DNA of 64,000 nt from Macrostomum lignano (lineage: Eukaryota). The position numbers were made by a program, and so were the translations under genes. Shown one piece after another: positions 1 to 64,000 of the stretch (the stretch's first letter is position 1; the number at the start of each line of letters is the position of its first letter). The stretch spans positions 1 through 64,000 of the forward strand of contig NIVC01000133.1 of assembly GCA_002269645.1 (NCBI GenBank), in the 5' to 3' direction. Below the pieces are notes generated by a model. That model saw nothing but the letters and a program-made list of their open reading frames with translations, did not search any database and had not been told where the DNA came from.

Positions 1-420
1 TAATAGCATAATATGAAACACATCTGTGACTGCCTATATAAATTATACTTAGCGTATTTACTCGTTTTATTATGTGTTGACCAAGCAATGCAGAAGAGTA
101 TCAAATGCTGTAATAATAATAAATAATAGTTGCATTCTAGTAATTTTTACTTTGTTACCAGATAGGCCTAGCTGCATTCAAAATCATTGATTTCTTCAGT
201 ATTAAATACCACGCTTTAATACATACATGTACGAGTATACATGTACATGTACTGTAATTGTAGTAGTCACAAAAAAGTATGCATGGTCAAATTTAAAAGT
301 AAGAAGTCTAAATGTACATGTATACTTGTAAATATCAATAAAGAAAATAATACACCAGTCTAATTATCAAAGAATTGTCCGAAAACATTATAATCCTAGC
401 TTGTCTAAAAGTGAAAATTG

Positions 421-762
421 ACCCTTGAACTCTTGCTTAGGAGTCAAGAGTTGGGAGCGAAATTTTCTCATTCTATAGGACACACGCTCCTAGAATCACT
501 CCTAAAAGCCAACTCCTAGCTCCTAGACTTCCTCTCCTAACCTAATTCTATAGCATGCCACGGACCTTAATGAGGTCTCCTAAATTCACCCAGGAGTCTC
601 CTAACGTCCTTAAGGAGCCTCCTAGCTCTTAAAATTTACTCTTGATTCTATAGCACAGAAAAGCCAGCTAGGAGCTAGGAGTTAGGACACTCTTAAGGAT
701 TTAGGAGTTAAGAGTATGAGTAAGTAGAGAGTTAAGAGTTAAGATTCTATGGCACGGGCCCC
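421..762. mobile_element. Possible non-autonomous DNA element remnant (MITE-like) with internal inverted repeats
   Basis: AACTCCTAGCTCCTAG (511-526) has its exact reverse complement at 668-683. An ATTCTAT(A/G)G(C/G)A motif recurs at ~470, 546, 646 and 744. The region ends in GGCACGGGCCC. No matching second terminus found. Confidence 0.25.
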
Positions 763-1033
763 TGTCCACTCATTCGATTTCCGGTGCATATATGGAATAA
801 TAATGACTGAAAAGTTTTTAGTAATGTAAGTCTAATTTGTTGTTACTTTTCATATTTTTTAAATATAATTATTGCTAAAAGCGAGATATTAATTTTGTTT
901 GTTAACATGCATTGTTATACTGTGTACATATTTAATACTTCGGATTGGCGTCATTTTTAAATTGAACATGACTAAGTATGATGATTCCTGACAGATAGCC
1001 TAAGTACGTGTTAAAGTAAAGTACTATTGTACT

Positions 1034-1204
1034 CAGTGGCGCAATCAGGATGGGGCGGCCGGAGACCAGAAAAAAATCAAAGGGGGCCAAGCAAATCTTC
1101 ACAAAAAAACAGAGCAGCCCCGTGGCCCATTCCCCCCCCCTTGGGTCTTAACCGTCTTACCCTCCAGAATCAGCCGCCCCCACAAATTTCTGGTTGCGCT
1201 ACTG
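1034..1204. mobile_element. hAT-like MITE (~170 bp)
   Basis: Imperfect TIRs: CAGTGGCGCAATCAG at the left end; the right end reverse-complements to CAGTAGCGCAACCAG. The interior is GC-rich with a C-run, in AT-rich flanks. The 8-bp flanks match only partly (ATTGTACT vs GCTGTTCT). Confidence 0.45.
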
Positions 1205-3079
1205 GCTGTTCTACATGAGTATAAAGATGCTAACAAGCTGTAATTCGCGAAGCAATTAGAAGCAGAAAGAAAATACTTAGAAAAATAATAAAATTATTTT
1301 TATGGGTATACATTTGAATCAACTGAAACAATCAAACCTTTTGCTGGCTGCAATTATATGACACAAAATTTGCGCGATTTTTAACGATGTACTGTGTACA
1401 TGCAGATGCAGGATACATTTTAATAGATACATATGACCAGGCAAACCGTTTAGCTGAAGCTGTCTATTGGGTGTAATTTGAACTTTGACAGTAATCCTGA
1501 GCATTTCAGTATGCGTTCAGTACATTATGTGTATGAATACTTTAAAAATCCCCAGACTATATGCTGATATAATGCTATTATGACTAATTTACAATAGAAG
1601 CATGAATTTTAATTTAGAAATAGTTTTAATAATTCCCTTCTACAGACAAAACTGCGCTATTTCACTAGCATTTTTGTGTCAAATTAAAAATACCCATACG
1701 AATTGTATATGTGCAAATTGTTTTGTACACTCTCTCTCTCTCTCGTAAATTGAACTCAAGTTGAATTGCGGGAAGCAAAAACAGAGATAGACTCAATTTT
1801 ACATGAATTTTACACACTCTGTACACGTATTTGGGCTTGCGTGTGTAATTTTTACATTTATTGGCATTTTTTAAAGCCAAGAAAGACAACTCGGCAAAAT
1901 TCTTTCACAATCTTCAGGACATGATATCCATAGAAAACGCCCACACGAAAAGCAATTCCAACAAGCTGCCCTGCATGTGCGCAAGTTGCGAGGCTTTTAG
2001 CTACACTTTTTATGCATGTGGCCAAGAATAAAGACGAGAAGCGAAGAAGCGACAACAGTGCCAGTCTACGGTCGAATTTCCTTTGGCACAGGGAGAGAGA
2101 GACGCAAGGGTACAGCAGAAGTGTTCTACTGAAGTATTATAGTTCACGGGCAACAATTCGTACGGGTTCTGTGTTCGTTGTTCTCACAGAAAAGAAGTCA
2201 CAGAAAATGACAGCATTAGGGTTTTGGACTAAGGCTACTCTTTTCTTGCTTACTTGAAGAAATGCAAAGTCTAGTTGGTATTAGGGACAGAGGCACATTG
2301 TGAGCTCTGCGTAGTGGCGTATTCCAGCTGCATTGGTGGAGCATATAATGGCCCTCTTGAGTTCTGTCTTCTCTTGTCTTGGCTAAGCTTATTCGAATTC
2401 GAATGTGTGGTCAGCTGGGTTTCCGAGCACACTTAGCAGTCGGACTGTACATCCAGACTTTTAAGTGACAGAAAGAAGGGTAAGCGGAAAACTATTTTGG
2501 GAATAAAAACAGTGAACACCAGACCCGGAAAGTGAGGCCAGCGTGGCCCCGCACTGACGTATAGGCGCGATTCTAATTTTAACTCTGTGCGTAACTCTTT
2601 CAACAATCTGAAACTGCAATGACGTTTGACGCCAAAAATTTGGCAATGGGAGGGGAGGTTGGTTAAACTATTCCGTATGCCCATCTGAGTGGGTGAGGGT
2701 GAGGTGCACCCGCCATTGGAACTGCTACGAGCGTACATGCATGTACTCAGATTGCACATTGGGTAAGAAATAGAAGTAGGGCTGGGCGCGCTGTTGGCAT
2801 GCCAACGAGATGCAATATTGCAGGGACGAGGAGGGCCGCAGTGGAAAGGGCTTTGCTTGGGGCACGAAGAGAGGGTAGAGAGGGCAGAAAGAGAATATAA
2901 ACCCTCTCTCTTCTCTCACCGCCTTGCTACAGTGTAAAGTCGACGCGCGCACGGTTCTTACCAACTAGACTTAGCGGTATTGCGTACACGAAACACGTAT
3001 TTAATACGCCATACGCAACGCACATAAAGCTAGTAGGATAAGCACCAGTGCTCAGCAAATATCTATTCAACAGACAGAT

Positions 3080-5286
3080 ATGACTACAGAGGAGGAGCCA
3101 GTGTCGCTGTCGCTGCAAGAAATTCGCGTAGCAGATGGCTGCGATCAGACTGTCGAAAACGAAGTAACTCAGCTGAATCCGGACACAGCCACTGTTTCCG
3201 ATCAGTCGGACAGTGCGTCGGACGAAGAGCTAGCTGATGATCTAGACCTAGAACAGCTGGATGTTCTTGCTAAGCAGGACACAGAGGAGGCGCTGGAACG
3301 CCTTAAAATGTGGGTATGCAACAAATCTAGGAAGCTATCGCTATCTAGTCAGGATCGTGAGATCTTCGCCCGGCTCACCGAGAAGTATTTTAGCGAACTC
3401 AAGTCGCTGAGCAGCAAGGAGGCGGAGGCTGAACCTGGCACTTCCAGTGTTGTTAGGGAGGCGGATGCGGTTCAATCCTCGAGTCAGCCCCCGAGTCGGA
3501 CTTCCAGTCGAACGTCAAGCCCATTGCCCATGGATCCCGTCAGACGCAGGTTTGCGAGCGACACATCTAGCGAGGCAACTCGGGATATGCCAGTGAATGT
3601 CGAAGGATCCGATTCGGCTTCAGGGTCGGAACGTTCTGCAAAGATACTTCTGTTTCCTGAACACGCTGCCCTGTTCAATGACGACTCGGAAGAGCATCTC
3701 ATTATGCTTGAGGCGCTGCAGAATTTTCTGTCGGAAGAGCGAGACTACTTTCACTCGATCAGTTTAATTTCGCTCTTCAAGCTTTTCAAATACTTGCTAA
3801 TGTATCACCTGGAAAGCGAGTACGACTTCGAGAGCCGTAGCAAATCGGTGAATTTGTCTCGGACTACTGACACGCTGGTGTTCTACAAGCGCCTGTTTGA
3901 CACGGGCCTCGCCCCGCACACCTTCAGACAGGTCTACGAAAAGCTGACCGAAACACAGTCGCATCTGCAGATTAATGTTATCAACGATCGCATAACACGC
4001 TGGGAAAACTATCATGACATCTTTATGCTTCACGGCATGCTAACCGAGTGCTTTCAGGTGTACCAGTCGCGAACTGGAGTGGTCAGTGGATTGGAGCGCA
4101 TGAACTTCCGCTGCTCTGCCACGTGTTCCTTGTGCCTGCTCGATGATCAGTTGGTGGTGGCTCGCACCTGCTGCGGGCAGCATGTCTGCTACGCCTGCTA
4201 CAACGAGTGGGTCCGCACCAAAGTATATGCCCGCACCGTGGAAGTCGGCTGCCCCTGCTGTAGCTGCTTCCTCACCGTCAGCGAGATCATCGAATTCCTT
4301 GGCGACAGGGCTGATCGGTACTACGAAATATTGACGGACCTCAACGGCGATCCAAACAAGAAGACCTGCCCGCAGTGCAATATGGTGACGAAAAATCCAA
4401 ATGAAAAGGCCAGCAAGCGGCTCGGTGGCGAGCTGACTCGCTGTCAGCGCTGCGAGTTCAGTTGGTGCTTCCGCTGCCACTCGCCGCCACACCCGAATAT
4501 GTCCTGCAGCGCCAACAGTAGCGGCAAGCAGATGCTGCGCGACTGGGGTCTGGAGACCTACTTCGACGGGTCGCAGTTCATTCGGAAGGCTCGCAAGTGT
4601 CCGTCCTGCAAAGTGTACATCGAGAAGAATCAAGGCTGCAATCACATGACCTGCAACCGATGCAGCTATCAATTCTGCTACGTGTGCGGCAAGAACTGGC
4701 GCGCTGGCAACTTTGTTTTCGGTCGGCACAGCAGTCGCCTCAGCATATTCGGCTGCAAGCAGAAGCTGTTTCCGGGCAGACCGGCTCTGCGCAAGCTCGT
4801 CCGCGGAACACTCTTCGGTAGGTTGAGCCTATAACTAAATAGAATTTTACGGTTGAATCTTAGTTTGGATAGCTGGAAACAATTTTCCTTTCGAGAACTA
4901 AATGAATACATGTAGTATTGCCAGTAAATGTATTCTTAAACAATCCGATAGCAGCCAATCTTGCAATAAGTTTACCTGCAATGATTTACAAATTCGTAGC
5001 CTATGGCTGCATCGATAACGCTGGTGTTTGCCTAACAGCCTATAGCTAGCAGCGTTAGAGTTCGATCACTTCGTTCGCCCGCCGAGTAGGTGTTATAGTT
5101 AGCCCCAACACAATCTGCACTCTAATCTTTATTCGCTCCAATTCCCTTGTCTCATTGAATATTCTAGTCCTAGAGGCCACCGGTATAGTCATCGCCGTGC
5201 CAATCGGCCTCGCCCTGGTTATCGGCCTGAGCCCGATTCTCGGCGTCATTGGCCTGGGCGTGGTCATCTACAAATGCAAGCACTGA
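3080..5286 (+). CDS. RNF217: RBR (RING1-IBR-RING2) E3 ubiquitin ligase with C-terminal transmembrane tail, RNF217-like; exons 3080-4817 and 5168-5286
   Basis: RING1 CSLC..CCGQH.VCYAC..CPCC; IBR CPQC..CQRC..WCFRCHSPPH..C; RING2 CPSCKVYIEKNQGCNHMTC with the catalytic Cys. The post-RING2 string FGRHSSRLSIFGCKQKLFPGRPALRKLVRG matches the RNF217-type tail as recalled. A phase-1 donor GTAGGT at 4818 joins the acceptor at 5167, giving the hydrophobic VLEATGIVIAVPIGLALVIGLSPILGVIGLGVVIYKCKH*. Confidence 0.88.
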
Positions 5287-5941
5287 TGGCGAAGTTGACG
5301 CCTGATGCACTGATAGGCTAGGCAAACTGTAACTGGCTCTCAACGCGATGGCTGCGACAAAGTTGGACTGATAAAACAAAAGGCCCTTTTTATTTTCTCT
5401 ATCTTAATCTTTGTTTTAACGCTCCGATACCTCGCGATTTAGGTATTGGCAACCAATTCATAAGCCCGTATAACATAAATGCGCACATTGGTCTTTCTAA
5501 GCGCGCTTTACTCTTTCTTCGCCTCTCTTTTCGTCTTAATTTTTTCGCTGTGCTTAACGTTCGACTTTGTCATCGTTCATTCATCCGATTCTCATTGTAC
5601 CTCCGTATCCGGTCGCTTGCCTCGTGCGGATCAATTCAATGCCTACGAGCGTATATTGTATTGAAATCAGAGCTCGATTTTCTCAATTGACACGAACTAT
5701 ATGTTTAAATTAAAGTGAAATAATTTGCTATTTAATTGTTTAAAACACCCAATAAGTCAGTCTACTAGGTTTATTTTCCAACTATGCTTGTAATTGTAAT
5801 GCCCATTCGTCATCTCTCTCTCTGATCATTATCCTGAGTCTCAAGCAGAAATATATATACACGGATGAAGCGTGATTGGCTTTGGCATCGATTGACAATT
5901 GTGCAAGTCAAGCCAGATCATTAGTCACCCCTATAACAGTG

Positions 5942-7534
5942 TCAGCTGGTCAAAGCGTACATTTTGACAGAGTTCTGATTTTGTACACTCGTTTGAGCAG
6001 AAACCGGCCAGCAGGCCAGATGACTCAGAGATGAGCTGTGGCGGCGAGACAGCTGGAGTTCTCCGGCATCGATTGATGCAATTCCAATGCCCACCCCCTG
6101 TGTCGCAAGCTGTACTTTCCTCATCCTCTTCCCCGCCCTTGCTCTCTCCTAGCGGGTTACTAGCAGTTCAGACTCTCCCTCTTCCCACCCCAATGTCCCT
6201 CCCAGCCCCAATACACCCAGAGCCGGGACTGCACTTATAACCCGAGGGACAACACTGGCTGCGGGGACGGAAGGCCCTGAATTGCCTCGTGAATAGGCGG
6301 TGGGAGCGCGCACTGGCCGGCAATGGAAAATCTTGCGTGATATTAATTGAGCAGGTGCGTCTGCAGCTCACGGCCGGGAGTCTAAAATCTTTCGACCTTT
6401 TATTCCCTTGCCGCAATCATGGAGAACTCGAGCCAGAACCTGGGAGTAACAAAATTTACTGCTTCAGAATCTCAATTTTAAGCTGAATATTACTATCTGC
6501 ATTTGATTCGAAATTCATTGCACCTTTCAAGTTAGATATAAAAAAGTTTTTATGCAGAAAATATATTATCCTTTTGAACAGTGCATGGTCTAAGATCGGT
6601 CTATGATTTTAGATTTTGTAGTGAAGTGTCATTAAGAAGAGCCGACAGAGGGTCAAATAGGGGCCTGTAGCCTGATTGGGTGGGGGTCATATAACAGGGC
6701 CTGCGGTCTAACTGGGGGCCATAGGGGGTTTAAGCCTGACTGGGGGGTGGTCATAGGGTGCCTGCGGTCTGATCAAGGGTCATAGGAGGGCCTGTGGCCT
6801 GCCTGGGGGTCATAAGAGGGCCTGTGGTCTAACTAAGGGTCATAGAGGGGCCTGACTAGTCGTCATAGAGGGGCCTGACTAGTCGTCATAGAGGAGCCTT
6901 CAGCCTGACTGGGGGTCATAGGGGAGGTGCAGCCTGATAGGGGGTCATAGGAGGGCCCTGTGGTCTAACTCAGAGGCCAGCCCCCCCCCCCCTGGCCCCC
7001 ATTGGACGCGGCCCAGTGCTTTCTGGACACAAAATGCAACTATAACTATGACAGTGCTTTTATGTCAAAGATAAAAAAATGTGAAAATTCTGTTTTATCA
7101 ATACTTATGTCAGCAGTAAGCTCACAGGCTACATACGCTCATATTGCTCAAAATGCAATGATCCGGAGAACTTAAGTAAAAATTTGAATATCAGTAAGAG
7201 TTTTACATGTAGGTATATGATGACACAGAAAGTCGCTTATCTTTCCTGTGTAAACTTAAAAACTGCAGTCAGCTTACAGTTGTCTGACCTTACTGGGGAG
7301 TCTTCACCTCAGGACCTTGCTCCGAGTCTCCTTGCCTGTAGTAAATTGATTACACGCTGATGCATGGAAAATGCACATGTTTTGAGAACAGTCCCATATT
7401 TTATTCATTTTCACCTGATGCACTTTATTATAATTCAACTTCCTGCATCCAACCAAGCAAGGTGTTTTTGGATATCTAATCTGAGGAGGGTGGAGTGGGC
7501 TGTTTCAAAACCAAAGATTATAACAAATCTATCG
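5942..7534 (-). CDS. Candidate further 3' exons of the giant galectin-fold gene (structure unresolved)
   Basis: Splice-bounded phase 2-2 segments 7454-7534 (DRFVIIFGFETAHSTLLRLDIQKHLAW) and 7294-7335 (QGDSEQGPEVKTP). ORF 5942-6124 ends ASIDAGELQLSRRHSSSLSHLACWPVSAQTSVQ, resembling the galectin C-terminal strands. No continuous phase-consistent chain from exon 8306 could be built. Confidence 0.3.
6655..7018. repeat. Degenerate G-rich tandem repeat (GGGGGTCATAG..GGCCTG.. units), possibly a DNA-transposon end
   Basis: About 10 diverged copies of GGTCATAG-GGGCCTG, ending in a C-run followed by TGGCCCCCATTGGACGCGGCCCAGTG. Confidence 0.5.
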
Positions 7535-8305
7535 CTGGAAATGTTTATTTTCTCGAAAATTAAGTAATTTAATTTAAACAAAAGAAAACACAGGTATTTT
7601 TTTAGATTGGGTAGCGTTTTAATAAAATGTACACAGATGCAACTCCTCTGTGGTGTACGTTAAATATATTGTATTTACCTTGTTGAACGCGAGCAAGATT
7701 GCATTTACGTATTGCATAAAATTACAGTAGTACAAATCCGACAGTAGTATAGTGGGTGCAGCTTTCGAGCATGTTATTTTTTCTGTGAAGTGTATGGATA
7801 AACTATTAAGAAATTTATTAGGCTTTTCTAAATATTTCTGTTATGAACGATCACGCCACATGTAGTGACGGTTAATACCAAAAAACGTATTGCTATTTAA
7901 TTTCTAAGAAAATAAAATGACCTTTCCGCCAATTTTTCCGCCAATATGAGCTCGCCTAACTCACTGGGGCGGGGGCGCACCGATTTGAAGTTAGCTATAC
8001 CGCAAAGCAAATAAGGCAATTTACAAGTGAACTGCATTAACACTGATCAATAGGTTCAGTTGGCAGCTCAGTGAATATACATGCACTGTTTATAGTTAAT
8101 CAAGTTGTTTCGCCCTGTTTTGAATCATCTGACAGCAGATGCCGCAAAAGGAAGTCGGATCGTTCTGCTCGAGGCTCTGGCTAAGAGACTGAACAACGAC
8201 TTGTCGGGACCTTAAAATTGCGGAGTTTTTACCTTTTTGCGAATTTAAGTAGCTCATATTTAATTATATTTAAATACAATCAAAAATAGATAGTTAAATA
8301 ATTAC

Positions 8306-11300
8306 CTGATTTTCCAATTCAACATTGAGCAGACTGATATTGCCAGTGATGACTATCCATCTGGCGTCCTTAGGAGAGATGTCAGCTCTGTAGCTGGAGA
8401 CTATTCGCTTGTTGACTACAAGCTGCAATGTAGCGGCTTCTTAAACTGTGATCACAATCTGTGCTCTGAACTAACAACCAGAGCACAGTGTTTTACTGAG
8501 GCTTGGAATGTTAGATTGAGGCTTGGAATGTTAGAATGAGGCTTGGAATGTTAGATTGAGGCTTGGAATGTTAGAATGAGGCTTGAAATGTTAGAATGAG
8601 GCTTGGAATGTTAGATTGAGGCTTGGAATGTTAGAATGAGGCTTGCAATTGAAGTATCAACTATCGGACAGGGAAATCAACTATCGGACAGGGAAATCAA
8701 CATTTGGACAGGGAAATCAACTATCGGACAGGATAAGCAACTATCGGACAGGGAAATCAACTATCGCACATGGTAAGCAACGATCGGACAGGATAAGTAA
8801 CTATCGGACAGGGTAAGCAACTATTGGACAGGGAAATCAACTATCGGACAGGATAAGCAACTATCGGACAGGGAAATCAACTATCGGACAGGATAAGCAA
8901 CTATCGGACAGGGTAAGCAACGATCGGACAGGATAAGCAACTATCGGACAGGGAAATCATCTATCGGAAATGGTAAGCAACGATCGGACAGGGTAAGCAA
9001 CGATCGGACAGGATAAGCAACTATCGGACAGGGTAAGCAACTATTGGACAGGGAAATCAACTATCGGACAGGATAAGCAACTATCGGACAGGGAAATCAA
9101 CTATCGGACAGGATAAGCAACTATCGGACAGGGAAATCAACTATCGCACATGGTAAGCAACGATCGGACAGGATAAGCAACTATCGGACAGGGTAAGCAA
9201 CTATTGGACAGGGAAATCAACTATCGGACAGGATAAGCAACTATCGGACAGGGAAATCAACTATCGGACAGGATAAGCAACTATCGGACAGGGTAAGCAA
9301 CGATCGGACAGGATAAGCAACTATCGGACAGGGAAATCATCTATCGGAAATGGTAAGCAACGATCGGACAGGGTAAGCAACGATCGGACAGGATAAGCAA
9401 CTATCGGACAGGGTAAGCAACTATTGGACAGGGAAATCAACTATCGGACAGGATAAGCAACTATCGGACAGGGAAATCAACTATCGGACAGGATAAGCAA
9501 CTATCGGACAGGGTAAGCAACGATCGGACAGGATAAGCAACTATCGGACAGGGAAATCAACTATCGGACATGGTAAGCAACGATCGGACAGGATAAGCAA
9601 CTATCGGACAGGATAAGCAACTATCGGACAGGGTAAGCAACTATCGGACAGAGAAATCAACGATCGGACAGGGAAATCAACTATCGGACAGGATAAGCAA
9701 CTATCGGACAGGGAAATCAACTATCGGACAGGATAAGCAACTATCGGACAGGGAAATCAACTATCGGACAGGGAAATCAACTATCGGACAGGGAAATCAA
9801 CTATCGGACAGGATAAGCAACTATCGGACAGGGAAATCAACTATCGGACAGGGAAATCAACTATCGGACAGGGAAATCAACTATCGGACAGGGAAATCAA
9901 CTATCGGACAGGGAAATCAACTATCGGACAGGGAAATCAACTATCGGACAGGGAAGTCAACTATCGGACAGGGAAATCAACTATCGGACAGGGAAATCAA
10001 CTATCGGACAGGGAAATCAACTATCGGACAGGGAAATCAACTATCGGACAGGATAAGCAACTATCGGACAGGATAAGCAACTATCGGACAGGGAAATCAA
10101 CGATCGGACAGGGATAAGCAACTATCGGACAGGGAAATCAACTATCGGACAGGGAAATCAACTATCGGACATGGAAATCAACGATCGGACAGGGAAATCA
10201 ACGATCGGACAGGGAAATCAACTATCGTACAGGGAAATCAACGATCGGACAGGGAAATCAACTATCGGACAGGGAAATCAACTATCGGACAGGGAAATCA
10301 ACTATCGGACAGGATAAGCAACTATCGGACAGGGAAATCAACTATCGGACAGGGAAATCAACTATCGGACAGGATAAGCAACTATCGGACAGGGAAATCA
10401 ACGATCGGACAGGGATAAGCAACTATCGGACAGGGAAATCAACTATCGGACAGGGAAATCAACGATCGGACAGGGAAATCAACTATCGGACAGGGAAATC
10501 AACTATCGGACAGGGAAATCAACTATCGGACAGGATAAGCAACTATCGGACAGGGAAATCAACGATCGGACAGGGATAAGCAACTATCGGACAGGGAAAT
10601 CAACTATCGGACAGGGAAATCAACGATCGGACAGGGAAATCAACGATCGGACAGGGAAATCAACTATCGGACAGGGAAATCAACGATCGGACAGGGAAAT
10701 CAACTATCGGACAGGGAAATCAACGATCGGACAGGGATAAGCAACTATCGGACAGGGAAATCAACTATCGGACAGGGAAATCAACGATCGGACAGGGAAA
10801 TCAACGATCGGACAGGGAAATCAACTATCGGACAGGGAAATCAACGATCGGACAGGGAAATCAACTATCGGACAGGGAAATCAACTATTGGACAGGGAAA
10901 TCAACTATCGGACAGGGAAATCAACTATCGGACAGGGAAATCAACTATCGGACAGGGAAATCAACTATCGGACAGGGAAATCAACTATCGGACAGGATAA
11001 GCAACTATCGGACAGGGAAATCAACGATCGGACAGGGATAAGCAACTATCGGACAGGGAAATCAACTATCGGACAGGGAAATCAACGATCGGACAGGGAA
11101 ATCAACGATCGGACAGGGAAATCAACTATCGGACAGGGAAATCAACGATCGGACAGGGAAATCAACTTTTTGCTTTGCCACTCACTTTGCAATCGCCGTT
11201 ATCCGCCAGCAGTAGGTCGATGGTTCGAATCTCGCTAAACAGCGGCACCGGGCACAGCTCAGCCACTCGAGTCTGGCGGGCGTCGTTCATCCAGGCCAGG

Positions 11301-14300
11301 GCCGCCTGCTGGCCGCTGTCGGTCAGGCAGAACTCGCAGATCAGCGGCTTGACGCCGTCCGGATCGGCGCCGATGGCCAGCGAAACGGTGCGGCTGCTGC
11401 AAATTGGAAATTCTCAAGAAAATGAGAACGTTTCCCATCGAAAGAAGCTAAGCTGATGGGCGCAATTTGCATGTCTCAAGCCGCGCACGGAATCGAACCC
11501 CGGGCACTTCTGCGCTGCAGAATCAGACAGACGCGTTAACCGCTGATCTACTTTGCCCTCATTTTTATTAAACATTAAAATAACATACACGTGTAAGACA
11601 TGCGTCATACTACTTGACAAGTAGCGTAGACTATCTAATTCGACTTTTTGAGGTAGCGCCCTACTTCATCAGTGGAAAACGGCTTGAACCACCAAGTTAA
11701 ACTGTACCGGGTTTGCTTGGTCGTTGCTTCCATATCTCTTCCAAACCTGATGTCTCTTTCATCTTAAGATTTTCTGTAAAAAGGCCAAACTGCATGGGAT
11801 ACTGAAATCTGGACCCTGGGCCTAATCGACACTTACGCTCCGTAGTTGCCCCCGTCGGTCTCGGCCAGGTCGGCCCCGTCCGACAGACCGAGACGGATCA
11901 ACCGGCCCGGCCGACTCGGATCCATCGGCGGCAGGCGATTGGTATAGGGAAGCCACAGGCTGGCTGGGAAGCTGACAGACAGAAAGGCGGTGGCGGCGCC
12001 AGCCAGGTGCAGATGAGTCACCAGGTCCGGGTCGATCCGGTGGCGCAGGCTGGCGTTGTGCCCGCTGTCCAACACTACGTAGAAGTCCTTCAAGCGTCGG
12101 ACGATCGTCGTCTCGAAGGCAAAGCCGTCCCTATCTTTTGCGTCGCTGCGGCTGGTGGCGTCCACTGCTTCGTCGCTCTGCTGACCGTTGACGATGGCGC
12201 TGAGGGCCAGACAGCCGACGGCGCCGCTGTCCGATTCTCTGCTGGGCGCCACCCGGGCAAGGAGGGCAAAGTCCGCTGAGCTCGGGTCAGCGCCGGTTCG
12301 AAGCGAAATTCGACAGTTGTTGCCGGCCGGCATCGAAGCGGCCGACGGCAGCAACCGGGCCCAGATTCGAATCTGGCTGCCTACTGGCTGCTGCTTGGGA
12401 AGAGCCGTCAGTGGATTGGCTCGCTGGAGGGAATGATGGGGCGAGGTAGTAAGTTCCGATTGGCTGAGCGGGTGCAGACACGATTCATCGGGCAGGGCTA
12501 TGGGTGAGGTAGTGAGCTCCGATTGGCTTAGCGGATGGCAGACACGATTCATCGGGCAGGGCTATGAGCGAGGTAGTGAGCTCCAATTGGCTGAGCGGAT
12601 AGCAGACACGATTCATCGAGCAGGGCTATAGGCGAGGTAGTGAGTTCTGATTGGACGGCGGCAAGATATGAGAGATTTTTTGTTAAAAATTGTTAATTGC
12701 AATTAGGCATGTGCTTTCTTAAAACAAGAATTTATAATTTCAATCTCTTACCATCTCCTTGATTTTGAAATCCTCCAGCATTAGATCGCCTTCAATGTAC
12801 AGGCTCTTCACTCTTCTAGCATCCAACTTCATCAAGTACGTCATTATGTACTCGCCATTAATATGAATCTGAATTCGGAGTTAACGAGAAATCTGCCTAA
12901 TTAAAACTCATTATTAATGCATTTCATACACAATAAACGAACACCGATCAGTCGATAATTCCTATTGGCACATATACTATAAATTACAAAATGTACTGTA
13001 CTTCCAGAAAATGTAGGCGTACAGTTTCCCCCATACTTCTCCAATACGGCAGCATTTAGTCCTTGAGTTCTGGATAATGGTTTTGTCTATGGTACTTCCG
13101 AGCGACAAATGGGTGGTTAGACGAAGGTCGGAACTCGGGATAATGGGTGGGGCACGAGTGTGCTAAATTCAGCAACGCCTAGATCACGCGCACAAGTCTA
13201 TGGCGTTGCTGGATTCAACGCAGCCTCCAGCCCATTTCTAGGAAAATAAAGTTTCGTGTCCTTCTACTTTAATTGCCTATGCAAGTACATTAAAATGGTC
13301 TGATCTATGTTGTCTAGTTCTATTATTAGACGCGGTGGATTAGCAGGTATCAGAGTGGAAAAACAGTCTGACCTAAAGACTACTTAAGAAACCTGAAACA
13401 TTAAACTACCCACATGCCTGTACATGCCCTACAAGGAGAATTCCAGGGCTATACTCGTACTTCTGCCTTCCTGTTAGCTGCGACTCCATTTTCGCCTTAA
13501 TTGGCTGCAGCACCCCTGAGAAACTCACCCGAACCACCTGGCCGTGAATTGTCAGCAAAACGCTGCGCAGTTTCGCCAGCTGGTTTAAACCGCGTTTCTC
13601 CATCTCCTTGACGAAGCCGCCACCGTCGTCGCCGCCGTTGCTGCTGCAAGTGTCGTCCAGATCGGCTCGACCTACCGTAGCTGTCAGGCTGGCGATGCTG
13701 AGCGAGCAGGTCATGGCCGCGCCGTCGGCCAGGCCGAACAGGAGGCCGGTGGAGCTGCTGTCCGGCCGCAGGCCGAGCCGCACAGATTCAACCAGGCTGA
13801 GCGGGCAGGCCAGGCGTTCGCGTAGCGGCAGCTCCAGGCGTTCGTGAAACTCCACGCTAGTGTACTCGCAGTCGGGGTGCAGCACCAGGTGAGTGAAGTC
13901 GGACACCGGAATGTGATGCGGTAACACGCATTCCGTATCGGCGAGAGCCGTCTGAAAACCGGTTGAAAAAATAGTTCGTCAGGTTAAACCTACGCCAACT
14001 CAATGCCAAGACAGATCCTTCCAGATTGCAAACAACTTTTCGTCGCCTTTCGAATTAAACAAGAGTTGGATGAAAAAAACGGTGGACTCCTCATTAAATC
14101 CTCTTCAAACTCCCAGCTGTTCTGGTCTGCGGCTACTCGTCAGATGCCCAAGAAGTAAGGTTAGAAATCTTACGCTGAGTCCCAGTCGCTTGAAACAAAT
14201 CACCAGACGAAACTCGTCGTTCTGCTTTGGTGACAGCAGCGCCTTCGCCTCGCAGACGGGTTGCCCCCCAATTAGCTGGCAGGTGTGCATCAGCGACGGC

Positions 14301-14575
14301 TGGTCGGCTCCGCCAGGGAAGGAAATCAGCAACTCGAAGGCCTGGGCACCGGGCGAGTAATCGAGATTTTCCAAAGACAATTTAAGCCTGAAGAGCAGCA
14401 GTGTGATTTTTACCAATATTTTAAACGCTTGTTCAGCGCATGAAAAACTATATTTAAAGATACATTTTAACAGTTAGTCTCACCCAGCTGAAGAGTAGTT
14501 GGTCATTCGGCCGTAAATCACAATGCTGTGTCCATACCGTATTTGCACTGGGAGTCGCGCTCGGAATGGAATTAT
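8306..14575 (-). CDS. Four tandem C-terminal galectin-fold (Gal-bind_lectin-like) domains, seven exons
   Basis: Galectin-like start motifs: IIPFRARLPVQIRYGHSIVIYGRM, LELPLRERL, NPLTALPKQQPVGSQIRIWARL..CRISLRTGADPSSADFALLARV, LWLPYTNRLP..PGRLIRLG. Galectin-like end motifs: IHINGEYIMTYLMKLDARRVKSLYIEGDLMLEDFKI, FYVVLDSGHNASLRHRIDPDLVTHLHLAG, LVVNKRIVSSYRADISPKDARWIVITGNISLLNVEL. Assigned by eye against the recalled galectin strand pattern. Confidence 0.72.
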
Positions 14576-17500
14576 CTGTATAGTTCAAAAATATATATAT
14601 AGCTTCATGTCACCTGTAGAATATCACAGGTAAAGGAGCTTTCAACTTATTCGCCGGAATGCAGCCCAAAGTAAAGCTCCATACCGAACCGACTGTTATC
14701 GACAACTTGTCGGACTGGTTGAAAAAAAATTCGGAGACATTCCACCTAGATCTAGGTCACATCCTTGTTCTCCCTCGATTTCCTATTCTGAGATATTCCA
14801 TCTAGGTCACATCCTTGTTCTCCCTCGATTTCCTATTCCGAGACATTCGATCTAGGTCACATCATTGCTCTCCCTCGATTTCCTATCCCGAGACATTCCA
14901 TTTAGGTTACATCCTTCTTCTTCCTCGATTTCCTATCCCGAGATATCCCATTTAGGTTACATCCTTGCTATCCCTCGATTTCCTATCTAAAAGAACTCTT
15001 ACCGGCTTCAGAGTTGAGAATCCTTTGGCATTTTTTCGCCGCTCCAAATCTTCAATGGCAGATTCGTTCGTCAGCTGGAACTCCAGAGTGTCCCCATGGC
15101 TGCCGTCGCCGAATTGCAGAGAATTGCTGAGCTCTCTGTCTGAGCCGGCTCGAGGCCCGTCCCCGCTAGGGCTGTTAAACGCCTCGCTTTGCCAGTGGTC
15201 TCCAGAGGGCTTTTTCCAGTTGACTTGCCGCCTACTCAACCTTAACGATGCTGGCTCAGCTGAGAACTTCTTAGCCAGTCGCTGTTTGAACGAATCTTCG
15301 CTACAGCTGCTGCTGTCGTCGCTGCTGCTGCCGTCAGTTTCGCTGCTGCAACCGGAGGCCAGACGGTCACCTTTCACAAATCCGCTGGCGCCTTGCAAGT
15401 TATAGGAACTGTATCGAAATACTCCGAACTTGGCAGCGTCTTGAGCCCTGGATGGCTTCTGATTCGCTCCAGGCATCTTGGCTAGTGTCGAAATCATAAC
15501 ATCAGTGCCGTTGGACATTATGGCATGGTGGTCTGCTTCTTCGACATGCGTGTTTGGACCGATCGGCTCCGGACTGCGACCATCCCGTAATTTGCTCTGC
15601 TCGGTCCATTTGGAATTGAGCGTAGCGTTGGTCTGATTAGCGGCAATCTATGAAGGAGTTACAAGAAAATCGCTTTTAGAGGCATTGCTTTAAAGCTGGA
15701 GCATTAAAATTTCATGCAAAGAATTTTTTCCGACGATATTTTTCCCATTAGTTTGTCTCATCAACTAAATCTCATCTCATCATCTAAATAAAAATATCGT
15801 AGTATATTTCCTTCGTAAACCTCAGCGGGAAAATCTTGTTCACCCTTTGAAACTATTGCTTCTCAATATCTTCGAATATACTAAATCATTTACTATAGGC
15901 GCCCTTGCGAGGCACATTTAAGGTAACGCATTTTTTATTAGAGGCAAAGGGGTTGTGTGCACCCTGGCGCACTTTAAGCGACATCAACACACAACCGGCG
16001 AAAGGCATTACTGCCCATTCCGCCGACTCCCCTGAGCAGGCATACAAGCGCGGATACGTACGCAGGCACACACTCACACAGGAGTGTACAGCGGCCCTAA
16101 CTTTATTTTATCGCTAGGCATGTACACTTCACTGTGCCTTGGGGGGTTGGCTCTCAAGGCCGTTAATTGCACGAGCAGAGCCAAGCCGAGATTCCAATTT
16201 AGCCCCAAATTAATGTGACTGCACTTGGAATCGAGCCTGGGTCGCTGGCACACCAGAGCCTGCGCTAGACCGCTGGGCTACGCCCCCCCCCCCCAAAAGA
16301 GACGATGCATACTGAAACAAAAATGATTTAGTAGATTAAAAAAAGCTTACACTGCCGCCATCAAAGAAGTACGGAGGCTCGTCATTGTCCGCCTCGCTGT
16401 CCTCGTCCTCACTGGCAGACAGGCGACCCGGCTGCTGGACAACATCATCCAACTGGCCACGAGTGCCTGTGTCGGCGCCTTCTGCTGCAGAACTGGCAGA
16501 CTCGATTACTGACTGGAGCGATTCTCTGGATTCACACTCTTGGCGCACCAGTGTTGGGGTTCCATCGAGCACTTTTGGCAAACTGATTTCATGCGCAGTT
16601 GTAGCGGCACTTATCTCAATTGCGTTCAATTCAGGATCTGAAGAATTTTCTGCTTGCTCTTGTTTAAGCTCTGCTTGTTGAACCTCGGTTTGGACAAGTG
16701 CCTTATCATTCGAGAGTTTGCTATCGTTGCTTAGAGGTGAAGAATCCCGCAAATTTTCGTTGTTGGAACGTGGCGAATTCGATTCTTCTAAGCTGTACGA
16801 CTTGCGTGAAGGCTGGTTGTCGTAGTAGTGAGAGACAGTACTCGAGGGTGAAACGGTATCTACCACGCTACTGTTAGTATTTGAGTCAAACGGCTTATCC
16901 TCGCTGTGAGCATCTTTAAAGCACGTTTTTTCTTCTTCTGATTCAATGTGTTCTGGCTGAAAGCCTCCCTGAGTGACAGTGTGTACAGACAAACTGTGAT
17001 TTTGATCCAATGACGCGGTCTCTGACAGAGGGGAGGCTCCTTCAAATTCAGGACTGTTTTGACTGGCGTGCGATGCAGTTGATTTATCCGATTCTTCAGC
17101 TAGGTTCCTGTCGAGCAAGCCTTTGACTGACCTTTCAGTTTGAAAAGTCACGTTTTCGACACCTGCAGCTGCTGGGGTTCTATTTGAAATATCTGTCGAC
17201 GTGTTGTCTAGACAAGTGAAATCCAACTTACTCATCGGATCCATGCCTTCTTTTATAGTCGGCTTTGCATAACTATAAGATGGCACGCTAGTGTTAGGAT
17301 TATCATTGAACTCAAGGCAGCGTGTTATATCTATGGCTTCACTTGGAAAATTAATTTTGTTAGTGCCTTTTTCAAGATCACTTGAAGCTTTCTCTTGCCC
17401 TGAAGACGCTTCCTGCAATTCCATCGAAATCTGTTGGTCCTCGTACTCGATCCGGACCTCATCGACGTCCTGGTCGAGGTGCTTCACCAAGCTCTTTATG

Positions 17501-20500
17501 TCGTCGACTTCTGCTCCAATGGACTCATCGCGCTGCTCAGCATCAGTACCCTGCTGCAGCTTTCGAGCAAGCACGCTTTCCTCGGTCTCTTCAGCGAGAT
17601 CGGCTGACTGGCTTTCGTGACGAAGCTCTCGGATCGGAGGCTCCGGCAATTCCATCGAAACCTGTTGGTCCTCGTACTCGATCCGGACCTCATCGACGTC
17701 CTGGTCGAGGTGCATCACCAAGCTCTTTATGTCGTCGACTTCTGCTCCAATGGACTCATCGCGCTGCTCAGCATCAGTAACCTGCTGCAGCTTTCGAGCA
17801 AGCACGCTTTCCTCGTTCTCTTCAGCGAGATCGGCTGACTGGCTTTCGTGACGAAGCTCTCGGATTGAGGGCTCCAAAATTTCGATTGACAGTTGCTGAT
17901 CCTGTGTCGAAGCTTCTTTTGTTGCTGCACTGCTACTTCCGACTTGCTCCTGGTTGTCCTGTTCGCTACTTTTGGTTTGACTAACTGTATCTGGGTCTCT
18001 TGACATTGACGGCACTTGTGTTTCGTTAGTCTCGCTGTCATTTCTCTGTGCTAGTTGACTTGATTGCTTCCTACGGAAGCTCGCCTCGTTTTCCGCGTTT
18101 CCAGCTGTGTCCAAGTCGGAGACATTATACGATCCTCTGTGTCGCTTAAAAACACCCATAAACTTTCCGAACACGTTCTTTTTGTGCTTTGGTGGGTATG
18201 ATGACTCGAGTGGCATCGAGCTTTGAGAACCAGAGCTCTGACTTTTATCGTCGTGCGTTCCAGTCACACTTACACTGTGGGGTCTCGTCTGAGGTTTTTC
18301 TCTCTTTGCCGAGCTCTCACCAGATGTGTGTCGCAGCCTTACTTTTGATTCGATGGGCGGAAACTCTGCACTTCCCAAAGACAAGCGTTTTACTATTTTT
18401 GATGACTTTGGCTCAGCCAGATCTATCGACCTACTCTCGTTTCTTTCGTCGACGGGTGCGTCCCTAATATGATGCAGGAGATCGTCTGACTGCCAGGATC
18501 GATCGCTCTCATTGGAAATTTGACTATCGCGATCAAACGAGTGCCCGTAGCGGCGAGGCTCGTGGATGATGGGCTCCGGCAATTCCATCGAAATCTGTTG
18601 GTCCTCGTACTCGATCCGGACCTCATCGACGTCCTGGTCGAGGTGCTTCACCAAGCTCTTTATGTCGTCGAATTCTGCTCCAATGGACTCATCGCGCTGC
18701 TCAGCATCAGTAACCTGCTGCAGCTTTCGAGCAGGCACGCTTTCCTCGGTCTCTTCAGCGAGATCGGCTGACTGGCTTTGGTGACGAATCTCTCGGATCG
18801 GAGGCTCCGGCAATTCCATCGAAATCTGTTGGTCCTCGTACTCGATCCGGACCTCATCGACGTCCTGGTCGAGGTGCTTCACCAAGCTCTTTATGTCGTC
18901 GACTTCTGCTCCAATGGACTCATCGCGCTGCTCAGCATCAGTACCCTGCTGCAGCTTTCGAGCAAGCACGCTTTCCTCGGTCTCTTCAGCGAGATCGGCT
19001 GACTGGCTTTCGTGACGAAGCTCTCGGATCGGAGGCTCCGGCAATTCCATCGAAATCTGTTGGTCCTCGTACTCGATCCGGACCTCATCGACGTCCTGGT
19101 CGAGGTGCTTCACCAAGCTCTTTATGTCGTCGACTTCTGCTCCAATGGACTCATCGCGCTGCTCAGCATCAGTACCCTGCTGCAGCTTTCGAGCAAGCAC
19201 GCTTTCCTCGGTCTCTTCAGCGAGATCGGCTGACTGGCTTTCGTGACGAATCTCTCGGATCGGAGGCTCCGGCAATTCCATCGAAATCTGTTGGTCCAGG
19301 TACTCGATCCGGACCTCATCGACGTCCTGGTCGAGGTGCTTCACCAAGCTCTTTATGTCGTCGACTTCTGCTCCAATGGACTCATCGCGCTGCTCAGCAT
19401 CAGTACCCTGCTGCAGCTTTCGAGCAGGCACGCTTTCCTCGGTCTCTTCAGCGAGATCGGCTGACTGGCTTTGGTGACGAATCTCTCGGATCGGAGGCTC
19501 CGGCAATTCCATCGAAATCTGTTGGTCCTCGTACTCGATCCGGACCTCATCGACGTCCTGGTCGAGGTGCTTCACCAAGCTCTTTATGTCGTCGACTTCT
19601 GCTCCAATGGACTCATCGCGCTGCTCAGCATCAGTACCCTGCTGCAGCTTTCGAGCAAGCACGCTTTCCTCGGTCTCTTCAGCGAGATCGGCTGACTGGC
19701 TTTGGTGACGAATCTCTCGGATCGGAGGCTCCGGCAATTCCATCGAAATCTGTTGGTCCAGGTACTCGATCCGGACCTCATCGACGTCCTGGTCGAGGTG
19801 CTTCACCAAGCTCTTTATGTCGTCGACTTCTGCTCCAATGGACTCATCGCGCTGCTCAGCATCAGTACCCTGCTGCAGCTTTCGAGCAGGCACGCTCTCC
19901 TCGGTCTCTTCAGCGAGATCGGCTGACTGGCTTTCGTGACGAAGCTCTCGGATCTGAGGCTCCGGCAATTCCATCGAAATCTGTTGGTCCTCGTACTCGA
20001 TCCGGACCTCATCGACGTCCTGGTCGAGGTGCATCACCAATCTCTTTATGTCGTCGACTTCTGCTCCAATGGACTCATCGCGCTGCTCAGCATCAGTAAC
20101 CTGCTGCAGCTTTCGAGCAAGCACGCTTTCCTCGGTCTCTTCAGCGAGATCGGCTGACTGGCTTTCGTGACGAAGCTCTCGGATTGAGGGCTCCAAAATT
20201 TCGATTGACAGTTGCTGATCCTGTGTCGAAGCTTCTTTTGTTGCTGCACTGCTACTTCCGACTTGCTCCTGGTTTTCCTGTTCGCTACTTTTGGTTTGAC
20301 TAACTGTATCTGGGTCTCTTGACATTGACGGCACTTGTGTTTCGTTAGTCTCGCTTTCATTTCTCTGTGCTAGTTGACTTGATTGCTTCCTACGGAAGCT
20401 CGCCTCGTTTTCCGCGTTTCCAGCTGTGTCCAAGTCGGAGACATTATACGATCCTCTGTGTCGCTTAAAAACACCCATGAACTTTCCGAACACGTTCTTT

Positions 20501-23500
20501 TTGTGCTTTGGTGGGTATGATGACTCGAGTGGCATCGAGCTTTGAGAACCAGAGCTCTGACTTTTATCGTCGTGCGTTCCAGTCACACTTACACTGTGGG
20601 GTCTCGTCTGAGGTTTTTCTCTCTTTGCCGAGCTCTCACCAGATGTGTGTCGCAGCCTTACTTTTGATTCGATGGGCGGAAACTCTGCACTTCCCAAAGA
20701 CAAGCGTTTTACTATTTTTGATGACTTTGGCTCAGCCAGATCTATCGACCTACTCTCGTTTCTTTCGTCGACGGGTGCGTCCCTAATATGATGCAGGAGA
20801 TCGTCTGACTGCCAGGATTGATCGCTCTCCTTGGAAATTTGACTATCGCGATCAACCGAGTGCCCGTAGCGGCGAGGCTCGTGGATGATGGGCTCCGGCA
20901 ATTCCATCGAAATCTGTTGGTCCTCGTACTCGATCCGGACCTCATCGATGTCCTGGTCGAGGTGCTTCACCAAGCTCTTTATGTCGTCGACTTCTGCTCC
21001 AATGGACTCATCGCGCTGCTCAGCATCAGTAACCTGCTGCAGCTTTCGAGCAGGCACGCTTTCCTCGGTCTCTTCAGCGAGATCGGCTGACTGGCTTTGG
21101 TGACGAATCTCTCGGATCGGAGGCTCCGGCAATTCCATCGAAATCTGTTGGTCCTCGTACTCGATCCGGACCTCATCGACGTCCTGGTCGAGGTGCTTCA
21201 CCAAGCTCTTTATGTCGTCGACTTCTGCTCCAATGGACTCATCGCGCTGCTCAGCATCAGTAACCTGCTGCAGCTTTCGAGCAAGCACGCTTTCCTCGGT
21301 CTCTTCAGCGAGATCGGCTGACTGGCTTTCGTGACGAAGCTCTCGGATCGGAGGCTCCGGCAATTCCATCGAAATCTGTTGGTCCTCGTACTCGATCCGG
21401 ACCTCATCGACGTCCTGGTCGAGGTGCTTCACCAAGCTCTTTATGTCGTCGACTTCTGCTCCAATGGACTCATCGCGCTGCTCAGCATCAGTAACCTGCT
21501 GCAGCTTTCGAGCAGGCACGCTCTCCTCGGTCTCTTCAGCGAGATCGGCTGACTGGCTTTCGTGACGAAGCTCTCGGATCGGAGGCTCCGGCAATTCCAT
21601 CGAAATCTGTTGGTCCTCGTACTCGATCCGGACCTCATCGACGTCCTGGTCGAGGTGCATCACTAAGCTCTTCATGTCGTCGACTTCTGCTCCAATGGAC
21701 TCATCGCGCTGCTCAGCATCAGTAACCTGCTGCAGCTTTCGAGCAAGCACGCTTTCCTCGGTCTCTTCAGCGAGATCGGCTGACTGGCTTTGGTGACGAA
21801 TCTCTCGGATCGGAGGCTCCGGCAATTCCATCGAAATCTGTTGGTCCAGGTACTCGATCCGGACCTCATCGACGTCCTGGTCGAGGTGCTTCACCAAGCT
21901 CTTTATGTCGTCGACTTCTGCTCCAATGGACTCATCGCGCTGCTCAGCATCAGTACCCTGCTGCAGCTTTCGAGCAGGCACGCTCTCCTCGGTCTCTTCA
22001 GCGAGATCGGCTGACTGGCTTTCGTGACGAAGCTCTCGGATCGGAGGCTCCGGCAATTCCATCGAAATCTGTTGGTCCTCGTACTCGATCCGGACCTCAT
22101 CGACGTCCTGGTCGAGGTGCATCACCAAGCTCTTTATGTCGTCGACTTCTGCTCCAATGGACTCATCGCGCTGCTCAGCATCAGTAACCTGCTGCAGCTT
22201 TCGAGCAAGCACGCTTTCCTCGGTCTCTTCAGCGAGATCGGCTGACTGGCTTTGGTGACGAATCTCTCGGATCGGAGGCTCCGGCAATTCCATCGAAATC
22301 TGTTGGTCCTCGTACTCGATCCGGACCTCATCGACGTCCTGGTCGAGGTGCATTACCAAGCTCTTTATGTCGTCGACTTCTGCTCCAATGGACTCATCGC
22401 GCTGCTCAGCATCAGTAACCTGCTGCAGCTTTCGAGCAAGCACGCTTTCCTCGTTCTCTTCAGCGAGATCGGCTGACTGGCTTTCGTGACGAAGCTCTCG
22501 GATTGAGGGCTCCAAAATTTCGATTGACAGTTGCTGATCCTGTGTCGAAGCTTCTTTTGTTGCTGCACTGCTACTTCCGACTTGCTCCTGGTTGTCCTGT
22601 TCGCTACTTTTGGTTTGACTAACTGTATCTGGGTCTCTTGACATTGACGGCACTTGTGTTTCGTTAGTCTCGCTGTCATTTCTCTGTGCTAGTTGACTTG
22701 ATTGCTTCCTACGGAAGCTCGCCTCGTTTTCCGCGTTTCCAGCTGTGTCCAAGTCGGAGACATTATACGATCCTCTGTGTCGCTTAAAAACACCCATGAA
22801 CTTTCCGAACACGTTCTTTTTGTGCTTTGGTGGGTATGATGACTCGAGTGGCATCGAGCTTTGAGAACCAGAGCTCTGACTTTTATCGTCGTGCGTTCCA
22901 GTCACACTTACACTGTGGGGTCTCGTCTGAGGTTTTTCTCTCTTTGCCGAGCTCTCACCAGATGTGTGTCGCAGCCTTACTTTTGATTCGATGGGCGGAA
23001 ACTCTGCACTTCCCAAAGACAAGCGTTTTACTATTTTTGATGACTTTGGCTCAGCCAGATCTATCGACCTACTCTCGTTTCTTTCGTCGACGGGTGCGTC
23101 CCTAATATGATGCAGGAGATCGTCTGACTGCCAGGATTGATCGCTCTCCTTGGAAATTTGACTATCGCGATCAACCGAGTGCCCGTAGCGGCGAGGCTCG
23201 TGGATGATGGGCTCCGGCAATTCCATCGAAATCTGTTGGTCCTCGTACTCGATCCGGACCTCATCGATGTCCTGGTCGAGGTGCTTCACCAAGCTCTTTA
23301 TGTCGTCGACTTCTGCTCCAATGGACTCATCGCGCTGCTCAGCATCAGTACCCTGCTGCAGCTTTCGAGCAGGCACGCTTTCCTCGGTCTCTTCAGCGAG
23401 ATCGGCTGACTGGCTTTGGTGACGAATCTCTCGGATCGGAGGCTCCGGCAATTCCATCGAAATCTGTTGGTCCTCGTACTCGATCCGGACCTCATCGACG

Positions 23501-26500
23501 TCCTGGTCGAGGTGCTTCACCAAGCTCTTTATGTCGTCGACTTCTGCTCCAATGGACTCATCGCGCTGCTCAGCATCAGTACCCTGCTGCAGCTTTCGAG
23601 CAAGCACGCTTTCCTCGGTCTCTTCAGCGAGATCGGCTGACTGGCTTTCGTGACGAAGCTCTCGGATCGGAGGCTCCGGCAATTCCATCGAAACCTGTTG
23701 GTCCTCGTACTCGATCCGGACCTCATCGACGTCCTGGTCGAGGTGCATCACCAAGCTCTTTATGTCGTCGACTTCTGCTCCAATGGACTCATCGCGCTGC
23801 TCAGCATCAGTAACCTGCTGCAGCTTTCGAGCAAGCACGCTTTCCTCGTTCTCTTCAGCGAGATCGGCTGACTGGCTTTCGTGACGAAGCTCTCGGATTG
23901 AGGGCTCCAAAATTTCGATTGACAGTTGCTGATCCTGTGTCGAAGCTTCTTTTGTTGCTGCACTGCTACTTCCGACTTGCTCCTGGTTGTCCTGTTCGCT
24001 ACTTTTGGTTTGACTAACTGTATCTGGGTCTCTTGACATTGACGGCACTTGTGTTTCGTTAGTCTCGCTGTCATTTCTCTGTGCTAGTTGACTTGATTGC
24101 TTCCTACGGAAGCTCGCCTCGTTTTCCGCGTTTCCAGCTGTGTCCAAGTCGGAGACATTATACGATCCTCTGTGTCGCTTAAAAACACCCATAAACTTTC
24201 CGAACACGTTCTTTTTGTGCTTTGGTGGGTATGATGACTCGAGTGGCATCGAGCTTTGAGAACCAGAGCTCTGACTTTTATCGTCGTGCGTTCCAGTCAC
24301 ACTTACACTGTGGGGTCTCGTCTGAGGTTTTTCTCTCTTTGCCGAGCTCTCACCAGATGTGTGTCGCAGCCTTACTTTTGATTCGATGGGCGGAAACTCT
24401 GCACTTCCCAAAGACAAGCGTTTTACTATTTTTGATGACTTTGGCTCAGCCAGATCTATCGACCTACTCTCGTTTCTTTCGTCGACGGGTGCGTCCCTAA
24501 TATGATGCAGGAGATCGTCTGACTGCCAGGATCGATCGCTCTCATTGGAAATTTGACTATCGCGATCAAACGAGTGCCCGTAGCGGCGAGGCTCGTGGAT
24601 GATGGGCTCCGGCAATTCCATCGAAATCTGTTGGTCCTCGTACTCGATCCGGACCTCATCGACGTCCTGGTCGAGGTGCTTCACCAAGCTCTTTATGTCG
24701 TCGAATTCTGCTCCAATGGACTCATCGCGCTGCTCAGCATCAGTAACCTGCTGCAGCTTTCGAGCAAGCACGCTTTCCTCGGTCTCTTCAGCGAGATCGG
24801 CTGACTGGCTTTGTGACGAAGCTCTCGGATCGGAGGCTCCGGCAATTCCATCGAAATCTGTTGGTCCTCGTACTCGATCCGGACCTCATCGACGTCCTGG
24901 TCGAGGTGCTTCACCAAGCTCTTTATGTCGTCGACTTCTGCTCCAATGGACTCATCGCGCTGCTCAGCATCAGTACCCTGCTGCAGCTTTCGAGCAAGCA
25001 CGCTTTCCTCGGTCTCTTCAGCGAGATCGGCTGACTGGCTTTGGTGACGAATCTCTCGGATCGGAGGCTCCGGCAATTCCATCGAAATCTGTTGGTCCAG
25101 GTACTCGATCCGGACCTCATCGACGTCCTGGTCGAGGTGCTTCACCAAGCTCTTTATGTCGTCGACTTCTGCTCCAATGGACTCATCGCGCTGCTCAGCA
25201 TCAGTACCCTGCTGCAGCTTTCGAGCAGGCACGCTCTCCTCGGTCTCTTCAGCGAGATCGGCTGACTGGCTTTCGTGACGAAGCTCTCGGATCGGAGGCT
25301 CCGGCAATTCCATCGAAATCTGTTGGTCCTCGTACTCGATCCGGACCTCATCGACGTCCTGGTCGAGGTGCATCACTAAGCTCTTCATGTCGTCGACTTC
25401 TGCTCCAATGGACTCATCGCGCTGCTCAGCATCAGTACCCTGCTGCAGCTTTCGAGCAAGCACGCTTTCCTCGTTCTCTTCAGCGAGATCGGCTGACTGG
25501 CTTTCGTGACGAAGCTCTCGGATCGGAGGCTCCGGCAATTCCATCGAAATCTGTTGGTCCTCGTACTCGATCCGGACCTCATCGACGTCCTGGTCGAGGT
25601 GCTTCACCAAGCTCTTTATGTCGTCGACTTCTGCTCCAATGGACTCATCGCGCTGCTCAGCATCAGTACCCTGCTGCAGCTTTCGAGCAAGCACGCTTTC
25701 CTCGGTCTCTTCAGCGAGATCGGCTGACTGGCTTTCGTGACGAAGCTCTCGGATCGGAGGCTCCGGCAATTCCATCGAAATCTGTTGGTCCTCGTACTCG
25801 ATCCGGACCTCATCGACGTCCTGGTCGAGGTGCATCACCAATCTCTTTATGTCGTCGACTTCTGCTCCAATGGACTCATCGCGCTGCTCAGCATCAGTAA
25901 CCTGCTGCAGCTTTCGAGCAAGCACGCTTTCCTCGGTCTCTTCAGCGAGATCGGCTGACTGGCTTTCGTGACGAAGCTCTCGGATTGAGGGCTCCAAAAT
26001 TTCGATTGACAGTTGCTGATCCTGTGTCGAAGCTTCTTTTGTTGCTGCACTGCTACTTCCGACTTGCTCCTGGTTGTCCTGTTCGCTACTTTTGGTTTGA
26101 CTAACTGTATCTGGGTCTCTTGACATTGACGGCACTTGTGTTTCGTTAGTCTCGCTTTCATTTCTCTGTGCTAGTTGACTTGATTGCTTCCTACGGAAGC
26201 TCGCCTCGTTTTCCGCGTTTCCAGCTGTGTCCAAGTCGGAGACATTATACGATCCTCTGTGTCGCTTAAAAACACCATGAACTTTCCGAACACGTTCTTT
26301 TTGTGCTTTGGTGGGTATGATGACTCGAGTGGCATCGAGCTTTGAGAACCAGAGCTCTGACTTTTATCGTCGTGCGTTCCAGTCACACTTACACTGTGGG
26401 GTCTCGTCTGAGGTTTTTCTCTCTTTGCCGAGCTCTCACCAGATGTGTGTCGCAGCCTTACTTTTGATTCGATGGGCGGAAACTCTGCACTTCCCAAAGA

Positions 26501-29500
26501 CAAGCGTTTTACTATTTTTGATGACTTTGGCTCAGCCAGATCTATCGACCTACTCTCGTTTCTTTCGTCGACGGGTGCGTCCCTAATATGATGCAGGAGA
26601 TCGTCTGACTGCCAGGATTGATCGCTCTCCTTGGAAATTTGACTATCGCGATCAACCGAGTGCCCGTAGCGGCGAGGCTCGTGGATGATGGGCTCCGGCA
26701 ATTCCATCGAAATCTGTTGGTCCTCGTACTCGATCCGGACCTCATCGACGTCCTGGTCGAGGTGCTTCACCAAGCTCTTTATGTCGTCGACTTCTGCTCC
26801 AATGGACTCATCGCGCTGCTCAGCATCAGTAACCTGCTGCAGCTTTCGAGCAGGCACGCTTTCCTCGGTCTCTTCAGCGAGATCGGCTGACTGGCTTTGG
26901 TGACGAATCTCTCGGATCGGAGGCTCCGGCAATTCCATCGAAATCTGTTGGTCCTCGTACTCGATCCGGACCTCATCGACGTCCTGGTCGAGGTGCTTCA
27001 CCAAGCTCTTTATGTCGTCGACTTCTGCTCCAATGGACTCATCGCGCTGCTCAGCATCAGTAACCTGCTGCAGCTTTCGAGCAGGCACGCTTTCCTCGGT
27101 CTCTTCAGCGAGATCGGCTGACTGGCTTTCGTGACGAAGCTTTCGGATCGGAGGCTCCGGCAATTCCATCGAAATCTGTTGGTCCTCGTACTCGATCCGG
27201 ACCTCATCGACGTCCTGGTCGAGGTGCTTCACCAAGCTCTTTATGTCGTCGACTTCTGCTCCAATGGACTCATCGCGCTGCTCAGCATCAGTAACCTGCT
27301 GCAGCTTTCGAGCAGGCACGCTCTCCTCGGTCTCTTCAGCGAGATCGGCTGACTGGCTTTCGTGACGAAGCTCTCGGATCGGAGGCTCCGGCAATTCCAT
27401 CGAAATCTGTTGGTCCAGGTACTCGATCCGGACCTCATCGACGTCCTGGTCGAGGTGCTTCACCAAGCTCTTTATGTCGTCGACTTCTGCTCCAATGGAC
27501 TCATCGCGCTGCTCAGCATCAGTAACCTGCTGCAGCTTTCGAGCAGGCACGCTCTCCTCGGTCTCTTCAGCGAGATCGGCTGACTGGCTTTCGTGACGAA
27601 GCTCTCGGATCGGAGGCTCCGGCAATTCCATCGAAATCTGTTGGTCCTCGTACTCGATCCGGACCTCATCGACGTCCTGGTCGAGGTGCATTACCAAGCT
27701 CTTTATGTCGTCGACTTCTGCTCCAATGGACTCATCGCGCTGCTCAGCATCAGTAACCTGCTGCAGCTTTCGAGCAAGCACGCTTTCCTCGTTCTCTTCA
27801 GCGAGATCGGCTGACTGGCTTTCGTGACGAAGCTCTCGGATTGAGGGCTCCAAAATTTCGATTGACAGTTGCTGATCCTGTGTCGAAGCTTCTTTTGTTG
27901 CTGCACTGCTACTTCCGACTTGCTCCTGGTTGTCCTGTTCGCTACTTTTGGTTTGACTAACTGTATCTGGGTCTCTTGACATTGACGGCACTTGTGTTTC
28001 GTTAGTCTCGCTGTCATTTCTCTGTGCTAGTTGACTTGATTGCTTCCTACGGAAGCTCGCCTCGTTTTCCGCGTTTCCAGCTGTGTCCAAGTCGGAGACA
28101 TTATACGATCCTCTGTGTCGCTTAAAAACACCCATGAACTTTCCGAACACGTTCTTTTTGTGCTTTGGTGGGTATGATGACTCGAGTGGCATCGAGCTTT
28201 GAGAACCAGAGCTCTGACTTTTATCGTCGTGCGTTCCAGTCACACTTACACTGTGGGGTCTCGTCTGAGGTTTTTCTCTCTTTGCCGAGCTCTCACCAGA
28301 TGTGTGTCGCAGCCTTACTTTTGATTCGATGGGCGGAAACTCTGCACTTCCCAAAGACAAGCGTTTTACTATTTTTGATGACTTTGGCTCAGCCAGATCT
28401 ATCGACCTACTCTCGTTTCTTTCGTCGACGGGTGCGTCCCTAATATGATGCAGGAGATCGTCTGACTGCCAGGATTGATCGCTCTCCTTGGAAATTTGAC
28501 TATCGCGATCAACGAGTGCCCGTAGCGGCGAGGCTCGTGGATGATGGGCTCCGGCAATTCCATCGAAATCTGTTGGTCCTCGTACTCGATCCGGACCTCA
28601 TCGATGTCCTGGTCGAGGTGCTTCACCAAGCTCTTTATGTCGTCGACTTCTGCTCCAATGGACTCATCGCGCTGCTCAGCATCAGTACCCTGCTGCAGCT
28701 TTCGAGCAGGCACGCTTTCCTCGGTCTCTTCAGCGAGATCGGCTGACTGGCTTTGGTGACGAATCTCTCGGATCGGAGGCTCCGGCAATTCCATCGAAAT
28801 CTGTTGGTCCTCGTACTCGATCCGGACCTCATCGACGTCCTGGTCGAGGTGCATCACTAAGCTCTTCATGTCGTCGACTTCTTCTCCAGTGGACTCATCG
28901 CGCTGCTCAGCATCAGTACCCTGCTGCAGCTTTCGAGCAGGCACGCTCTCCTCGGTCTCTTCAGCGAGATCGGCTGACTGGCTTTCGTGACGAAGCTCTT
29001 GGATCGGAGGCTCCGGCAATTCCATCGAAATCTGTTGGTCCTCGTACTCGATCCGGACCTCATCGACGTCCTGGTCGAGGTGCATCACTAAGCTCTTCAT
29101 GTCGTCGACTTCTGCTCCAATGGACTCATCGCGCTGCTCAGCATCAGTACCCTGCTGCAGCTTTCGAGCAAGCACGCTTTCCTCGGTCTCTTCAGCGAGA
29201 TCGGCTGACTGGCTTTCGTGACGAAGCTCTCGGATCGGAGGCTCCGGCAATTCCATCGAAATCTGTTGGTCCAGGTACTCGATCCGGACCTCATCGACGT
29301 CCTGGTCGAGGTGCATCACTAAGCTCTTCATGTCGTCGACTTCTGCTCCAATGGACTCATCGCGCTGCTCAGCATCAGTAACCTGCTGCAGCTTTCGAGC
29401 AAGCACGCTTTCCTCGGTCTCTTCAGCGAGATCGGCTGACTGGCTTTGGTGACGAATCTCTCGGATCGGAGGCTCCGGCAATTCCATCGAAATCTGTTGG

Positions 29501-32500
29501 TCCTCGTACTCGATCCGGACCTCATCGACGTCCTGGTCGAGGTGCATTACCAAGCTCTTTATGTCGTCGACTTCTGCTCCAATGGACTCATCGCGCTGCT
29601 CAGCATCAGTAATTTGCTGCAGCTTTCGAGCAAGCACGCTTTCCTCGTTCTCTTCAGCGAGATCGGCTGACTGGCTTTCGTGGCGAAGCTCTCGGATTGA
29701 GGGCTCCAAAATTTCGATTGACAGTTGCTGATCCTGTGTCGAAGCTTCTTTTGTTGCTGCACTGCTACTTCCGACTTGCTCCTGGTTGTCCTGTTCGCTA
29801 CTTTTGGTTTGACTAACTGTATCTGGGTCTCTTGACATTGCCGGCACTTGTGTTTCGTTAGTCTCGCTGTCATTTCTCTGTGCTAGTTGACTTGATTGCT
29901 TCCTACGGAAGCTCGCCTCGTTTTCCGCGTTTCCAGCTGTGTCCAAGTCGGAGACATTATACGATCCTCTGTGTCGCTTAAAAACACCCATAAACTTTCC
30001 GAACACGTTCTTTTTGTGCTTTGGTGGGTATGATGACTCGAGTGGCATCGAGCTTTGAGAACCAGAGCTCTGACTTTTATCGTCGTGCGTTCCAGTCACA
30101 CTTACACTGTGGGGTCTCGTCTGAGGTTTTTCTCTCTTTGCCGAGCTCTCACCAGATGTGTGTCGCAGCCTTACTTTTGATTCGATGGGCGGAAACTCTG
30201 CACTTCCCAAAGACAAGCGTTTTACTATTTTTGATGACTTTGGCTCAGCCAGATCTATCGACCTACTCTCGTTTCTTTCGTCGACGGGTGCGTCCCTAAT
30301 ATGATGCAGGAGATCGTCTGACTGCCAGGATTGATCGCTCTCCTTGGAAATTTGACTATCGCGATCAACCGAGTGCCCGTAGCGGCGAGGCTCGTGGATG
30401 ATGGGCTCCGGCAATTCCATCGAAATCTGTTGGTCCTCGTACTCGATCCGGACCTCATCGACGTCCTGGTCGAGGTGCTTCACCAAGCTCTTTATGTCGT
30501 CGACTTCTGCTCCAATGGACTCATCGCGCTGCTCAGCATCAGTACCCTGCTGCAGCTTTCGAGCAAGCACGCTTTCCTCGGTCTCTTCAGCGAGATCGGC
30601 TGACTGGCTTTCGTGACGAAGCTCTTGGATTGAGGGCTCCAAAATTTCGATTGACAGTTGCTGATCCTGTGTCGAAGCTTCTTTTGTTGCTGCACTGCTA
30701 CTTCCGACTTGCTCCTGGTTGTCCTGTTCGCTACTTTTGGTTTGACTAACTGTATCTGGGTCTCTTGACATTGACGGCACTTGTGTTTCGTTAGTCTCGC
30801 TGTCATTTCTCTGTGCTAGTTGACTTGATTGCTTCCTACGGAAGCTCGCCTCGTTTTCCGCGTTTCCAGCTGTGTCCAAGTCGGAGACATTATACGATCC
30901 TCTGTGTCGCTTAAAAACACCCATGAACTTTCCGAACACGTTCTTTTTGTGCTTTGGTGGGTATGATGACTCGAGTGGCATCGAGCTTTGAGAACCAGAG
31001 CTCTGACTTTTATCGTCGTGCGTTCCAGTCACACTTACACTGTGGGGTCTCGTCTGAGGTTTTTCTCTCTTTGCCGAGCTCTCACCAGATGTGTGTCGCA
31101 GCCTTACTTTTGATTCGATGGGCGGAAACTCTGCACTTCCCAAAGACAAGCGTTTTACTATTTTTGATGACTTTGGCTCAGCCAGATCTATCGACCTACT
31201 CTCGTTTCTTTCGTCGACGGGTGCGTCCCTAATATGATGCAGGAGATCGTCTGACTGCCAGGATTGATCGCTCTCCTTGGAAATTTGACTATCGCGATCA
31301 ACCGAGTGCCCGTAGCGGCGAGGCTCGTGGATGATGGGCTCCGGCAATTCCATCGAAATCTGTTGGTCCTCGTACTCGATCCGGACCTCATCGACGTCCT
31401 GGTCGAGGTGCTTCACCAAGCTCTTTATGTCGTCGACTTCTGCTCCAATGGACTCATCGCGCTGCTCAGCATCAGTACCCTGCTGCAGCTTTCGAGCAAG
31501 CACGCTTTCCTCGGTCTCTTCAGCGAGATCGGCTGACTGGCTTTGGTGACGAATCTCTCGGATCGGAGGCTCCGGCAATTCCATCGAAATCTGTTGGTCC
31601 TCGTACTCGATCCGGACCTCATCGACGTCCTGGTCGAGTGCATTACCAAGCTCTTTATGTCGTCGACTTCTGCTCCAATGGACTCATCGCGCTGCTCAGC
31701 ATCAGTAACCTGCTGCAGCTTTCGAGCAAGCACGCTTTCCTCGTTCTCTTCAGCGAGATCGGCTGACTGGCTTTCGTGACGAAGCTCTCGGATTGAGGGC
31801 TCCAAAATTTCGATTGACAGTTGCTGATCCTGTGTCGAAGCTTCTTTTGTTGCTGCACTGCTACTTCCGACTTGCTCCTGGTTGTCCTGTTCGCTACTTT
31901 TGGTTTGACTAACTGTATCTGGGTCTCTTGACATTGACGGCACTTGTGTTTCGTTAGTCTCGCTGTCATTTCTCTGTGCTAGTTGACTTGATTGCTTCCT
32001 ACGGAAGCTCGCCTCGTTTTCCGCGTTTCCAGCTGTGTCCAAGTCGGAGACATTATACGATCCTCTGTGTCGCTTAAAAACACCCATGAACTTTCCGAAC
32101 ACGTTCTTTTTGTGCTTTGGTGGGTATGATGACTCGAGTGGCATCGAGCTTTGAGAACCAGAGCTCTGACTTTTATCGTCGTGCGTTCCAGTCACACTTA
32201 CACTGTGGGGTCTCGTCTGAGGTTTTTCTTTCTTTGCCGAGCTCTCACCAGATGTGTGTCGCAGCCTTACTTTTGATTCGATGGGCGGAAACTCTGCACT
32301 TCCCAAAGACAAGCGTTTTACTATTTTTGATGACTTTGGCTCAGCCAGATCTATCGACCTACTCTCGTTTCTTTCGTCGACGGGTGCGTCCTAATATGAT
32401 GCAGGAGATCGTCTGACTGCCAGGATCGATCGCTCTCCTTGGAAATTTGACTATCGCGATCAACCGAGTGCCCGTAGCGGCGAGGCTCGTGGATGATGGG

Positions 32501-35500
32501 CTCCGGCAATTCCATCGAAATCTGTTGGTCCTCGTACTCGATCCGGACCTCATCGATGTCCTGGTCGAGGTGCATCACCAAGCTCTTTATGTCGTCGACT
32601 TCTGCTCCAATGGACTCATCGCGCTGCTCAGCATCAGTACCCTGCTGCAGCTTTCGAGCAGGCACGCTCTCCTCGGTCTCTTCAGCGAGATCGGCTGACT
32701 GGCTTTGGTGACGAAGCTCTCGGATCGGAGGCTCCGGCAATTCCATCGAAATCTGTTGGTCCTCGTACTCGATCCGGACCTCATCGACGTCCTGGTCGAG
32801 GTGCATCACTAAGCTCTTCATGTCGTCGACTTCTGCTCCAATGGACTCATCGCGCTGCTCAGCATCAGTAACCTGCTGCAGCTTTCGAGCAAGCACGCTT
32901 TCCTCGGTCTCTTCAGCGAGATCGGCTGACTGGCTTTCGTGACGAAGCTCTCGGATCTGAGGCTCCGGCAATTCCATCGAAACCTGTTGGTCCTCGTACT
33001 CGATCCGGACCTCATCGACGTCCTGGTCGAGGTGCATCACCAAGCTCTTTATGTCGTCGACTTCTGCTCCAATGGACTCATCGCGCTGCTCAGCATCAGT
33101 AACCTGCTGCAGCTTTCGAGCAAGCACGCTTTCCTCGGTCTCTTCAGCGAGATCGGCTGACTGGCTTTCGTGACGAAGCTCTCGGATCGGAGGCTCCGGC
33201 AATTCCATCGAAATCTGTTGGTCCTCGTACTCGATCCGGACCTCATCGACGTCCTGGTCGAGGTGCATCACTAAGCTCTTTATGTCGTCGACTTCTGCTC
33301 CAATGGACTCATCGCGCTGCTCAGCATCAGTACCCTGCTGCAGCTTTCGAGCAAGCACGCTTTCCTCGGTCTCTTCAGCGAGATCGGCTGACTGGCTTTC
33401 GTGACGAAGCTCTCGGATCGGAGGCTCCGGCAATTCCATCGAAACCTGTTGGTCCTCGTACTCGATCCGGACTTCATCGACGTCCTGGTCGAGGTGCATC
33501 ACCAAGCTCTTTATGTCGTCGACTTCTGCTCCAATGGACTCATCGCGCTGCTCAGCATCAGTAACCTGCTGCAGCTTTCGAGCAAGCACGCTTTCCTCGG
33601 TCTCTTCAGCGAGATCGGCTGACTGGCTTTCGTGACGAAGCTCTCGGATCGGAGGCTCCGGCAATTCCATCGAAATCTGTTGGTCCTCGTACTCGATCCG
33701 GACCTCATCGACGTCCTGGTCGAGGTGCATCACTAAGCTCTTTATGTCGTCGACTTCTGCTCCAATGGACTCATCGCGCTGCTCAGCATCAGTACCCTGC
33801 TGCAGCTTTCGAGCAAGCACGCTTTCCTCGGTCTCTTCAGCGAGATCGGCTGACTGGCTTTCGTGACGAAGCTCTCGGATCGGAGGCTCCGGCAATTCCA
33901 TCGAAACCTGTTGGTCCTCGTACTCGATCCGGACCTCATCGACGTCCTGGTCGAGGTGCATCACCAAGCTCTTTATGTCGTCGACTTCTGCTCCAATGGA
34001 CTCATCGCGCTGCTCAGCATCAGTAACCTGCTGCAGCTTTCGAGCAAGCACGCTTTCCTCGTTCTCTTCAGCGAGATCGGCTGACTGGCTTTCGTGACGA
34101 AGCTCTCGGATTGAGGGCTCCAAAATTTCGATTGACAGTTGCTGATCCTGTGTCGAAGCTTCTTTTGTTGCTGCACTGCTACTTCCGACTTGCTCCTGGT
34201 TGTCCTGTTCGCTACTTTTGGTTTGACTAACTGTATCTGGGTCTCTTGACATTGACGGCACTTGTGTTTCGTTAGTCTCGCTGTCATTTCTCTGTGCTAG
34301 TTGACTTGATTGCTTCCTACGGAAGCTCGCCTCGTTTTCCGCGTTTCCAGCTGTGTCCAAGTCGGAGACATTATACGATCCTCTGTGTCGCTTAAAAACA
34401 CCCATGAACTTTCCGAACACGTTCTTTTTGTGCTTTGGTGGGTATGATGACTCGAGTGGCATCAAGCTTTGAGAACCAGAGCTCTGACTTTTATCGTCGT
34501 GCGTTCCAGTCACACTTACACTGTGGGGTCTCGTCTGAGGTTTTTCTCTCTTTGCGAGCTCTCACCAGATGTGTGTCGCAGCCTTACTTTTGATTCGATG
34601 GGCGGAAACTCTGCACTTCCCAAAGACAAGCGTTTTACTATTTTTGATGACTTTGGCTCAGCCAGATCTATCGACCTACTCTCGTTTCTTTCGTCGACGG
34701 GTGCGTCCCTAATATGATGCAGGAGATCGTCTGACTGCCAGGATTGATCGCTCTCCTTGGAAATTTGACTATCGCGATCAACCGAGTGCCCGTAGCGGCG
34801 AGGCTCGTGATGATGGGCTCCGGCAATTCCATCGAAATCTGTTGGTCCTCGTACTCGATCCGGACCTCATCGATGTCCTGGTCGAGGTGCATCACCAAGC
34901 TCTTTATGTCGTCGACTTCTGCTCCAATGGACTCATCGCGCTGCTCAGCATCAGTACCCTGCTGCAGCTTTCGAGCAGGCACGCTCTCCTCGGTCTCTTC
35001 AGCGAGATCGGCTGACTGGCTTTGTGACGAAGCTCTCGGATCGGAGGCTCCGGCAATTCCATCGAAATCTGTTGGTCCTCGTACTCGATCCGGACCTCAT
35101 CGACGTCCTGGTCGAGGTGCATCACTAAGCTCTTCATGTCGTCGACTTCTGCTCCAATGGACTCATCGCGCTGCTCAGCATCAGTAACCTGCTGCAGCTT
35201 TCGAGCAAGCACGCTTTCCTCGGTCTCTTCAGCGAGATCGGCTGACTGGCTTTCGTGACGAAGCTCTCGGATCTGAGGCTCCGGCAATTCCATCGAAACC
35301 TGTTGGTCCTCGTACTCGATCCGGACCTCATCGACGTCCTGGTCGAGGTGCATCACCAAGCTCTTTATGTCGTCGACTTCTGCTCCAATGGACTCATCGC
35401 GCTGCTCAGCATCAGTAACCTGCTGCAGCTTTCGAGCAAGCACGCTTTCCTCGGTCTCTTCAGCGAGATCGGCTGACTGGCTTTCGTGACGAAGCTCTCG

Positions 35501-38500
35501 GATCGGAGGCTCCGGCAATTCCATCGAAATCTGTTGGTCCTCGTACTCGATCCGGACCTCATCGACGTCCTGGTCGAGGTGCTTCACCAAGCTCTTTATG
35601 TCGTCGACTTCTGCTCCAATGGACTCATCGCGCTGCTCAGCATCAGTACCCTGCTGCAGCTTTCGAGCAAGCACGCTTTCCTCGGTCTCTTCAGCGAGAT
35701 CGGCTGACTGGCTTTCGTGACGAAGCTCTCGATCGGAGGCTCCGGCAATTCCATCGAAACCTGTTGGTCCTCGTACTCGATCCGGACCTCATCGACGTCC
35801 TGGTCGAGGTGCATCACCAAGCTCTTTATGTCGTCGACTTCTGCTCCAATGGACTCATCGCGCTGCTCAGCATCAGTAACCTGCTGCAGCTTTCGAGCAA
35901 GCACGCTTTCCTCGTTCTCTTCAGCGAGATCGGCTGACTGGCTTTCGTGACGAAGCTCTCGGATTGAGGGCTCCAAAATTTCGATTGACAGTTGCTGATC
36001 CTGTGTCGAAGCTTCTTTTGTTGCTGCACTGCTACTTCCGACTTGCTCCTGGTTGTCCTGTTCGCTACTTTTGGTTTGACTAACTGTATCTGGGTCTCTT
36101 GACATTGACGGCACTTGTGTTTCGTTAGTCTCGCTGTCATTTCTCTGTGCTAGTTGACTTGATTGCTTCCTACGGAAGCTCGCCTCGTTTTCCGCGTTTC
36201 CAGCTGTGTCCAAGTCGGAGACATTATACGATCCTCTGTGTCGCTTAAAAACACCCATGAACTTTCCGAACACGTTCTTTTTGTGCTTTGGTGGGTATGA
36301 TGACTCGAGTGGCATCGAGCTTTGAGAACCAGAGCTCTGACTTTTATCGTCGTGCGTTCCAGTCACACTTACACTGTGGGGTCTCGTCTGAGGTTTTTCT
36401 CTCTTTGCCGAGCTCTCACCAGATGTGTGTCGCAGCCTTACTTTTGATTCGATGGGCGGAAACTCTGCACTTCCCAAAGACAAGCGTTTTACTATTTTTG
36501 ATGACTTTGGCTCAGCCAGATCTATCGACCTACTCTCGTTTCTTTCGTCGACGGGTGCGTCCCTAATATGATGCAGGAGATCGTCTGACTGCCAGGATCG
36601 ATCGCTCTCCTTGGAAATTTGACTATCGCGATCAAACGAGTGCCCGTAGCGGCGAGGCTCGTGGATGATGGGCTCCGGCAATTCCATCGAAATCTGTTGG
36701 TCCTCGTATTCGATCCGGACCTCATCGATGTCCTGGTCGAGGTGCTTCACCAAGCTCTTTATGTCGTCGACTTCTGCTCCAATGGACTCATCGCGCTGCT
36801 CAGCATCAGTACCCTGCTGCAGCTTTCGAGCAGGCACGCTCTCCTCGGTCTCTTCAGCGAGATCGGCTGACTGGCTTTCGTGACGAAGCTCTCGGATCGG
36901 AGGCTCCGGCAATTCCATCGAAATCTGTTGGTCCTCGTACTCGATCCGGACCTCATCGACGTCCTGGTCGAGGTGCATCACTAAGCTCTTCATGTCGTCG
37001 ACTTCTGCTCCAATGGACTCATCGCGCTGCTCAGCATCAGTAACCTGCTGCAGCTTTCGAGCAAGCACGCTTTCCTCGGTCTCTTCAGCGAGATCGGCTG
37101 ACTGGCTTTCGTGACGAAGCTCTCGGATCTGAGGCTCCGGCAATTCCATCGAAACCTGTTGGTCCTCGTACTCGATCCGGACCTCATCGACGTCCTGGTC
37201 GAGGTGCATCACCAAGCTCTTTATGTCGTCGACTTCTGCTCCAATGGACTCATCGCGCTGCTCAGCATCAGTAACCTGCTGCAGCTTTCGAGCAAGCACG
37301 CTTTCCTCGGTCTCTTCAGCGAGATCGGCTGACTGGCTTTCGTGACGAAGCTCTCGGATCGGAGGCTCCGGCAATTCCATCGAAATCTGTTGGTCCTCGT
37401 ACTCGATCCGGACCTCATCGACGTCCTGGTCGAGGTGCATCACTAAGCTCTTTATGTCGTCGACTTCTGCTCCAATGGACTCATCGCGCTGCTCAGCATC
37501 AGTACCCTGCTGCAGCTTTCGAGCAAGCACGCTTTCCTCGGTCTCTTCAGCGAGATCGGCTGACTGGCTTTCGTGACGAAGCTCTCGGATCGGAGGCTCC
37601 GGCAATTCCATCGAAACCTGTTGGTCCTCGTACTCGATCCGGACTTCATCGACGTCCTGGTCGAGGTGCATCACCAAGCTCTTTATGTCGTCGACTTCTG
37701 CTCCAATGGACTCATCGCGCTGCTCAGCATCAGTAACCTGCTGCAGCTTTCGAGCAAGCACGCTTTCCTCGGTCTCTTCAGCGAGATCGGCTGACTGGCT
37801 TTCGTGACGAAGCTCTCGGATCGGAGGCTCCGGCAATTCCATCGAAATCTGTTGGTCCTCGTACTCGATCCGGACCTCATCGACGTCCTGGTCGAGGTGC
37901 ATCACTAAGCTCTTTATGTCGTCGACTTCTGCTCCAATGGACTCATCGCGCTGCTCAGCATCAGTACCCTGCTGCAGCTTTCGAGCAAGCACGCTTTCCT
38001 CGGTCTCTTCAGCGAGATCGGCTGACTGGCTTTCGTGACGAAGCTCTCGGATCGGAGGCTCCGGCAATTCCATCGAAACCTGTTGGTCCTCGTACTCGAT
38101 CCGGACCTCATCGACGTCCTGGTCGAGGTGCATCACCAAGCTCTTTATGTCGTCGACTTCTGCTCCAATGGACTCATCGCGCTGCTCAGCATCAGTAACC
38201 TGCTGCAGCTTTCGAGCAAGCACGCTTTCCTCGTTCTCTTCAGCGAGATCGGCTGACTGGCTTTCGTGACGAAGCTCTCGGATTGAGGGCTCCAAAATTT
38301 CGATTGACAGTTGCTGATCCTGTGTCGAAGCTTCTTTTGTTGCTGCACTGCTACTTCCGACTTGCTCCTGGTTGTCCTGTTCGCTACTTTTGGTTTGACT
38401 AACTGTATCTGGGTCTCTTGACATTGACGGCACTTGTGTTTCGTTAGTCTCGCTGTCATTTCTCTGTGCTAGTTGACTTGATTGCTTCCTACGGAAGCTC

Positions 38501-41500
38501 GCCTCGTTTTCCGCGTTTCCAGCTGTGTCCAAGTCGGAGACATTATACGATCCTCTGTGTCGCTTAAAAACACCCATGAACTTTCCGAACACGTTCTTTT
38601 TGTGCTTTGGTGGGTATGATGACTCGAGTGGCATCAAGCTTTGAGAACCAGAGCTCTGACTTTTATCGTCGTGCGTTCCAGTCACACTTACACTGTGGGG
38701 TCTCGTCTGAGGTTTTTCTCTCTTTGCCGAGCTCTCACCAGATGTGTGTCGCAGCCTTACTTTTGATTCGATGGGCGGAAACTCTGCACTTCCCAAAGAC
38801 AAGCGTTTTACTATTTTTGATGACTTTGGCTCAGCCAGATCTATCGACCTACTCTCGTTTCTTTCGTCGACGGGTGCGTCCCTAATATGATGCAGGAGAT
38901 CGTCTGACTGCCAGGATTGATCGCTCTCCTTGGAAATTTGACTATCGCGATCAACCGAGTGCCCGTAGCGGCGAGGCTCGTGGATGATGGGCTCCGGCAA
39001 TTCCATCGAAATCTGTTGGTCCTCGTACTCGATCCGGACCTCATCGATGTCCTGGTCGAGGTGCATCACCAAGCTCTTTATGTCGTCGACTTCTGCTCCA
39101 ATGGACTCATCGCGCTGCTCAGCATCAGTACCCTGCTGCAGCTTTCGAGCAGGCACGCTCTCCTCGGTCTCTTCAGCGAGATCGGCTGACTGGCTTTGGT
39201 GACGAAGCTCTCGGATCGGAGGCTCCGGCAATTCCATCGAAATCTGTTGGTCCTCGTACTCGATCCGGACCTCATCGACGTCCTGGTCGAGGTGCATCAC
39301 TAAGCTCTTCATGTCGTCGACTTCTGCTCCAATGGACTCATCGCGCTGCTCAGCATCAGTAACCTGCTGCAGCTTTCGAGCAAGCACGCTTTCCTCGGTC
39401 TCTTCAGCGAGATCGGCTGACTGGCTTTCGTGACGAAGCTCTCGGATCTGAGGCTCCGGCAATTCCATCGAAACCTGTTGGTCCTCGTACTCGATCCGGA
39501 CCTCATCGACGTCCTGGTCGAGGTGCATCACCAAGCTCTTTATGTCGTCGACTTCTGCTCCAATGGACTCATCGCGCTGCTCAGCATCAGTAACCTGCTG
39601 CAGCTTTCGAGCAAGCACGCTTTCCTCGGTCTCTTCAGCGAGATCGGCTGACTGGCTTTCGTGACGAAGCTCTCGGATCGGAGGCTCCGGCAATTCCATC
39701 GAAATCTGTTGGTCCTCGTACTCGATCCGGACCTCATCGACGTCCTGGTCGAGGTGCTTCACCAAGCTCTTTATGTCGTCGACTTCTGCTCCAATGGACT
39801 CATCGCGCTGCTCAGCATCAGTACCCTGCTGCAGCTTTCGAGCAAGCACGCTTTCCTCGGTCTCTTCAGCGAGATCGGCTGACTGGCTTTCGTGACGAAG
39901 CTCTCGGATCGGAGGCTCCGGCAATTCCATCGAAACCTGTTGGTCCTCGTACTCGATCCGGACCTCATCGACGTCCTGGTCGAGGTGCATCACCAAGCTC
40001 TTTATGTCGTCGACTTCTGCTCCAATGGACTCATCGCGCTGCTCAGCATCAGTAACCTGCTGCAGCTTTCGAGCAAGCACGCTTTCCTCGTTCTCTTCAG
40101 CGAGATCGGCTGACTGGCTTTCGTGACGAAGCTCTCGGATTGAGGGCTCCAAAATTTCGATTGACAGTTGCTGATCCTGTGTCGAAGCTTCTTTTGTTGC
40201 TGCACTGCTACTTCCGACTTGCTCCTGGTTGTCCTGTTCGCTACTTTTGGTTTGACTAACTGTATCTGGGTCTCTTGACATTGACGGCACTTGTGTTTCG
40301 TTAGTCTCGCTGTCATTTCTCTGTGCTAGTTGACTTGATTGCTTCCTACGGAAGCTCGCCTCGTTTTCCGCGTTTCCAGCTGTGTCCAAGTCGGAGACAT
40401 TATACGATCCTCTGTGTCGCTTAAAAACACCCATGAACTTTCCGAACACGTTCTTTTTGTGCTTTGGTGGGTATGATGACTCGAGTGGCATCGAGCTTTG
40501 AGAACCAGAGCTCTGACTTTTATCGTCGTGCGTTCCAGTCACACTTACACTGTGGGGTCTCGTCTGAGGTTTTTCTCTCTTTGCCGAGCTCTCACCAGAT
40601 GTGTGTCGCAGCCTTACTTTTGATTCGATGGGCGGAAACTCTGCACTTCCCAAAGACAAGCGTTTTACTATTTTTGATGACTTTGGCTCAGCCAGATCTA
40701 TCGACCTACTCTCGTTTCTTTCGTCGACGGGTGCGTCCCTAATATGATGCAGGAGATCGTCTGACTGCCAGGATCGATCGCTCTCCTTGGAAATTTGACT
40801 ATCGCGATCAAACGAGTGCCCGTAGCGGCGAGGCTCGTGGATGATGGGCTCCGCAATTCCATCGAAATCTGTTGGTCCTCGTATTCGATCCGGACCTCAT
40901 CGATGTCCTGGTCGAGGTGCTTCACCAAGCTCTTTATGTCGTCGACTTCTGCTCCAATGGACTCATCGCGCTGCTCAGCATCAGTACCCTGCTGCAGCTT
41001 TCGAGCAGGCACGCTTTCCTCGGTCTCTTCAGCGAGATCGGCTGACTGGCTTTGGTGACGAATCTCTCGGATCGGAGGCTCCGGCAATTCCATCGAAATC
41101 TGTTGGTCCTCGTACTCGATCCGGACCTCATCGACGTCCTGGTCGAGGTGCATCACTAAGCTCTTCATGTCGTCGACTTCTGCTCCAATGGACTCATCGC
41201 GCTGCTCAGCATCAGTACCCTGCTGCAGCTTTCGAGCAAGCACGCTTTCCTCGGTCTCTTCAGCGAGATCGGCTGACTGGCTTTCGTGACGTAGCTCTCG
41301 GATCGAAGGCTCCGAAATTTCGATTGACAGTTGCTGATCCTGTGTCGAAGCTTCTTTTGTTGCTGCACTGCTACTTCCGACTTGCTCCTGGTTGTCCTGT
41401 TCGCTACTTTTGGTTTGACTAACTGTATCTGGGTCTCTTGACATTGACGGCACTTGTGTTTCGTTAGTCTCGCTGTCATTTCTCTGTGCTAGTTGACTTG

Positions 41501-44500
41501 ATTGCTTCCTACGGAAGCTCGCCTCGTTTTCCGCGTTTCCAGCTGTGTCCAAGTCGGAGACATTATACGATCCTCTGTGTCGCTTAAAAACACCCAGGAA
41601 CTTTCCGAACACGTTCTTTTTGTGCTTTGGTGGGTATGATGACTCGAGTGGCATCGAGCTTTGAGAACCAGAGCTCTGACTTTTATCGTCGTGCGTTCCA
41701 GTCACACTTACACTGTGGGGTCTCGTCTGAGGTTTTTCTCTCTTTGCCGAGCTCTCACCAGATGTGTGTCGCAGCCTTACTTTTGATTCGATGGGCGGAA
41801 ACTCTGCACTTCCCAAAGACAAGCGTTTTACTATTTTTGATGACTTTGGCTCAGCCAGATCTATCGACCTACTCTCGTTTCTTTCGTCGACGGGTGCGTC
41901 CCTAATATGATGCAGGAGATCGTCTGACTGCCAGGATCGATCGCTCTCCTTGGAAATTTGACTATCGCGATCAAACGAGTGCCCGTAGCGACGAGGCTCG
42001 TGGATGATAGGCTCCGGCAATTCCATCGAAACCTGTTGGTCCTCGTACTCGATCCGGACCTCATCGACGTCCTGGTCGAGGTGCTTTACCAAGTTCTTTA
42101 TGTCGTCGACTTCTGCTCCAATGGACTCATCGCGCTGCGCAGCATCAGTACCCTGCTGCAGCTTTCGAGCAGGCACGCTTTCCTCGGTCTCTTCAGCGAG
42201 ATCGGCTGACTGGCTTTCGTGACGAAGCTCTCGGATCGGAGGCTCCGGCAATTCCATCGAAACCTGTTGGTCCTCGTACTCGATCCGGACCTCATCGACG
42301 TCCTGGTCGAGGTGCATCACCAAGCTCTTTATGTCGTCGACTTCTGCTCCAATGGACTCATCGCGCTGCTCAGCATCAGTGCCTTGCTGCTGTTCTCGAA
42401 TAGACGTGGTGTCTTCGGTGGGATTCAATAGCGTTGTCGATGGCAATCCACTGGATTTTTCGTCTTTGTTTTGGGGTTGTTTTTGCTGTAATTGATGAAG
42501 TTTTGAGAATTTCATCATAGATTTGATCGATGATAGGGTTCTGCTGTGGCTGAGATGGCTTTTATGTTTTCGCCTAAGTTTTGGGGATTTACTGCGTTGC
42601 TGCTCATATTTAAATAATCGTATTTCTTCTTTGCTTGGACGCTCGTCAACTGTCACTGCGAGACATTCATAGGTGCCGATTTGGATACTCATAGTTTCGT
42701 TTTTTCTTTGAAAATTCTTGATGAGGGATGTTTCTACACCAGTTTCAATCTTGTTGTCGTCGTCATATGCTTTGGATACGATTTCTCTGCCAGTTCGCAA
42801 CATGACTGTCTCAATTCCTTCCTTTGCTGGATCGTCTAATTCCAACCAGGCAGACTCAATGACGTCTTTACCTACGTTGTTTGCTGACGTTTTCCTGACG
42901 TTCTCCTGAGCTTTCGCGTTGGCTTCATTAACGTTAACTGTTTGATGCGTGTCTCGTTTGTACAAAGCTGTTGAAAATTTCGGCTCAATGAAAGTTTTCG
43001 AATCTACCGGCTCAAATTCTACCACGCTGCTGAAGTTTGAGCTTGGTTTGATGTAGGCCGTGTCTGCGTTCCTAAGTTGACATCGTCGTAGCCTTGCATT
43101 CTCGGCATCAAGATCCGATTTCGGCATCGTTTGAACACTGCCATGCGAGATTTCGTGGTTCAGTCTATCGTCATTTTTGAGTTCGCATTCGCTTTCTTCG
43201 CTGAAAATGGGGATCGGCTTCCAGATTGAGTTCTCAACTCTAGGCAGTGAGAGGCGGAGTCGCTTGACGTGACTCGGCGTGCCGGGCTGCCTTGCCGAAT
43301 GTACTGTAATTTGGCGCATAGAATTGTCTATAAGTTAAGCGTGAAGATGATTAAAATTGATAACAGCCTGGCAGAAGCTCACCGAGCTGGACATTTAAAT
43401 ACGGGTTCTCCGGTTCTGTGGCAACTTTTGGCTCTTCGGAGTCGCAAATCTCCAGCTCGGTGAAGTCGGCCTCTCCGCCCAGTATAACGGTGCAGATTGC
43501 CGAGTAGTTCCCGTTGTGGCTGAGCTCCGCCAGGTGCTTTTCTTGTAGGCTTATCTAAAAAATTAATCACATTTCTATGGTGCGCTCTCAGACTACTTGC
43601 TGATTCAAATGATCGTCTCTTTGATTAGAATATTTTGAAGCCAGATTTATCGTATCAATATTGCAATTGCAACGTATTGTAAGACTTTATTCGGCGAAGT
43701 ACATCAGGTACTTGTATCTGCTCCGGTTTATTCAGAGAATCTACAGAGGTCCATTCAGTAGTTTCTAGTGGTCCTTGATGTGATTGTTCACCCATTGTCC
43801 ACAACAGTTAGTCTGCATTCACAATCAAACGGTTCCTGTCCAGTTTAGGACTTTTCCCCGAACGGGACCGGGTGAAGCGTTCGAAACTGTTAGGTTTACA
43901 TCTGGGAATGCCACAATCTTTTTTTTCGAACGTGCCAACCTGCTGAAGCAGAACCAGACCGAAATCGCTTGATTGTGAAAGCAGCATTACTCTTGATGAA
44001 ATTTCAATCTCCCCTCAGGTTTGAGTACTCAACACATAGCCAGAAAATTATTTCATGACTGTTCCGTCAATGGTTCAATTAATTCTACGACTATTTATAC
44101 CTGTCCCCAATCGCTGGTAGTGACAATTTCCTGTGGTGAAATCGCAAAAAATCAACCAAACAGCTAAACATTGGTTGTTTGAGGCTCAAACCAATTGGGT
44201 AAGACTTGCGGTAAAAATAAGTTTGTGTTCTTGATTTAGTGTGATTCGGACGCTACTCAGTAGTTACAGTATTACGCTCGTATTACAGGTTAAGATAGAC
44301 ATCAAACGCATTTTTCTGTCTTTTCTGGCGTAAATAGATGTCAAAATAATTTTGAAAAACATATCATATAGATAGCTATGAAATCATTTTGGCTAACTCA
44401 CATCGTAGCCGAGCGGTTGCACGGCAACTTTGATGACAAATGAGTACGGCGTTACAATCACTTCGCTGAGTCTTCCGCGCCTGTCTGTCTGCTTGCCTTT

Positions 44501-44787
44501 GCTTCGATAACTGATCTCAAACTGGCCGTTGCTGCTCAAGCTAATGTTTATAGATTCTAACTGCCAGTTTTCGGCTGAGAGGGTGACATTGAGGCTGAAA
44601 AGAAAACAGTGGGCATTGACTGCTACGGTCTAGCGGTTTCTATGGAGTGTGTAAGAAAAAGTGGCTTGAAAAGTAAAACAACAAACAAGTATAACAAATC
44701 TACTTACTACTGTCCGTGCAGAATGCCTTTGGCTACGACACCTTCGCCAACAAACAGCTCGCTGGACATCTTGTGCTCTATGTGGCT
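8306..44787 (-). CDS. Giant (~9,950 aa or more) repeat protein with tandem galectin-fold domains at both ends; 5' and 3' ends unresolved
   Basis: Phase-consistent GT-AG exon chain, 5' to 3': 44787-44708, 44594-44402, 43554-43383, 43327-16351, 15647-15003, 14575-14484, 14387-14174, 13951-13529, 12868-12752, 12423-11837, 11396-11186, 8422-8306. Every junction keeps frame once 10 single-base deletions in the giant exon are restored. Confidence 0.8.
8497..8645. repeat. 20-bp minisatellite (TGAGGCTTGGAATGTTAGA(T/A)), ~7.5 copies, intronic
   Basis: Direct tandem units visible; abuts the larger 20-bp array. Confidence 0.95.
8656..11167. repeat. 20-bp minisatellite (ATCAACTATCGGACAGGGAA and variants), ~125 copies, filling intron 8423-11185
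   Basis: Continuous tandem array with variants GGAAAT/GATAAG/GGTAAG and CTAT/CGAT. Rare variants recur 380 bp apart. Confidence 0.97.
11481..11560 (-). mobile_element. tRNA-derived SINE-like head (Pol III A and B boxes), intronic
   Basis: Minus strand reads TAGATCAGCGG (A box) ... GGGTTCGATTCC (B box) at tRNA-like spacing. No convincing complete cloverleaf. Confidence 0.55.
12441..12655. repeat. 64-bp tandem repeat, ~3.4 copies, immediately upstream of the acceptor of exon 12423-11837
   Basis: CGATTCATCG recurs at 12481, 12545 and 12609. Confidence 0.9.
14750..14988. repeat. 50-bp tandem repeat, ~5 copies, intronic
   Basis: T(C/T)TAGGT(C/T)AC recurs at 14751, 14801, 14851, 14901 and 14951. 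Confidence 0.92.
15003..15647 (-). CDS. Ser/Asp-rich low-complexity linker exon between the giant exon and the C-terminal galectin-fold domains
   Basis: 645 nt, phase 0-0, acceptor TTCATAG and donor GTAAGA. Joins YFFDGGS|IAANQT upstream and STLKP|IIPFRARLP downstream. Confidence 0.75.
16221..16290 (-). mobile_element. tRNA-derived SINE-like head / pseudo-tRNA, intronic
   Basis: Minus strand GGCGTAGCCCAGCGGTCTAGCGC (A box) ... CCAGCGACCCAGGCTCGATTCC (B-box-like). Confidence 0.5.
16351..43327 (-). CDS. Single giant exon (~26,987 nt corrected, ~8,995 codons): unique flanks plus a ~25 kb coding tandem array
   Basis: The ORFs of 873, 1687, 256, 104, 720, 295, 1061, 729, 513 and 2811 aa tile the interval in register and are separated only by 1-bp deletions. 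Acceptor CTTATAG at 43328; donor GTAAGC at 16350. No substitution-derived stop codon seen in the coding frame. Confidence 0.82.
17410..42385 (-). repeat. Coding tandem array: ~65 full plus 1 partial 231-bp (77-aa) units interleaved with 14 copies of a 702-bp (234-aa) cassette
   Basis: Cassette-to-cassette spacings are 702+231n minus deletions: 2319, 2319, 1395, 2086, 1857, 1856, 933, 1163, 2318, 1853, 2319, 1857, 1163. Confidence 0.95.
43383..44787 (-). CDS. N-terminal galectin-fold domain (three exons: 44787-44708, 44594-44402, 43554-43383)
   Basis: Spliced product SHIEHKMSSELFVGEGVVAKGILHGQY|LNVTLS..SINISLSSNGQFEISYRSKGKQTDRRG..PYSFVIKVAVQPLGYD|ISLQEKHLAELSHNGNYSAICTVILGGEADFTELEI is ~128 aa with galectin-like strand order. 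Donors are GTAAGT, GTGAGT and GTGAGC. Confidence 0.68.
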
Positions 44788-44861
44788 CTGAAAGTGAGGG
44801 TGCACTCGTATCTATGCTTTTCCGTCTGCACTACTCTCATTGTGCAATTTTCCTGACTTAC

Positions 44862-45032
44862 ACTATCGGACCATTGACTCTCCGGTGTCACTCGATGCTC
44901 CGTGTTTAATTCCGAGGCCCTGTCGGGCTCGCGAAATTTCATCATGCTTTTATTGTTGACTCTCCCCGCTGTCTGCACAGCGAGGATCAATGCGTCTCTG
45001 TTTGCTTTCCAGGTGAGGAATTGACTCTGGTG
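44862..45032 (-). CDS. Probable further 5' exon of the giant gene
   Basis: Phase-0 donor GTAAGT at 44861 matches the phase-0 acceptor of exon 44787. The frame is open to TAG at 45033 (HQSQFLTWKANRDALILAVQTAG..QWSDS). The true acceptor and upstream exons are uncertain. Confidence 0.45.
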
Positions 45033-45922
45033 CTAGTCAGAGACAGCAACAAATGCTTATTTTTCACTCTGCTCAGGTATTTGTGTAGGCTATCGTTTAT
45101 AGCTGCAGCAACATTGAGTGTCTGACAGCTAGATAATGAATATCTGCTGTGTCAAGCTGAAAAACGCCTCTAGCAATTACCGTTATCTCTTAATTTCACG
45201 AATGCTTTTTCGACATTGCAGCTTGCTAGAATACAGGCCGCGCGCGAGTGCTGATAAGATTAAGAAAACAGAAAGCGCGCTTTTTATAGGCACTGCTGAA
45301 ACTCGACATAAATCAAACGAGCACGCGCTCCCGCTGGCCATCGTAGCCGAAGCTGTGGCTACATTTACATGTATCTGATCTGTTGTTGTCAAAAGTGTGT
45401 AAATTCAATGCCTGTGAGGCTATGACCTTATTTCTGTATCAATTTTTAGCTGTCAAGTCATGCATGATCAACTATAATTACTCAGCATGAGCTCAAAATG
45501 TACCGCCCTACGGCAAGTTTTGCCGTTAAGTTAACCTATAAGCACAATTTAAAGCTGCATGAAAAAAGTTACTCTCTGCAGTAGACGTGCAATTTTTCAC
45601 AGTTGGTACAGCTAGCTATTATTACATATTAAGGAGGGGGTGTGCAAGGATTACATCATTAATACGTGAGTATGAATGAAATAATAGGAAGGGGGTAAGT
45701 AAGGCCAATATGCATGGCATACATACAATTTTTGTTCTAGAAGTCAACTTCGCTTAAAACAATGAAAGCCTTTGGTTTTTGTCTGATATTAGTATTCTAA
45801 GATCGAATACATGTACCACTTTTAGTTTAAGCAACAAAAAACGAATACATGTACGACTTTTAGCAACTTTGCTCTACATTTATATATACTACCTACAGCC
45901 TAAAAACGGCTCTACATTTATA

Positions 45923-46216
45923 TACTGTCTAATATTTGCAAAGCGATCGATCGAATAAACTTCAAACGCCTTCAGAATTCTCAGCAGCTACTTACTGCCT
46001 ACTGTGGACGCATAGTAATATAATGTAAGCAAACTTTATTTCAAAGGCTTCTGGACTAAAAGCATAAAATACTGTCTAATATTTGCAAAGCGATCGATCG
46101 AATAAACTTCAAACGCCTTCAGAATTCTCAGCAGCTACTTACTGCCTACTGTGGACGCATAGTAATATAATGTAAGCAAACTTTATTTCAAAGGCTTCTG
46201 GACTAAAAGCATAAAA
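45923..46216. repeat. Exact 147-bp tandem duplication (2 copies)
   Basis: TACTGTCTAATATTTGCAAAGCGATCG... starts at 45923 and again at 46070. Confidence 0.93.
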
Positions 46217-47899
46217 AAGCGCCACTTTTAGGGCAACTAAATAAAATCGTTTGAAGCATATGTAGGATAGTTATCTACAGTGATCCTTGAGAAAAATTAC
46301 TTTGAAGTCTGGTTGTAACATTTTCGTACTGACTAGAGGTTCTGCAAAATCCAAAAATAATTCGTCTTTAATTTTAATTTATGCCGGAAACACTGTCGGA
46401 AAATCATAAAATAATAAAATAACTAACCTCCGGAATTAATGGTACTATAATCATAACAAAGCTGGTTGTACTCAAGTCGTTCTTAGATCTGAAACTTAGT
46501 TGCTGTTAGTTGATTGCTGTTTTATCGTCTCTTTTTATTAAATCTTTGTTCATATTAAAGTGCAAACGTGTAAAGATTCTCGTAAATTGAGTCATTTTAA
46601 CTTCCAAACCTTTTTGATCCATAACAAAAATGGATGAAGGAAAGTTAAGTTCTTTTTTCTTGACTTAATAAATTCCCTTAGGCCCTAAGAATTGGCTTTC
46701 ATTTCCATTAAGAATTGACCTTAAATGCCATTAATAATTGGCCTTAGGCATTTGCTCCATTATTACTAAAGATTCTATTCAATTCAAGTACTAATACACC
46801 TAATGTAGTATTGGGTATTATGTATTAGGGGGCCCGACCCCTGTCCTTCAAACTTTGTTTTTTAATAAAAGCAAATCAATGAATTTTAACTAATATTTTA
46901 TGACTAGGCCTTACTAATTCCCTTTTCCTAAATCAAGTTTTTAATGAGATTTAGATTTAGGTACTATTTAATACTAAAAATAATGTCTCTAAAATGTCTA
47001 AATTTATTTAGATATGTCGTTGATTTAAAAAATGGCTCAACTAATTTTCATTCAACTTGAATTTCTATAAAAAAATTCTATTCATAACAACTAGTAGAAT
47101 AAACGAATTCTGGCTATGTTACCCTTACCCCAAACCACTTTAGTTATATACTATTATTTGTCGCTAGACCATTGGCATCTCATCTATAGTCTTTGTCTAT
47201 TATTTTATGTGAGGGTTTCACAACAGATATTCAGACAGACATTCAAAATAATCGTCTGTAACTTTTAACAAAATTGACCTGCTTCAACCATCTTTTTGGC
47301 AAATATTTATGCAAGTGTTGGGTGCTAAATAAACTTTAATTTATTAACTGAAGTATAAATCTTTCTGACATACATTGATTAAAAATTGCTTAGCAACACT
47401 CTGATTAGCCATCGCTTTACCATTGACTGAAATTGTTTTGATTGTAGCAGCCTAAAAGCAGATACTGGATTAAAAAATGCTTTAATTTACTCTTTACACA
47501 TGTCTCAGCTTTAAAATGACACCTTAGACAGCTTCAATGCTGAGATATTCGAGACTAAACATTGCTTTGCTTGAACTCACATTCAGAAACTTCACTGATT
47601 GTTAATCAATATTTGTTCAGATGCTTGCTTATTTCTCCATTTATTAACCATCGCATGGAGCCTTGCTAATATACAAGTGTATTGTAGAATGCTTAAGACA
47701 ATTATTTTTTCAATTTTTGTAAATTGTGCAGTATTACAATCCAAACATTTTTCGGTATTATTATTGTGATTAGTACTAATATTATTATGAGTATTAAGCA
47801 ATTTTGCAATTAAGCAAATTATGTACATTGTTAGGGCATTAGGAAAAAGATTATTACAAGCACTATGGCTTCTATGATCTGCATTTCCAAGTTTACTTG

Positions 47900-50800
47900 T
47901 CAATGGCACAGCACATTGTACACATGTTGACATTCTTGCTTCTGTTCCAGCAGATTTTGAGGTGTCAAAAGAGGCATGATGGACACTTGATCTGCAGGAT
48001 ATGAAAAAGTTAATGCTGTATTTTCTTAGCAATGCAAAGAGCTTTATACAAGTATATAGGTTTACCCATTCAATCCGGCTGTCCCAACCTGGTGGCTCTT
48101 CCTTTCCACAGAGCTTACAGGTGGGCTGTCAGCATGTCTCACAAAAGTTTTGCAGTGTGTCTCTAATAATATTTCGTGCAGTTGCAAGCTTGGTTTGAGT
48201 GCAGTTTACAATAATAGTGCACTTTTCCAGTAGCATATTGCAACCAAAAATGCAAGTTAGGACACCACATAAGTACGAGTCCTTCTGCTGTGTGCACAAT
48301 GAATTTATTAGCTTGAAAGTTTTATAGCGCAATTGCTCAAGATGAGGATGTGGCAGTGGACTCGCTGTGGGGTCTCGAGCTAGAAGTGCGCTAGAATAAG
48401 TTTTGCATCAGTGGAATTAGAAATCATTATTTAAGGCAACTTGGTACCGTAGTATTTGGAGATTCTACATGTAGTTACTATAAATGGGGTTTTTGTGCCT
48501 CACTTAAACTTGTTTACGCATTCTGCAGCTATTTGCCGCCTTTCATTGGAGTGATTCATGGAGTCCAGTTGATAAATTCTCAGAGCATGGCACTTCATTG
48601 CCAGAGACCAAAAATGACTGAGTTAGCATGGGCACAGTTATCTGTGTAGTGATCTAGGCAAGGTGGTTGAAAGGATATATGCAAAAGTATACATGCAATA
48701 TTACTTGTATACTCAGAATATAAAGTGTCACGAGATGTTTTGTTGCAGTTTATTAATGCCTACCTCTCTTCCAATAAAATAGTTCTGCAGAGAAGTTTGC
48801 GTCGCATTAGAGATGTCGTCTGTTAAATTGAGGAGTGAGAAGTTGCTCTGCTGCATGACAATACTGTCAGTTCCACTTGCCACAGCAGCCAGATAGCCAT
48901 ATACTACCTAAGAGTATAAATGGGACATTGTTATAGCTGATTTTAACGTTGCTAAGTGTTTTTGTTTAAGTTTCCACTTTTCTTACCAAATACTCTAGCC
49001 AGTTTTGTCCATTCAGAGAGTTTACATGGTCATCAGTAATGGGGGTGCCTCAAATGTCTTGCAAAATTATTACTCTTTTTGTAGAGAAACCTTGCGACAG
49101 CATAGTAGCGGCTGATGCACCAGTAGTAGGAGCTTGTGGTGAAGCAGGAGTGGCTGACAGACCAGGAAAAGCTTGCAAAAAGTGACCTGCTGGAGTTTTA
49201 CTACTTCCAAATCTAGCTTGCTTTCTACTCCATTGCTCTTCGGCTCTCAGCACTTTCATAACTTCTTTTTTGAACTTTGCGATTTTACCTAGTTCATAAT
49301 ACTAGCTTCAACAAGTCTTTCTTTAATAAATTTGGCATTGATTGTTGCAAACTGCCCCATAGACAAAGGTAGTCTGTAAGATTCTTTGACTCTTTTAAAC
49401 CAGCTTTCTATGTAAGCATTGGAGAATGGAGACTTCATCAACAAGGCTTTAAATGCATGACTCCATGTACTAGCATTCCATAATAGAAGAAATGCTAAGT
49501 AGTGCAAAATGAGGAGGCTTACAAGGTCTGGACAAAAAATTCATTAGTGCTACAGTTTTTGGTTGGCTGCTACCTTAGTTTTTCTATCAATAAATCTCGT
49601 AGCTTGTTGAAGTACACATAATATGGTGACAGCCAGTATGCAGATTTTTCGAGCTTTTTTGTTTTCAATTTTGATCATTTCTTGCTTTTTGTTGTATTCA
49701 GCATCAGATAATGGCTCCTGAAAGTACTGAGAACTACCTGCCTCAGCATTCAGTTTAGCTTGCGAAGTCAGACAGCCTTCCTTTGTCTGAGAAAAAAATA
49801 TTGTCATTATGTCATTTATTATTTCTTTTACTTCTTCTATGCTTTCAGATGTAATAATTAAACTGAAATAGGTAAAGAATTTCTCTCTGATATGTTTTGG
49901 TGTCTTTTTGTGCCTAAAATACCGACTTGCTTAATGCATCAAATTGTTCTTGCATAAAAATATATCTGTATGTATGCTCATACATTTGGGACTTTTCAAA
50001 ATAATGAAAATGTAACCTAAAATATGTTTCCAAGTCACACTGGTGAAATTCCAAACAGCTATGAATCAGCGACCATGTGAAATCAGTGACCCAAATAATG
50101 GGCAGGTATGACTGCTAGACAATGGAAATCATATTTAAGATATGATGTCTCAGCAAGTGAAGAAAAGTTGAAATTGAAGCTACATTGTGCTCATTTGTGA
50201 TGCAGTCAGTGATGGAGCAAGACTACTCAGTTTTGGATGCTGTGGTCACCACAGTGTATAAAAACATCTAACCAGGGTTGCTAGACTTCTTAATTATTGA
50301 GCCAGTTGAATTAATATGAAGAACTGTCCCGCTGCTTTGCTTGATGACAGAAATTAGGTACTCCATCTAATGCCCCGTGTACATTATTAGTCAGACAGGA
50401 TCTAAGCAACACTCTCTAATGACTCCTGTCAAATAAGAGTGAGGATACTCATCCAAAAGTGCAACCTTTACAATAAATAATTCTTGGCTTACTTCTTTGT
50501 GCAGACTGTCACCATTCCTGATGCGCTTCATAACCCACTTCAGCACATTTTTTGTCTTACAAGAGTCAAAAATTTTTGCTAGAATGTGCGCTCTATGCTC
50601 CTTTTTATTCAGTAATTGCCTGTAAGCAGCAGTAACTCCACAAGAGGTGACTAAAGGACAAATGCGCTCTTCTTCGGCTAAGGTAATCCATCGAAAAGTT
50701 GGATGGCCGCCATTGTCATGGCAAAAAAACACCTTCTCCCTTGACAAGCCAATCCCACTGCTCCGAACTTTGGGGCAGCCATTCCATAATGAAAGTGTAG

Positions 50801-51449
50801 ATTCTACTGCATCCAGCTACTTTGCAAGATGCTTTTACAGTCCAAAAAGGACAATTACATTTTCTAGATTGCAGAGTTTGAATATGGCAGTAGCACCTCA
50901 TTTTAAGAACACAATATGACAGTGTTTGCAGTGACTTACATAGGGCTTCATTTAGCAGCACTTTGAAAAATGTATACTTTGACCTATTTGAAGTCTCCGC
51001 CAATTGGACTACTTCTACATCAGATCTCAACATTTGAAATGTCCTTGAACTATTTCAGAGTTTATTGAGCTAATGGTATCAAATGGAAGGCTAGTGCTCA
51101 TACTCGTAAGCAAAGCAGGTTCACAATTGAAATGGTTGTATTCATGGCCATGGGATCTAAACTGATCTGTTTTACTTTCACTCGCTTCGGTCTCAGAAGG
51201 AGCAGCAGTTGATGGACTATGGTGAGAAGAAGATGCATCACGAGTTGAGCTGTTTTTAGAAAACATCTTTATCCAATTAAATATTTTCATGCAGCTCCTT
51301 AGGTTGTTCCACATTCCAAGTCTAGAAGTCAAGACAGAAAAAAAGTTGAGAACTGCTACGAGCATACTGATGCATAGTGTTGGGACTGCATCCAAGATTC
51401 CAACCCAGCTCACCTGGAATACTTTGACCAAACACTCAAGACTGCTCAA
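47900..51449 (-). pseudogene. Decayed Mutator (MULE, NOF/Foldback-like) transposase with C-terminal Ulp1-like protease and PHD-like motifs
   Basis: Ordered minus-strand fragments: RKCNCPFWTVKASCKVAGCSRIYTF; GVIRECCLDP; LHINSTGSIIKK (first DDE Asp site, reads Asn, ~50300); CSITDCITNEHNVASISTFL; VTDFTWSLIHSC (second Asp, ~50075); SNAYIESWFKRVK (Glu, ~49410); HFWSLAMKCHALRIYQLDSM and QQKDSYLCGVLTCIF; CKLCGKEEPPG..IEW|IKCPSCLF*HLKIC..CTMC. Many stops and frameshifts. Confidence 0.68.
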
Positions 51450-51524
51450 CTAAACATACGACTTTTACAATAGAAGGTGCAGATGGTTTTCTCTATGCTA
51501 TTTTGAACATTTGGATAATAAACT

Positions 51525-51865
51525 TAGATTATGTGATATTTATAGGGTTATGATATTTAGGGTTTGGGATATGGATTGTGTTTTCGAAGTTAGAGAATAT
51601 GATATTTAGGAGTTATGATATTTAGGGTTTGTGATATGTCTTGTAAGATTTTAGAAGTGATATTTAAGGGTTACGATATTTAGGGTTTGTGATAGAGACT
51701 GCATTTTGGAGCTTAGAGAATGTGATATTTAGGATTTATGATATTTAGGGCTTATGATAGGGACTACATTTTGGAGTTTAGAGAATGTGATATTTAGGAG
51801 TTATGATATTTAGGGTTTATGATATAATGTGTTTAGAGAATATGATTTTTAGGGTTTGTGATACC
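51525..51865. repeat. Degenerate ATGATATTTAGG(G/A)GTT(T)-type tandem repeat just 5' of the transposase
   Basis: About 14 diverged copies of GATATTTAGG. The position fits a Foldback-type subterminal repeat, but no inverted partner was found. Confidence 0.7.
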
Positions 51866-54800
51866 CCTCTAAAGAGAGGCTAGCTGCTTCCCATATCCAA
51901 TAAACAGGGGCAGATCTAGAGAGGGGCCAAGGGGGTCATGCTTTCCCAGCCGCGGCACAATATTAAAGTACGTTTTTTGAGGGCATAAACTTTACAGTGA
52001 CTGCCACTTTTCATATTGCAAAACTTTTATGTAGTTGAATAGGAAGATTTTGCATGTAAATGACCCCCTCCAAGATAGCTACATGTATCGAGAATAAAAA
52101 TAAGGCAATTCTGGAGTGATTCAATAAGAATTTAGATAGAAATATTTAAACTTGGCCATATAATAAGAAAAAGTGTGCGTGATAGTTTATTTAAATATTT
52201 AATTAATGCATTCAATATGTTCAGTAAGCAAAGGCATTAAAGCAGAAAAGAATAGAAATAGGAACAAACAAAGTTGTAAAGAAGATAACATGAAGGGGCT
52301 TGATGTAGAGAAATGCTGAAGAAAACCATAAAAAGGAGAAATAACTAACTGTATTTATGGGGCATTTGCAGCTAAGAAATAACCAAGTAGACTAGTATGT
52401 TTGCGAATGAAAAGAGGTAGATCTAAGGCACAAGAGTGCAAGGAGAGGGGTGCACACAGGATGCACACATAAAATAGCTAAGATAGGAAAAGTATTAGTG
52501 CGACCATGGAGAAAGGAGAGAAACGATATGAGGGGGAAATGGCAACATTTGGAAGGATAGGAAGAACCGAGATCAGTAATGGGGTCTGGTGCAAATTAAG
52601 GTGACTTTGATATCCCTCCCTCCCAGTCGCAGCCACATTACAAAGCAATAAAAAAAAAGTGTAAAACAAAATCAAATGCAATAGAAATTCGTAAGTTCAA
52701 AGTTTAAGTATAGATTTATAACTCAGTGAGCAACAGGATGTGATACTGCATTTGATTGAACATGTCAGTGGTGTCACTGGTCGTGAGCCTAGTGCTGGGT
52801 GGCATAATAGCAGATTCTGGCAGCTGAGATGCTGCAGCACCAGTTAGGCTAGCTTGCTGGCCAGCCACTCGAAGTAATGCATCTAGAGTAAAATGGGGCG
52901 CAGTTGCAGAAAAGCGTCAATAACGTTTTAAACAACACTGCAATACAAAAAAATGAAAACATCACCTGGTTTGGTCTTTGTCACCTTTCTAGCGACGCTG
53001 GTCTTTCTTGGTAGTTTGCCCTCTTGGCATCGGGAGTAGGCACACTGCAGCTTGAATTTTGTGATTTTACATGACTTTAAAACAGACTGTTTGGGGTGGA
53101 GTATGTCGCCTAACACCAGTCCTGTAGTGTACGGCATAGTCCTGGCAACGACACTTAGCAGTCCCAAGGTCATCAGGCATTAATGGCCAGAGGAAAATTT
53201 GGCTGAGGGGCATGTATACATAGCATAAATGACTTAGGAGCATGTTATGATAATGTTAAAATTCTGTTTATTGAGCAATAAAATCTAAACCTAAATTAAA
53301 AGGCAACTAAATTGATTATTAATAATTTTCTTTAATTATAATGGTATAAGTACAGTGCTTAGAATGTTAAATCTGGTGGTAAATGTTTATTCTACAAAAA
53401 ATAATAACTTGCAAATTTTAAAACTATAATGTTATAGATGTAACATATAGTTATATGTATTCATATGTATTCATATACATATATGTATTCGAATACATAT
53501 AGACTATAAAAACTTAAAAAACAAAAATTATATTATTACTATTCAGAGTTATATATTTGGAATTTAAATGATTTCTTAAATTGATTTCTTACTTATGTTC
53601 TAAAACTTTTTACCATTTAGCAAGCTCTTTGTGCTTATATACAATACTTATCTTTATTATAGGTGAAATATTAATTAGGATGAGTTTTCTAAATAATTTT
53701 CTATTCTTACTAACTTTAAGTAATAAATAAATAGGCTAATTGCTAGCAATTGACAACAGCTATTTTAATTTTTGCTAAAATCAATGATACATACACACAG
53801 ACAGACCACTTTTAGTATAATGGATTTTTTTGCTTATGCATAGTGCAGACTGATTGATTTCATTATTAAAAATCAATATTATATTTATCATCCAAGATTA
53901 TTATTATGCCTGTTGAGACTGGACTTAATTAAATTATAATTTACTATGTGGCTCATGGCTGCCAATTCCTGAACCAAGGCAGGGGCAGGGGGTCAGTCCT
54001 TGCTATTGACTTATTTAGTGAAATAACTCACATTGACTATTTTTGAAGTTAAATAAACTTTCTGTTAGATTATGATAATTTAATACAAAAGTAGCAAGAC
54101 ACGCTTCACTAGCTAGCACATAAAATATCGATCAAGTTCTGAAAACGTGGCGTCTGAAATTTAAATATTTTTTGAGTGACAAAAAACAAACAAAATAGTT
54201 TCCTAGCTTTTTTCACATTAGTCAGCACAATGAAAGAGTGAAAAGCACAGAAAATACTTAACAAAAAAAAAGATTTTTGCCTTGAATAGCTAATTCAGAA
54301 ACAGGTATTTAAAGTAAGCGACTGTAAATGATTTCGACACATTATTTCCCACCATTTGTAATCGATATATTAACTGTCCTATAATCGTAATTTTTTTAAA
54401 TAATAAAAATACATGTATGGTTGAATCTTGGAACCTGGGCACCTAGCTTCCTACTCGTTTAGCTATATTGATTTAAACTCATTTTTAATCTGCATCGTCA
54501 CATCAAAGTCCCTCAGGACACACTTTTAGAAAAAAACCGGGCTAGAGACCCGAACGTCTGGGTTTCTGCTTTCCCCGCTTTCCGGGCGGAAGTCCCGCTT
54601 TTTCGCCCGATTTAGTTTCTACCGTTTTGTCGGCGTGCTTTCCGGGTGAATCAACCGCTTTTTAGTTTTCACCCGCAAAATTTAAAGTTCCGGGCCCAAT
54701 TTCATATGTTTTCGGGCGAAAATTCGGGCCAATTTTTCATAGGGTAATTAATCTATTAAAACGTGTAGCTTTTCTATAAATAATGTATATTCGTTTTTTA

Positions 54801-55322
54801 TTATAGACACAACTAAATATTTAATTTGGCTCTTGAGATGGAAGGCCTTTTTGTTTCAATAGATGGAATGGCATCGAAGAGTTTGTGCTGCTTTGCGCGT
54901 GTATTTATATATTTACAAACAACGCCAGATTGAGGGGCCAAGCCAAGGGAGGTGCGAAACAGGTGGCGTGGCGTGATTGGCTACGCCAACCCCCTGGCTT
55001 AGCGAGCCGGCTAGCGCGGTGCGCAACCACCCACCTCAGCTAGACAGAGGTTGGGGGGTTTCCAGTGCGGCTGCACTGGTACTGCCGGTCGCGTACAGTC
55101 TGGCCGCCACACTCTAAATATTTGAAGTCAAATACCAATATATTTTTATTGGGGCCTATATCATGTACTTTTTATACTTATCCTTAGTCCTTATGTTGTC
55201 TAACTACTATTTTAAAATGTCTTTTATGAGTTGAGTTTCAACTAGATAAATTCATTTAAATTTGACTAATTGCACTGCATGTGCACAGCGGCACCCCAGT
55301 CAGGGCAGGAGGCCAGCCCGCC

Positions 55323-58300
55323 ATGAGCACCGCCGCACCAGACGGCAATCTGGCCGCCTATTATGACCCTGGAGAGCGTCTGGCCGCTCTCGTACTGGAC
55401 TTAGTCGACAGCTTCCTCCTGGTTGCTAACCGTGCCGCTGTGGTTGCTTACGCGTCGTCCAATCTGTCTAAGTATCTCGATTGCACCGCTGAACAGCTGC
55501 GGCAGAGGCCCATTGTCTCGCTGCTGTATAGGGACGATCGGAGTTTACTTAAACCCTACTTAGAACAGCTCAGCAGTGAGTAGCTGTCAATTTTATTTGA
55601 AACTGTTTTCATATACGTATTTGCTGTACTTATAGTAGTACATAAATTGAATTTTTATCCACTTCAGGTTCATCACTGGTAAAGCGGACCTTGCCAAGCC
55701 AGTTGCGCTTCCGTCTGGATGTAGAAATCTCCGGCGGGTCTTCTGTTACCGCCAATGTAGAGGCCATCGTTAAACTGCAGCAGTTCCCGTTCAGCGAGGG
55801 TCAGTGCTGCTTAGTTTTTGTTGACCTTCTTTATGCAATCCTTGTACAAGCGGTTAAGAATGCTCGCAGATCATTCAGAATTGATCTGCTGTTGTCGCAC
55901 TTCTCTATACAAGTTTTTCTCTTTTGTCTCGCCTAATCTGTTTGGGTTGGACCTTAAAATTTCATGCCCCACACTTTCAACCTCGGCTTCTAACCCTCCA
56001 AGATTCTCAGTTGCTGGGCCCCCACCGCCACCCTCCAAGATTCTCAGTTGCTGGGCCCCCACCGCTACCCTCCAAGATTCTCAGTTGCTGGGCCCCCACC
56101 GCCACCCTCCAAGATTCTCAGTTGCTGGGCCCCCACCGCCACCCTCTCAGATCCTCAGTTGCTGGGCCCCCACCGCCACCCTCTCAGATCCTCAGTTGCT
56201 GGGCCCCCACCGCCACCCTCTCAGATCCTCAGTTGCTGGGCCCCCACCGCCACCCTCTCAGATCCTCAGTTGCTGGGCCCCCACCGCTACCCTCCCAGAT
56301 CCTCAGTTGCTGGTCCCCCACCGCTACCCTCCCAGATCCTCAGTTGCTGGGCCCCCACCGCCACCCTCTCAGATCCTCAGTTGCTGGGCCCCCACCGCTA
56401 CCCTCCCAGATCCTCAGTTGCTGGGCCCCCACCGCTACCCTCCCAGATCCTCAGACCCACGCCGCCAGCCCCAGCCCCTGGCACTGCAATGAATCCCCTA
56501 AAGCAGTGGATCGCGCACCCCCGCAGGCTGTCTGGAGCCAGCCCTAGTTTTCGTCTGTCGCCCGGCCGCGGCCCCGCAGCCTGAGCCCGTGCGGCGGCCG
56601 CCCAGCCTGCCAGCCCAGTTGCCAGTCGCAGGATTTTCTCTGCAGCCGCAGCAGAAACGGCCAACTCCCACTCTGGTTTGCGAGCTCAACTTGCCAGATT
56701 TAACTGTGCTGCGATCTGCTTGCAGGTCTGTGCGCGAATCTTACTTACAACAATTCACAATCGTGTTCTGTCCGCGTTATTTGAATCTGTTAGACTCAAT
56801 CGTTCATTAGTATATGTTTTTTTATAACTTATTTAGATTTTTATGTATAAAGCAAGCCTCTATTGCGGCTGGTACGTCTGAGGTAGGTTTTTATTATGGA
56901 TTGTCACTGGCGCTCTTGTCAGTCAATATCTATTCAATAATTTTATATCAGTAGTATTATCAGTAGTATGTATTTGGCCAAACCCAAATGCTACAGCTTC
57001 TACAGTAATTTTATCGCTCTTCAGTATCCAGTATGCCAGTGCATATGCCAATTAGCATGACGTATAGCAGATTTTCAACTTTCCACCTTACCGGCTCAGA
57101 TTCATTAACCCCCCACCCTGTCTGGCTTTAATAAAGCCTGTTAAATGAATCCTAAATTCACCCATAGGTGAAAAAGTTCACCCACTCTCAGATCCTCAGT
57201 TTGAGCAGTCATTCACCCACTCCCAGATCCTCAGTTTGAGCAGTCATTCACCCACTCCCAGATCCTCAGTTTGAGCAGTCATTCACCCACTCTCAGATCC
57301 TCAGTTTGAGCAGTCATTCACCCACTCCCAGATCCTCAGTTTGAGCAGTCATTCACCCACTCCCAGATCCTCAGTTTGAGCAGTCATTCACTCACTCCCA
57401 GATCCTCAGTTTGAGCATTCATTCACCCACTCCCAGATCCTCAGTTTGAGCAGTCATTCACCCACTCCCAGATCCTCAGTTTGAGCAGTCATTCACCCAC
57501 TCCCAGATCCTCAGTTTGAGCAGTCATTCACCCTCTCCCAGATCCTCAGTTTGAGCAGTCATTCACCCACTCCCAGATCCTCAGTTTGAGCAGTCATTCA
57601 CCCACTCCCAGATCCTCAGTTTGAGCAGTCATTCACCCACTCCCAGATCTTCAGTTTGAGCAGTCATTCACCCACTCCCAGATCCTCAGTTTGAGCATTC
57701 ATTCACCCACTCCCAGATCCTCAGTTTGAGCAGTCATTCACCCACTCCCAGATCCTCAGTTTGAGCATTCATTCACCCACTCCCAGATCCTCAGTTTGAG
57801 CAGTCATTCACCCACTCCCAGATCCTCAGTTTGAGCAGTCATTCACCCACTCCCAGATCCTCAGTTTGAGCAGTTATTCATCAACAAAGACCCTAGGAAA
57901 AAGTCAAAACCATTAATTACTTTTGATTGAACCTACAGAAATAAGTTTTGTAGATAGAATGGAATTGACACTTGAAGCTGTAATCGATGTGATGCTAGGA
58001 TTAACATGGACTCCCGCTGTTAACCACGCCACAGTCCTGAGCTAACGGCCAGCCTAGGCATCCTTGGCGAATACTTCCTCGGCAAACAATGGGGCCAACT
58101 GGTGGCGCAGTCCGACCGGCCCATCTGGCAAAGGCATTTGGACACGGCTGGTAAGGACTCCTCACCTACCTGACTGTCTCCTCACTCATCTGTCTCTTTC
58201 CTCGCTCACATGCCTCTGCTCACTCACCTGTCTCCTTGCTCACTCACCTGTCTCTTTCCTCACTCGTCTCCTTGCTCACTCACCTGTCTCCTTGCTCACT

Positions 58301-59609
58301 CACCTGTCTGTCTCCTCACTCATCTGTCTCTTTCCTCGCTCACATGCCTCTGCTCACTCACCTGTCTCTTTCCTCACTCGTCTCCTTGCTTACTCACCTG
58401 TCTCTTTCCTCACTCACTTGTCTCCTTGCTCACCTGTCTCCTTGCTCACTCACCTGTCTCTTTCCTCACTCACCTCTCTTTCCTCACTCCCATGTCTCTT
58501 TAATCTTTGCACACCTATCTATTTTTCGCTCACCTGTCTCCTTATTAATGTTCACTCTATGCCAATCCATCAACTTCTTTCCCATGCCCACTCCATCACT
58601 GCGCAACTCTAAACTGCGCCCATTTAATTCGCAGTGAGCAGCTCCGGCCGGCCGGCCAGCTCAATTTATCGCTGTCAGGTGGCACCCGGCCGTGTTGCCT
58701 ACGTGAAAACCTGCAGCCAGCTGACCGGCCCTAACCTGCTGACCAGCACGCACAGTATTGTTGGGTGAGTTTCGGGCTGGTGAATTTGGTCAGTTTAGTA
58801 GACGCCACTAATCCTAAATTCCCATTACTTGTCCGCCATTAATCCCAAATCCCCATCTTAACTGGTCCGCCACTAATCAAAATCCCCATGATAACTGGTC
58901 GGCCACTAGTCCCAAATCCCCATGATAACTGGTCCGCCACTAATCCCAAATCCACATGATAACTGGTCCGCCACTAATTCAAATCCACATGATAACGGGT
59001 CCGCCACTAATCCCAAATCCACATAACTGATCCGCCACTAATCCAATTCCCCATGATGATGACATCAATTCCTACTCCCACAGCGGCGGAGGCGCCACCG
59101 AGCAGACTGGTGCGCAGCAGCGGTCGCGGGCGCCCCAGCCTGTCAGTCGGACAGTCAGCAGTGACTCTGTGCTTCTCGACCTGCTTGACACCTGCGACGG
59201 CGGCGGCAGCGGCGTGCCGACGATCAATGGGAAACGGCGAAACGGCGGCGACATCAGCAAAGGCGCCGTGACGCCGCCGAAGCTTGGCACGCCACCGATG
59301 CAGCTCGCCGGAGCCGCATTCCAGCTGCCGAACTTTGGCATCGGCAGCAGTCGCGGATTCGCCGCCCAAATGAAAGAGCTGCCTGTGCCGCCAAATGTCC
59401 GGCTGGCTGGGCCGCCCGAACTGCCGCAGGATGTTGTTGACACAATTCTGGCCATGGAGGACCAGAGGGAAGCGGCCAAGTCCTCAGCTAGGGGGGTCAA
59501 CGGTCGGCGGTCCAAAGAAGACGAAGAGGATGAAGAGGAGTCGGTGGAATCGGTGGCAGCCCCGAGCCGAGTGTCCAACGGCTTGCTTGAGAAACTGCTC
59601 AGCACGTGA
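55323..59609 (+). CDS. PAS-A/PAS-B protein with two LxxLL motifs, p160/NCOA (taiman)-like, 451 aa; exons 55323-55575, 55668-55799, 56527-56725, 58035-58150, 58635-58764, 59084-59609
   Basis: All five junctions are phase-consistent (1,1,2,1,2), total 1356 nt. PAS-A: LVDSFLLVANRAAVVAYASSNLSKYL..LLYRDDR..ALVFVCRP. PAS-B: LGILGEYFLGKQWGQLVAQSDRPIWQRHL..SSIYRCQVAPGRVAYVKTCSQL..STHSIV. Motifs LLDLL and terminal LEKLLST*. Confidence 0.78.
55993..56454. repeat. 37-bp minisatellite (CAGATCCTCAGTTGCTGGGCCCCCACCGCCACCCTCT), ~12.5 copies, intron 2 of the PAS gene
   Basis: Direct tandem units; the 5' units carry the CAAGATTCTCAG variant. Confidence 0.95.
57177..57880. repeat. 35-bp minisatellite (CCCACTCCCAGATCCTCAGTTTGAGCAGTCATTCA), ~20 copies, intron 3
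   Basis: Near-identical direct tandem units. Confidence 0.96.
58161..58560. repeat. Degenerate pyrimidine-rich repeat (CTCACTCACCTGTCTCTTTC/CTTG), intron 4
   Basis: Recurrent CTCACCTGTCTC with variable spacing. Confidence 0.85.
58800..59052. repeat. Degenerate ~34-bp repeat (CTGGTCCGCCACTAATCCCAAATCCACATGATAA), ~7-8 copies, intron 5
   Basis: CCGCCACTAAT recurs about every 33-35 bp. Confidence 0.85.
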
Positions 59610-59830
59610 CTGCCGCTTAAAATTGGAGGCCACTGTTAATGGTGGCCATTTGATTTCCTAGTTTTGCTCCGATTTTACAGTGTTGTAATCTAATACGAGT
59701 ATGATCTCGTGCTCTGTAGTACCTGTGCTGCCGATAATGAGATTTAGCAACTGCTTCTGAATTGGTTGGGATTTCGATGTACACTAGGATCTAGATCTTC
59801 AGTGTGCGCCACATCTTCAGGCTAAACAGC

Positions 59831-60245
59831 TGCCACCCTGCCAGATCCTCAGTTTCTTGGCCACTGCCACCCTCCCAGATCCTCAGTTTTTTGGACACCG
59901 CCACGCTCCCAGATCTTCAGTTGCTGGGCCACCGCCACGCTCCCAGATCTTCAGTTGCTGGGCCACTGCCACGCTCCCAGATCCTCAGTTGCTGGGCCAC
60001 TGCCACCCTCCCAGATCCTCAGTTGCTGGGCCACTGCCACCCTCCCAGATCCTCAGTTGCTGGGCCACTGCCACCCTCCCAGATCCTCAGTTGCTGGGCC
60101 ACTGCCACCCTCCCAGATCCTCAGTTGCTGGGCCACTGCCACCCTCCCAGATCCTCAGTTGCTGGGCCACTGCCACCCTCCCAGATCCTCAGTTGCTGGG
60201 CCACTGCCACCCTCCCAGATCCTCAGTCGCGTGTCCACTGCCACC
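59831..60245. repeat. 34-bp minisatellite (GCCACCCTCCCAGATCCTCAGTTGCTGGGCCACT), ~12 copies, downstream of the PAS gene stop
   Basis: Direct tandem units; shares about 30 nt with the 37-bp array. Confidence 0.95.
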
Positions 60246-61523
60246 GTCTCCTAAATCATCAGACTCAGATTACAAATCTAGATGTGTACTCTTAATTGTA
60301 TCTATTCAAAAATCAATTAGGCATTAGTAGTTCTCCCTTCGCTTCCATGTTTTCCTTGTTATTTACGAGGTATTCACTAATGTCGGTCGAAATTCTCTTT
60401 ACTTTCACACCTATCTCTTCTGTCTCATTCATCTTTCGATATTGCCGGAGCGGATGGCAGCACTAGAAAGAAAATGTAAATAGGGCATCGGCGGTCCCTG
60501 TCCACTCTGTCAGTTAAATTTGTCTTTGTGGATTTGCTTTTTTCAATTTTGATTTGTTTGCTTTTCATACCATTACCAGGCTTAATGGTTTAACTGGCTC
60601 CCTCTGGCGCCTGCGGGCAGTTATAACCAATTATTTAATGGCTTATGTTCACCGCTGTCTTTGTTGCCTAGCCTAGGATTGGTAACATTTTAGCTTGTTT
60701 GCATATCTTCAATACGAGCATCTCTAGACATGTCCAAAGTTGACGCCGAATCTTCAAGATTCATTTTTTATACGTGTTTGCTTCATAAAGACGGCTCGCC
60801 ACGTGGCGAGAATTTATCGCAGTGACCCCTTCCCCAGTTCAGTTTGAAAAATGTCCCGCCTGCACTACTCGCCGCAAGTAGAACTCTCTTTTGCTCACGC
60901 ATGTCTCAGCATGACCTTGTCACCCAGTGCTCCTCTAGATAAAGGTTTATACCGTTTATGATGATGCTAAGCCATTGTATCTGTTGTTATTTTCTATACC
61001 CTCCCAATCGCCAATGACTGCTTAGCTTTGTCTAATTCATTACCTCAGGTGACCCCCGCGCCCCGGCTTATATTTGTTTAGATGCGACACTTGTCAAACA
61101 ACTGACCAAGGGTGACTTGGTTCTTTCTCTACGCATCCGGGTGGTCTTGGGTCCCTGCGTGTTTAACCAACCAACCGCAAGCAACCAAGCTTTAATTATC
61201 TACTAATATTATAACATGTGCTCTCCTTTGTCTGTTAGCGCGTGAGCTAGTGGTTTTTTCACAATAAAAACAATATAATATGAACTATACATAATAATTA
61301 CACTACTACTGCTCTCTTTCTGCCTATATGAATGGCTCAGTCTGATGCGGCTCTCGGCGTTAAAAAATCATTATTAGAGAATATGCCTTTATTATTTCAT
61401 TGATAATAATTTTTATTTATGCTACTTAAGTTTGAATTAACTTGACAGTGCTTCAAATGCAACATAGGCAGGCCAAGATCGAAAGGTCTTTCAAAACAAT
61501 TGTTAAAGCTTTTTAGATTGTTA

Positions 61524-63474
61524 TTAAGTCTGACGCTTTTGCAAGCCGCCCTCGTCAATCTGCTTGTCCAGGTATTCATCAATAGCGGTGCTGAACTGCG
61601 GTCGCGTCGGTTTGCCTTTGTACTTTTTGCGCAGCCTCTGCTGCATGCCAACCTCCATAGCGTACCGGTCCGGCATCTTTGGCCGTTGAATGTCCAACAG
61701 AGGCGGCTCGATCAAAAGCTCCTGTGCGTGCGGCAGGCTGGTACCCGAGGCGTAGTCGCCGAACGGGTCAGCTGGCAGGGGCCGGCCGCCGCTGTACAGG
61801 CTGTAGTCGTAGAAGCGAAACGGCACAGGCGCTTCCAAGTAGCTGGAGTCGAATGCCTTCTCAACCTCGAGTTGCAGCTTATCGTATTGGTGCTTGCACA
61901 CTTGCACCTTGCCTACGCCCAGCAGCAGGCCCGACTGCGGGTCCAGGAACTGCACTAGCAGGTCACTGTGGCGATAGTCCAGCACGAGGTACTCGTCTCT
62001 GAATTGGGCAGGGTGGGCGGCCTTAATTGGAGGCCCAACTGGCTGGGCGATTCTAAAGGAGGATGAACTGGCTGGGCGATTCTTAAGGAGGATGAACTGG
62101 CTGGGCGATTCCTAATGAGGATAAACTGGCTGGGCGATTCCTAATGAGGATGAACTGGCTGGGCGATTCTTAAGGAGGATGAACTGGCTGGGCGATTCTT
62201 AATGAGGATGAACTGGCTGGGCGATTCCTAATGAGGATGAACTGGCTGGGCGATTCTTAATGAGGATGAACTGGCTGGGCGATTCCTAATGAGGATGAAC
62301 TGGCTGGGCGATTCCTAATGAGGATGAACTGGCTGGGCGATTCCTAATGAGGATAAACTGGCTGGGCGATTCTTAATGAGGATGAACTGGCTGGGCGATT
62401 CCTAATGAGGATGAACTGGCTGGGCGATTCCTAATGAGGATAAACTGGCTGGGCGATTCTTAATGAGGATGAACTGGCTGGGCGATTCCTAATGAGGATG
62501 AACTGGCTGGGCGATTCCTAATGAGGATGAACTGGCTGGGCGATTATTAATGAGGATGAACTGGCTGGGCGATTCTTAATGAGGATGAACTGGCTGGGCG
62601 ATTCCTAATGAGGATGAACTGGCTGGGCGATTCCTAATGAGGATGAACTGGCTGGGCGATTCTTAATGAGGATGAACTGGCTGGGCGATTCCTAATGAGG
62701 ATGAACTGGCTGGGCGATTCCTAATGAGGATAAACTGGCTGGGCGATTCTTAATGAGGATGAACTGGCTGGGCGATTCCTAATGAGGATGAACTGGCTGG
62801 GCGATTCCTAATGAGGATGAACTGGCTGGGCGATTATTAATGAGGATGAACTGGCTGGGCGATTCTTAATGAGGATAAACTGGCTGGGCGATTCTTAATG
62901 AGGATGAACTGGCTGGGCGATTCTTAATGAGGATGAACTGGCTGGGCGATTATTAATGAGGATGAACTGGCTGGGCGATTATTAATGAGGATGAACTGGC
63001 TGGGCGATTATTAATGAGGATGAACTGGCTGGGCGATTCTTAAGGATTATTTTGGAATGGCAGCCAGCCAGCCGCCTGCACCATCACCGCAGCACTGACT
63101 GACCTGCACAGGGGACAGGGATTGGCCCGGATGTAGACGCCCTCGGTATTGAAACAGCGCTGCCGCGGCTTAGACGCTTCAAAGGAGCCGCGCAGATTGC
63201 GCCTATAGTGGAACCAGACCGGCCGTTCGCCGTAGACCTCCTTGTAGGCTGCGCTAGCCATGTAGCGCAGGCTCTCGTCCAGCGTTCTCGGCGTGTACTG
63301 CGCGTACTTTACTGGTGGATTGCGCGAGCCGAGACGCTTGTTCCTGCCTGTGCCGACGCCTTCACCGTCGCCTGATGGCTGCGTGCACAGGGCCTGGGCC
63401 AGGCGGAGCCGGGGCAGCGGCAGAGCCAAGGTGGGCTGCTGCGCCGCTGGTAAAATTCGTCTGAGTGCCGACCA
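61524..63474 (-). CDS. MRPS18B: Mitochondrial ribosomal protein S18b (mS40); exons 63474-63104 and 61998-61524; initiator codon not found in the genomic frame
   Basis: YMASAAYKEVYGERPVWFHYRRNLRG..RQRC..NPCPLCR|DEYLVLDYRHSDLLVQF..VCKHQYDKLQLEVEKAFD matches the S18b family as recalled. A phase-2 donor GTCAGT at 63103 joins acceptor ATTCAG at 61999. Confidence 0.9.
62037..63046. repeat. 29-bp minisatellite (GGATGAACTGGCTGGGCGATTCCTAATGA), ~35 copies, about 91% of the MRPS18B intron
   Basis: Direct tandem units with CCT/CTT/ATT and GATG/GATA variants. Confidence 0.97.
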
Positions 63475-63928
63475 CTGCAAGCAGTGATTTGCTTAAGTTT
63501 ATTTTGAATTTTTTGATCCCAGGCCACACAGATTAACTAATTAGCTACATAGTACTGTTGGCACACAATGATTATAAACTATAATACAATAATAAGATAC
63601 TGTGTATATTAAAATATATTACATTATATGCTTTTCCTAATTAAAGAAAATATCAGGAAAATATTGGAGTTAGCAGAACAGTCATAGGAAATTCCATGAA
63701 AATTCTGTGGCTAGTTCAGCTACAGTAGAGATAAACCAATAAGGCGTGTTCTAATCTTAACAGTTAAAGTTGTTAATCTATCAATATTTATGCTAGTTTA
63801 AGGTCATATTTTTCTTTATTTCTTATTTTATATACTTTTAAGACTAGAAACATTGTTATATGCTTTTGATCTTTTTATTGTTTTTTTTACTGATTTCACT
63901 AAGAATATAGTTCATCCATCCTCTAGAA

Positions 63929-64000
63929 CCAGCGTGCCCAACGCTGCGCGGAAAATCCCAAACTGCCGCGCTGCGCGGAAATTTTTTGCCGCTGACAAAA
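63929..64000. mobile_element. Possible left end of a hAT-like element cut by the window edge
   Basis: CCAGCGTGCCCAAC resembles a hAT/Charlie TIR start. It is preceded by CTCTAGAA (nnnTAnnn) and followed by a repeated GCGCTGCGCGGAAA. Confidence 0.3.

What the first reader, a model, noticed from the sequence alone, without database searches (positions are those of the whole stretch)
8306..44787. Megadalton-scale protein: galectin-fold domains at both ends of a ~9,000-aa acidic repeat rod
Seen: twelve exons join in frame to ~9,950 codons, giving at least one galectin-fold domain, then the giant repeat exon and a Ser-rich linker, then four tandem galectin-fold domains. The ORF track shows only disconnected fragments. 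Established: galectins usually have 1-2 CRDs (up to 4 in some molluscs) joined by short linkers. I know of no described family with a linker of this size, but could not search. Inference: a very long bivalent tether or spacer (titin- or mucin-like scale) whose span is set by repeat number. No signal peptide or TM segment is seen in the recovered part, so it may be cytoplasmic or non-classically secreted.
Basis: partly seen in the sequence, partly recalled or inferred. Interest (0 to 1): 0.9.

Follow-up and report, generated by a model that had tools for sequence, protein, structure and literature searches.

The report
Giant galectin-ended repeat protein gene
A real flatworm (Macrostomum lignano) gene would encode a protein of about 10,000 residues, with galectin-like domains at both ends of a huge, recently amplified acidic repeat linker, but only if ten one-base gaps in the assembly are errors; the public annotation gives just its last 3,568 residues.

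Summary
The window is contig NIVC01000133.1 (positions 1-64000) of the M. lignano Mlig_3_7 assembly. All introns are GT-AG, and independent public gene models reproduce the N-terminal and C-terminal exon joins.

The 26,977-nt "giant exon" is not one ORF as given. Ten single-base deletions split it into 11 frame-shifted pieces. Restoring them gives 8,995 codons with no stop. Their contexts (mostly CC/GG runs), their uniform direction and the assembly method (PacBio CLR, Canu, Pilon) point to consensus errors. This is unproven.

The linker is not a uniform rod:
- About 66 acidic 77-aa units, each predicted as one ~52-residue helix with a four-heptad hydrophobic stripe plus a flexible joint.
- 14 disorder-like 234-aa Ser-rich spacers.

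The four C-terminal domains are galectin-family by profile. The N-terminal domain probably is too. The canonical sugar-binding residues are replaced in the two domains that can be aligned.

A M. lignano paralogue has the same end-to-end architecture and shared intron positions, with a ~1,000-aa non-repetitive linker.

Verdict: a real gene, a new variant of a known kind. Its size depends on the frameshifts being artefacts and its function is unknown. Moderate interest.

The parts
44862..44945 (-). Optional upstream coding exon (MMKFREPDRASELNTEHRVTPESQWSDS).
   Evidence: Used in ML2-assembly gene models P0004 and P0018. GTAAGT donor at 44861, with a stop codon just upstream of the ORF.
44708..44787 (-). 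Exon beginning at the acceptor at 44787, with an ATG at 44769 (MSSELFVGEGVVAKGILHGQ-). Start of the N-terminal galectin-like domain.
   Evidence: TTTCAG acceptor and GTAAGT donor; split codon TA|C = Y.
44402..44594 (-). Exon for the middle of the N-terminal domain (LNVTLSAENWQLESINISL...VQPLGYD).
   Evidence: GT-AG borders. The same join is in P0018. The intron position after 'YD' is conserved in the paralogue.
43383..43554 (-). Exon for the end of the N-terminal domain (ISLQEKHLAEL...GGEADFTELEI...NVQL).
   Evidence: This part aligns to the C-terminal half of the galectin-3 CRD and to Pfam PF00337 positions 82-130.
16351..43327 (-). Giant exon of 26,977 nt as assembled; 26,987 nt (8,995 codons) after restoring ten missing bases.
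   Evidence: An alternative acceptor 24 nt downstream (43303) is used in the ML2 models.
42390..43327 (-). Unique N-terminal part of the giant exon (~312 codons, near-neutral charge, no Pfam domain).
   Evidence: Covered by P0004 and P0018.
17416..42389 (-). Repeat array: about 66 copies of a 231-nt / 77-aa acidic unit (net charge -15) in runs of 1-7, separated by 14 copies of a 702-nt / 234-aa Ser-rich spacer.
   Evidence: Units are on average 96.8% identical. Each unit is predicted as a ~52-residue helix and the spacer has low pLDDT. Heptad stripe I40-V44-I47-V51-L54-V58-V61-Y65.
24812..40853 (-). Span holding the ten single-base deletions that break the frame, at about 40853, 35731, 35023, 34809, 34555, 32391, 31638, 28513, 26276 and 24812.
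   Evidence: All are a lost C or G, mostly in CC, GG or GGG runs. Some contexts recur, also in the second gene copy L001.
16351..17415 (-). Unique C-terminal part of the giant exon (355 codons, acidic and Ser/Thr-rich, no Pfam domain).
   Evidence: Present in P0002, P0003, P0016 and P0019.
15003..15647 (-). Linker exon (215 aa, includes the Ser-rich stretch).
   Evidence: Retained whole in the GenBank model P0019. The ML2 models splice out part of it.
14174..14575 (-). Two exons (14575-14484 and 14387-14174) encoding most of galectin-like domain 1.
   Evidence: hhalign of D1 against a canonical CRD gives 93.5%. PDB galectins hit profile positions 1-136.
12752..13951 (-). Two exons (13951-13529 and 12868-12752) encoding the end of domain 1 and domain 2.
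   Evidence: Best Pfam PF00337 stretch lies at the end of domain 2.
11837..12423 (-). Single exon encoding galectin-like domain 3 and the start of domain 4.
   Evidence: phmmer match to the fish lgals4 CRDs, E=9e-19. PDB galectin-7/-16 hit positions 279-406.
11186..11396 (-). Exon for the middle of galectin-like domain 4.
8306..8422 (-). Exon for the end of domain 4 (LVVNKRIVSSYR...NISLLNVELENQ).
   Evidence: The homologous exon in the paralogue is also 117 nt and also follows a long intron.
8099..8210 (-). Alternative terminal mini-exons. 8210-8181 (VPTSRCSVS*) is the GenBank model and resembles the paralogue's AATPSCCIN*. 8176-8099 is used in the ML2 models.
8497..11167 (.). 20-bp minisatellites (7.7 and 125 copies) filling the last long intron. 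Not coding.
   Evidence: Spliced out in all models.

Best explanation
This is one real, transcribed M. lignano gene. GenBank annotates only its 3' third, as BOX15_Mlig001996g2.

Its true product is most likely a single cytoplasmic chain of about 9,950-10,000 aa (1.1 MDa, pI ~4.5), built as follows:
- A compact galectin-like domain at the N-terminus.
- A ~9,300-aa linker.
- Four abutting galectin-family domains at the C-terminus.

The ten frame breaks are most likely uncorrected PacBio consensus deletions in a near-identical tandem array that short reads could not polish. This is inferred, not shown.

The linker arose by very recent tandem amplification inside the long disordered linker of an older M. 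lignano family with the layout N-domain, ~1,000-aa linker, four galectin domains. It consists of:
- About 66 acidic modules, each a ~52-residue helix carrying a four-heptad hydrophobic stripe plus a flexible Pro/acidic joint.
- 14 disordered Ser-rich spacers.

Most likely mode of action (inferred): a long, flexible, polyanionic tether or scaffold. Its two ends bind ligands through degenerate galectin folds, probably not beta-galactosides, because the sugar-contact residues are replaced where alignment is possible. Its reach scales with repeat number. The heptad stripes may pair, within or between chains, to stiffen or bundle it.
For: Identity and annotation:
- The window equals NIVC01000133.1 positions 1-64000.
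- The annotated CDS runs 24621->8181 and starts at the first ATG after the last frameshift.

Gene model:
- All introns are GT-AG.
- The N-terminal joins are reproduced by the ML2-assembly models P0004 and P0018.
- The C-terminal joins are reproduced by P0002, P0003, P0016 and P0019.
- Paralogue P0011 links a homologous N-domain (BLASTP E=5e-9), a linker and four galectin domains in one CDS, with shared intron positions.

Frameshifts:
- Ten in the window and four in the second copy L001. All are 1-nt deletions, with no insertions and no nonsense codons.
- They lie mostly in CC/GG/GGG runs, with recurrent contexts.
- The assembly was PacBio + Canu 1.4 + Pilon (PMC5730564).

Domains:
- PF00337 at 37.8 bits, above the 22.1 cut-off.
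- The paralogue has four PF00337 stretches, E=2.6e-28.
- PDB profile hits are all galectins.
- hhalign N vs D1 69%; D1/D3 vs a canonical CRD 88-94%.

Linker:
- Composition and charge-hydropathy plot.
- AF2 model: unit helices at pLDDT 70-88, joints and spacers around 30.
- Heptad run reached by only 8 of 20,000 shuffles.
- Units 96.8% identical.

Lineage restriction:
- phmmer against 1.84 billion representatives found only M. lignano relatives plus one fish galectin.
Against: - As assembled, the ORF is broken ten times. No read-level or RNA evidence was available to show these are errors.
- No transcript or protein model spans the array.
- Repeat copy number in a CLR assembly of 97%-identical units is unreliable. 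36% of Mlig_3_7 scaffolds are reported chimeric (PMC10733133).
- Constraint on the units is weak: 18 synonymous vs 39 non-synonymous variants, against 21% synonymous expected.
- N-domain homology is only moderate (E ~0.01-0.1).
- AF2 failed on the C-terminal domains. The repeat model is single-sequence.
- The tether function is pure inference. Nothing is known about expression site, ligands or localisation.
Confidence: 0.55

Rival explanations
1. The frameshifts are real. This copy, one of about three subgenome copies in a neopolyploid, is decaying. It yields at most truncated products: an N-terminal protein of ~1,000 aa ending after the first shift, and/or the annotated 3,568-aa C-terminal protein from an internal start. 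No megadalton protein exists from this locus.
For: - The sequence as given has ten frame breaks.
- The second copy L001 has four.
- Two or three breaks recur at the same unit position. That could reflect a real variant unit spread by duplication.
- Selection on the units is weak.
- Redundant subgenome copies exist (PMC10733133).
Against: - 14 of 14 breaks are 1-nt deletions of C or G, mostly in short homopolymers (two-sided sign test, my arithmetic: ~1e-4).
- There are no insertions, no out-of-frame multi-base indels and no nonsense substitutions in ~9,000 codons.
- The only longer indel is in frame (51 nt).
- All unique coding parts are intact.
- This is the known residual error mode of CLR assemblies in regions where short-read polishing cannot map uniquely (assembly method; error mode from my own knowledge).
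Confidence: 0.17
2. The gene is real and open, but the array length is an assembly artefact (over-expanded or collapsed), or most of the array is not in the mature mRNA. The real protein would then be much shorter or longer than ~10,000 aa, and the megadalton figure carries no weight.
For: - Units are 97% identical and arranged in irregular higher-order blocks.
- The two assembled copies have different block patterns.
- Many Mlig_3_7 scaffolds are chimeric.
- The ML2 models are fragmentary.
Against: - Two independent contigs each carry more than 20 kb of array.
- No GT-AG intron can be placed to remove the array while keeping the frame, other than the whole exon.
- The paralogue's equivalent exon is also a large single linker exon of 2,037 nt.
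Confidence: 0.18
3. The N-terminal exons and the repeat plus C-terminal part are separate transcription units. Two genes have been fused by the reader.
For: - GenBank annotates only the 3' part, and no gene is called over 24622-34621.
- The ML2 assembly has separate N-terminal and C-terminal models.
Against: - The N-terminal models P0004 and P0018 already read through exon 3 into ~200 codons of the giant exon.
- The frame is continuous from there to the C-terminus once the deletions are restored.
- Paralogue P0011 has both ends in one CDS with the same intron positions.
- The split models are explained by the frameshifts and by assembly gaps.
Confidence: 0.07

Closest known systems
M. lignano paralogues BOX15_Mlig025793g1 (P0011), BOX15_Mlig013397g1/g2 (P0006, P0010), A0A1I8GPB3 (P0005)
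   Same: - Same end-to-end layout: homologous N-terminal domain (E=5e-9), long low-complexity linker, four galectin-family domains (30-35% identity, E=6e-62 and 7e-37).
- Intron positions are conserved, including the 117-nt penultimate exon and a 9-codon last exon.
   Different: - The paralogue linker is ~1,000 aa, Q/S/K-rich and non-repetitive, in two exons (2,037 + 732 nt).
- It has no 77-aa or 234-aa modules.
- Its domain 1 still keeps W..E.R.
Tandem-repeat-type galectins (galectin-8, galectin-4; nematode Toxascaris leonina galectin, PDB 4hl0/5glt)
   Same: - Best PDB sequence matches, E=5e-12 to 3e-10, including two-domain matches.
- PF00337 is above the gathering score.
- Several CRD-like domains in one chain.
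- No signal peptide.
   Different: - Five domains instead of two.
- About 9,300 aa lie between the first and second domain, against tens of residues in known tandem-repeat galectins (my own knowledge).
- The canonical H-N-R / N / W-E-R residues are replaced in domains 1 and 3.
Multi-CRD galectins (mollusc four-CRD galectins, from my own knowledge; predicted 12-CRD lgals4 of the fish Myxocyprinus asiaticus, P0007)
   Same: Arrays of abutting galectin domains. Domain 3 matches the fish CRDs at E=9e-19.
   Different: Those proteins keep the HFNPR...W..E motif and have short linkers. None has a giant non-lectin repeat insert.
Mlig-ap1 / Mlig-ap2 adhesive proteins of M. lignano (5,407 and 14,794 aa; PMC6410801)
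   Same: Same species. Giant proteins with large internal repeats and carbohydrate- or protein-interaction domains. They were also fragmented into several transcripts in earlier assemblies.
   Different: Those are secreted gland products, extremely basic (Lys/Arg-rich), Cys-rich, with C-type lectin, vWD, EGF and TSP domains. This protein is acidic, has no signal peptide and shares no domains with them.
Long segmented coiled-coil tethers (golgins and similar). A functional analogy only, from my own knowledge.
   Same: Very long, mostly helical or disordered chains with hinge-like breaks and binding modules at both ends. No TM segment or signal peptide in many of them.
   Different: No sequence relation. 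Here the heptad stretches are only ~4 heptads per 77-aa unit, the net charge is strongly negative, and the end domains are galectin-like.

Membership tests
Galectins (PF00337; classically defined by shared CRD sequence elements plus beta-galactoside affinity) | Significant sequence match of the C-terminal domains to the galectin CRD profile | tested here: met
   - PF00337 at 37.8 bits against a cut-off of 22.1, E=1.6e-9, on the four-domain region.
- A profile of the cassette hits only galectins in the PDB, best E=5e-12.
- Paralogue P0005, aligned over all four domains, has four PF00337 stretches, E=2.6e-28.
Galectins (PF00337) | The N-terminal domain is also a galectin CRD homologue | tested here: inconclusive
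   - PF00337 is the only Pfam family reported, but at E=0.11 and 12.4 bits, below the cut-off.
- A two-sequence profile gives 37 PDB hits, all galectins, best E=0.0098, covering only the C-terminal half.
- hhalign to domain 1: 69%, E=4.4e-5.
- The single sequence finds no PDB hit.
Galectins (PF00337) | Conserved sugar-contact residues (His-x-Asn-x-Arg on S4, Asn on S5, Trp-x-x-Glu-x-Arg on S6) | tested here: not met
   - In the hhalign alignments to a canonical CRD, domain 1 has G/A/Q, Q, V/A/A at these positions. Domain 3 has L/R/A, S, Q/D at the positions that could be placed.
- Domains 2, 4 and the N-domain cannot be aligned reliably.
- Paralogue domain 1 keeps only W..E.R.
Galectins (PF00337) | Beta-galactoside binding | not testable with these tools
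   Needs recombinant domains and glycan-array or lactose-column assays.
Galectins (PF00337) | Beta-sandwich fold shown by a 3D model | tested here: inconclusive
   - AF2 without an alignment gave mean pLDDT 34 for the four-domain region, so no fold search was meaningful.
Galectins (PF00337) | No signal peptide; synthesis in the cytosol | tested here: met
   - Both candidate N-termini (MMKFREPDRASEL..., MSSELFVGEG...) are polar.
- No 19-residue window exceeds Kyte-Doolittle 1.5 in 9,966 aa.
- No dedicated signal-peptide predictor was available.
Tandem-repeat-type galectins | CRDs joined by a short linker (tens of residues) | tested here: not met
   About 9,300 residues separate the N-domain from domain 1. 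Domains 1-4 abut directly.
Mucins / secreted giant repeat proteins (including Mlig-ap1/2) | Signal peptide, Pro/Thr/Ser-rich or Lys/Arg-rich repeats, Cys-rich flanking domains | tested here: not met
   - No signal peptide.
- The unit is 30% Asp+Glu and 10% Ser+Thr.
- No vWD, C8, TIL or EGF hits.
- Comparison with PMC6410801.
Titin-like modular giants | Ig/FN3 (or other folded) domain arrays | tested here: not met
   - No Pfam family above cut-off in the unit or the spacer.
- Both fall on the disordered side of the charge-hydropathy plot.
- AF2 gives single helices, not folded domains.

The most novel reading that the evidence does not exclude
The chain is really made full-length (~10,000 aa, 1.1 MDa), which would make it one of the largest animal proteins. 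Its ~66 heptad-bearing helices zip two or more chains into a segmented, hinge-rich polyanionic cable. Sugar-blind galectin folds act as grapples at both ends. The result would be a micrometre-range intracellular tether or ruler whose span is set by a rapidly evolving repeat number. The ~1,000-aa-linker paralogue would serve as a natural short control.
Probability: 0.15. Interest if true: 0.7.

Novelty: new variant of a known kind. Interest (0 to 1): 0.45.

Why it matters
If the frame breaks are artefacts, the public annotation hides about two thirds of a ~10,000-aa protein behind assembly indels. That would be a concrete case of long-read consensus errors truncating a giant gene.

Biologically, it would extend the galectin-domain repertoire in three ways:
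- A five-domain, sugar-motif-less form.
- A first linker about 100 times longer than any I know of.
- A very recent origin, by tandem amplification inside a disordered linker.

A same-genome paralogue keeps the short linker, so this is a natural experiment on linker length.

M. lignano supports in situ hybridisation, RNAi and transgenesis (PMC5730564), so function is directly testable.

The interest is limited for four reasons:
- The family is so far seen only in M. lignano.
- The repeats are under weak constraint.
- No expression or ligand data exist.
- The headline size depends on an unverified correction.

Tried and rejected
- The word-indexed protein search with a concatenated C-terminal query returned nothing, although P0003 is in that database. 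I treat this as a false negative of the prefilter.
- An exact look-up of the neighbouring 584-aa ORF found nothing, because the annotated product is a 618-aa form.
I therefore assumed the structure tool would refuse the spliced N-domain, and it was not modelled.
- AF2 on the four C-terminal domains without an alignment gave pLDDT 34. No fold search was run, because it would be meaningless.
- The single-sequence N-domain had no PDB hit. A two-sequence profile was needed.
- Pfam on the repeat unit and spacer gave only sub-threshold hits to coiled-coil-type and DUF families. DUF7084 scored 16.9 bits against a cut-off of 27. I did not use these.
- Literature: no paper holds Mlig001996 or Mlig005900, nor do the held supplements of PMC5730564. 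No paper links M. lignano with a galectin gene.
- Rfam found nothing in the window.
- Rejected readings:
  - Introns or programmed frameshifting at the ten breaks. They are 1-nt gaps at ten non-slippery sites.
  - A dispersed satellite. The second locus is a second gene copy that ends in the same unique C-terminal sequence.
  - A mucin-like, titin-like or adhesive-protein identity (see membership tests).

Full report
**Origin of the window**

The reverse complement of locus L002 matches window 1-34621 exactly, so the window is positions 1-64000 of contig NIVC01000133.1. That contig belongs to the Macrostomum lignano Mlig_3_7 assembly, GCA_002269645.1. The assembly was built from PacBio reads with Canu 1.4 and polished with Pilon using Illumina and RNA-seq reads (PMC5730564). 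The species is a neopolyploid with three subgenomes that differ by about 1.4-2.4% (PMC10733133). This explains why several near-identical copies and gene models of this locus exist.

**Check of the observation**

The gene lies on the minus strand. So do all other borders, once split codons are assigned. The exons are:

| Exon (window coordinates, minus strand) | Content |
|---|---|
| 44945-44862 | Optional upstream exon |
| 44787-44708 | ATG at 44769 |
| 44594-44402 | N-terminal domain, middle |
| 43554-43383 | N-terminal domain, end |
| 43327-16351 | Giant exon |
| 15647-15003 | Ser-rich linker |
| 14575-14484 | Domain 1 |
| 14387-14174 | Domain 1 |
| 13951-13529 | Domain 1 end, domain 2 |
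| 12868-12752 | Domain 2 |
| 12423-11837 | Domain 3, start of domain 4 |
| 11396-11186 | Domain 4 |
| 8422-8306 | Domain 4 end |
| One of three short 3' ends | See |

Independent public models reproduce these joins:
- The ML2-assembly proteins P0004 and P0018 cover the N-terminal exons and read about 200 codons into the giant exon.
- P0002, P0003 and P0016 (ML2) and P0019 (GenBank) cover the last repeats, the unique tail, the Ser-rich linker exon and all C-terminal exons.

**The giant exon is not one ORF as assembled**

It consists of 11 stop-free stretches whose frames step 2>1>0>2.... I aligned every repeat interval to the repeat consensus. The breaks are ten single-base deletions, at about 40853, 35731, 35023, 34809, 34555, 32391, 31638, 28513, 26276 and 24812.

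Putting one base back at each site gives 26,987 nt. That is 2 bases completing the split codon from exon 3, plus exactly 8,995 codons with no stop, ending in phase 0 at 16351.

The conceptual protein is 9,966 aa, 1.12 MDa, pI 4.5 and net charge about -1,090, with no TM-like window. Depending on which 5' and 3' exon variants are used, the length is 9,943-10,000 aa.

The GenBank CDS (BOX15_Mlig001996g2, PAA89866.1, 3,568 aa, window 24621->8181) begins at the first ATG after the last frameshift. No gene is called over the upstream array as far as the look-up reached (window 24622-34621).

**Are the frameshifts real?**

A second gene copy (L001, contig NIVC01000183.1, BOX15_Mlig005900g3) shows the same picture. 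It has four breaks in 21.6 kb, again all 1-nt deletions, plus one in-frame 51-nt insertion.

Points favouring assembly error:
- All 14 events remove a C or G, mostly from CC, GG or GGG runs.
- Some contexts recur in different units and on different contigs: GATCCGAG three times, CATCCACG twice, CACGAAAG twice.
- There are no insertions, no out-of-frame longer indels and no nonsense codons in about 9,000 codons.
- The unique coding parts are intact.
- This is the expected residue of CLR consensus errors where short reads multi-map and polishing fails. That is my inference from the method and general knowledge.

I put about 80% on artefact. It cannot be settled without reads.

**Anatomy of the linker**

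After 312 unique codons, the array (42389-17416) holds about 66 copies of a 231-nt / 77-aa unit. The units come in runs of 1-7, separated by 14 copies of a 702-nt / 234-aa spacer. A unique acidic tail of 355 codons follows.

| Feature | 77-aa unit | 234-aa spacer |
|---|---|---|
| Composition | 30% Asp+Glu, net charge -15 | 23% Ser+Thr, near neutral |
| Charge-hydropathy plot | Disordered side | Disordered side |
| AF2, single sequence | One ~52-residue helix, pLDDT 70-88, plus a ~25-residue joint at pLDDT ~30-45 | Mostly pLDDT ~30 |

The end domains fall on the folded side of the charge-hydropathy plot. The AF2 run covered two units, one spacer and two units, and gave no inter-helix packing (pTM 0.19).

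Inside the unit helix, I40-V44-I47-V51-L54-V58-V61-Y65 form eight consecutive a/d heptad positions. Only 8 of 20,000 shuffles reach this.

So "rod" is not supported. A segmented chain of short coiled-coil-competent helices with flexible joints and disordered spacers fits better.

The array is young:
- Units are 96.8% identical on average.
- Variants show only a mild excess of synonymous changes: 18 synonymous and 39 non-synonymous, against 21% synonymous expected.

A long ORF in such an array is partly automatic. However, all module lengths are multiples of three, and the frame is continuous with the unique coding flanks.

**The end domains**

C-terminal cassette:
- The spliced four-domain region passes Pfam's galectin threshold (PF00337, 37.8 bits against 22.1, E=1.6e-9).
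- An exhaustive phmmer search of 1.84 billion representative proteins found only five matches: P0003 itself, a 101-aa repeat fragment (P0008), two M. lignano paralogues aligned over all four domains (E=6e-62 and 7e-37), and a 12-CRD fish lgals4 (E=9e-19 to domain 3).
- Paralogue P0005 has four PF00337 stretches (E=2.6e-28).
- A three-sequence profile of the cassette hits only galectins among its 60 best PDB matches, apart from one weak non-galectin hit at E=0.018. The best are a nematode tandem galectin at E=5e-12 and galectin-8 at E=3e-10 over two domains.
- Profile-profile comparison groups D1 with D3 and with a canonical CRD (88-94%), and D2 with D4 (77%). This suggests a duplicated two-domain module.

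N-terminal domain (weaker evidence):
- PF00337 is the only Pfam family reported, at E=0.11.
- A profile made with the paralogue's N-domain gives 37 PDB hits, all galectins, best E=0.0098.
- hhalign to D1 gives 69% over 97 columns.

Sugar-binding residues: at the canonical contact positions, domains 1 and 3 have none of H-N-R, N or W-E-R. Classical beta-galactoside binding is therefore unlikely. This is an inference.

**One gene or two?**

Paralogue P0011 (BOX15_Mlig025793g1) settles the architecture by homology. One transcript-based CDS carries:
- A domain homologous to our N-domain (BLASTP E=5e-9).
- About 1,000 aa of non-repetitive low-complexity linker.
- The four galectin domains.

Its intron positions match ours. 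The intron after "YD" in the N-domain is shared. It has a large linker exon plus a second linker exon. The 117-nt penultimate exon also follows a long intron, and the last exon has 9 codons (AATPSCCIN against our VPTSRCSVS).

This supports the GenBank 3' end (8210-8181). It also indicates that our giant array is an expansion inside a pre-existing linker.

**Mechanism**

The steps that are shown and the steps that are inferred are as follows.

| Status | Step |
|---|---|
| Shown | Gene structure; repeat anatomy; galectin-family C-terminal cassette; conserved family architecture; absence of hydrophobic leader or TM segment |
| Inferred | The breaks are artefacts; one ~1.1-MDa cytosolic chain is made; it acts as a long, flexible, strongly anionic tether or scaffold with ligand-binding, probably non-lectin, galectin folds at both ends; heptad stripes may pair to bundle or stiffen it; reach scales with repeat number |

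No expression, localisation or ligand information was found.

**Comparison and novelty**

It belongs to the galectin-domain superfamily by sequence. It fails the sugar-motif criterion, and it fails the short-linker criterion of tandem-repeat galectins. It is unrelated to the species' other giants, Mlig-ap1 and Mlig-ap2, which are secreted and basic.

The locus is already in GenBank and UniProt, as a truncated "hypothetical / galectin domain-containing" protein. No paper in the library describes it.

I rate it a new variant of a known kind. Interest is moderate, held back by four things: the unverified frame correction, the uncertainty in array length, the weak constraint, and the restriction to a single species.

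Noticed in passing
window 3080-4834 (+), annotated product 618 aa: Neighbouring convergent gene encoding an RBR/IBR-type E3 ubiquitin ligase (Pfam IBR, E=5e-15). The same neighbour is listed next to BOX15_Mlig001996g2 in the public record.
   Followed up: partly
window 8497-8649 and 8656-11167: 20-bp minisatellites (7.7 and 125 copies, 89-93% matches) fill most of the gene's last long intron. The homologous intron of the paralogue is also long (3.6 kb).
   Followed up: partly
window 12439-12654 and 14750-14987: Further intronic minisatellites in the same gene: a 64-bp unit (3.4 copies) and a 50-bp unit (4.8 copies).
   Followed up: no
window 55993-56454, 57177-57880, 58159-58501, 58803-59057, 59830-60245, 62037-63043: A cluster of 29-37-bp minisatellites (up to 35 copies, 95-97% matches) with strong negative GC skew in part of the region. 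They create long spurious Pro/Ser-rich ORFs on the plus strand.
   Followed up: no
window 61524-61985 (-): ORF with a sub-threshold match to Ribosomal_S18 (E=0.0054, 17.2 bits against a cut-off of 21). Possibly an exon of a mitochondrial ribosomal protein S18 gene.
   Followed up: no
window 45922-46216: A perfect 147-bp tandem duplication (100% identity) in the AT-rich region about 1 kb upstream of the gene's first coding exon.
   Followed up: no
locus L003 19373-27176 (+): The paralogue's downstream neighbour is a MACPF-domain gene (769-aa product, runs off the end of the locus).
   Followed up: no
The word-indexed protein search missed P0003 with a 447-aa query that is nearly identical to it over hundreds of residues. 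It found P0003 only through a 12%-coverage repeat match. A 'no hit' from that tool is not reliable for this locus.
   Followed up: partly
window 19726-21351 (-), spacer residues 'KHKKNVFGKFMGVFKRHRG': Each of the 14 spacers carries a short basic and hydrophobic motif, part of which AF2 models as a helix (FGKFMGVFKR). It could be a membrane-binding or acidic-partner-binding element. Not analysed further.
   Followed up: no

What the first reader, a model, noticed from the sequence alone, without database searches (positions are those of the whole stretch)
16351..43327. A single ~27 kb coding exon with a two-level repeat grammar
Seen: from N to C, the number of 77-aa units between the 14 cassettes is ~1.7, 2, 5, 7, 5, 7, 2, 1, 5, 5, 6, 3, 7, 7, 2. 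Units differ only at a few recurring positions (L/I, E/Q, T/N, L/P, V/G, K/M, E/L, I/V, I/M) in shuffled combinations, and no substitution creates a stop. The corrected length (26,977+10 = 2+3x8,995) fits the flanking exon phases exactly. Inference: ongoing unequal crossover or gene conversion under selection for an open frame, so alleles probably differ in length by kilobases.
Basis: partly seen in the sequence, partly recalled or inferred. Interest (0 to 1): 0.75.

Follow-up and report, generated by a model that had tools for sequence, protein, structure and literature searches.

The report
Giant repeat exon, flatworm galectin-domain gene
This is a real, roughly 27 kb repeat-built coding exon of an uncharacterised galectin-domain gene of the flatworm Macrostomum lignano; it is a well-understood kind of fast-evolving repeat array, and its ten reading-frame breaks are most likely sequencing errors.

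Summary
On the minus strand, 43327..16351 holds 14 cassettes (net insert 234 aa) and 65 units of 231 nt (77 aa). The splice sites and the arithmetic (26,977+10) also hold.

The raw sequence is not one ORF. It has 11 open pieces separated by ten 1-nt deletions, all in CC/GG/GGG runs. Some recur at the same motif positions in an independent copy, which points to long-read consensus error.

The window is Macrostomum lignano. Gene models (A0A1I8HL23, A0A1I8J927) join the exon to downstream exons that encode divergent galectin-like domains. A second copy (Mlig_3_7 contig NIVC01000183.1, RNA-based CDS BOX15_Mlig005900g3) has the same unit and cassette in a different arrangement.

- Cassettes are 99.5-99.8% identical within an array and 97.7% between arrays, with 9 fixed differences.
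- The edge cassette keeps states of the other copy.
- 56 of 105 pairs of common variant sites show all four combinations.

Together these indicate concerted evolution by in-register unequal exchange. There is also a third repeat level, a 4.2 kb super-repeat.

Selection for the open frame is only weakly shown. Allelic length variation and the exact array length were not testable. This is a new member of a known kind, of moderate interest.

The parts
43383..43554 (-). Candidate upstream exon (172 nt, 57 codons + 1 base), inferred only
   Evidence: Stop-free frame, acceptor tgtgattaattttttag|ATA at 43554, donor G|GTGAGC after 43383. It ends in phase 1, so G+AC makes a GAC codon with the first two bases of the giant exon. 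No in-frame ATG, no Pfam hit, no transcript evidence.
43328..43382 (-). Putative 55-nt intron before the giant exon
   Evidence: GTGAGC...TTATAG; inferred.
16351..43327 (-). Giant exon, 26,977 nt as assembled (26,987 nt if ten 1-nt deletions are consensus errors; about 8,995 codons)
   Evidence: The donor at 16351 is the one used by model P0002.
42400..43327 (-). Unique N-terminal part of the exon (about 309 codons, basic, pI about 9; in-frame ATG at 43319)
   Evidence: No homologue found.
17411..42399 (-). Repeat array: 65 units of 231 nt (77 aa, pI 4.2) and 14 cassettes. Each cassette is inserted near the end of a unit; unit plus cassette is 933 nt (311 aa).
31337..41314 (-). Third repeat level: a super-repeat of about 4.18 kb [cassette+5 units+cassette+7 units], about 2.4 copies
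   Evidence: 41314-35508 matches 37139-31337 at lag 4175, 99.59% identity, 16 mismatches, 8 gaps. Unit-type strings DEFGH/DIJIFGK recur as DEFGL/DIJIFGH.
29680..30402 (-). Reference cassette (one of 14; the others are listed in the observation check). Ser/Thr-rich, near-neutral, with six R-x-x-S or K-R-x-S sites.
40853..40853 (-). Frame break 1 of 10, a 1-nt deletion in a CC run. The other nine are near 35731, 35023, 34809, 34555, 32391, 31638, 28513, 26276 and 24812.
   Evidence: All ten shorten a CC, GG or GGG run. Cassette position 6 and unit position 216 are also deleted in the independent copy L001.
16351..17410 (-). Unique C-terminal part of the exon (353 codons, acidic, Ser-rich)
   Evidence: 100% identical to P0002. 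94.7% nt identity to L001 without indels, dN/dS 0.42.
15411..15647 (-). Next exon (phase 0 start); the intron 16350-15648 is 703 nt
   Evidence: tblastn of P0002/P0003.
11836..15221 (-). Further downstream exons encoding galectin-like domains. Approximate tblastn limits: 15221/15200-14988, 14575/14341-14171, 13960-13514, 12874-12749, 12423/12396-11836.
   Evidence: Pfam Gal-bind_lectin scores 26-33.8 bits against a cut-off of 22.1. Galectin-8 matches at E=0.002-0.004.
8099..11398 (-). Last exons according to model P0003 (11398-11183 and 8428-8099), separated by an intron
8656..11167 (.). 20-nt minisatellite (125 copies) lying in that intron

Best explanation
The region is one very large internal coding exon (minus strand, 43327..16351) of an uncharacterised Macrostomum lignano gene. 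The C-terminal exons of that gene encode divergent galectin-like domains.

The exon encodes roughly 9,000 residues:
- a basic unique head;
- an array of about 8,300 residues (about 0.94 MDa, net charge about -1000, no Cys);
- an acidic unique tail.

The array is built from a 77-aa acidic unit. A single-sequence AF2 model gives one helix of about 50 residues plus a Pro-containing linker per unit. A 234-aa Ser/Thr-rich cassette is inserted near the end of 14 of the units.

The array is organised on three levels: unit, unit-run plus cassette, and a 4.2 kb super-repeat. It evolves by in-register unequal crossing-over and gene conversion. Every period is a multiple of 3, so these exchanges keep the frame automatically. 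They homogenise each genomic copy (concerted evolution) and reshuffle variants and copy numbers.

The ten frame breaks are most likely 1-nt deletion errors of a long-read consensus in a repeat that short reads cannot polish, so the real gene is probably intact.

Shown: array anatomy, species, linkage to galectin-domain exons in gene models, the concerted-evolution signature, and transcription of the sister copy.

Inferred: the frame breaks are errors, the upstream exon, protein structure and function, and allelic length variation.
For: - Anatomy and counts.
- Coding: only one frame is open in all four distinct sequence classes, about 980 independent codons. The splice sites are in compatible phases.
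- Gene models: P0002 (A0A1I8HL23, 100% identical) uses the donor at 16351 and continues into six exons. P0003 (A0A1I8J927, 'Galectin domain-containing protein') adds three more.
- Galectin domain: Pfam galectin hits are above the cut-off, and paralogues score 69-99 bits.
- Transcription: P0001 (BOX15_Mlig005900g3) is a CDS from the RNA-seq-based Mlig_3_7 annotation. It is collinear with 1,590 nt (one cassette plus units) of the sister array (method in PMC5730564).
- Concerted evolution: cassette identity is 99.5% and 99.8% within arrays against 97.7% between them, with 9 fixed differences and no shared polymorphism. Unit variants are array-specific. The edge cassette keeps 6 of 16 states of the other copy against 0-2 for interior cassettes. 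56 of 105 site pairs show all four gametes. There is a 4.2 kb super-repeat. L001 carries a cassette truncated in frame at a shared 'CAGTCAG.CGATCTC' motif. The unit counts differ between the two copies.
- Frame breaks as errors: 14 of 14 indels (10 here, 4 in L001) are 1-nt deletions in CC/GG(G) runs. There are no insertions, no longer indels and no nonsense changes. Three recur at the same motif position in independent repeats or copies. The public assemblies are PacBio CLR + Canu + Pilon.
- Constraint: the unique tail shows dN/dS 0.42 and no indel in 590 nt at 5.3% divergence.
Against: - No reads were available, so the ten deletions could be real, and the array length or order could be mis-assembled. 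The 4.2 kb copies are 99.6% identical, and the array is probably longer than most reads used for such an assembly (my own knowledge; read lengths were not checked).
- There is no sign of amino-acid constraint inside the array. Cassette dN/dS is about 1.2, and 7 of 29 unit variants are synonymous, about the neutral share.
- 'No stop' is weak evidence (P about 0.10).
- Transcript evidence is indirect: it comes from the sister copy and covers 1.6 kb only.
- The 5' end of the gene is unresolved, and no database protein covers the N-terminal region.
- The galectin assignment for this copy is marginal (26-34 bits). The canonical Trp is replaced in the one domain that aligns to galectin-8.
- AF2 of the C-terminus failed (pLDDT 35), and the unit model is single-sequence with pTM 0.22.
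Confidence: 0.75

Rival explanations
1. The array is correctly sequenced, and this copy is a decaying duplicate (pseudogene). Its ten frameshifts are real. An intact copy elsewhere in the partly duplicated M. lignano genome does the work.
For: There are ten frame breaks in 27 kb. Substitution patterns inside the array look neutral. At least three copies of the gene exist: the window (which matches P0002), P0003 at about 98%, and L001 at about 95%. The DV1 genome has extensive duplicated blocks.
Against: All 14 indels in two independent copies are 1-nt deletions in short G/C runs, with recurrence at identical motif positions. Real indels would include insertions and other lengths. There is no nonsense substitution. 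The unique tail is under constraint (dN/dS 0.42) and free of indels. The sister copy with the same kind of breaks is transcribed.
Confidence: 0.1
2. The repeat family is real, but the assembled array is partly an assembly artefact. Its length, the number of 4.2 kb super-repeat copies or the order of blocks may be wrong, or it may be a chimera of the near-identical genomic copies.
For: A 5.8 kb stretch is 99.6% identical at a 4.2 kb offset. The array is 25 kb of copies 97-100% identical to the reference unit or cassette. The published assemblies of this species come from noisy CLR reads and are described as hard to assemble and redundant.
Against: The super-repeat copies differ by 16 substitutions, and the blocks carry distinct variant strings that allow them to be placed. 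The array variants are internally coherent and distinct from L001, with 9 fixed cassette differences, which argues against a chimera of copies.
Confidence: 0.25
3. The array is a non-coding satellite (intronic or intergenic) that merely happens to be open in one frame.
For: Tandem repeats inherit the openness of their unit. One antisense frame is also open across units. The species is very rich in tandem repeats.
Against: The same frame is open through unit, cassette and both unique flanks, about 980 distinct codons, and the antisense frame closes in the cassette. The splice phases fit on both sides. An RNA-based CDS covers the sister array. The tail has dN/dS 0.42.
Confidence: 0.03

Closest known systems
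Hierarchical tandem-repeat giant exons evolving in concert: Chironomus Balbiani-ring genes, spidroin 'ensemble' repeats, mucin VNTR exons, nebulin/titin super-repeats (comparison from established knowledge)
   Same: One very long exon is made of head-to-tail coding repeats whose period is a multiple of 3. It has higher-order repeat levels and homogenisation within a locus. The terminal repeats are divergent. Copy numbers change by unequal exchange.
   Different: The unit (77 aa, acidic, probably helical) and the 234-aa Ser-rich cassette have no detectable relatives outside M. lignano. No signal peptide or secretory domains were seen in the resolved part. The C-terminus carries galectin-like domains.
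Macrostomum lignano adhesive proteins Mlig-ap1 / Mlig-ap2 (PMC6410801)
   Same: Same species. Both are very large proteins (5,407 and 14,794 aa) with huge repetitive cores that short-read transcriptomes cannot assemble.
   Different: Mlig-ap2 has 21 repeats of 255 aa and 25 of 221 aa, plus vWD, TIL, LDL-receptor and TSP1 domains. Mlig-ap1 is Lys/Arg-rich. Here the repeats are 77 and 234 aa and strongly acidic, and the only recognisable domains are galectin-like.
Chimera-type and tandem-repeat galectins (galectin-3; galectin-4/-8; fish multi-domain lgals4-like proteins)
   Same: A non-lectin repetitive N-terminal region is followed by C-terminal galectin-fold domains. Pfam PF00337 matches above the cut-off, and there are significant hits to fish lgals4-like proteins (E 1.7e-21) and to galectin-8.
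   Different: The non-lectin region is about 9,000 aa, against roughly 100-150 aa in galectin-3 (established knowledge, not checked here). There are several divergent galectin-like domains. The canonical Trp of the sugar site is replaced in the domain that can be aligned, so lectin activity is doubtful.
M. lignano paralogues Mlig013397 / Mlig025793 (P0004, P0005, P0011; 'Galectin domain-containing protein')
   Same: About 34% identity over the C-terminal region. The architecture is the same: a low-complexity, probably disordered N-terminal part followed by galectin domains.
   Different: The paralogues are 825-1,637 aa and lack the 77-aa/234-aa array. Their galectin domains are much closer to the Pfam model (69-99 bits).

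Membership tests
Concertedly evolving coding tandem-repeat array (mucin/spidroin/Balbiani-ring type) | Head-to-tail repeats within one reading frame, with a period that is a multiple of 3 | tested here: met
   231 nt unit, 933 nt unit+cassette and about 4,176 nt super-repeat, all in one frame apart from ten 1-nt deletions.
Concertedly evolving coding tandem-repeat array (mucin/spidroin/Balbiani-ring type) | Repeats are more alike within a locus than between paralogous loci, with locus-specific fixed variants | tested here: met
   Cassettes are 99.5% and 99.8% identical within arrays against 97.7% between them. There are 9 fixed differences and no shared polymorphisms. The edge cassette is intermediate.
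Concertedly evolving coding tandem-repeat array (mucin/spidroin/Balbiani-ring type) | Repeat-number (length) polymorphism between alleles or individuals | not testable with these tools
   No reads or second haplotype of the same locus were available. Only paralogous copies could be compared, and they differ in arrangement.
Galectin family (Pfam PF00337) | Galectin beta-sandwich domain recognised by the family profile | tested here: met
   P0002 C-terminal part scores 26 bits (22.7 for the whole model) and the P0003 model 33.8 bits, against a gathering score of 22.1. Paralogues score 69-99 bits. Exhaustive HMMER hits fish lgals4-like proteins at E 1.7e-21. The AF2 model failed (pLDDT 35), so the fold was not confirmed structurally.
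Galectin family (Pfam PF00337) | Canonical carbohydrate-binding residues (His-Asn-Arg ... Asn ... Trp-x-Glu-x-Arg) | tested here: inconclusive
   In the only domain that aligns to galectin-8, 'NEKWGREE' aligns to 'NGQQSDEA': the Asn is kept, and the Trp and Arg are lost. The other domains were not alignable with confidence.
SCAR/WAVE (the UniProt name of model A0A1I8HL23 is 'Protein SCAR') | N-terminal WAVE homology domain and C-terminal WH2/VCA module | tested here: not met
   Pfam scans of P0002 and of the exon's unique parts found neither. The sister models are named galectin domain-containing. The name looks like an automatic mis-annotation.
Mlig-ap2-type flatworm adhesive protein | 255-aa/221-aa repeats flanked by vWD, TIL, LDL-receptor and TSP1 domains | tested here: not met
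   Repeat lengths and composition differ, and none of these domains was found.
Decaying pseudogene | A mix of nonsense changes and indels of both signs and various lengths | tested here: not met
   There are only 1-nt deletions in G/C runs (14 of 14 in two copies) and no nonsense changes. Whether the deletions are real could not be tested.

The most novel reading that the evidence does not exclude
The gene encodes a polyanionic protein of about 1 MDa (net charge about -1000) tethered to galectin-like domains. It could be the still-unidentified negatively charged 'releasing' substance of the flatworm duo-gland adhesive system. The acidic array would compete off the Lys/Arg-rich cohesive protein Mlig-ap1, and the galectin-like domains would dock on the Gal-beta(1-3)-GalNAc-bearing Mlig-ap2. 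As of 2022 the literature describes the release factor only as an unknown negatively charged substance (PMC9229212; PMC6410801). Nothing here shows where the gene is expressed. No signal peptide was seen in the resolved part, and the sugar-binding Trp is lost in the one domain that could be aligned. This is therefore speculation that the data merely do not exclude.
Probability: 0.03. Interest if true: 0.8.

Novelty: new member of a known kind. Interest (0 to 1): 0.35.

Why it matters
The finding documents a protein of about 9,000 or more residues that the protein collections searched represent only as fragments. One of those fragments carries a probably wrong name ('Protein SCAR').

It is a clean example of three-level repeat organisation and concerted evolution. 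At least three diverging copies exist in one genome, which is useful for studying how coding arrays expand after genome duplication.

It also shows concretely how uncorrected 1-nt deletions in long-read consensus break giant repetitive genes into pseudo-ORFs. For flatworm biology it flags an unusually large polyanionic protein with galectin-like domains as a candidate for in situ hybridisation and RNAi. It does not reveal a new mechanism.

Tried and rejected
- Exact look-ups of the neighbouring RBR/IBR ORF and of P0002 in the assembly index found nothing. The source assembly of the window is therefore unknown.
- Word-indexed homology searches with unit+cassette, with the unique N- and C-terminal parts, and with the downstream exons each returned one M. 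lignano protein: the sister-copy CDS P0001, or model P0002 of this locus. Only the exhaustive HMMER search found paralogues and fish galectins.
- No database protein covers the N-terminal unique region, so the 5' end of the gene stays unresolved.
- A codon-usage scan and Pfam scans of upstream open segments were uninformative.
- The weak Pfam hits of the repeat (SPO1_gp41, CopG and others) come from summing many short repeat matches. None has a significant single stretch, and I rejected them. The weak UPA_2 hit (E 0.22) was superseded by the galectin assignment.
- Identity with the adhesive proteins Mlig-ap1/ap2 was rejected on repeat length, charge and domains.
- SCAR/WAVE membership was rejected.
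- AF2 of the C-terminal 418 aa without an alignment gave pLDDT 35 and was not used, so no fold search was run.
- No tRNA and no Rfam family was found in the window, although there is a tRNA-like stretch in the intron near 16260-16290.
- An ungapped lag scan for long repeats failed because of the indels. It was replaced by gapped self-BLAST.
- A search for 'Mlig005900' in the literature found nothing.

Full report
**1. What is in the sequence**

Tandem Repeats Finder reports a 231-nt period across 17411..41314. The region is compositionally uniform, with GC 0.51-0.54 and a strong negative AT skew. I tiled the minus strand with one reference unit and one reference cassette.

- There are 14 cassettes, 723 nt as aligned and 98.5-100% identical to the reference. 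resolves 65 units.
- Each cassette follows a unit truncated at position 210 and ends with the last 29 nt of a unit. Unit plus cassette is 933 nt (311 aa), so the net insert is 234 aa.
- The unit counts between cassettes are about 1.8, 2, 5, 7, 5, 7, 2, 1, 5, 5, 6, 3, 7, 7, 2.
- 29 of 231 unit columns vary.

**2. The reading frame**

The raw sequence is not one ORF. It consists of eleven stop-free pieces whose frames step 0>2>1>0>2>1>0>2>1>0>2.

- Aligning every repeat to the consensus shows exactly ten 1-nt deletions and no other indels.
- Each deletion shortens a CC, GG or GGG run.
- With ten bases restored the exon is 26,987 nt, which is 2 + 3 x 8,995. It starts in phase 1 and ends in phase 0.
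- The coding call does not depend on the repeats. The same sense frame is stop-free in the unit (77 codons), the cassette (241), the unique head (309) and the unique tail (353).
- Four of the five other frames carry 3-36 stops in each class. The fifth, one antisense frame, is open across units but has 6-14 stops in the cassette and both unique ends.

**3. Species and gene**

The unit+cassette query hit one protein, 'hypothetical protein BOX15_Mlig005900g3, partial [Macrostomum lignano]' (P0001, 94% identity). It lies on Mlig_3_7 contig NIVC01000183.1 (locus L001).

The unique parts of the exon hit UniProt A0A1I8HL23 (P0002) at 100% identity, so the window is M. lignano.

- P0002 starts in the last unit and uses the donor at 16351. 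It continues at 15647 in phase 0 through five more exons, down to 11836.
- An exhaustive HMMER search with the C-terminal region found A0A1I8J927 (P0003; 98-99% identical, so a third genomic copy). Its model adds exons at 11398-11183 and 8428-8099.
- The 2.5 kb 20-nt minisatellite at 8656-11167 therefore lies in an intron.
- The same search found the M. lignano paralogues Mlig013397 and Mlig025793, and fish lgals4-like multi-galectin proteins.
- Pfam Gal-bind_lectin is matched above its cut-off: 26 and 33.8 bits against 22.1. The paralogues match strongly, at 69-99 bits.
- The canonical Trp of the sugar site is replaced in the one domain that aligns to galectin-8.
- The UniProt name 'Protein SCAR' has no support, since no WH2 or WAVE homology domain was found.
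- The gene is not Mlig-ap1 or Mlig-ap2.

Upstream, a 172-nt open segment (43554-43383) has a good acceptor and a GTGAGC donor. It is inferred only. An in-frame ATG at 43319, 8 nt after the acceptor, leaves a trans-spliced start possible.

**4. Are the frame breaks real?**

L001 has the same kind of defect: four breaks, all 1-nt deletions of a C in a CC run. Two of them fall at exactly the same motif positions as in the window, cassette position 6 and unit position 216. Within the window, unit position 1 is hit twice, in units of different type.

Fourteen of fourteen indels are thus 1-nt deletions in short G/C runs, with positional recurrence, no insertions, no longer indels and no nonsense changes. 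Context-specific consensus error is expected to leave this pattern. Gene decay is not.

The published assemblies of this species are PacBio CLR assembled with Canu and polished with Pilon (PMC5730564). Short-read polishing is unreliable in multi-copy sequence. Without reads this remains an inference, with confidence of about 0.85 that most of the ten are errors.

**5. How the array evolves**

L001 carries the same unit and cassette in a different arrangement. Its unit runs are 2, 2, 4, 4, 9, 7, 4, 17, 4 and 5, and one cassette is truncated.

- Cassettes are 99.5% (window) and 99.8% (L001) identical within an array and 97.7% between arrays. There are 9 fixed differences and no shared polymorphism.
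- Unit variants are likewise array-specific: about 20 common polymorphic sites in the window, 3 in L001, and one shared.
- The first cassette of the window array keeps 6 of the 16 states that distinguish the L001 consensus. Interior cassettes keep 0-2. The first two units are also the most divergent. This is the classical edge effect of unequal exchange.
- Within 231 nt, 56 of 105 pairs of common variant sites show all four combinations.
- Variants are also position-dependent. The unit after a cassette usually carries T11N. The unit before it usually carries the synonymous P70 variant, and often E1Q or V51I.
- A third level exists. The stretch 41314-35508 recurs at 37139-31337 (lag 4175; 99.59% identity, 16 mismatches). 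This is a super-repeat [cassette+5 units+cassette+7 units] in about 2.4 copies.
- In L001 one cassette was cut down to its first 96 nt by an in-frame exchange between 'CAGTCAG.CGATCTC' in the cassette and the same motif in a unit.
- The repeats are less diverged between copies (2.2%; pS 0.019) than the unique tail (5.3%; pS 0.098). This hints at exchange between copies, but the counts are small.

**6. Selection**

All periods are multiples of 3, so in-register exchange preserves the frame without selection.

- Direct evidence for selection on the frame is modest. About 5% of random substitutions would create a stop, so about 2.3 stops are expected among about 47 variable sites (P of none about 0.10). 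Adding L001 gives about 3.4 expected (P about 0.035).
- Amino-acid constraint is not detectable in the repeats. Cassette dN/dS is about 1.2, and 7 of 29 unit variants are synonymous.
- Constraint is detectable in the unique tail: dN/dS 0.42, with 12 synonymous against 19 non-synonymous differences and no indel in 590 nt.

**7. The protein**

- The array encodes about 8,300 aa, about 0.94 MDa, with net charge about -1000 and no cysteine.
- A single-sequence AF2 model of three units gives one helix of about 50 residues per unit (pLDDT 70-90) and a low-confidence linker of about 25 residues around ELPEPPIRELRH, with no compact fold (pTM 0.22). I take this only as a hint of a chain of acidic helices.
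- The cassette is Ser/Thr-rich and has six basophilic-kinase-type R-x-x-S or K-R-x-S sites.
- No signal peptide is evident in the resolved part, by inspection only, and the true N-terminus is unknown. Function is therefore inferred only loosely: a very long polyanionic spacer or scaffold carrying galectin-like modules.

**8. Limits**

- No reads, no transcripts of this copy and no second haplotype were available.
- The exact length and block order of the array, the reality of the ten deletions, the 5' end of the gene and allelic length variation all remain open.
- The array is probably longer than most reads used for such an assembly, so the super-repeat copy number is the least secure feature.

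**9. Verdict**

Its interpretation is largely right (a coding exon evolving by unequal exchange), but it overstates the evidence for selection on the frame and cannot yet claim allelic length variation.

The feature is a new member of a well-known kind: a hierarchical coding tandem array evolving in concert. It sits in an uncharacterised, lineage-specific galectin-domain gene that exists in at least three copies in the M. lignano genome. Interest is moderate.

Noticed in passing
window 8656-11167 (and 8497-8649): A 20-nt minisatellite, ATCAACTATCGGACAGGGAA x125 (89% matches), sits next to a different 20-nt repeat x7.7. According to model P0003 both lie in an intron near the 3' end of the same gene.
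   Followed up: partly
window 3080-4834 (+): An intact single-exon ORF of 584 aa has IBR/RING-between-RING domains (Pfam IBR, E 5e-15). It is a neighbouring E3-ligase-like gene. No exact match exists in the gene-position index.
   Followed up: partly
window 55993-56454, 57177-57880, 59830-60245: Three separate minisatellites with periods of 37, 35 and 34 nt share the core CCCAGATCCTCAGTT. Each is open in several frames. They lie near a PAS-like ORF at 55281-55583 (+) (Pfam PAS_2, E 0.012). They appear to be a dispersed family of related short tandem arrays.
   Followed up: no
window 62037-63043: A 29-nt tandem repeat x34.7 (96% matches) lies beside an ORF with a weak ribosomal protein S18 match (61527-61985, minus strand, E 0.005).
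   Followed up: no
window 45922-46216: A perfect 147-nt tandem duplication (100% identity) in the AT-rich region upstream of the gene.
   Followed up: no
window ~16260-16295 (minus strand, in the intron after the giant exon): A run of 11 G is followed by GCGTAGCCCAGCGGTCTAGCGCAG, which looks like the 5' half of a tRNA. ARAGORN and Rfam call nothing there. It may be a tRNA-derived SINE fragment.
   Followed up: partly
L001 8703-8799: In the sister copy one cassette is reduced to its first 96 nt. The cause is an in-frame exchange at the motif CAGTCAG.CGATCTC (QS[A/D]DL), which is shared by the cassette and the start of the unit. This suggests the start of the cassette is itself a diverged unit.
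   Followed up: yes
window 12439-12654 and 14750-14987: A 64-nt repeat (x3.4) and a 50-nt repeat (x4.8) fall among the introns and exon edges of the galectin-domain part of the gene. The 64-nt array is open on the minus strand and abuts the exon that starts near 12423.
   Followed up: no
UniProt A0A1I8HL23 (P0002): The public name 'Protein SCAR' for the model of this locus is not supported by any domain. Sister models are named 'Galectin domain-containing protein'. This is a likely automatic mis-annotation.
   Followed up: yes

What the first reader, a model, noticed from the sequence alone, without database searches (positions are those of the whole stretch)
63261..63500. MRPS18B has no genomic start codon; the initiator AUG may be supplied by spliced-leader trans-splicing
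Seen: the frame is closed by TAA ~15 nt upstream of an acceptor CTGCTTGCAG (AG at 63476-63475). The first in-frame ATG (63261) lies inside the conserved domain. The exon starts in phase 0, so adding one AUG gives MWSALRRILPAAQQPTLALPLPRLRLAQALC.., an Arg/Leu/Ala-rich, acid-free presequence typical of mitochondrial import. The upstream ~450 nt is AT-rich with no convincing ATG-donor exon. Established: flatworm spliced leaders end in AUG, which can act as the initiator Met (shown in Schistosoma). Inference: an essential mitoribosomal protein whose translation depends on trans-splicing. The acceptor 6 nt before the RNF217 ATG (3073) would also be in frame.
Basis: partly seen in the sequence, partly recalled or inferred. 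Interest (0 to 1): 0.7.

Follow-up and report, generated by a model that had tools for sequence, protein, structure and literature searches.

The report
Start codon borrowed from spliced leader
In the flatworm Macrostomum lignano the gene for mitochondrial ribosomal protein mS40 (MRPS18B) has no start codon of its own, and almost certainly gets its AUG from the spliced leader added by trans-splicing; this mechanism is already known in schistosomes, so the finding is real but a new example, not a new kind of thing.

Summary
The window is Macrostomum lignano contig NIVC01000133.1. On the minus strand a two-exon mS40/MRPS18B gene opens at 63474, directly after TTGCAG. An in-frame TAA lies 18 nt upstream. 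The first in-frame ATG (63261) sits inside the conserved domain.

- The single M. lignano spliced leader ends in ATG.
- TTGCAG matches the published trans-splice acceptor motif [T/C]TNCAG, and is the only match within about 740 nt.
- Three GenBank models from paralogous loci are "partial" and begin 0, 3 and 6 nt after that AG.
- Ten kb upstream holds no in-frame ATG exon with a GT[AG]AG donor.
- The 213 nt before the internal ATG are as constrained among the paralogues as the rest of the coding sequence, while the upstream region diverges about sevenfold faster.
- With the leader's Met the N-terminal extension is 85 aa, typical of orthologues. From the internal Met it would be 13 aa.

The mechanism was described in Schistosoma mansoni in 2006. 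The S. mansoni orthologue keeps its own ATG, so this dependence is not shared with schistosomes. Verdict: new member of a known kind, modest interest, useful as an annotation correction.

The parts
63475..63480 (-). Trans-splice acceptor TTGCAG (AG at 63476-63475)
   Evidence: Sequence read. It matches the M. lignano trans-splice acceptor motif [T/C]TNCAG (PMC8629364). It is the only match in the 526 nt upstream plus the first 213 nt of the exon. It is conserved in all three paralogous loci.
63493..63495 (-). In-frame stop codon TAA closing the frame 18 nt upstream of the exon
   Evidence: The two paralogues carry TGA at the same position.
63262..63474 (-). First 71 codons of exon 1 (WSALRRILPAAQQPTLALPLPRLRLAQALC...), with no ATG in any frame; putative mitochondrial presequence plus the start of the conserved domain
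   Evidence: Translation. There is 1 substitution (third codon position) among three paralogues, against about 7.6 expected at the upstream rate. There is no acidic residue before residue 37.
63259..63261 (-). First genomic in-frame ATG (residue 73 of the leader-initiated protein), inside the conserved domain
63104..63474 (-). Exon 1 of mS40/MRPS18B (371 nt, donor ag|gtcagt)
61999..63103 (-). Intron (1105 nt), mostly a 29-nt tandem repeat (62037-63043, about 35 copies); its length differs among paralogues (815, 1105, 1826 nt)
61524..61998 (-). Exon 2 of mS40/MRPS18B, ending in stop TAA at 61526-61524
   Evidence: The spliced protein is 100% identical to the M. lignano models.
63481..64000 (-). 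Presumed outron and promoter region: AT-rich, 8 ATGs, no usable ATG-donor exon; a GC-rich block with repeated TTCCGCGC at about 63940-64000
   Evidence: That this stretch is transcribed and then discarded is an inference.

Best explanation
The pre-mRNA of the M. lignano mS40/MRPS18B gene is trans-spliced at the acceptor TTGCAG|TGG (exon start 63474). The 35-nt spliced leader CGGTCTCTTACTGCGAAGACTCAATTTATTGCATG is joined there. Its terminal AUG then lies directly in frame with the exon and serves as the only available initiator, giving a 282-aa protein, MWSALRRILPAAQQ.... The first ~36 residues are acid-free and rich in Arg, Leu and Ala, and probably act as a mitochondrial import presequence. 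The AT-rich upstream ~0.5 kb, with 8 ATGs and an in-frame stop, is an outron that is discarded.

Shown here: the gene anatomy, the frame, the motif match, the absence of a cis alternative with a GT[AG]AG donor within 10 kb, the constraint on the pre-ATG codons, and the published leader sequence.

Inferred: that the leader is actually joined at this site, that ribosomes start at its AUG, and that the N-terminus targets mitochondria.
For: 1. Organism and leader. The window is M. lignano Mlig_3_7 contig NIVC01000133.1. Its single leader ends in ATG, and 30-39% of its genes are trans-spliced (PMC8629364; PMC5730564). [quoted passage not shown]

2. Acceptor. TTGCAG fits [T/C]TNCAG and is the only fit in about 740 nt around the site.

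3. Frame. Leader plus exon translates as MWSALRR..., with the next AUG 216 nt downstream.

4. Gene models. GenBank PAA89895.1, PAA88547.1 and PAA89868.1, from three paralogous loci, are all 'partial' and begin at W, S and A. That is 0, 3 and 6 nt after the AG, never upstream of it. The UniProt models begin LQW, i.e. exactly at TTGCAG. This is what an aligned leader-bearing cDNA would give, because the leader's end TTGCATG resembles TTGCAG (inference).

5. No cis alternative. In 10 kb upstream of this copy there is no in-frame ATG-to-GT[AG]AG exon. In the other two copies the only such candidates lie inside a retrotransposon pol ORF 8-9.6 kb away and are not shared.

6. Constraint. Among the three paralogues the upstream 770 nt carry 26 substitutions plus indels (about 3.6%). 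Exon 1 carries 2 in 371 nt and exon 2 carries 3 in 475 nt, and 4 of those 5 are at third positions. The 213 nt before the internal ATG carry 1, against about 7.6 expected (Poisson P about 0.004).

7. Orthologues. Of 63 Met-starting mS40 proteins, 60 have at least 40 residues before the PVW..YRRN motif (median 97). M. lignano has 85 with the leader's Met and 13 from the internal Met. Invariant S68 and Y71 lie upstream of the internal Met. In 136 of 149 orthologue hits the alignment starts before that Met.

8. Precedent. In S. mansoni the leader AUG is in frame in 28% of trans-spliced mRNAs, and more than 40 cDNAs need it (Cheng et al. 2006 via PMC9851317).
Against: No leader-containing read, cDNA or ribosome footprint for this junction could be examined. 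The protein collection holds no transcript-derived MWSALRR... sequence.

'Partial' GenBank models are not diagnostic on their own. The neighbouring gene's model (starting at window 55284) also lacks a Met without any acceptor at its 5' end.

The three paralogues are only about 3% diverged, so the conservation argument rests on few substitutions, and gene conversion could flatten the differences.

The amphipathicity of the N-terminus is not better than shuffled sequence, and no dedicated targeting predictor was available.

The donor motif GT[AG]AG covers only about 65% of cis donors, so a weak-donor upstream exon is not formally excluded.
Confidence: 0.8

Rival explanations
1. A cis-spliced upstream exon carrying the ATG exists. 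It would either have a weak donor or lie more than 10 kb upstream, and it was missed by all annotations.
For: About 35% of M. lignano cis donors lack GT[AG]AG. There are 144 in-frame ATG-to-GT combinations of any donor quality in the 10 kb upstream.
Against: None of these has a GT[AG]AG donor in this copy. The three options within the window encode 3-6 residues and have poor donors. The region upstream is transposon debris on the opposite strand. Three RNA-seq-guided models stop at the acceptor. The conserved upstream stretch shows 1-, 2-, 3- and 8-nt indels among paralogues, which is not coding-like.
Confidence: 0.05
2. Translation starts at the internal ATG (63261). The 213 nt upstream would then be a 5' UTR that happens to be open, and the protein would lack a presequence.
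For: It is the first genomic ATG, and no ATG in any frame precedes it in the exon. Met is common in that alignment column. Some mitoribosomal proteins are imported without cleavable presequences (general knowledge).
Against: Homology to mS40 begins 7-15 residues upstream, with invariant S68 and Y71. The upstream 213 nt are constrained like coding sequence. Only 13 residues would precede PVW..YRRN, against a median of 97, and the 3 of 63 orthologues with fewer than 30 include two short models (80 and 163 aa) that look like fragments. If the mRNA is trans-spliced, the leader's AUG comes first and is in frame.
Confidence: 0.07
3. Non-AUG initiation occurs on an RNA that is not trans-spliced, for example at the in-frame TTG at 63480-63478, the only near-cognate start codon between the TAA and the exon.
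For: the ORF listing reports a 146-aa TTG-started ORF from 63480. The TTG is kept in all three paralogues.
Against: The TTG is part of the acceptor motif itself. Its context is poor (T at -3, C at +4). The unspliced leader would carry 8 upstream ATGs. UUG is a weak initiator in animals (general knowledge).
Confidence: 0.02
4. The copies are decaying pseudogenes or assembly artefacts, so the missing start codon is damage.
For: M. lignano is a recent polyploid with many redundant copies.
Against: Three independently assembled loci share the same structure and intact 281-codon frames. Four of five substitutions are at third positions. No other mS40 gene turned up in the species.
Confidence: 0.02

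Closest known systems
Schistosoma mansoni mRNAs that use the spliced leader's 3'-terminal AUG as initiator Met (Cheng, Cohen, Ndegwa & Davis, J Biol Chem 2006; called 'slORFs' in PMC9851317)
   Same: A flatworm leader ending in AUG is joined in frame to an exon that has no start codon of its own. The genomic frame is closed upstream of the acceptor.
   Different: The species is different (a free-living macrostomorph) and so is the gene. The S. mansoni orthologue of this gene does not use the mechanism: seven transcript contigs show its own ATG behind a 30-45 nt non-leader 5' UTR. Translation from the leader AUG was tested experimentally in S. mansoni; here nothing has been tested.
Mitoribosomal protein mS40 / MRPS18B (e.g. 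PDB 3J9M chain AO, 5AJ3 chain p)
   Same: Homologous over residues ~58-195 (E about 2e-21 to mammalian chains, 4e-36 to S. mansoni mS40), including the PVWxxYRRN and NPCPxCRDE motifs.
   Different: It has a flatworm-type C-terminal extension, shared with trematodes. Its start codon is not encoded in the gene.
Ordinary leader trans-splicing in M. lignano (Wudarski 2017; Ustyantsev & Berezikov 2021)
   Same: Same leader and same acceptor motif. It is a conserved housekeeping gene, the class enriched among trans-spliced genes.
   Different: Those papers treat the leader as a 5' UTR element and a tool for defining gene boundaries. Neither discusses genes that need the leader's ATG. Only PMC10468722 mentions in passing that the ATG is a likely start codon.

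Membership tests
Leader-AUG-initiated flatworm mRNAs (slORFs) | The organism trans-splices a spliced leader whose last three bases are AUG | tested here: met
   The window is M. lignano. The published leader is CGGTCTCTTACTGCGAAGACTCAATTTATTGCATG (PMC8629364). All reported flatworm leaders end in ATG (PMC12582326).
Leader-AUG-initiated flatworm mRNAs (slORFs) | A trans-splice acceptor lies at the 5' edge of the ORF, with leader-containing reads joined there | not testable with these tools
   Indirect evidence only: a unique [T/C]TNCAG match, and three RNA-seq-guided GenBank models beginning 0-6 nt after the AG. No read data were reachable. The supplements of PMC5816591 and PMC5730564 do not list the gene.
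Leader-AUG-initiated flatworm mRNAs (slORFs) | The leader's AUG is in frame with the main ORF, with no intervening stop | tested here: met
   Leader plus exon translates as MWSALRR... through to the stop, 282 aa.
Leader-AUG-initiated flatworm mRNAs (slORFs) | There is no genomic initiator: the frame is closed upstream of the acceptor and no in-frame ATG precedes the conserved region | tested here: met
   TAA at 63495-63493. The first ATG is 213 nt downstream, inside the conserved domain. No ATG exon with a GT[AG]AG donor in 10 kb.
Leader-AUG-initiated flatworm mRNAs (slORFs) | Translation actually starts at the leader's AUG | not testable with these tools
   This needs ribosome profiling, a reporter or proteomics. 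It is supported only by coding-type constraint on the pre-ATG codons and by the N-terminal lengths of orthologues.
mS40 / MRPS18B | Sequence homology to mitoribosomal mS40, including the PVW..YRRN and CPxCRD motifs | tested here: met
   PDB mS40 chains at E 2e-21 to 2e-19. S. mansoni mS40 at 4e-36. 182 orthologues at E<=1e-10, the named ones being mS40/S18b. Invariant columns. Pfam Ribosomal_S18 is only weak (16.6 bits against a cutoff of 21).
mS40 / MRPS18B | An N-terminal mitochondrial targeting sequence | tested here: inconclusive
   The composition fits: 4 Arg, 14 Ala/Leu and no acidic residue in the first 36 residues. The helical hydrophobic moment is not above shuffles (300 of 2000). No TargetP or MitoFates was available.

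The most novel reading that the evidence does not exclude
M. lignano mS40 has lost its own start codon, whereas S. mansoni keeps a genomic ATG with its own 5' UTR. All three retained gene copies would then depend entirely on the spliced leader for initiation. That would make mitochondrial ribosome assembly in this regeneration model contingent on trans-splicing. It would also imply that some of the 'partial' protein models in the Mlig_3_7 annotation are in fact complete once the leader's Met is added; how many was not examined.
Probability: 0.75. Interest if true: 0.35.

Novelty: new member of a known kind. Interest (0 to 1): 0.3.

Why it matters
This is a clean, checkable case of a conserved, probably essential gene that has handed its start codon over to the spliced leader. 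It extends a mechanism demonstrated in schistosomes to a free-living flatworm at the base of the phylum. Because the schistosome orthologue keeps its own ATG, it also shows that the dependence differs between flatworm lineages for this gene.

The practical value is for annotation. The GenBank entries PAA89868.1, PAA88547.1 and PAA89895.1 are labelled partial. The UniProt entries start with 'LQ' and are named 'ERIC3 protein'. The true product is most likely a complete 282-aa mS40 beginning MWSALRR.

The case could also serve as a natural reporter for trans-splicing-dependent translation in a species where transgenesis works.

Tried and rejected
1. Transcript-level proof from the protein and contig collections. 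The exact 282-aa M-started protein is not in the collection, and the P0001 cluster holds only 3 GenBank and 2 UniRef genome-derived models. No Logan RNA-seq contig for M. lignano mS40 surfaced, although such contigs exist for S. mansoni.

2. Gene lists in paper supplements. No mention of MRPS18B, Mlig027301 or Mlig007758 in the text-held supplements of PMC5816591 and PMC5730564 or in any searchable full text. PMC8629364 has no held supplements. Wasik et al. 2015 is not held.

3. A spliced-leader RNA gene in the window: none.

4. The N-terminal 72 residues alone against PDB sequences gave only chance-level eL28 matches (E of 0.4 or worse) and no mS40 presequence similarity. A resemblance to the human MRPS18B presequence that I recalled from memory was therefore not used.

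5. Amphipathic-helix scoring of the presequence was not distinguishable from shuffles.

6. 'Partial' status in GenBank as proof of leader-AUG use. I rejected this as insufficient by itself, because the neighbouring gene's model (window 55284) is also Met-less without an acceptor at its start.

7. Phylogenetic footprinting of the outron. The three paralogues are too similar (about 97%) for anything beyond a rate contrast.

8. The metagenome and bacterial genome DNA scans were not used, because they cannot contain M. lignano transcripts.

Full report
**What is there**

On the minus strand the sequence reads ...aaataaacTTAAgcaaatcactgcTTGCAG|TGGTCGGCACTCAGACGA....
- The AG is at 63476-63475 and the exon begins at 63474.
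- Translation from 63474 gives WSALRRILPAAQQPTLALPLPRLRLAQALCTQPSGDGEG...CPLCR, open to a donor ag|gtcagt after 63104.
- In the same frame upstream a TAA sits at 63495-63493. The whole upstream 526 nt are littered with stops.
- After a 1105-nt intron, filled with about 35 copies of a 29-nt repeat, exon 2 (61998-61524) continues DEYLVLDYRHSDLLVQF... to a TAA.
- The first in-frame ATG is at 63261-63259, codon 72 of the exon. No ATG occurs in any frame before it in the exon.

**Identity and origin**

- The spliced protein is 100% identical to Macrostomum lignano entries.
- The 526 nt upstream of the exon are identical to GenBank contig NIVC01000133.1 of assembly GCA_002269645.1, i.e. Mlig_3_7.
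- It is mS40/MRPS18B: E = 4e-36 to S. mansoni mS40 and E about 2e-21 to mammalian mitoribosome mS40 chains.
- There are 182 orthologues at E<=1e-10. The named ones are mS40 or 'S18b, mitochondrial' from trematodes, a snail, a springtail and an ostracod.
- The Pfam Ribosomal_S18 match is weak.

**Is the internal ATG a plausible start?**

No.
- Homology with mammalian mS40 starts at residues 58-66 of the M-prefixed protein. In 136 of 149 orthologue hits the alignment begins before the internal Met.
- In a nine-sequence alignment the invariant columns S68 and Y71 lie upstream of it.
- Of 63 Met-starting orthologues with the PVW..YRRN motif, 60 have at least 40 residues before it (median 97). M. 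lignano would have 13 from the internal Met, but 85 if one Met is added at the acceptor.

**Is the pre-ATG stretch coding?**

M. lignano carries three near-identical copies of the locus (L001-L003).
- The 770 nt upstream of the acceptor show 26 substitutions and several 1-8-nt indels, about 3.6%.
- Exon 1 shows 2 substitutions in 371 nt and exon 2 shows 3 in 475 nt. Four of those five are at third codon positions.
- The 213 nt between the acceptor and the internal ATG carry a single third-position change, where about 7.6 would be expected at the upstream rate (Poisson P about 0.004).
- Five of the upstream substitutions fall within the last 60 nt before the AG, so the change of regime coincides with the acceptor.

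All three copies keep the acceptor and an in-frame stop (TAA or TGA) just upstream.

**Could an upstream cis exon supply the ATG?**

L002 gave 10 kb upstream, 9.5 kb beyond the window's end.
- In this copy there is no exon candidate that is in frame, open from ATG to GT, and has the GT[AG]AG donor that characterises about 65% of M. lignano introns.
- In the other two copies the only candidates lie inside a retrotransposon pol ORF 8-9.6 kb away and are not shared.
- Within the window the only ATG-to-GT options encode 3-6 residues and have poor donors.
- The DNA immediately upstream is a decayed hAT-type transposon on the opposite strand.

**Does the organism offer the proposed solution?**

Yes.
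- M. lignano has one 35-nt spliced leader, CGGTCTCTTACTGCGAAGACTCAATTTATTGCATG, attached to 30-39% of its genes (PMC8629364; PMC5730564).
- The enriched trans-splice acceptor motif is [T/C]TNCAG. TTGCAG at 63480-63475 fits, and it is the only fit in the 526 nt upstream plus the first 213 nt of the exon.
- Joining the leader to 63474 puts its ATG in frame: MWSALRR....

**Existing gene models**

- The three GenBank models built with the trans-splice-aware TBONE pipeline are all flagged partial. They begin at W, S and A, which is 0, 3 and 6 nt after the AG.
- The older UniProt models begin 'LQW', exactly at TTGCAG. I read this as a leader-bearing cDNA whose end TTGCATG aligned onto TTGCAG. That is an inference.
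- 'Partial' alone is weak evidence. The neighbouring gene's model (from 55284) is also Met-less with no acceptor at its start.

**What is not shown**

I could not reach any read or cDNA spanning the junction, nor any translation data.

The N-terminus has the composition of a mitochondrial presequence: 4 Arg, 14 Ala/Leu and no acidic residue in the first 36 residues. Its helical amphipathicity is not better than shuffles, and no dedicated predictor was available.

Whether the outron is driven by the GC-rich TTCCGCGC block at about 63940-64000 or by a distant upstream gene is unknown.

**Comparison with what is known**

[quoted passage not shown] 2006, as summarised in PMC9851317, and in PMC12582326). 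A 2023 Macrostomum genome paper notes in a figure legend that the leader's final ATG is a likely start codon. The mechanism is therefore not new.

What is specific here is the gene and the lineage. The S. mansoni orthologue has its own ATG behind a 30-45-nt non-leader 5' UTR in seven independent transcript contigs. The dependence is therefore not shared with schistosomes.

**Verdict**

It awaits a simple read-mapping check.
- It is a new member of a known kind.
- Its main value is as an annotation correction and as a tidy example. Interest is about 0.3.

Noticed in passing
window 17411-41314 (minus-strand ORFs 16336-43319): A very large tandem array of a 231-nt (77-codon) unit, with about 93 copies in the main block, 70-97% matches across blocks and a strong AT skew. 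It is read by long minus-strand ORFs of up to 2811 aa, so it looks like a giant repetitive protein gene. A Pfam scan of one 1061-aa piece gave only weak hits near or below each family's cutoff.
   Followed up: partly
window 8656-11167: A 20-nt satellite (ATCAACTATCGGACAGGGAA) of about 125 copies, next to a second 20-nt repeat at 8497-8649.
   Followed up: no
window 62037-63043: The mS40 intron is almost entirely a 29-nt tandem repeat of about 35 copies. Intron length differs among the three paralogous loci (815, 1105, 1826 nt), presumably through copy number.
   Followed up: partly
window 3074-4834 (+): An RNF217-like protein with an IBR domain (Pfam IBR, E = 5e-15) has an AG 6 nt before its ATG, and that AG is in frame with a leader ATG. 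Trans-splicing there would add Met-Thr-Asp to the N-terminus. The hexamer CAACAG does not fit [T/C]TNCAG, and use of the site is unverified.
   Followed up: partly
window 55266-55330 (+): The GenBank model of the neighbouring 464-aa gene starts at 55284 without a Met and without an acceptor there. The likely true start is the ATG at 55324. A CAG acceptor at 55286-55288 would put a leader AUG out of frame. The upstream sequence aattgcactgcatg loosely resembles the leader's 3' end.
   Followed up: no
L002 6800-9440 (beyond the window's right end, opposite strand): A degenerate hAT-like transposon (BED zinc finger and a hAT dimerisation-type motif, broken into several ORFs) abuts the presumed mS40 promoter. 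A non-LTR-like ORF lies at L002 7091-7696. L001 and L003 carry an LTR-retrotransposon pol ORF further upstream.
   Followed up: partly
window 63940-64000 (-) and L001/L003 equivalents: This is the only GC-rich block in the AT-rich upstream region and contains repeated TTCCGCGC motifs. The other two paralogues have an extra 8-nt copy. It is a candidate core promoter shared with the divergent transposon relic.
   Followed up: no
UniProt A0A1I8I1M8 / A0A1I8GMM3 (P0001, P0006): The M. lignano mS40 entries are named 'ERIC3 protein' and begin with Leu-Gln. Both the name and the N-terminus look like annotation errors.
   Followed up: partly
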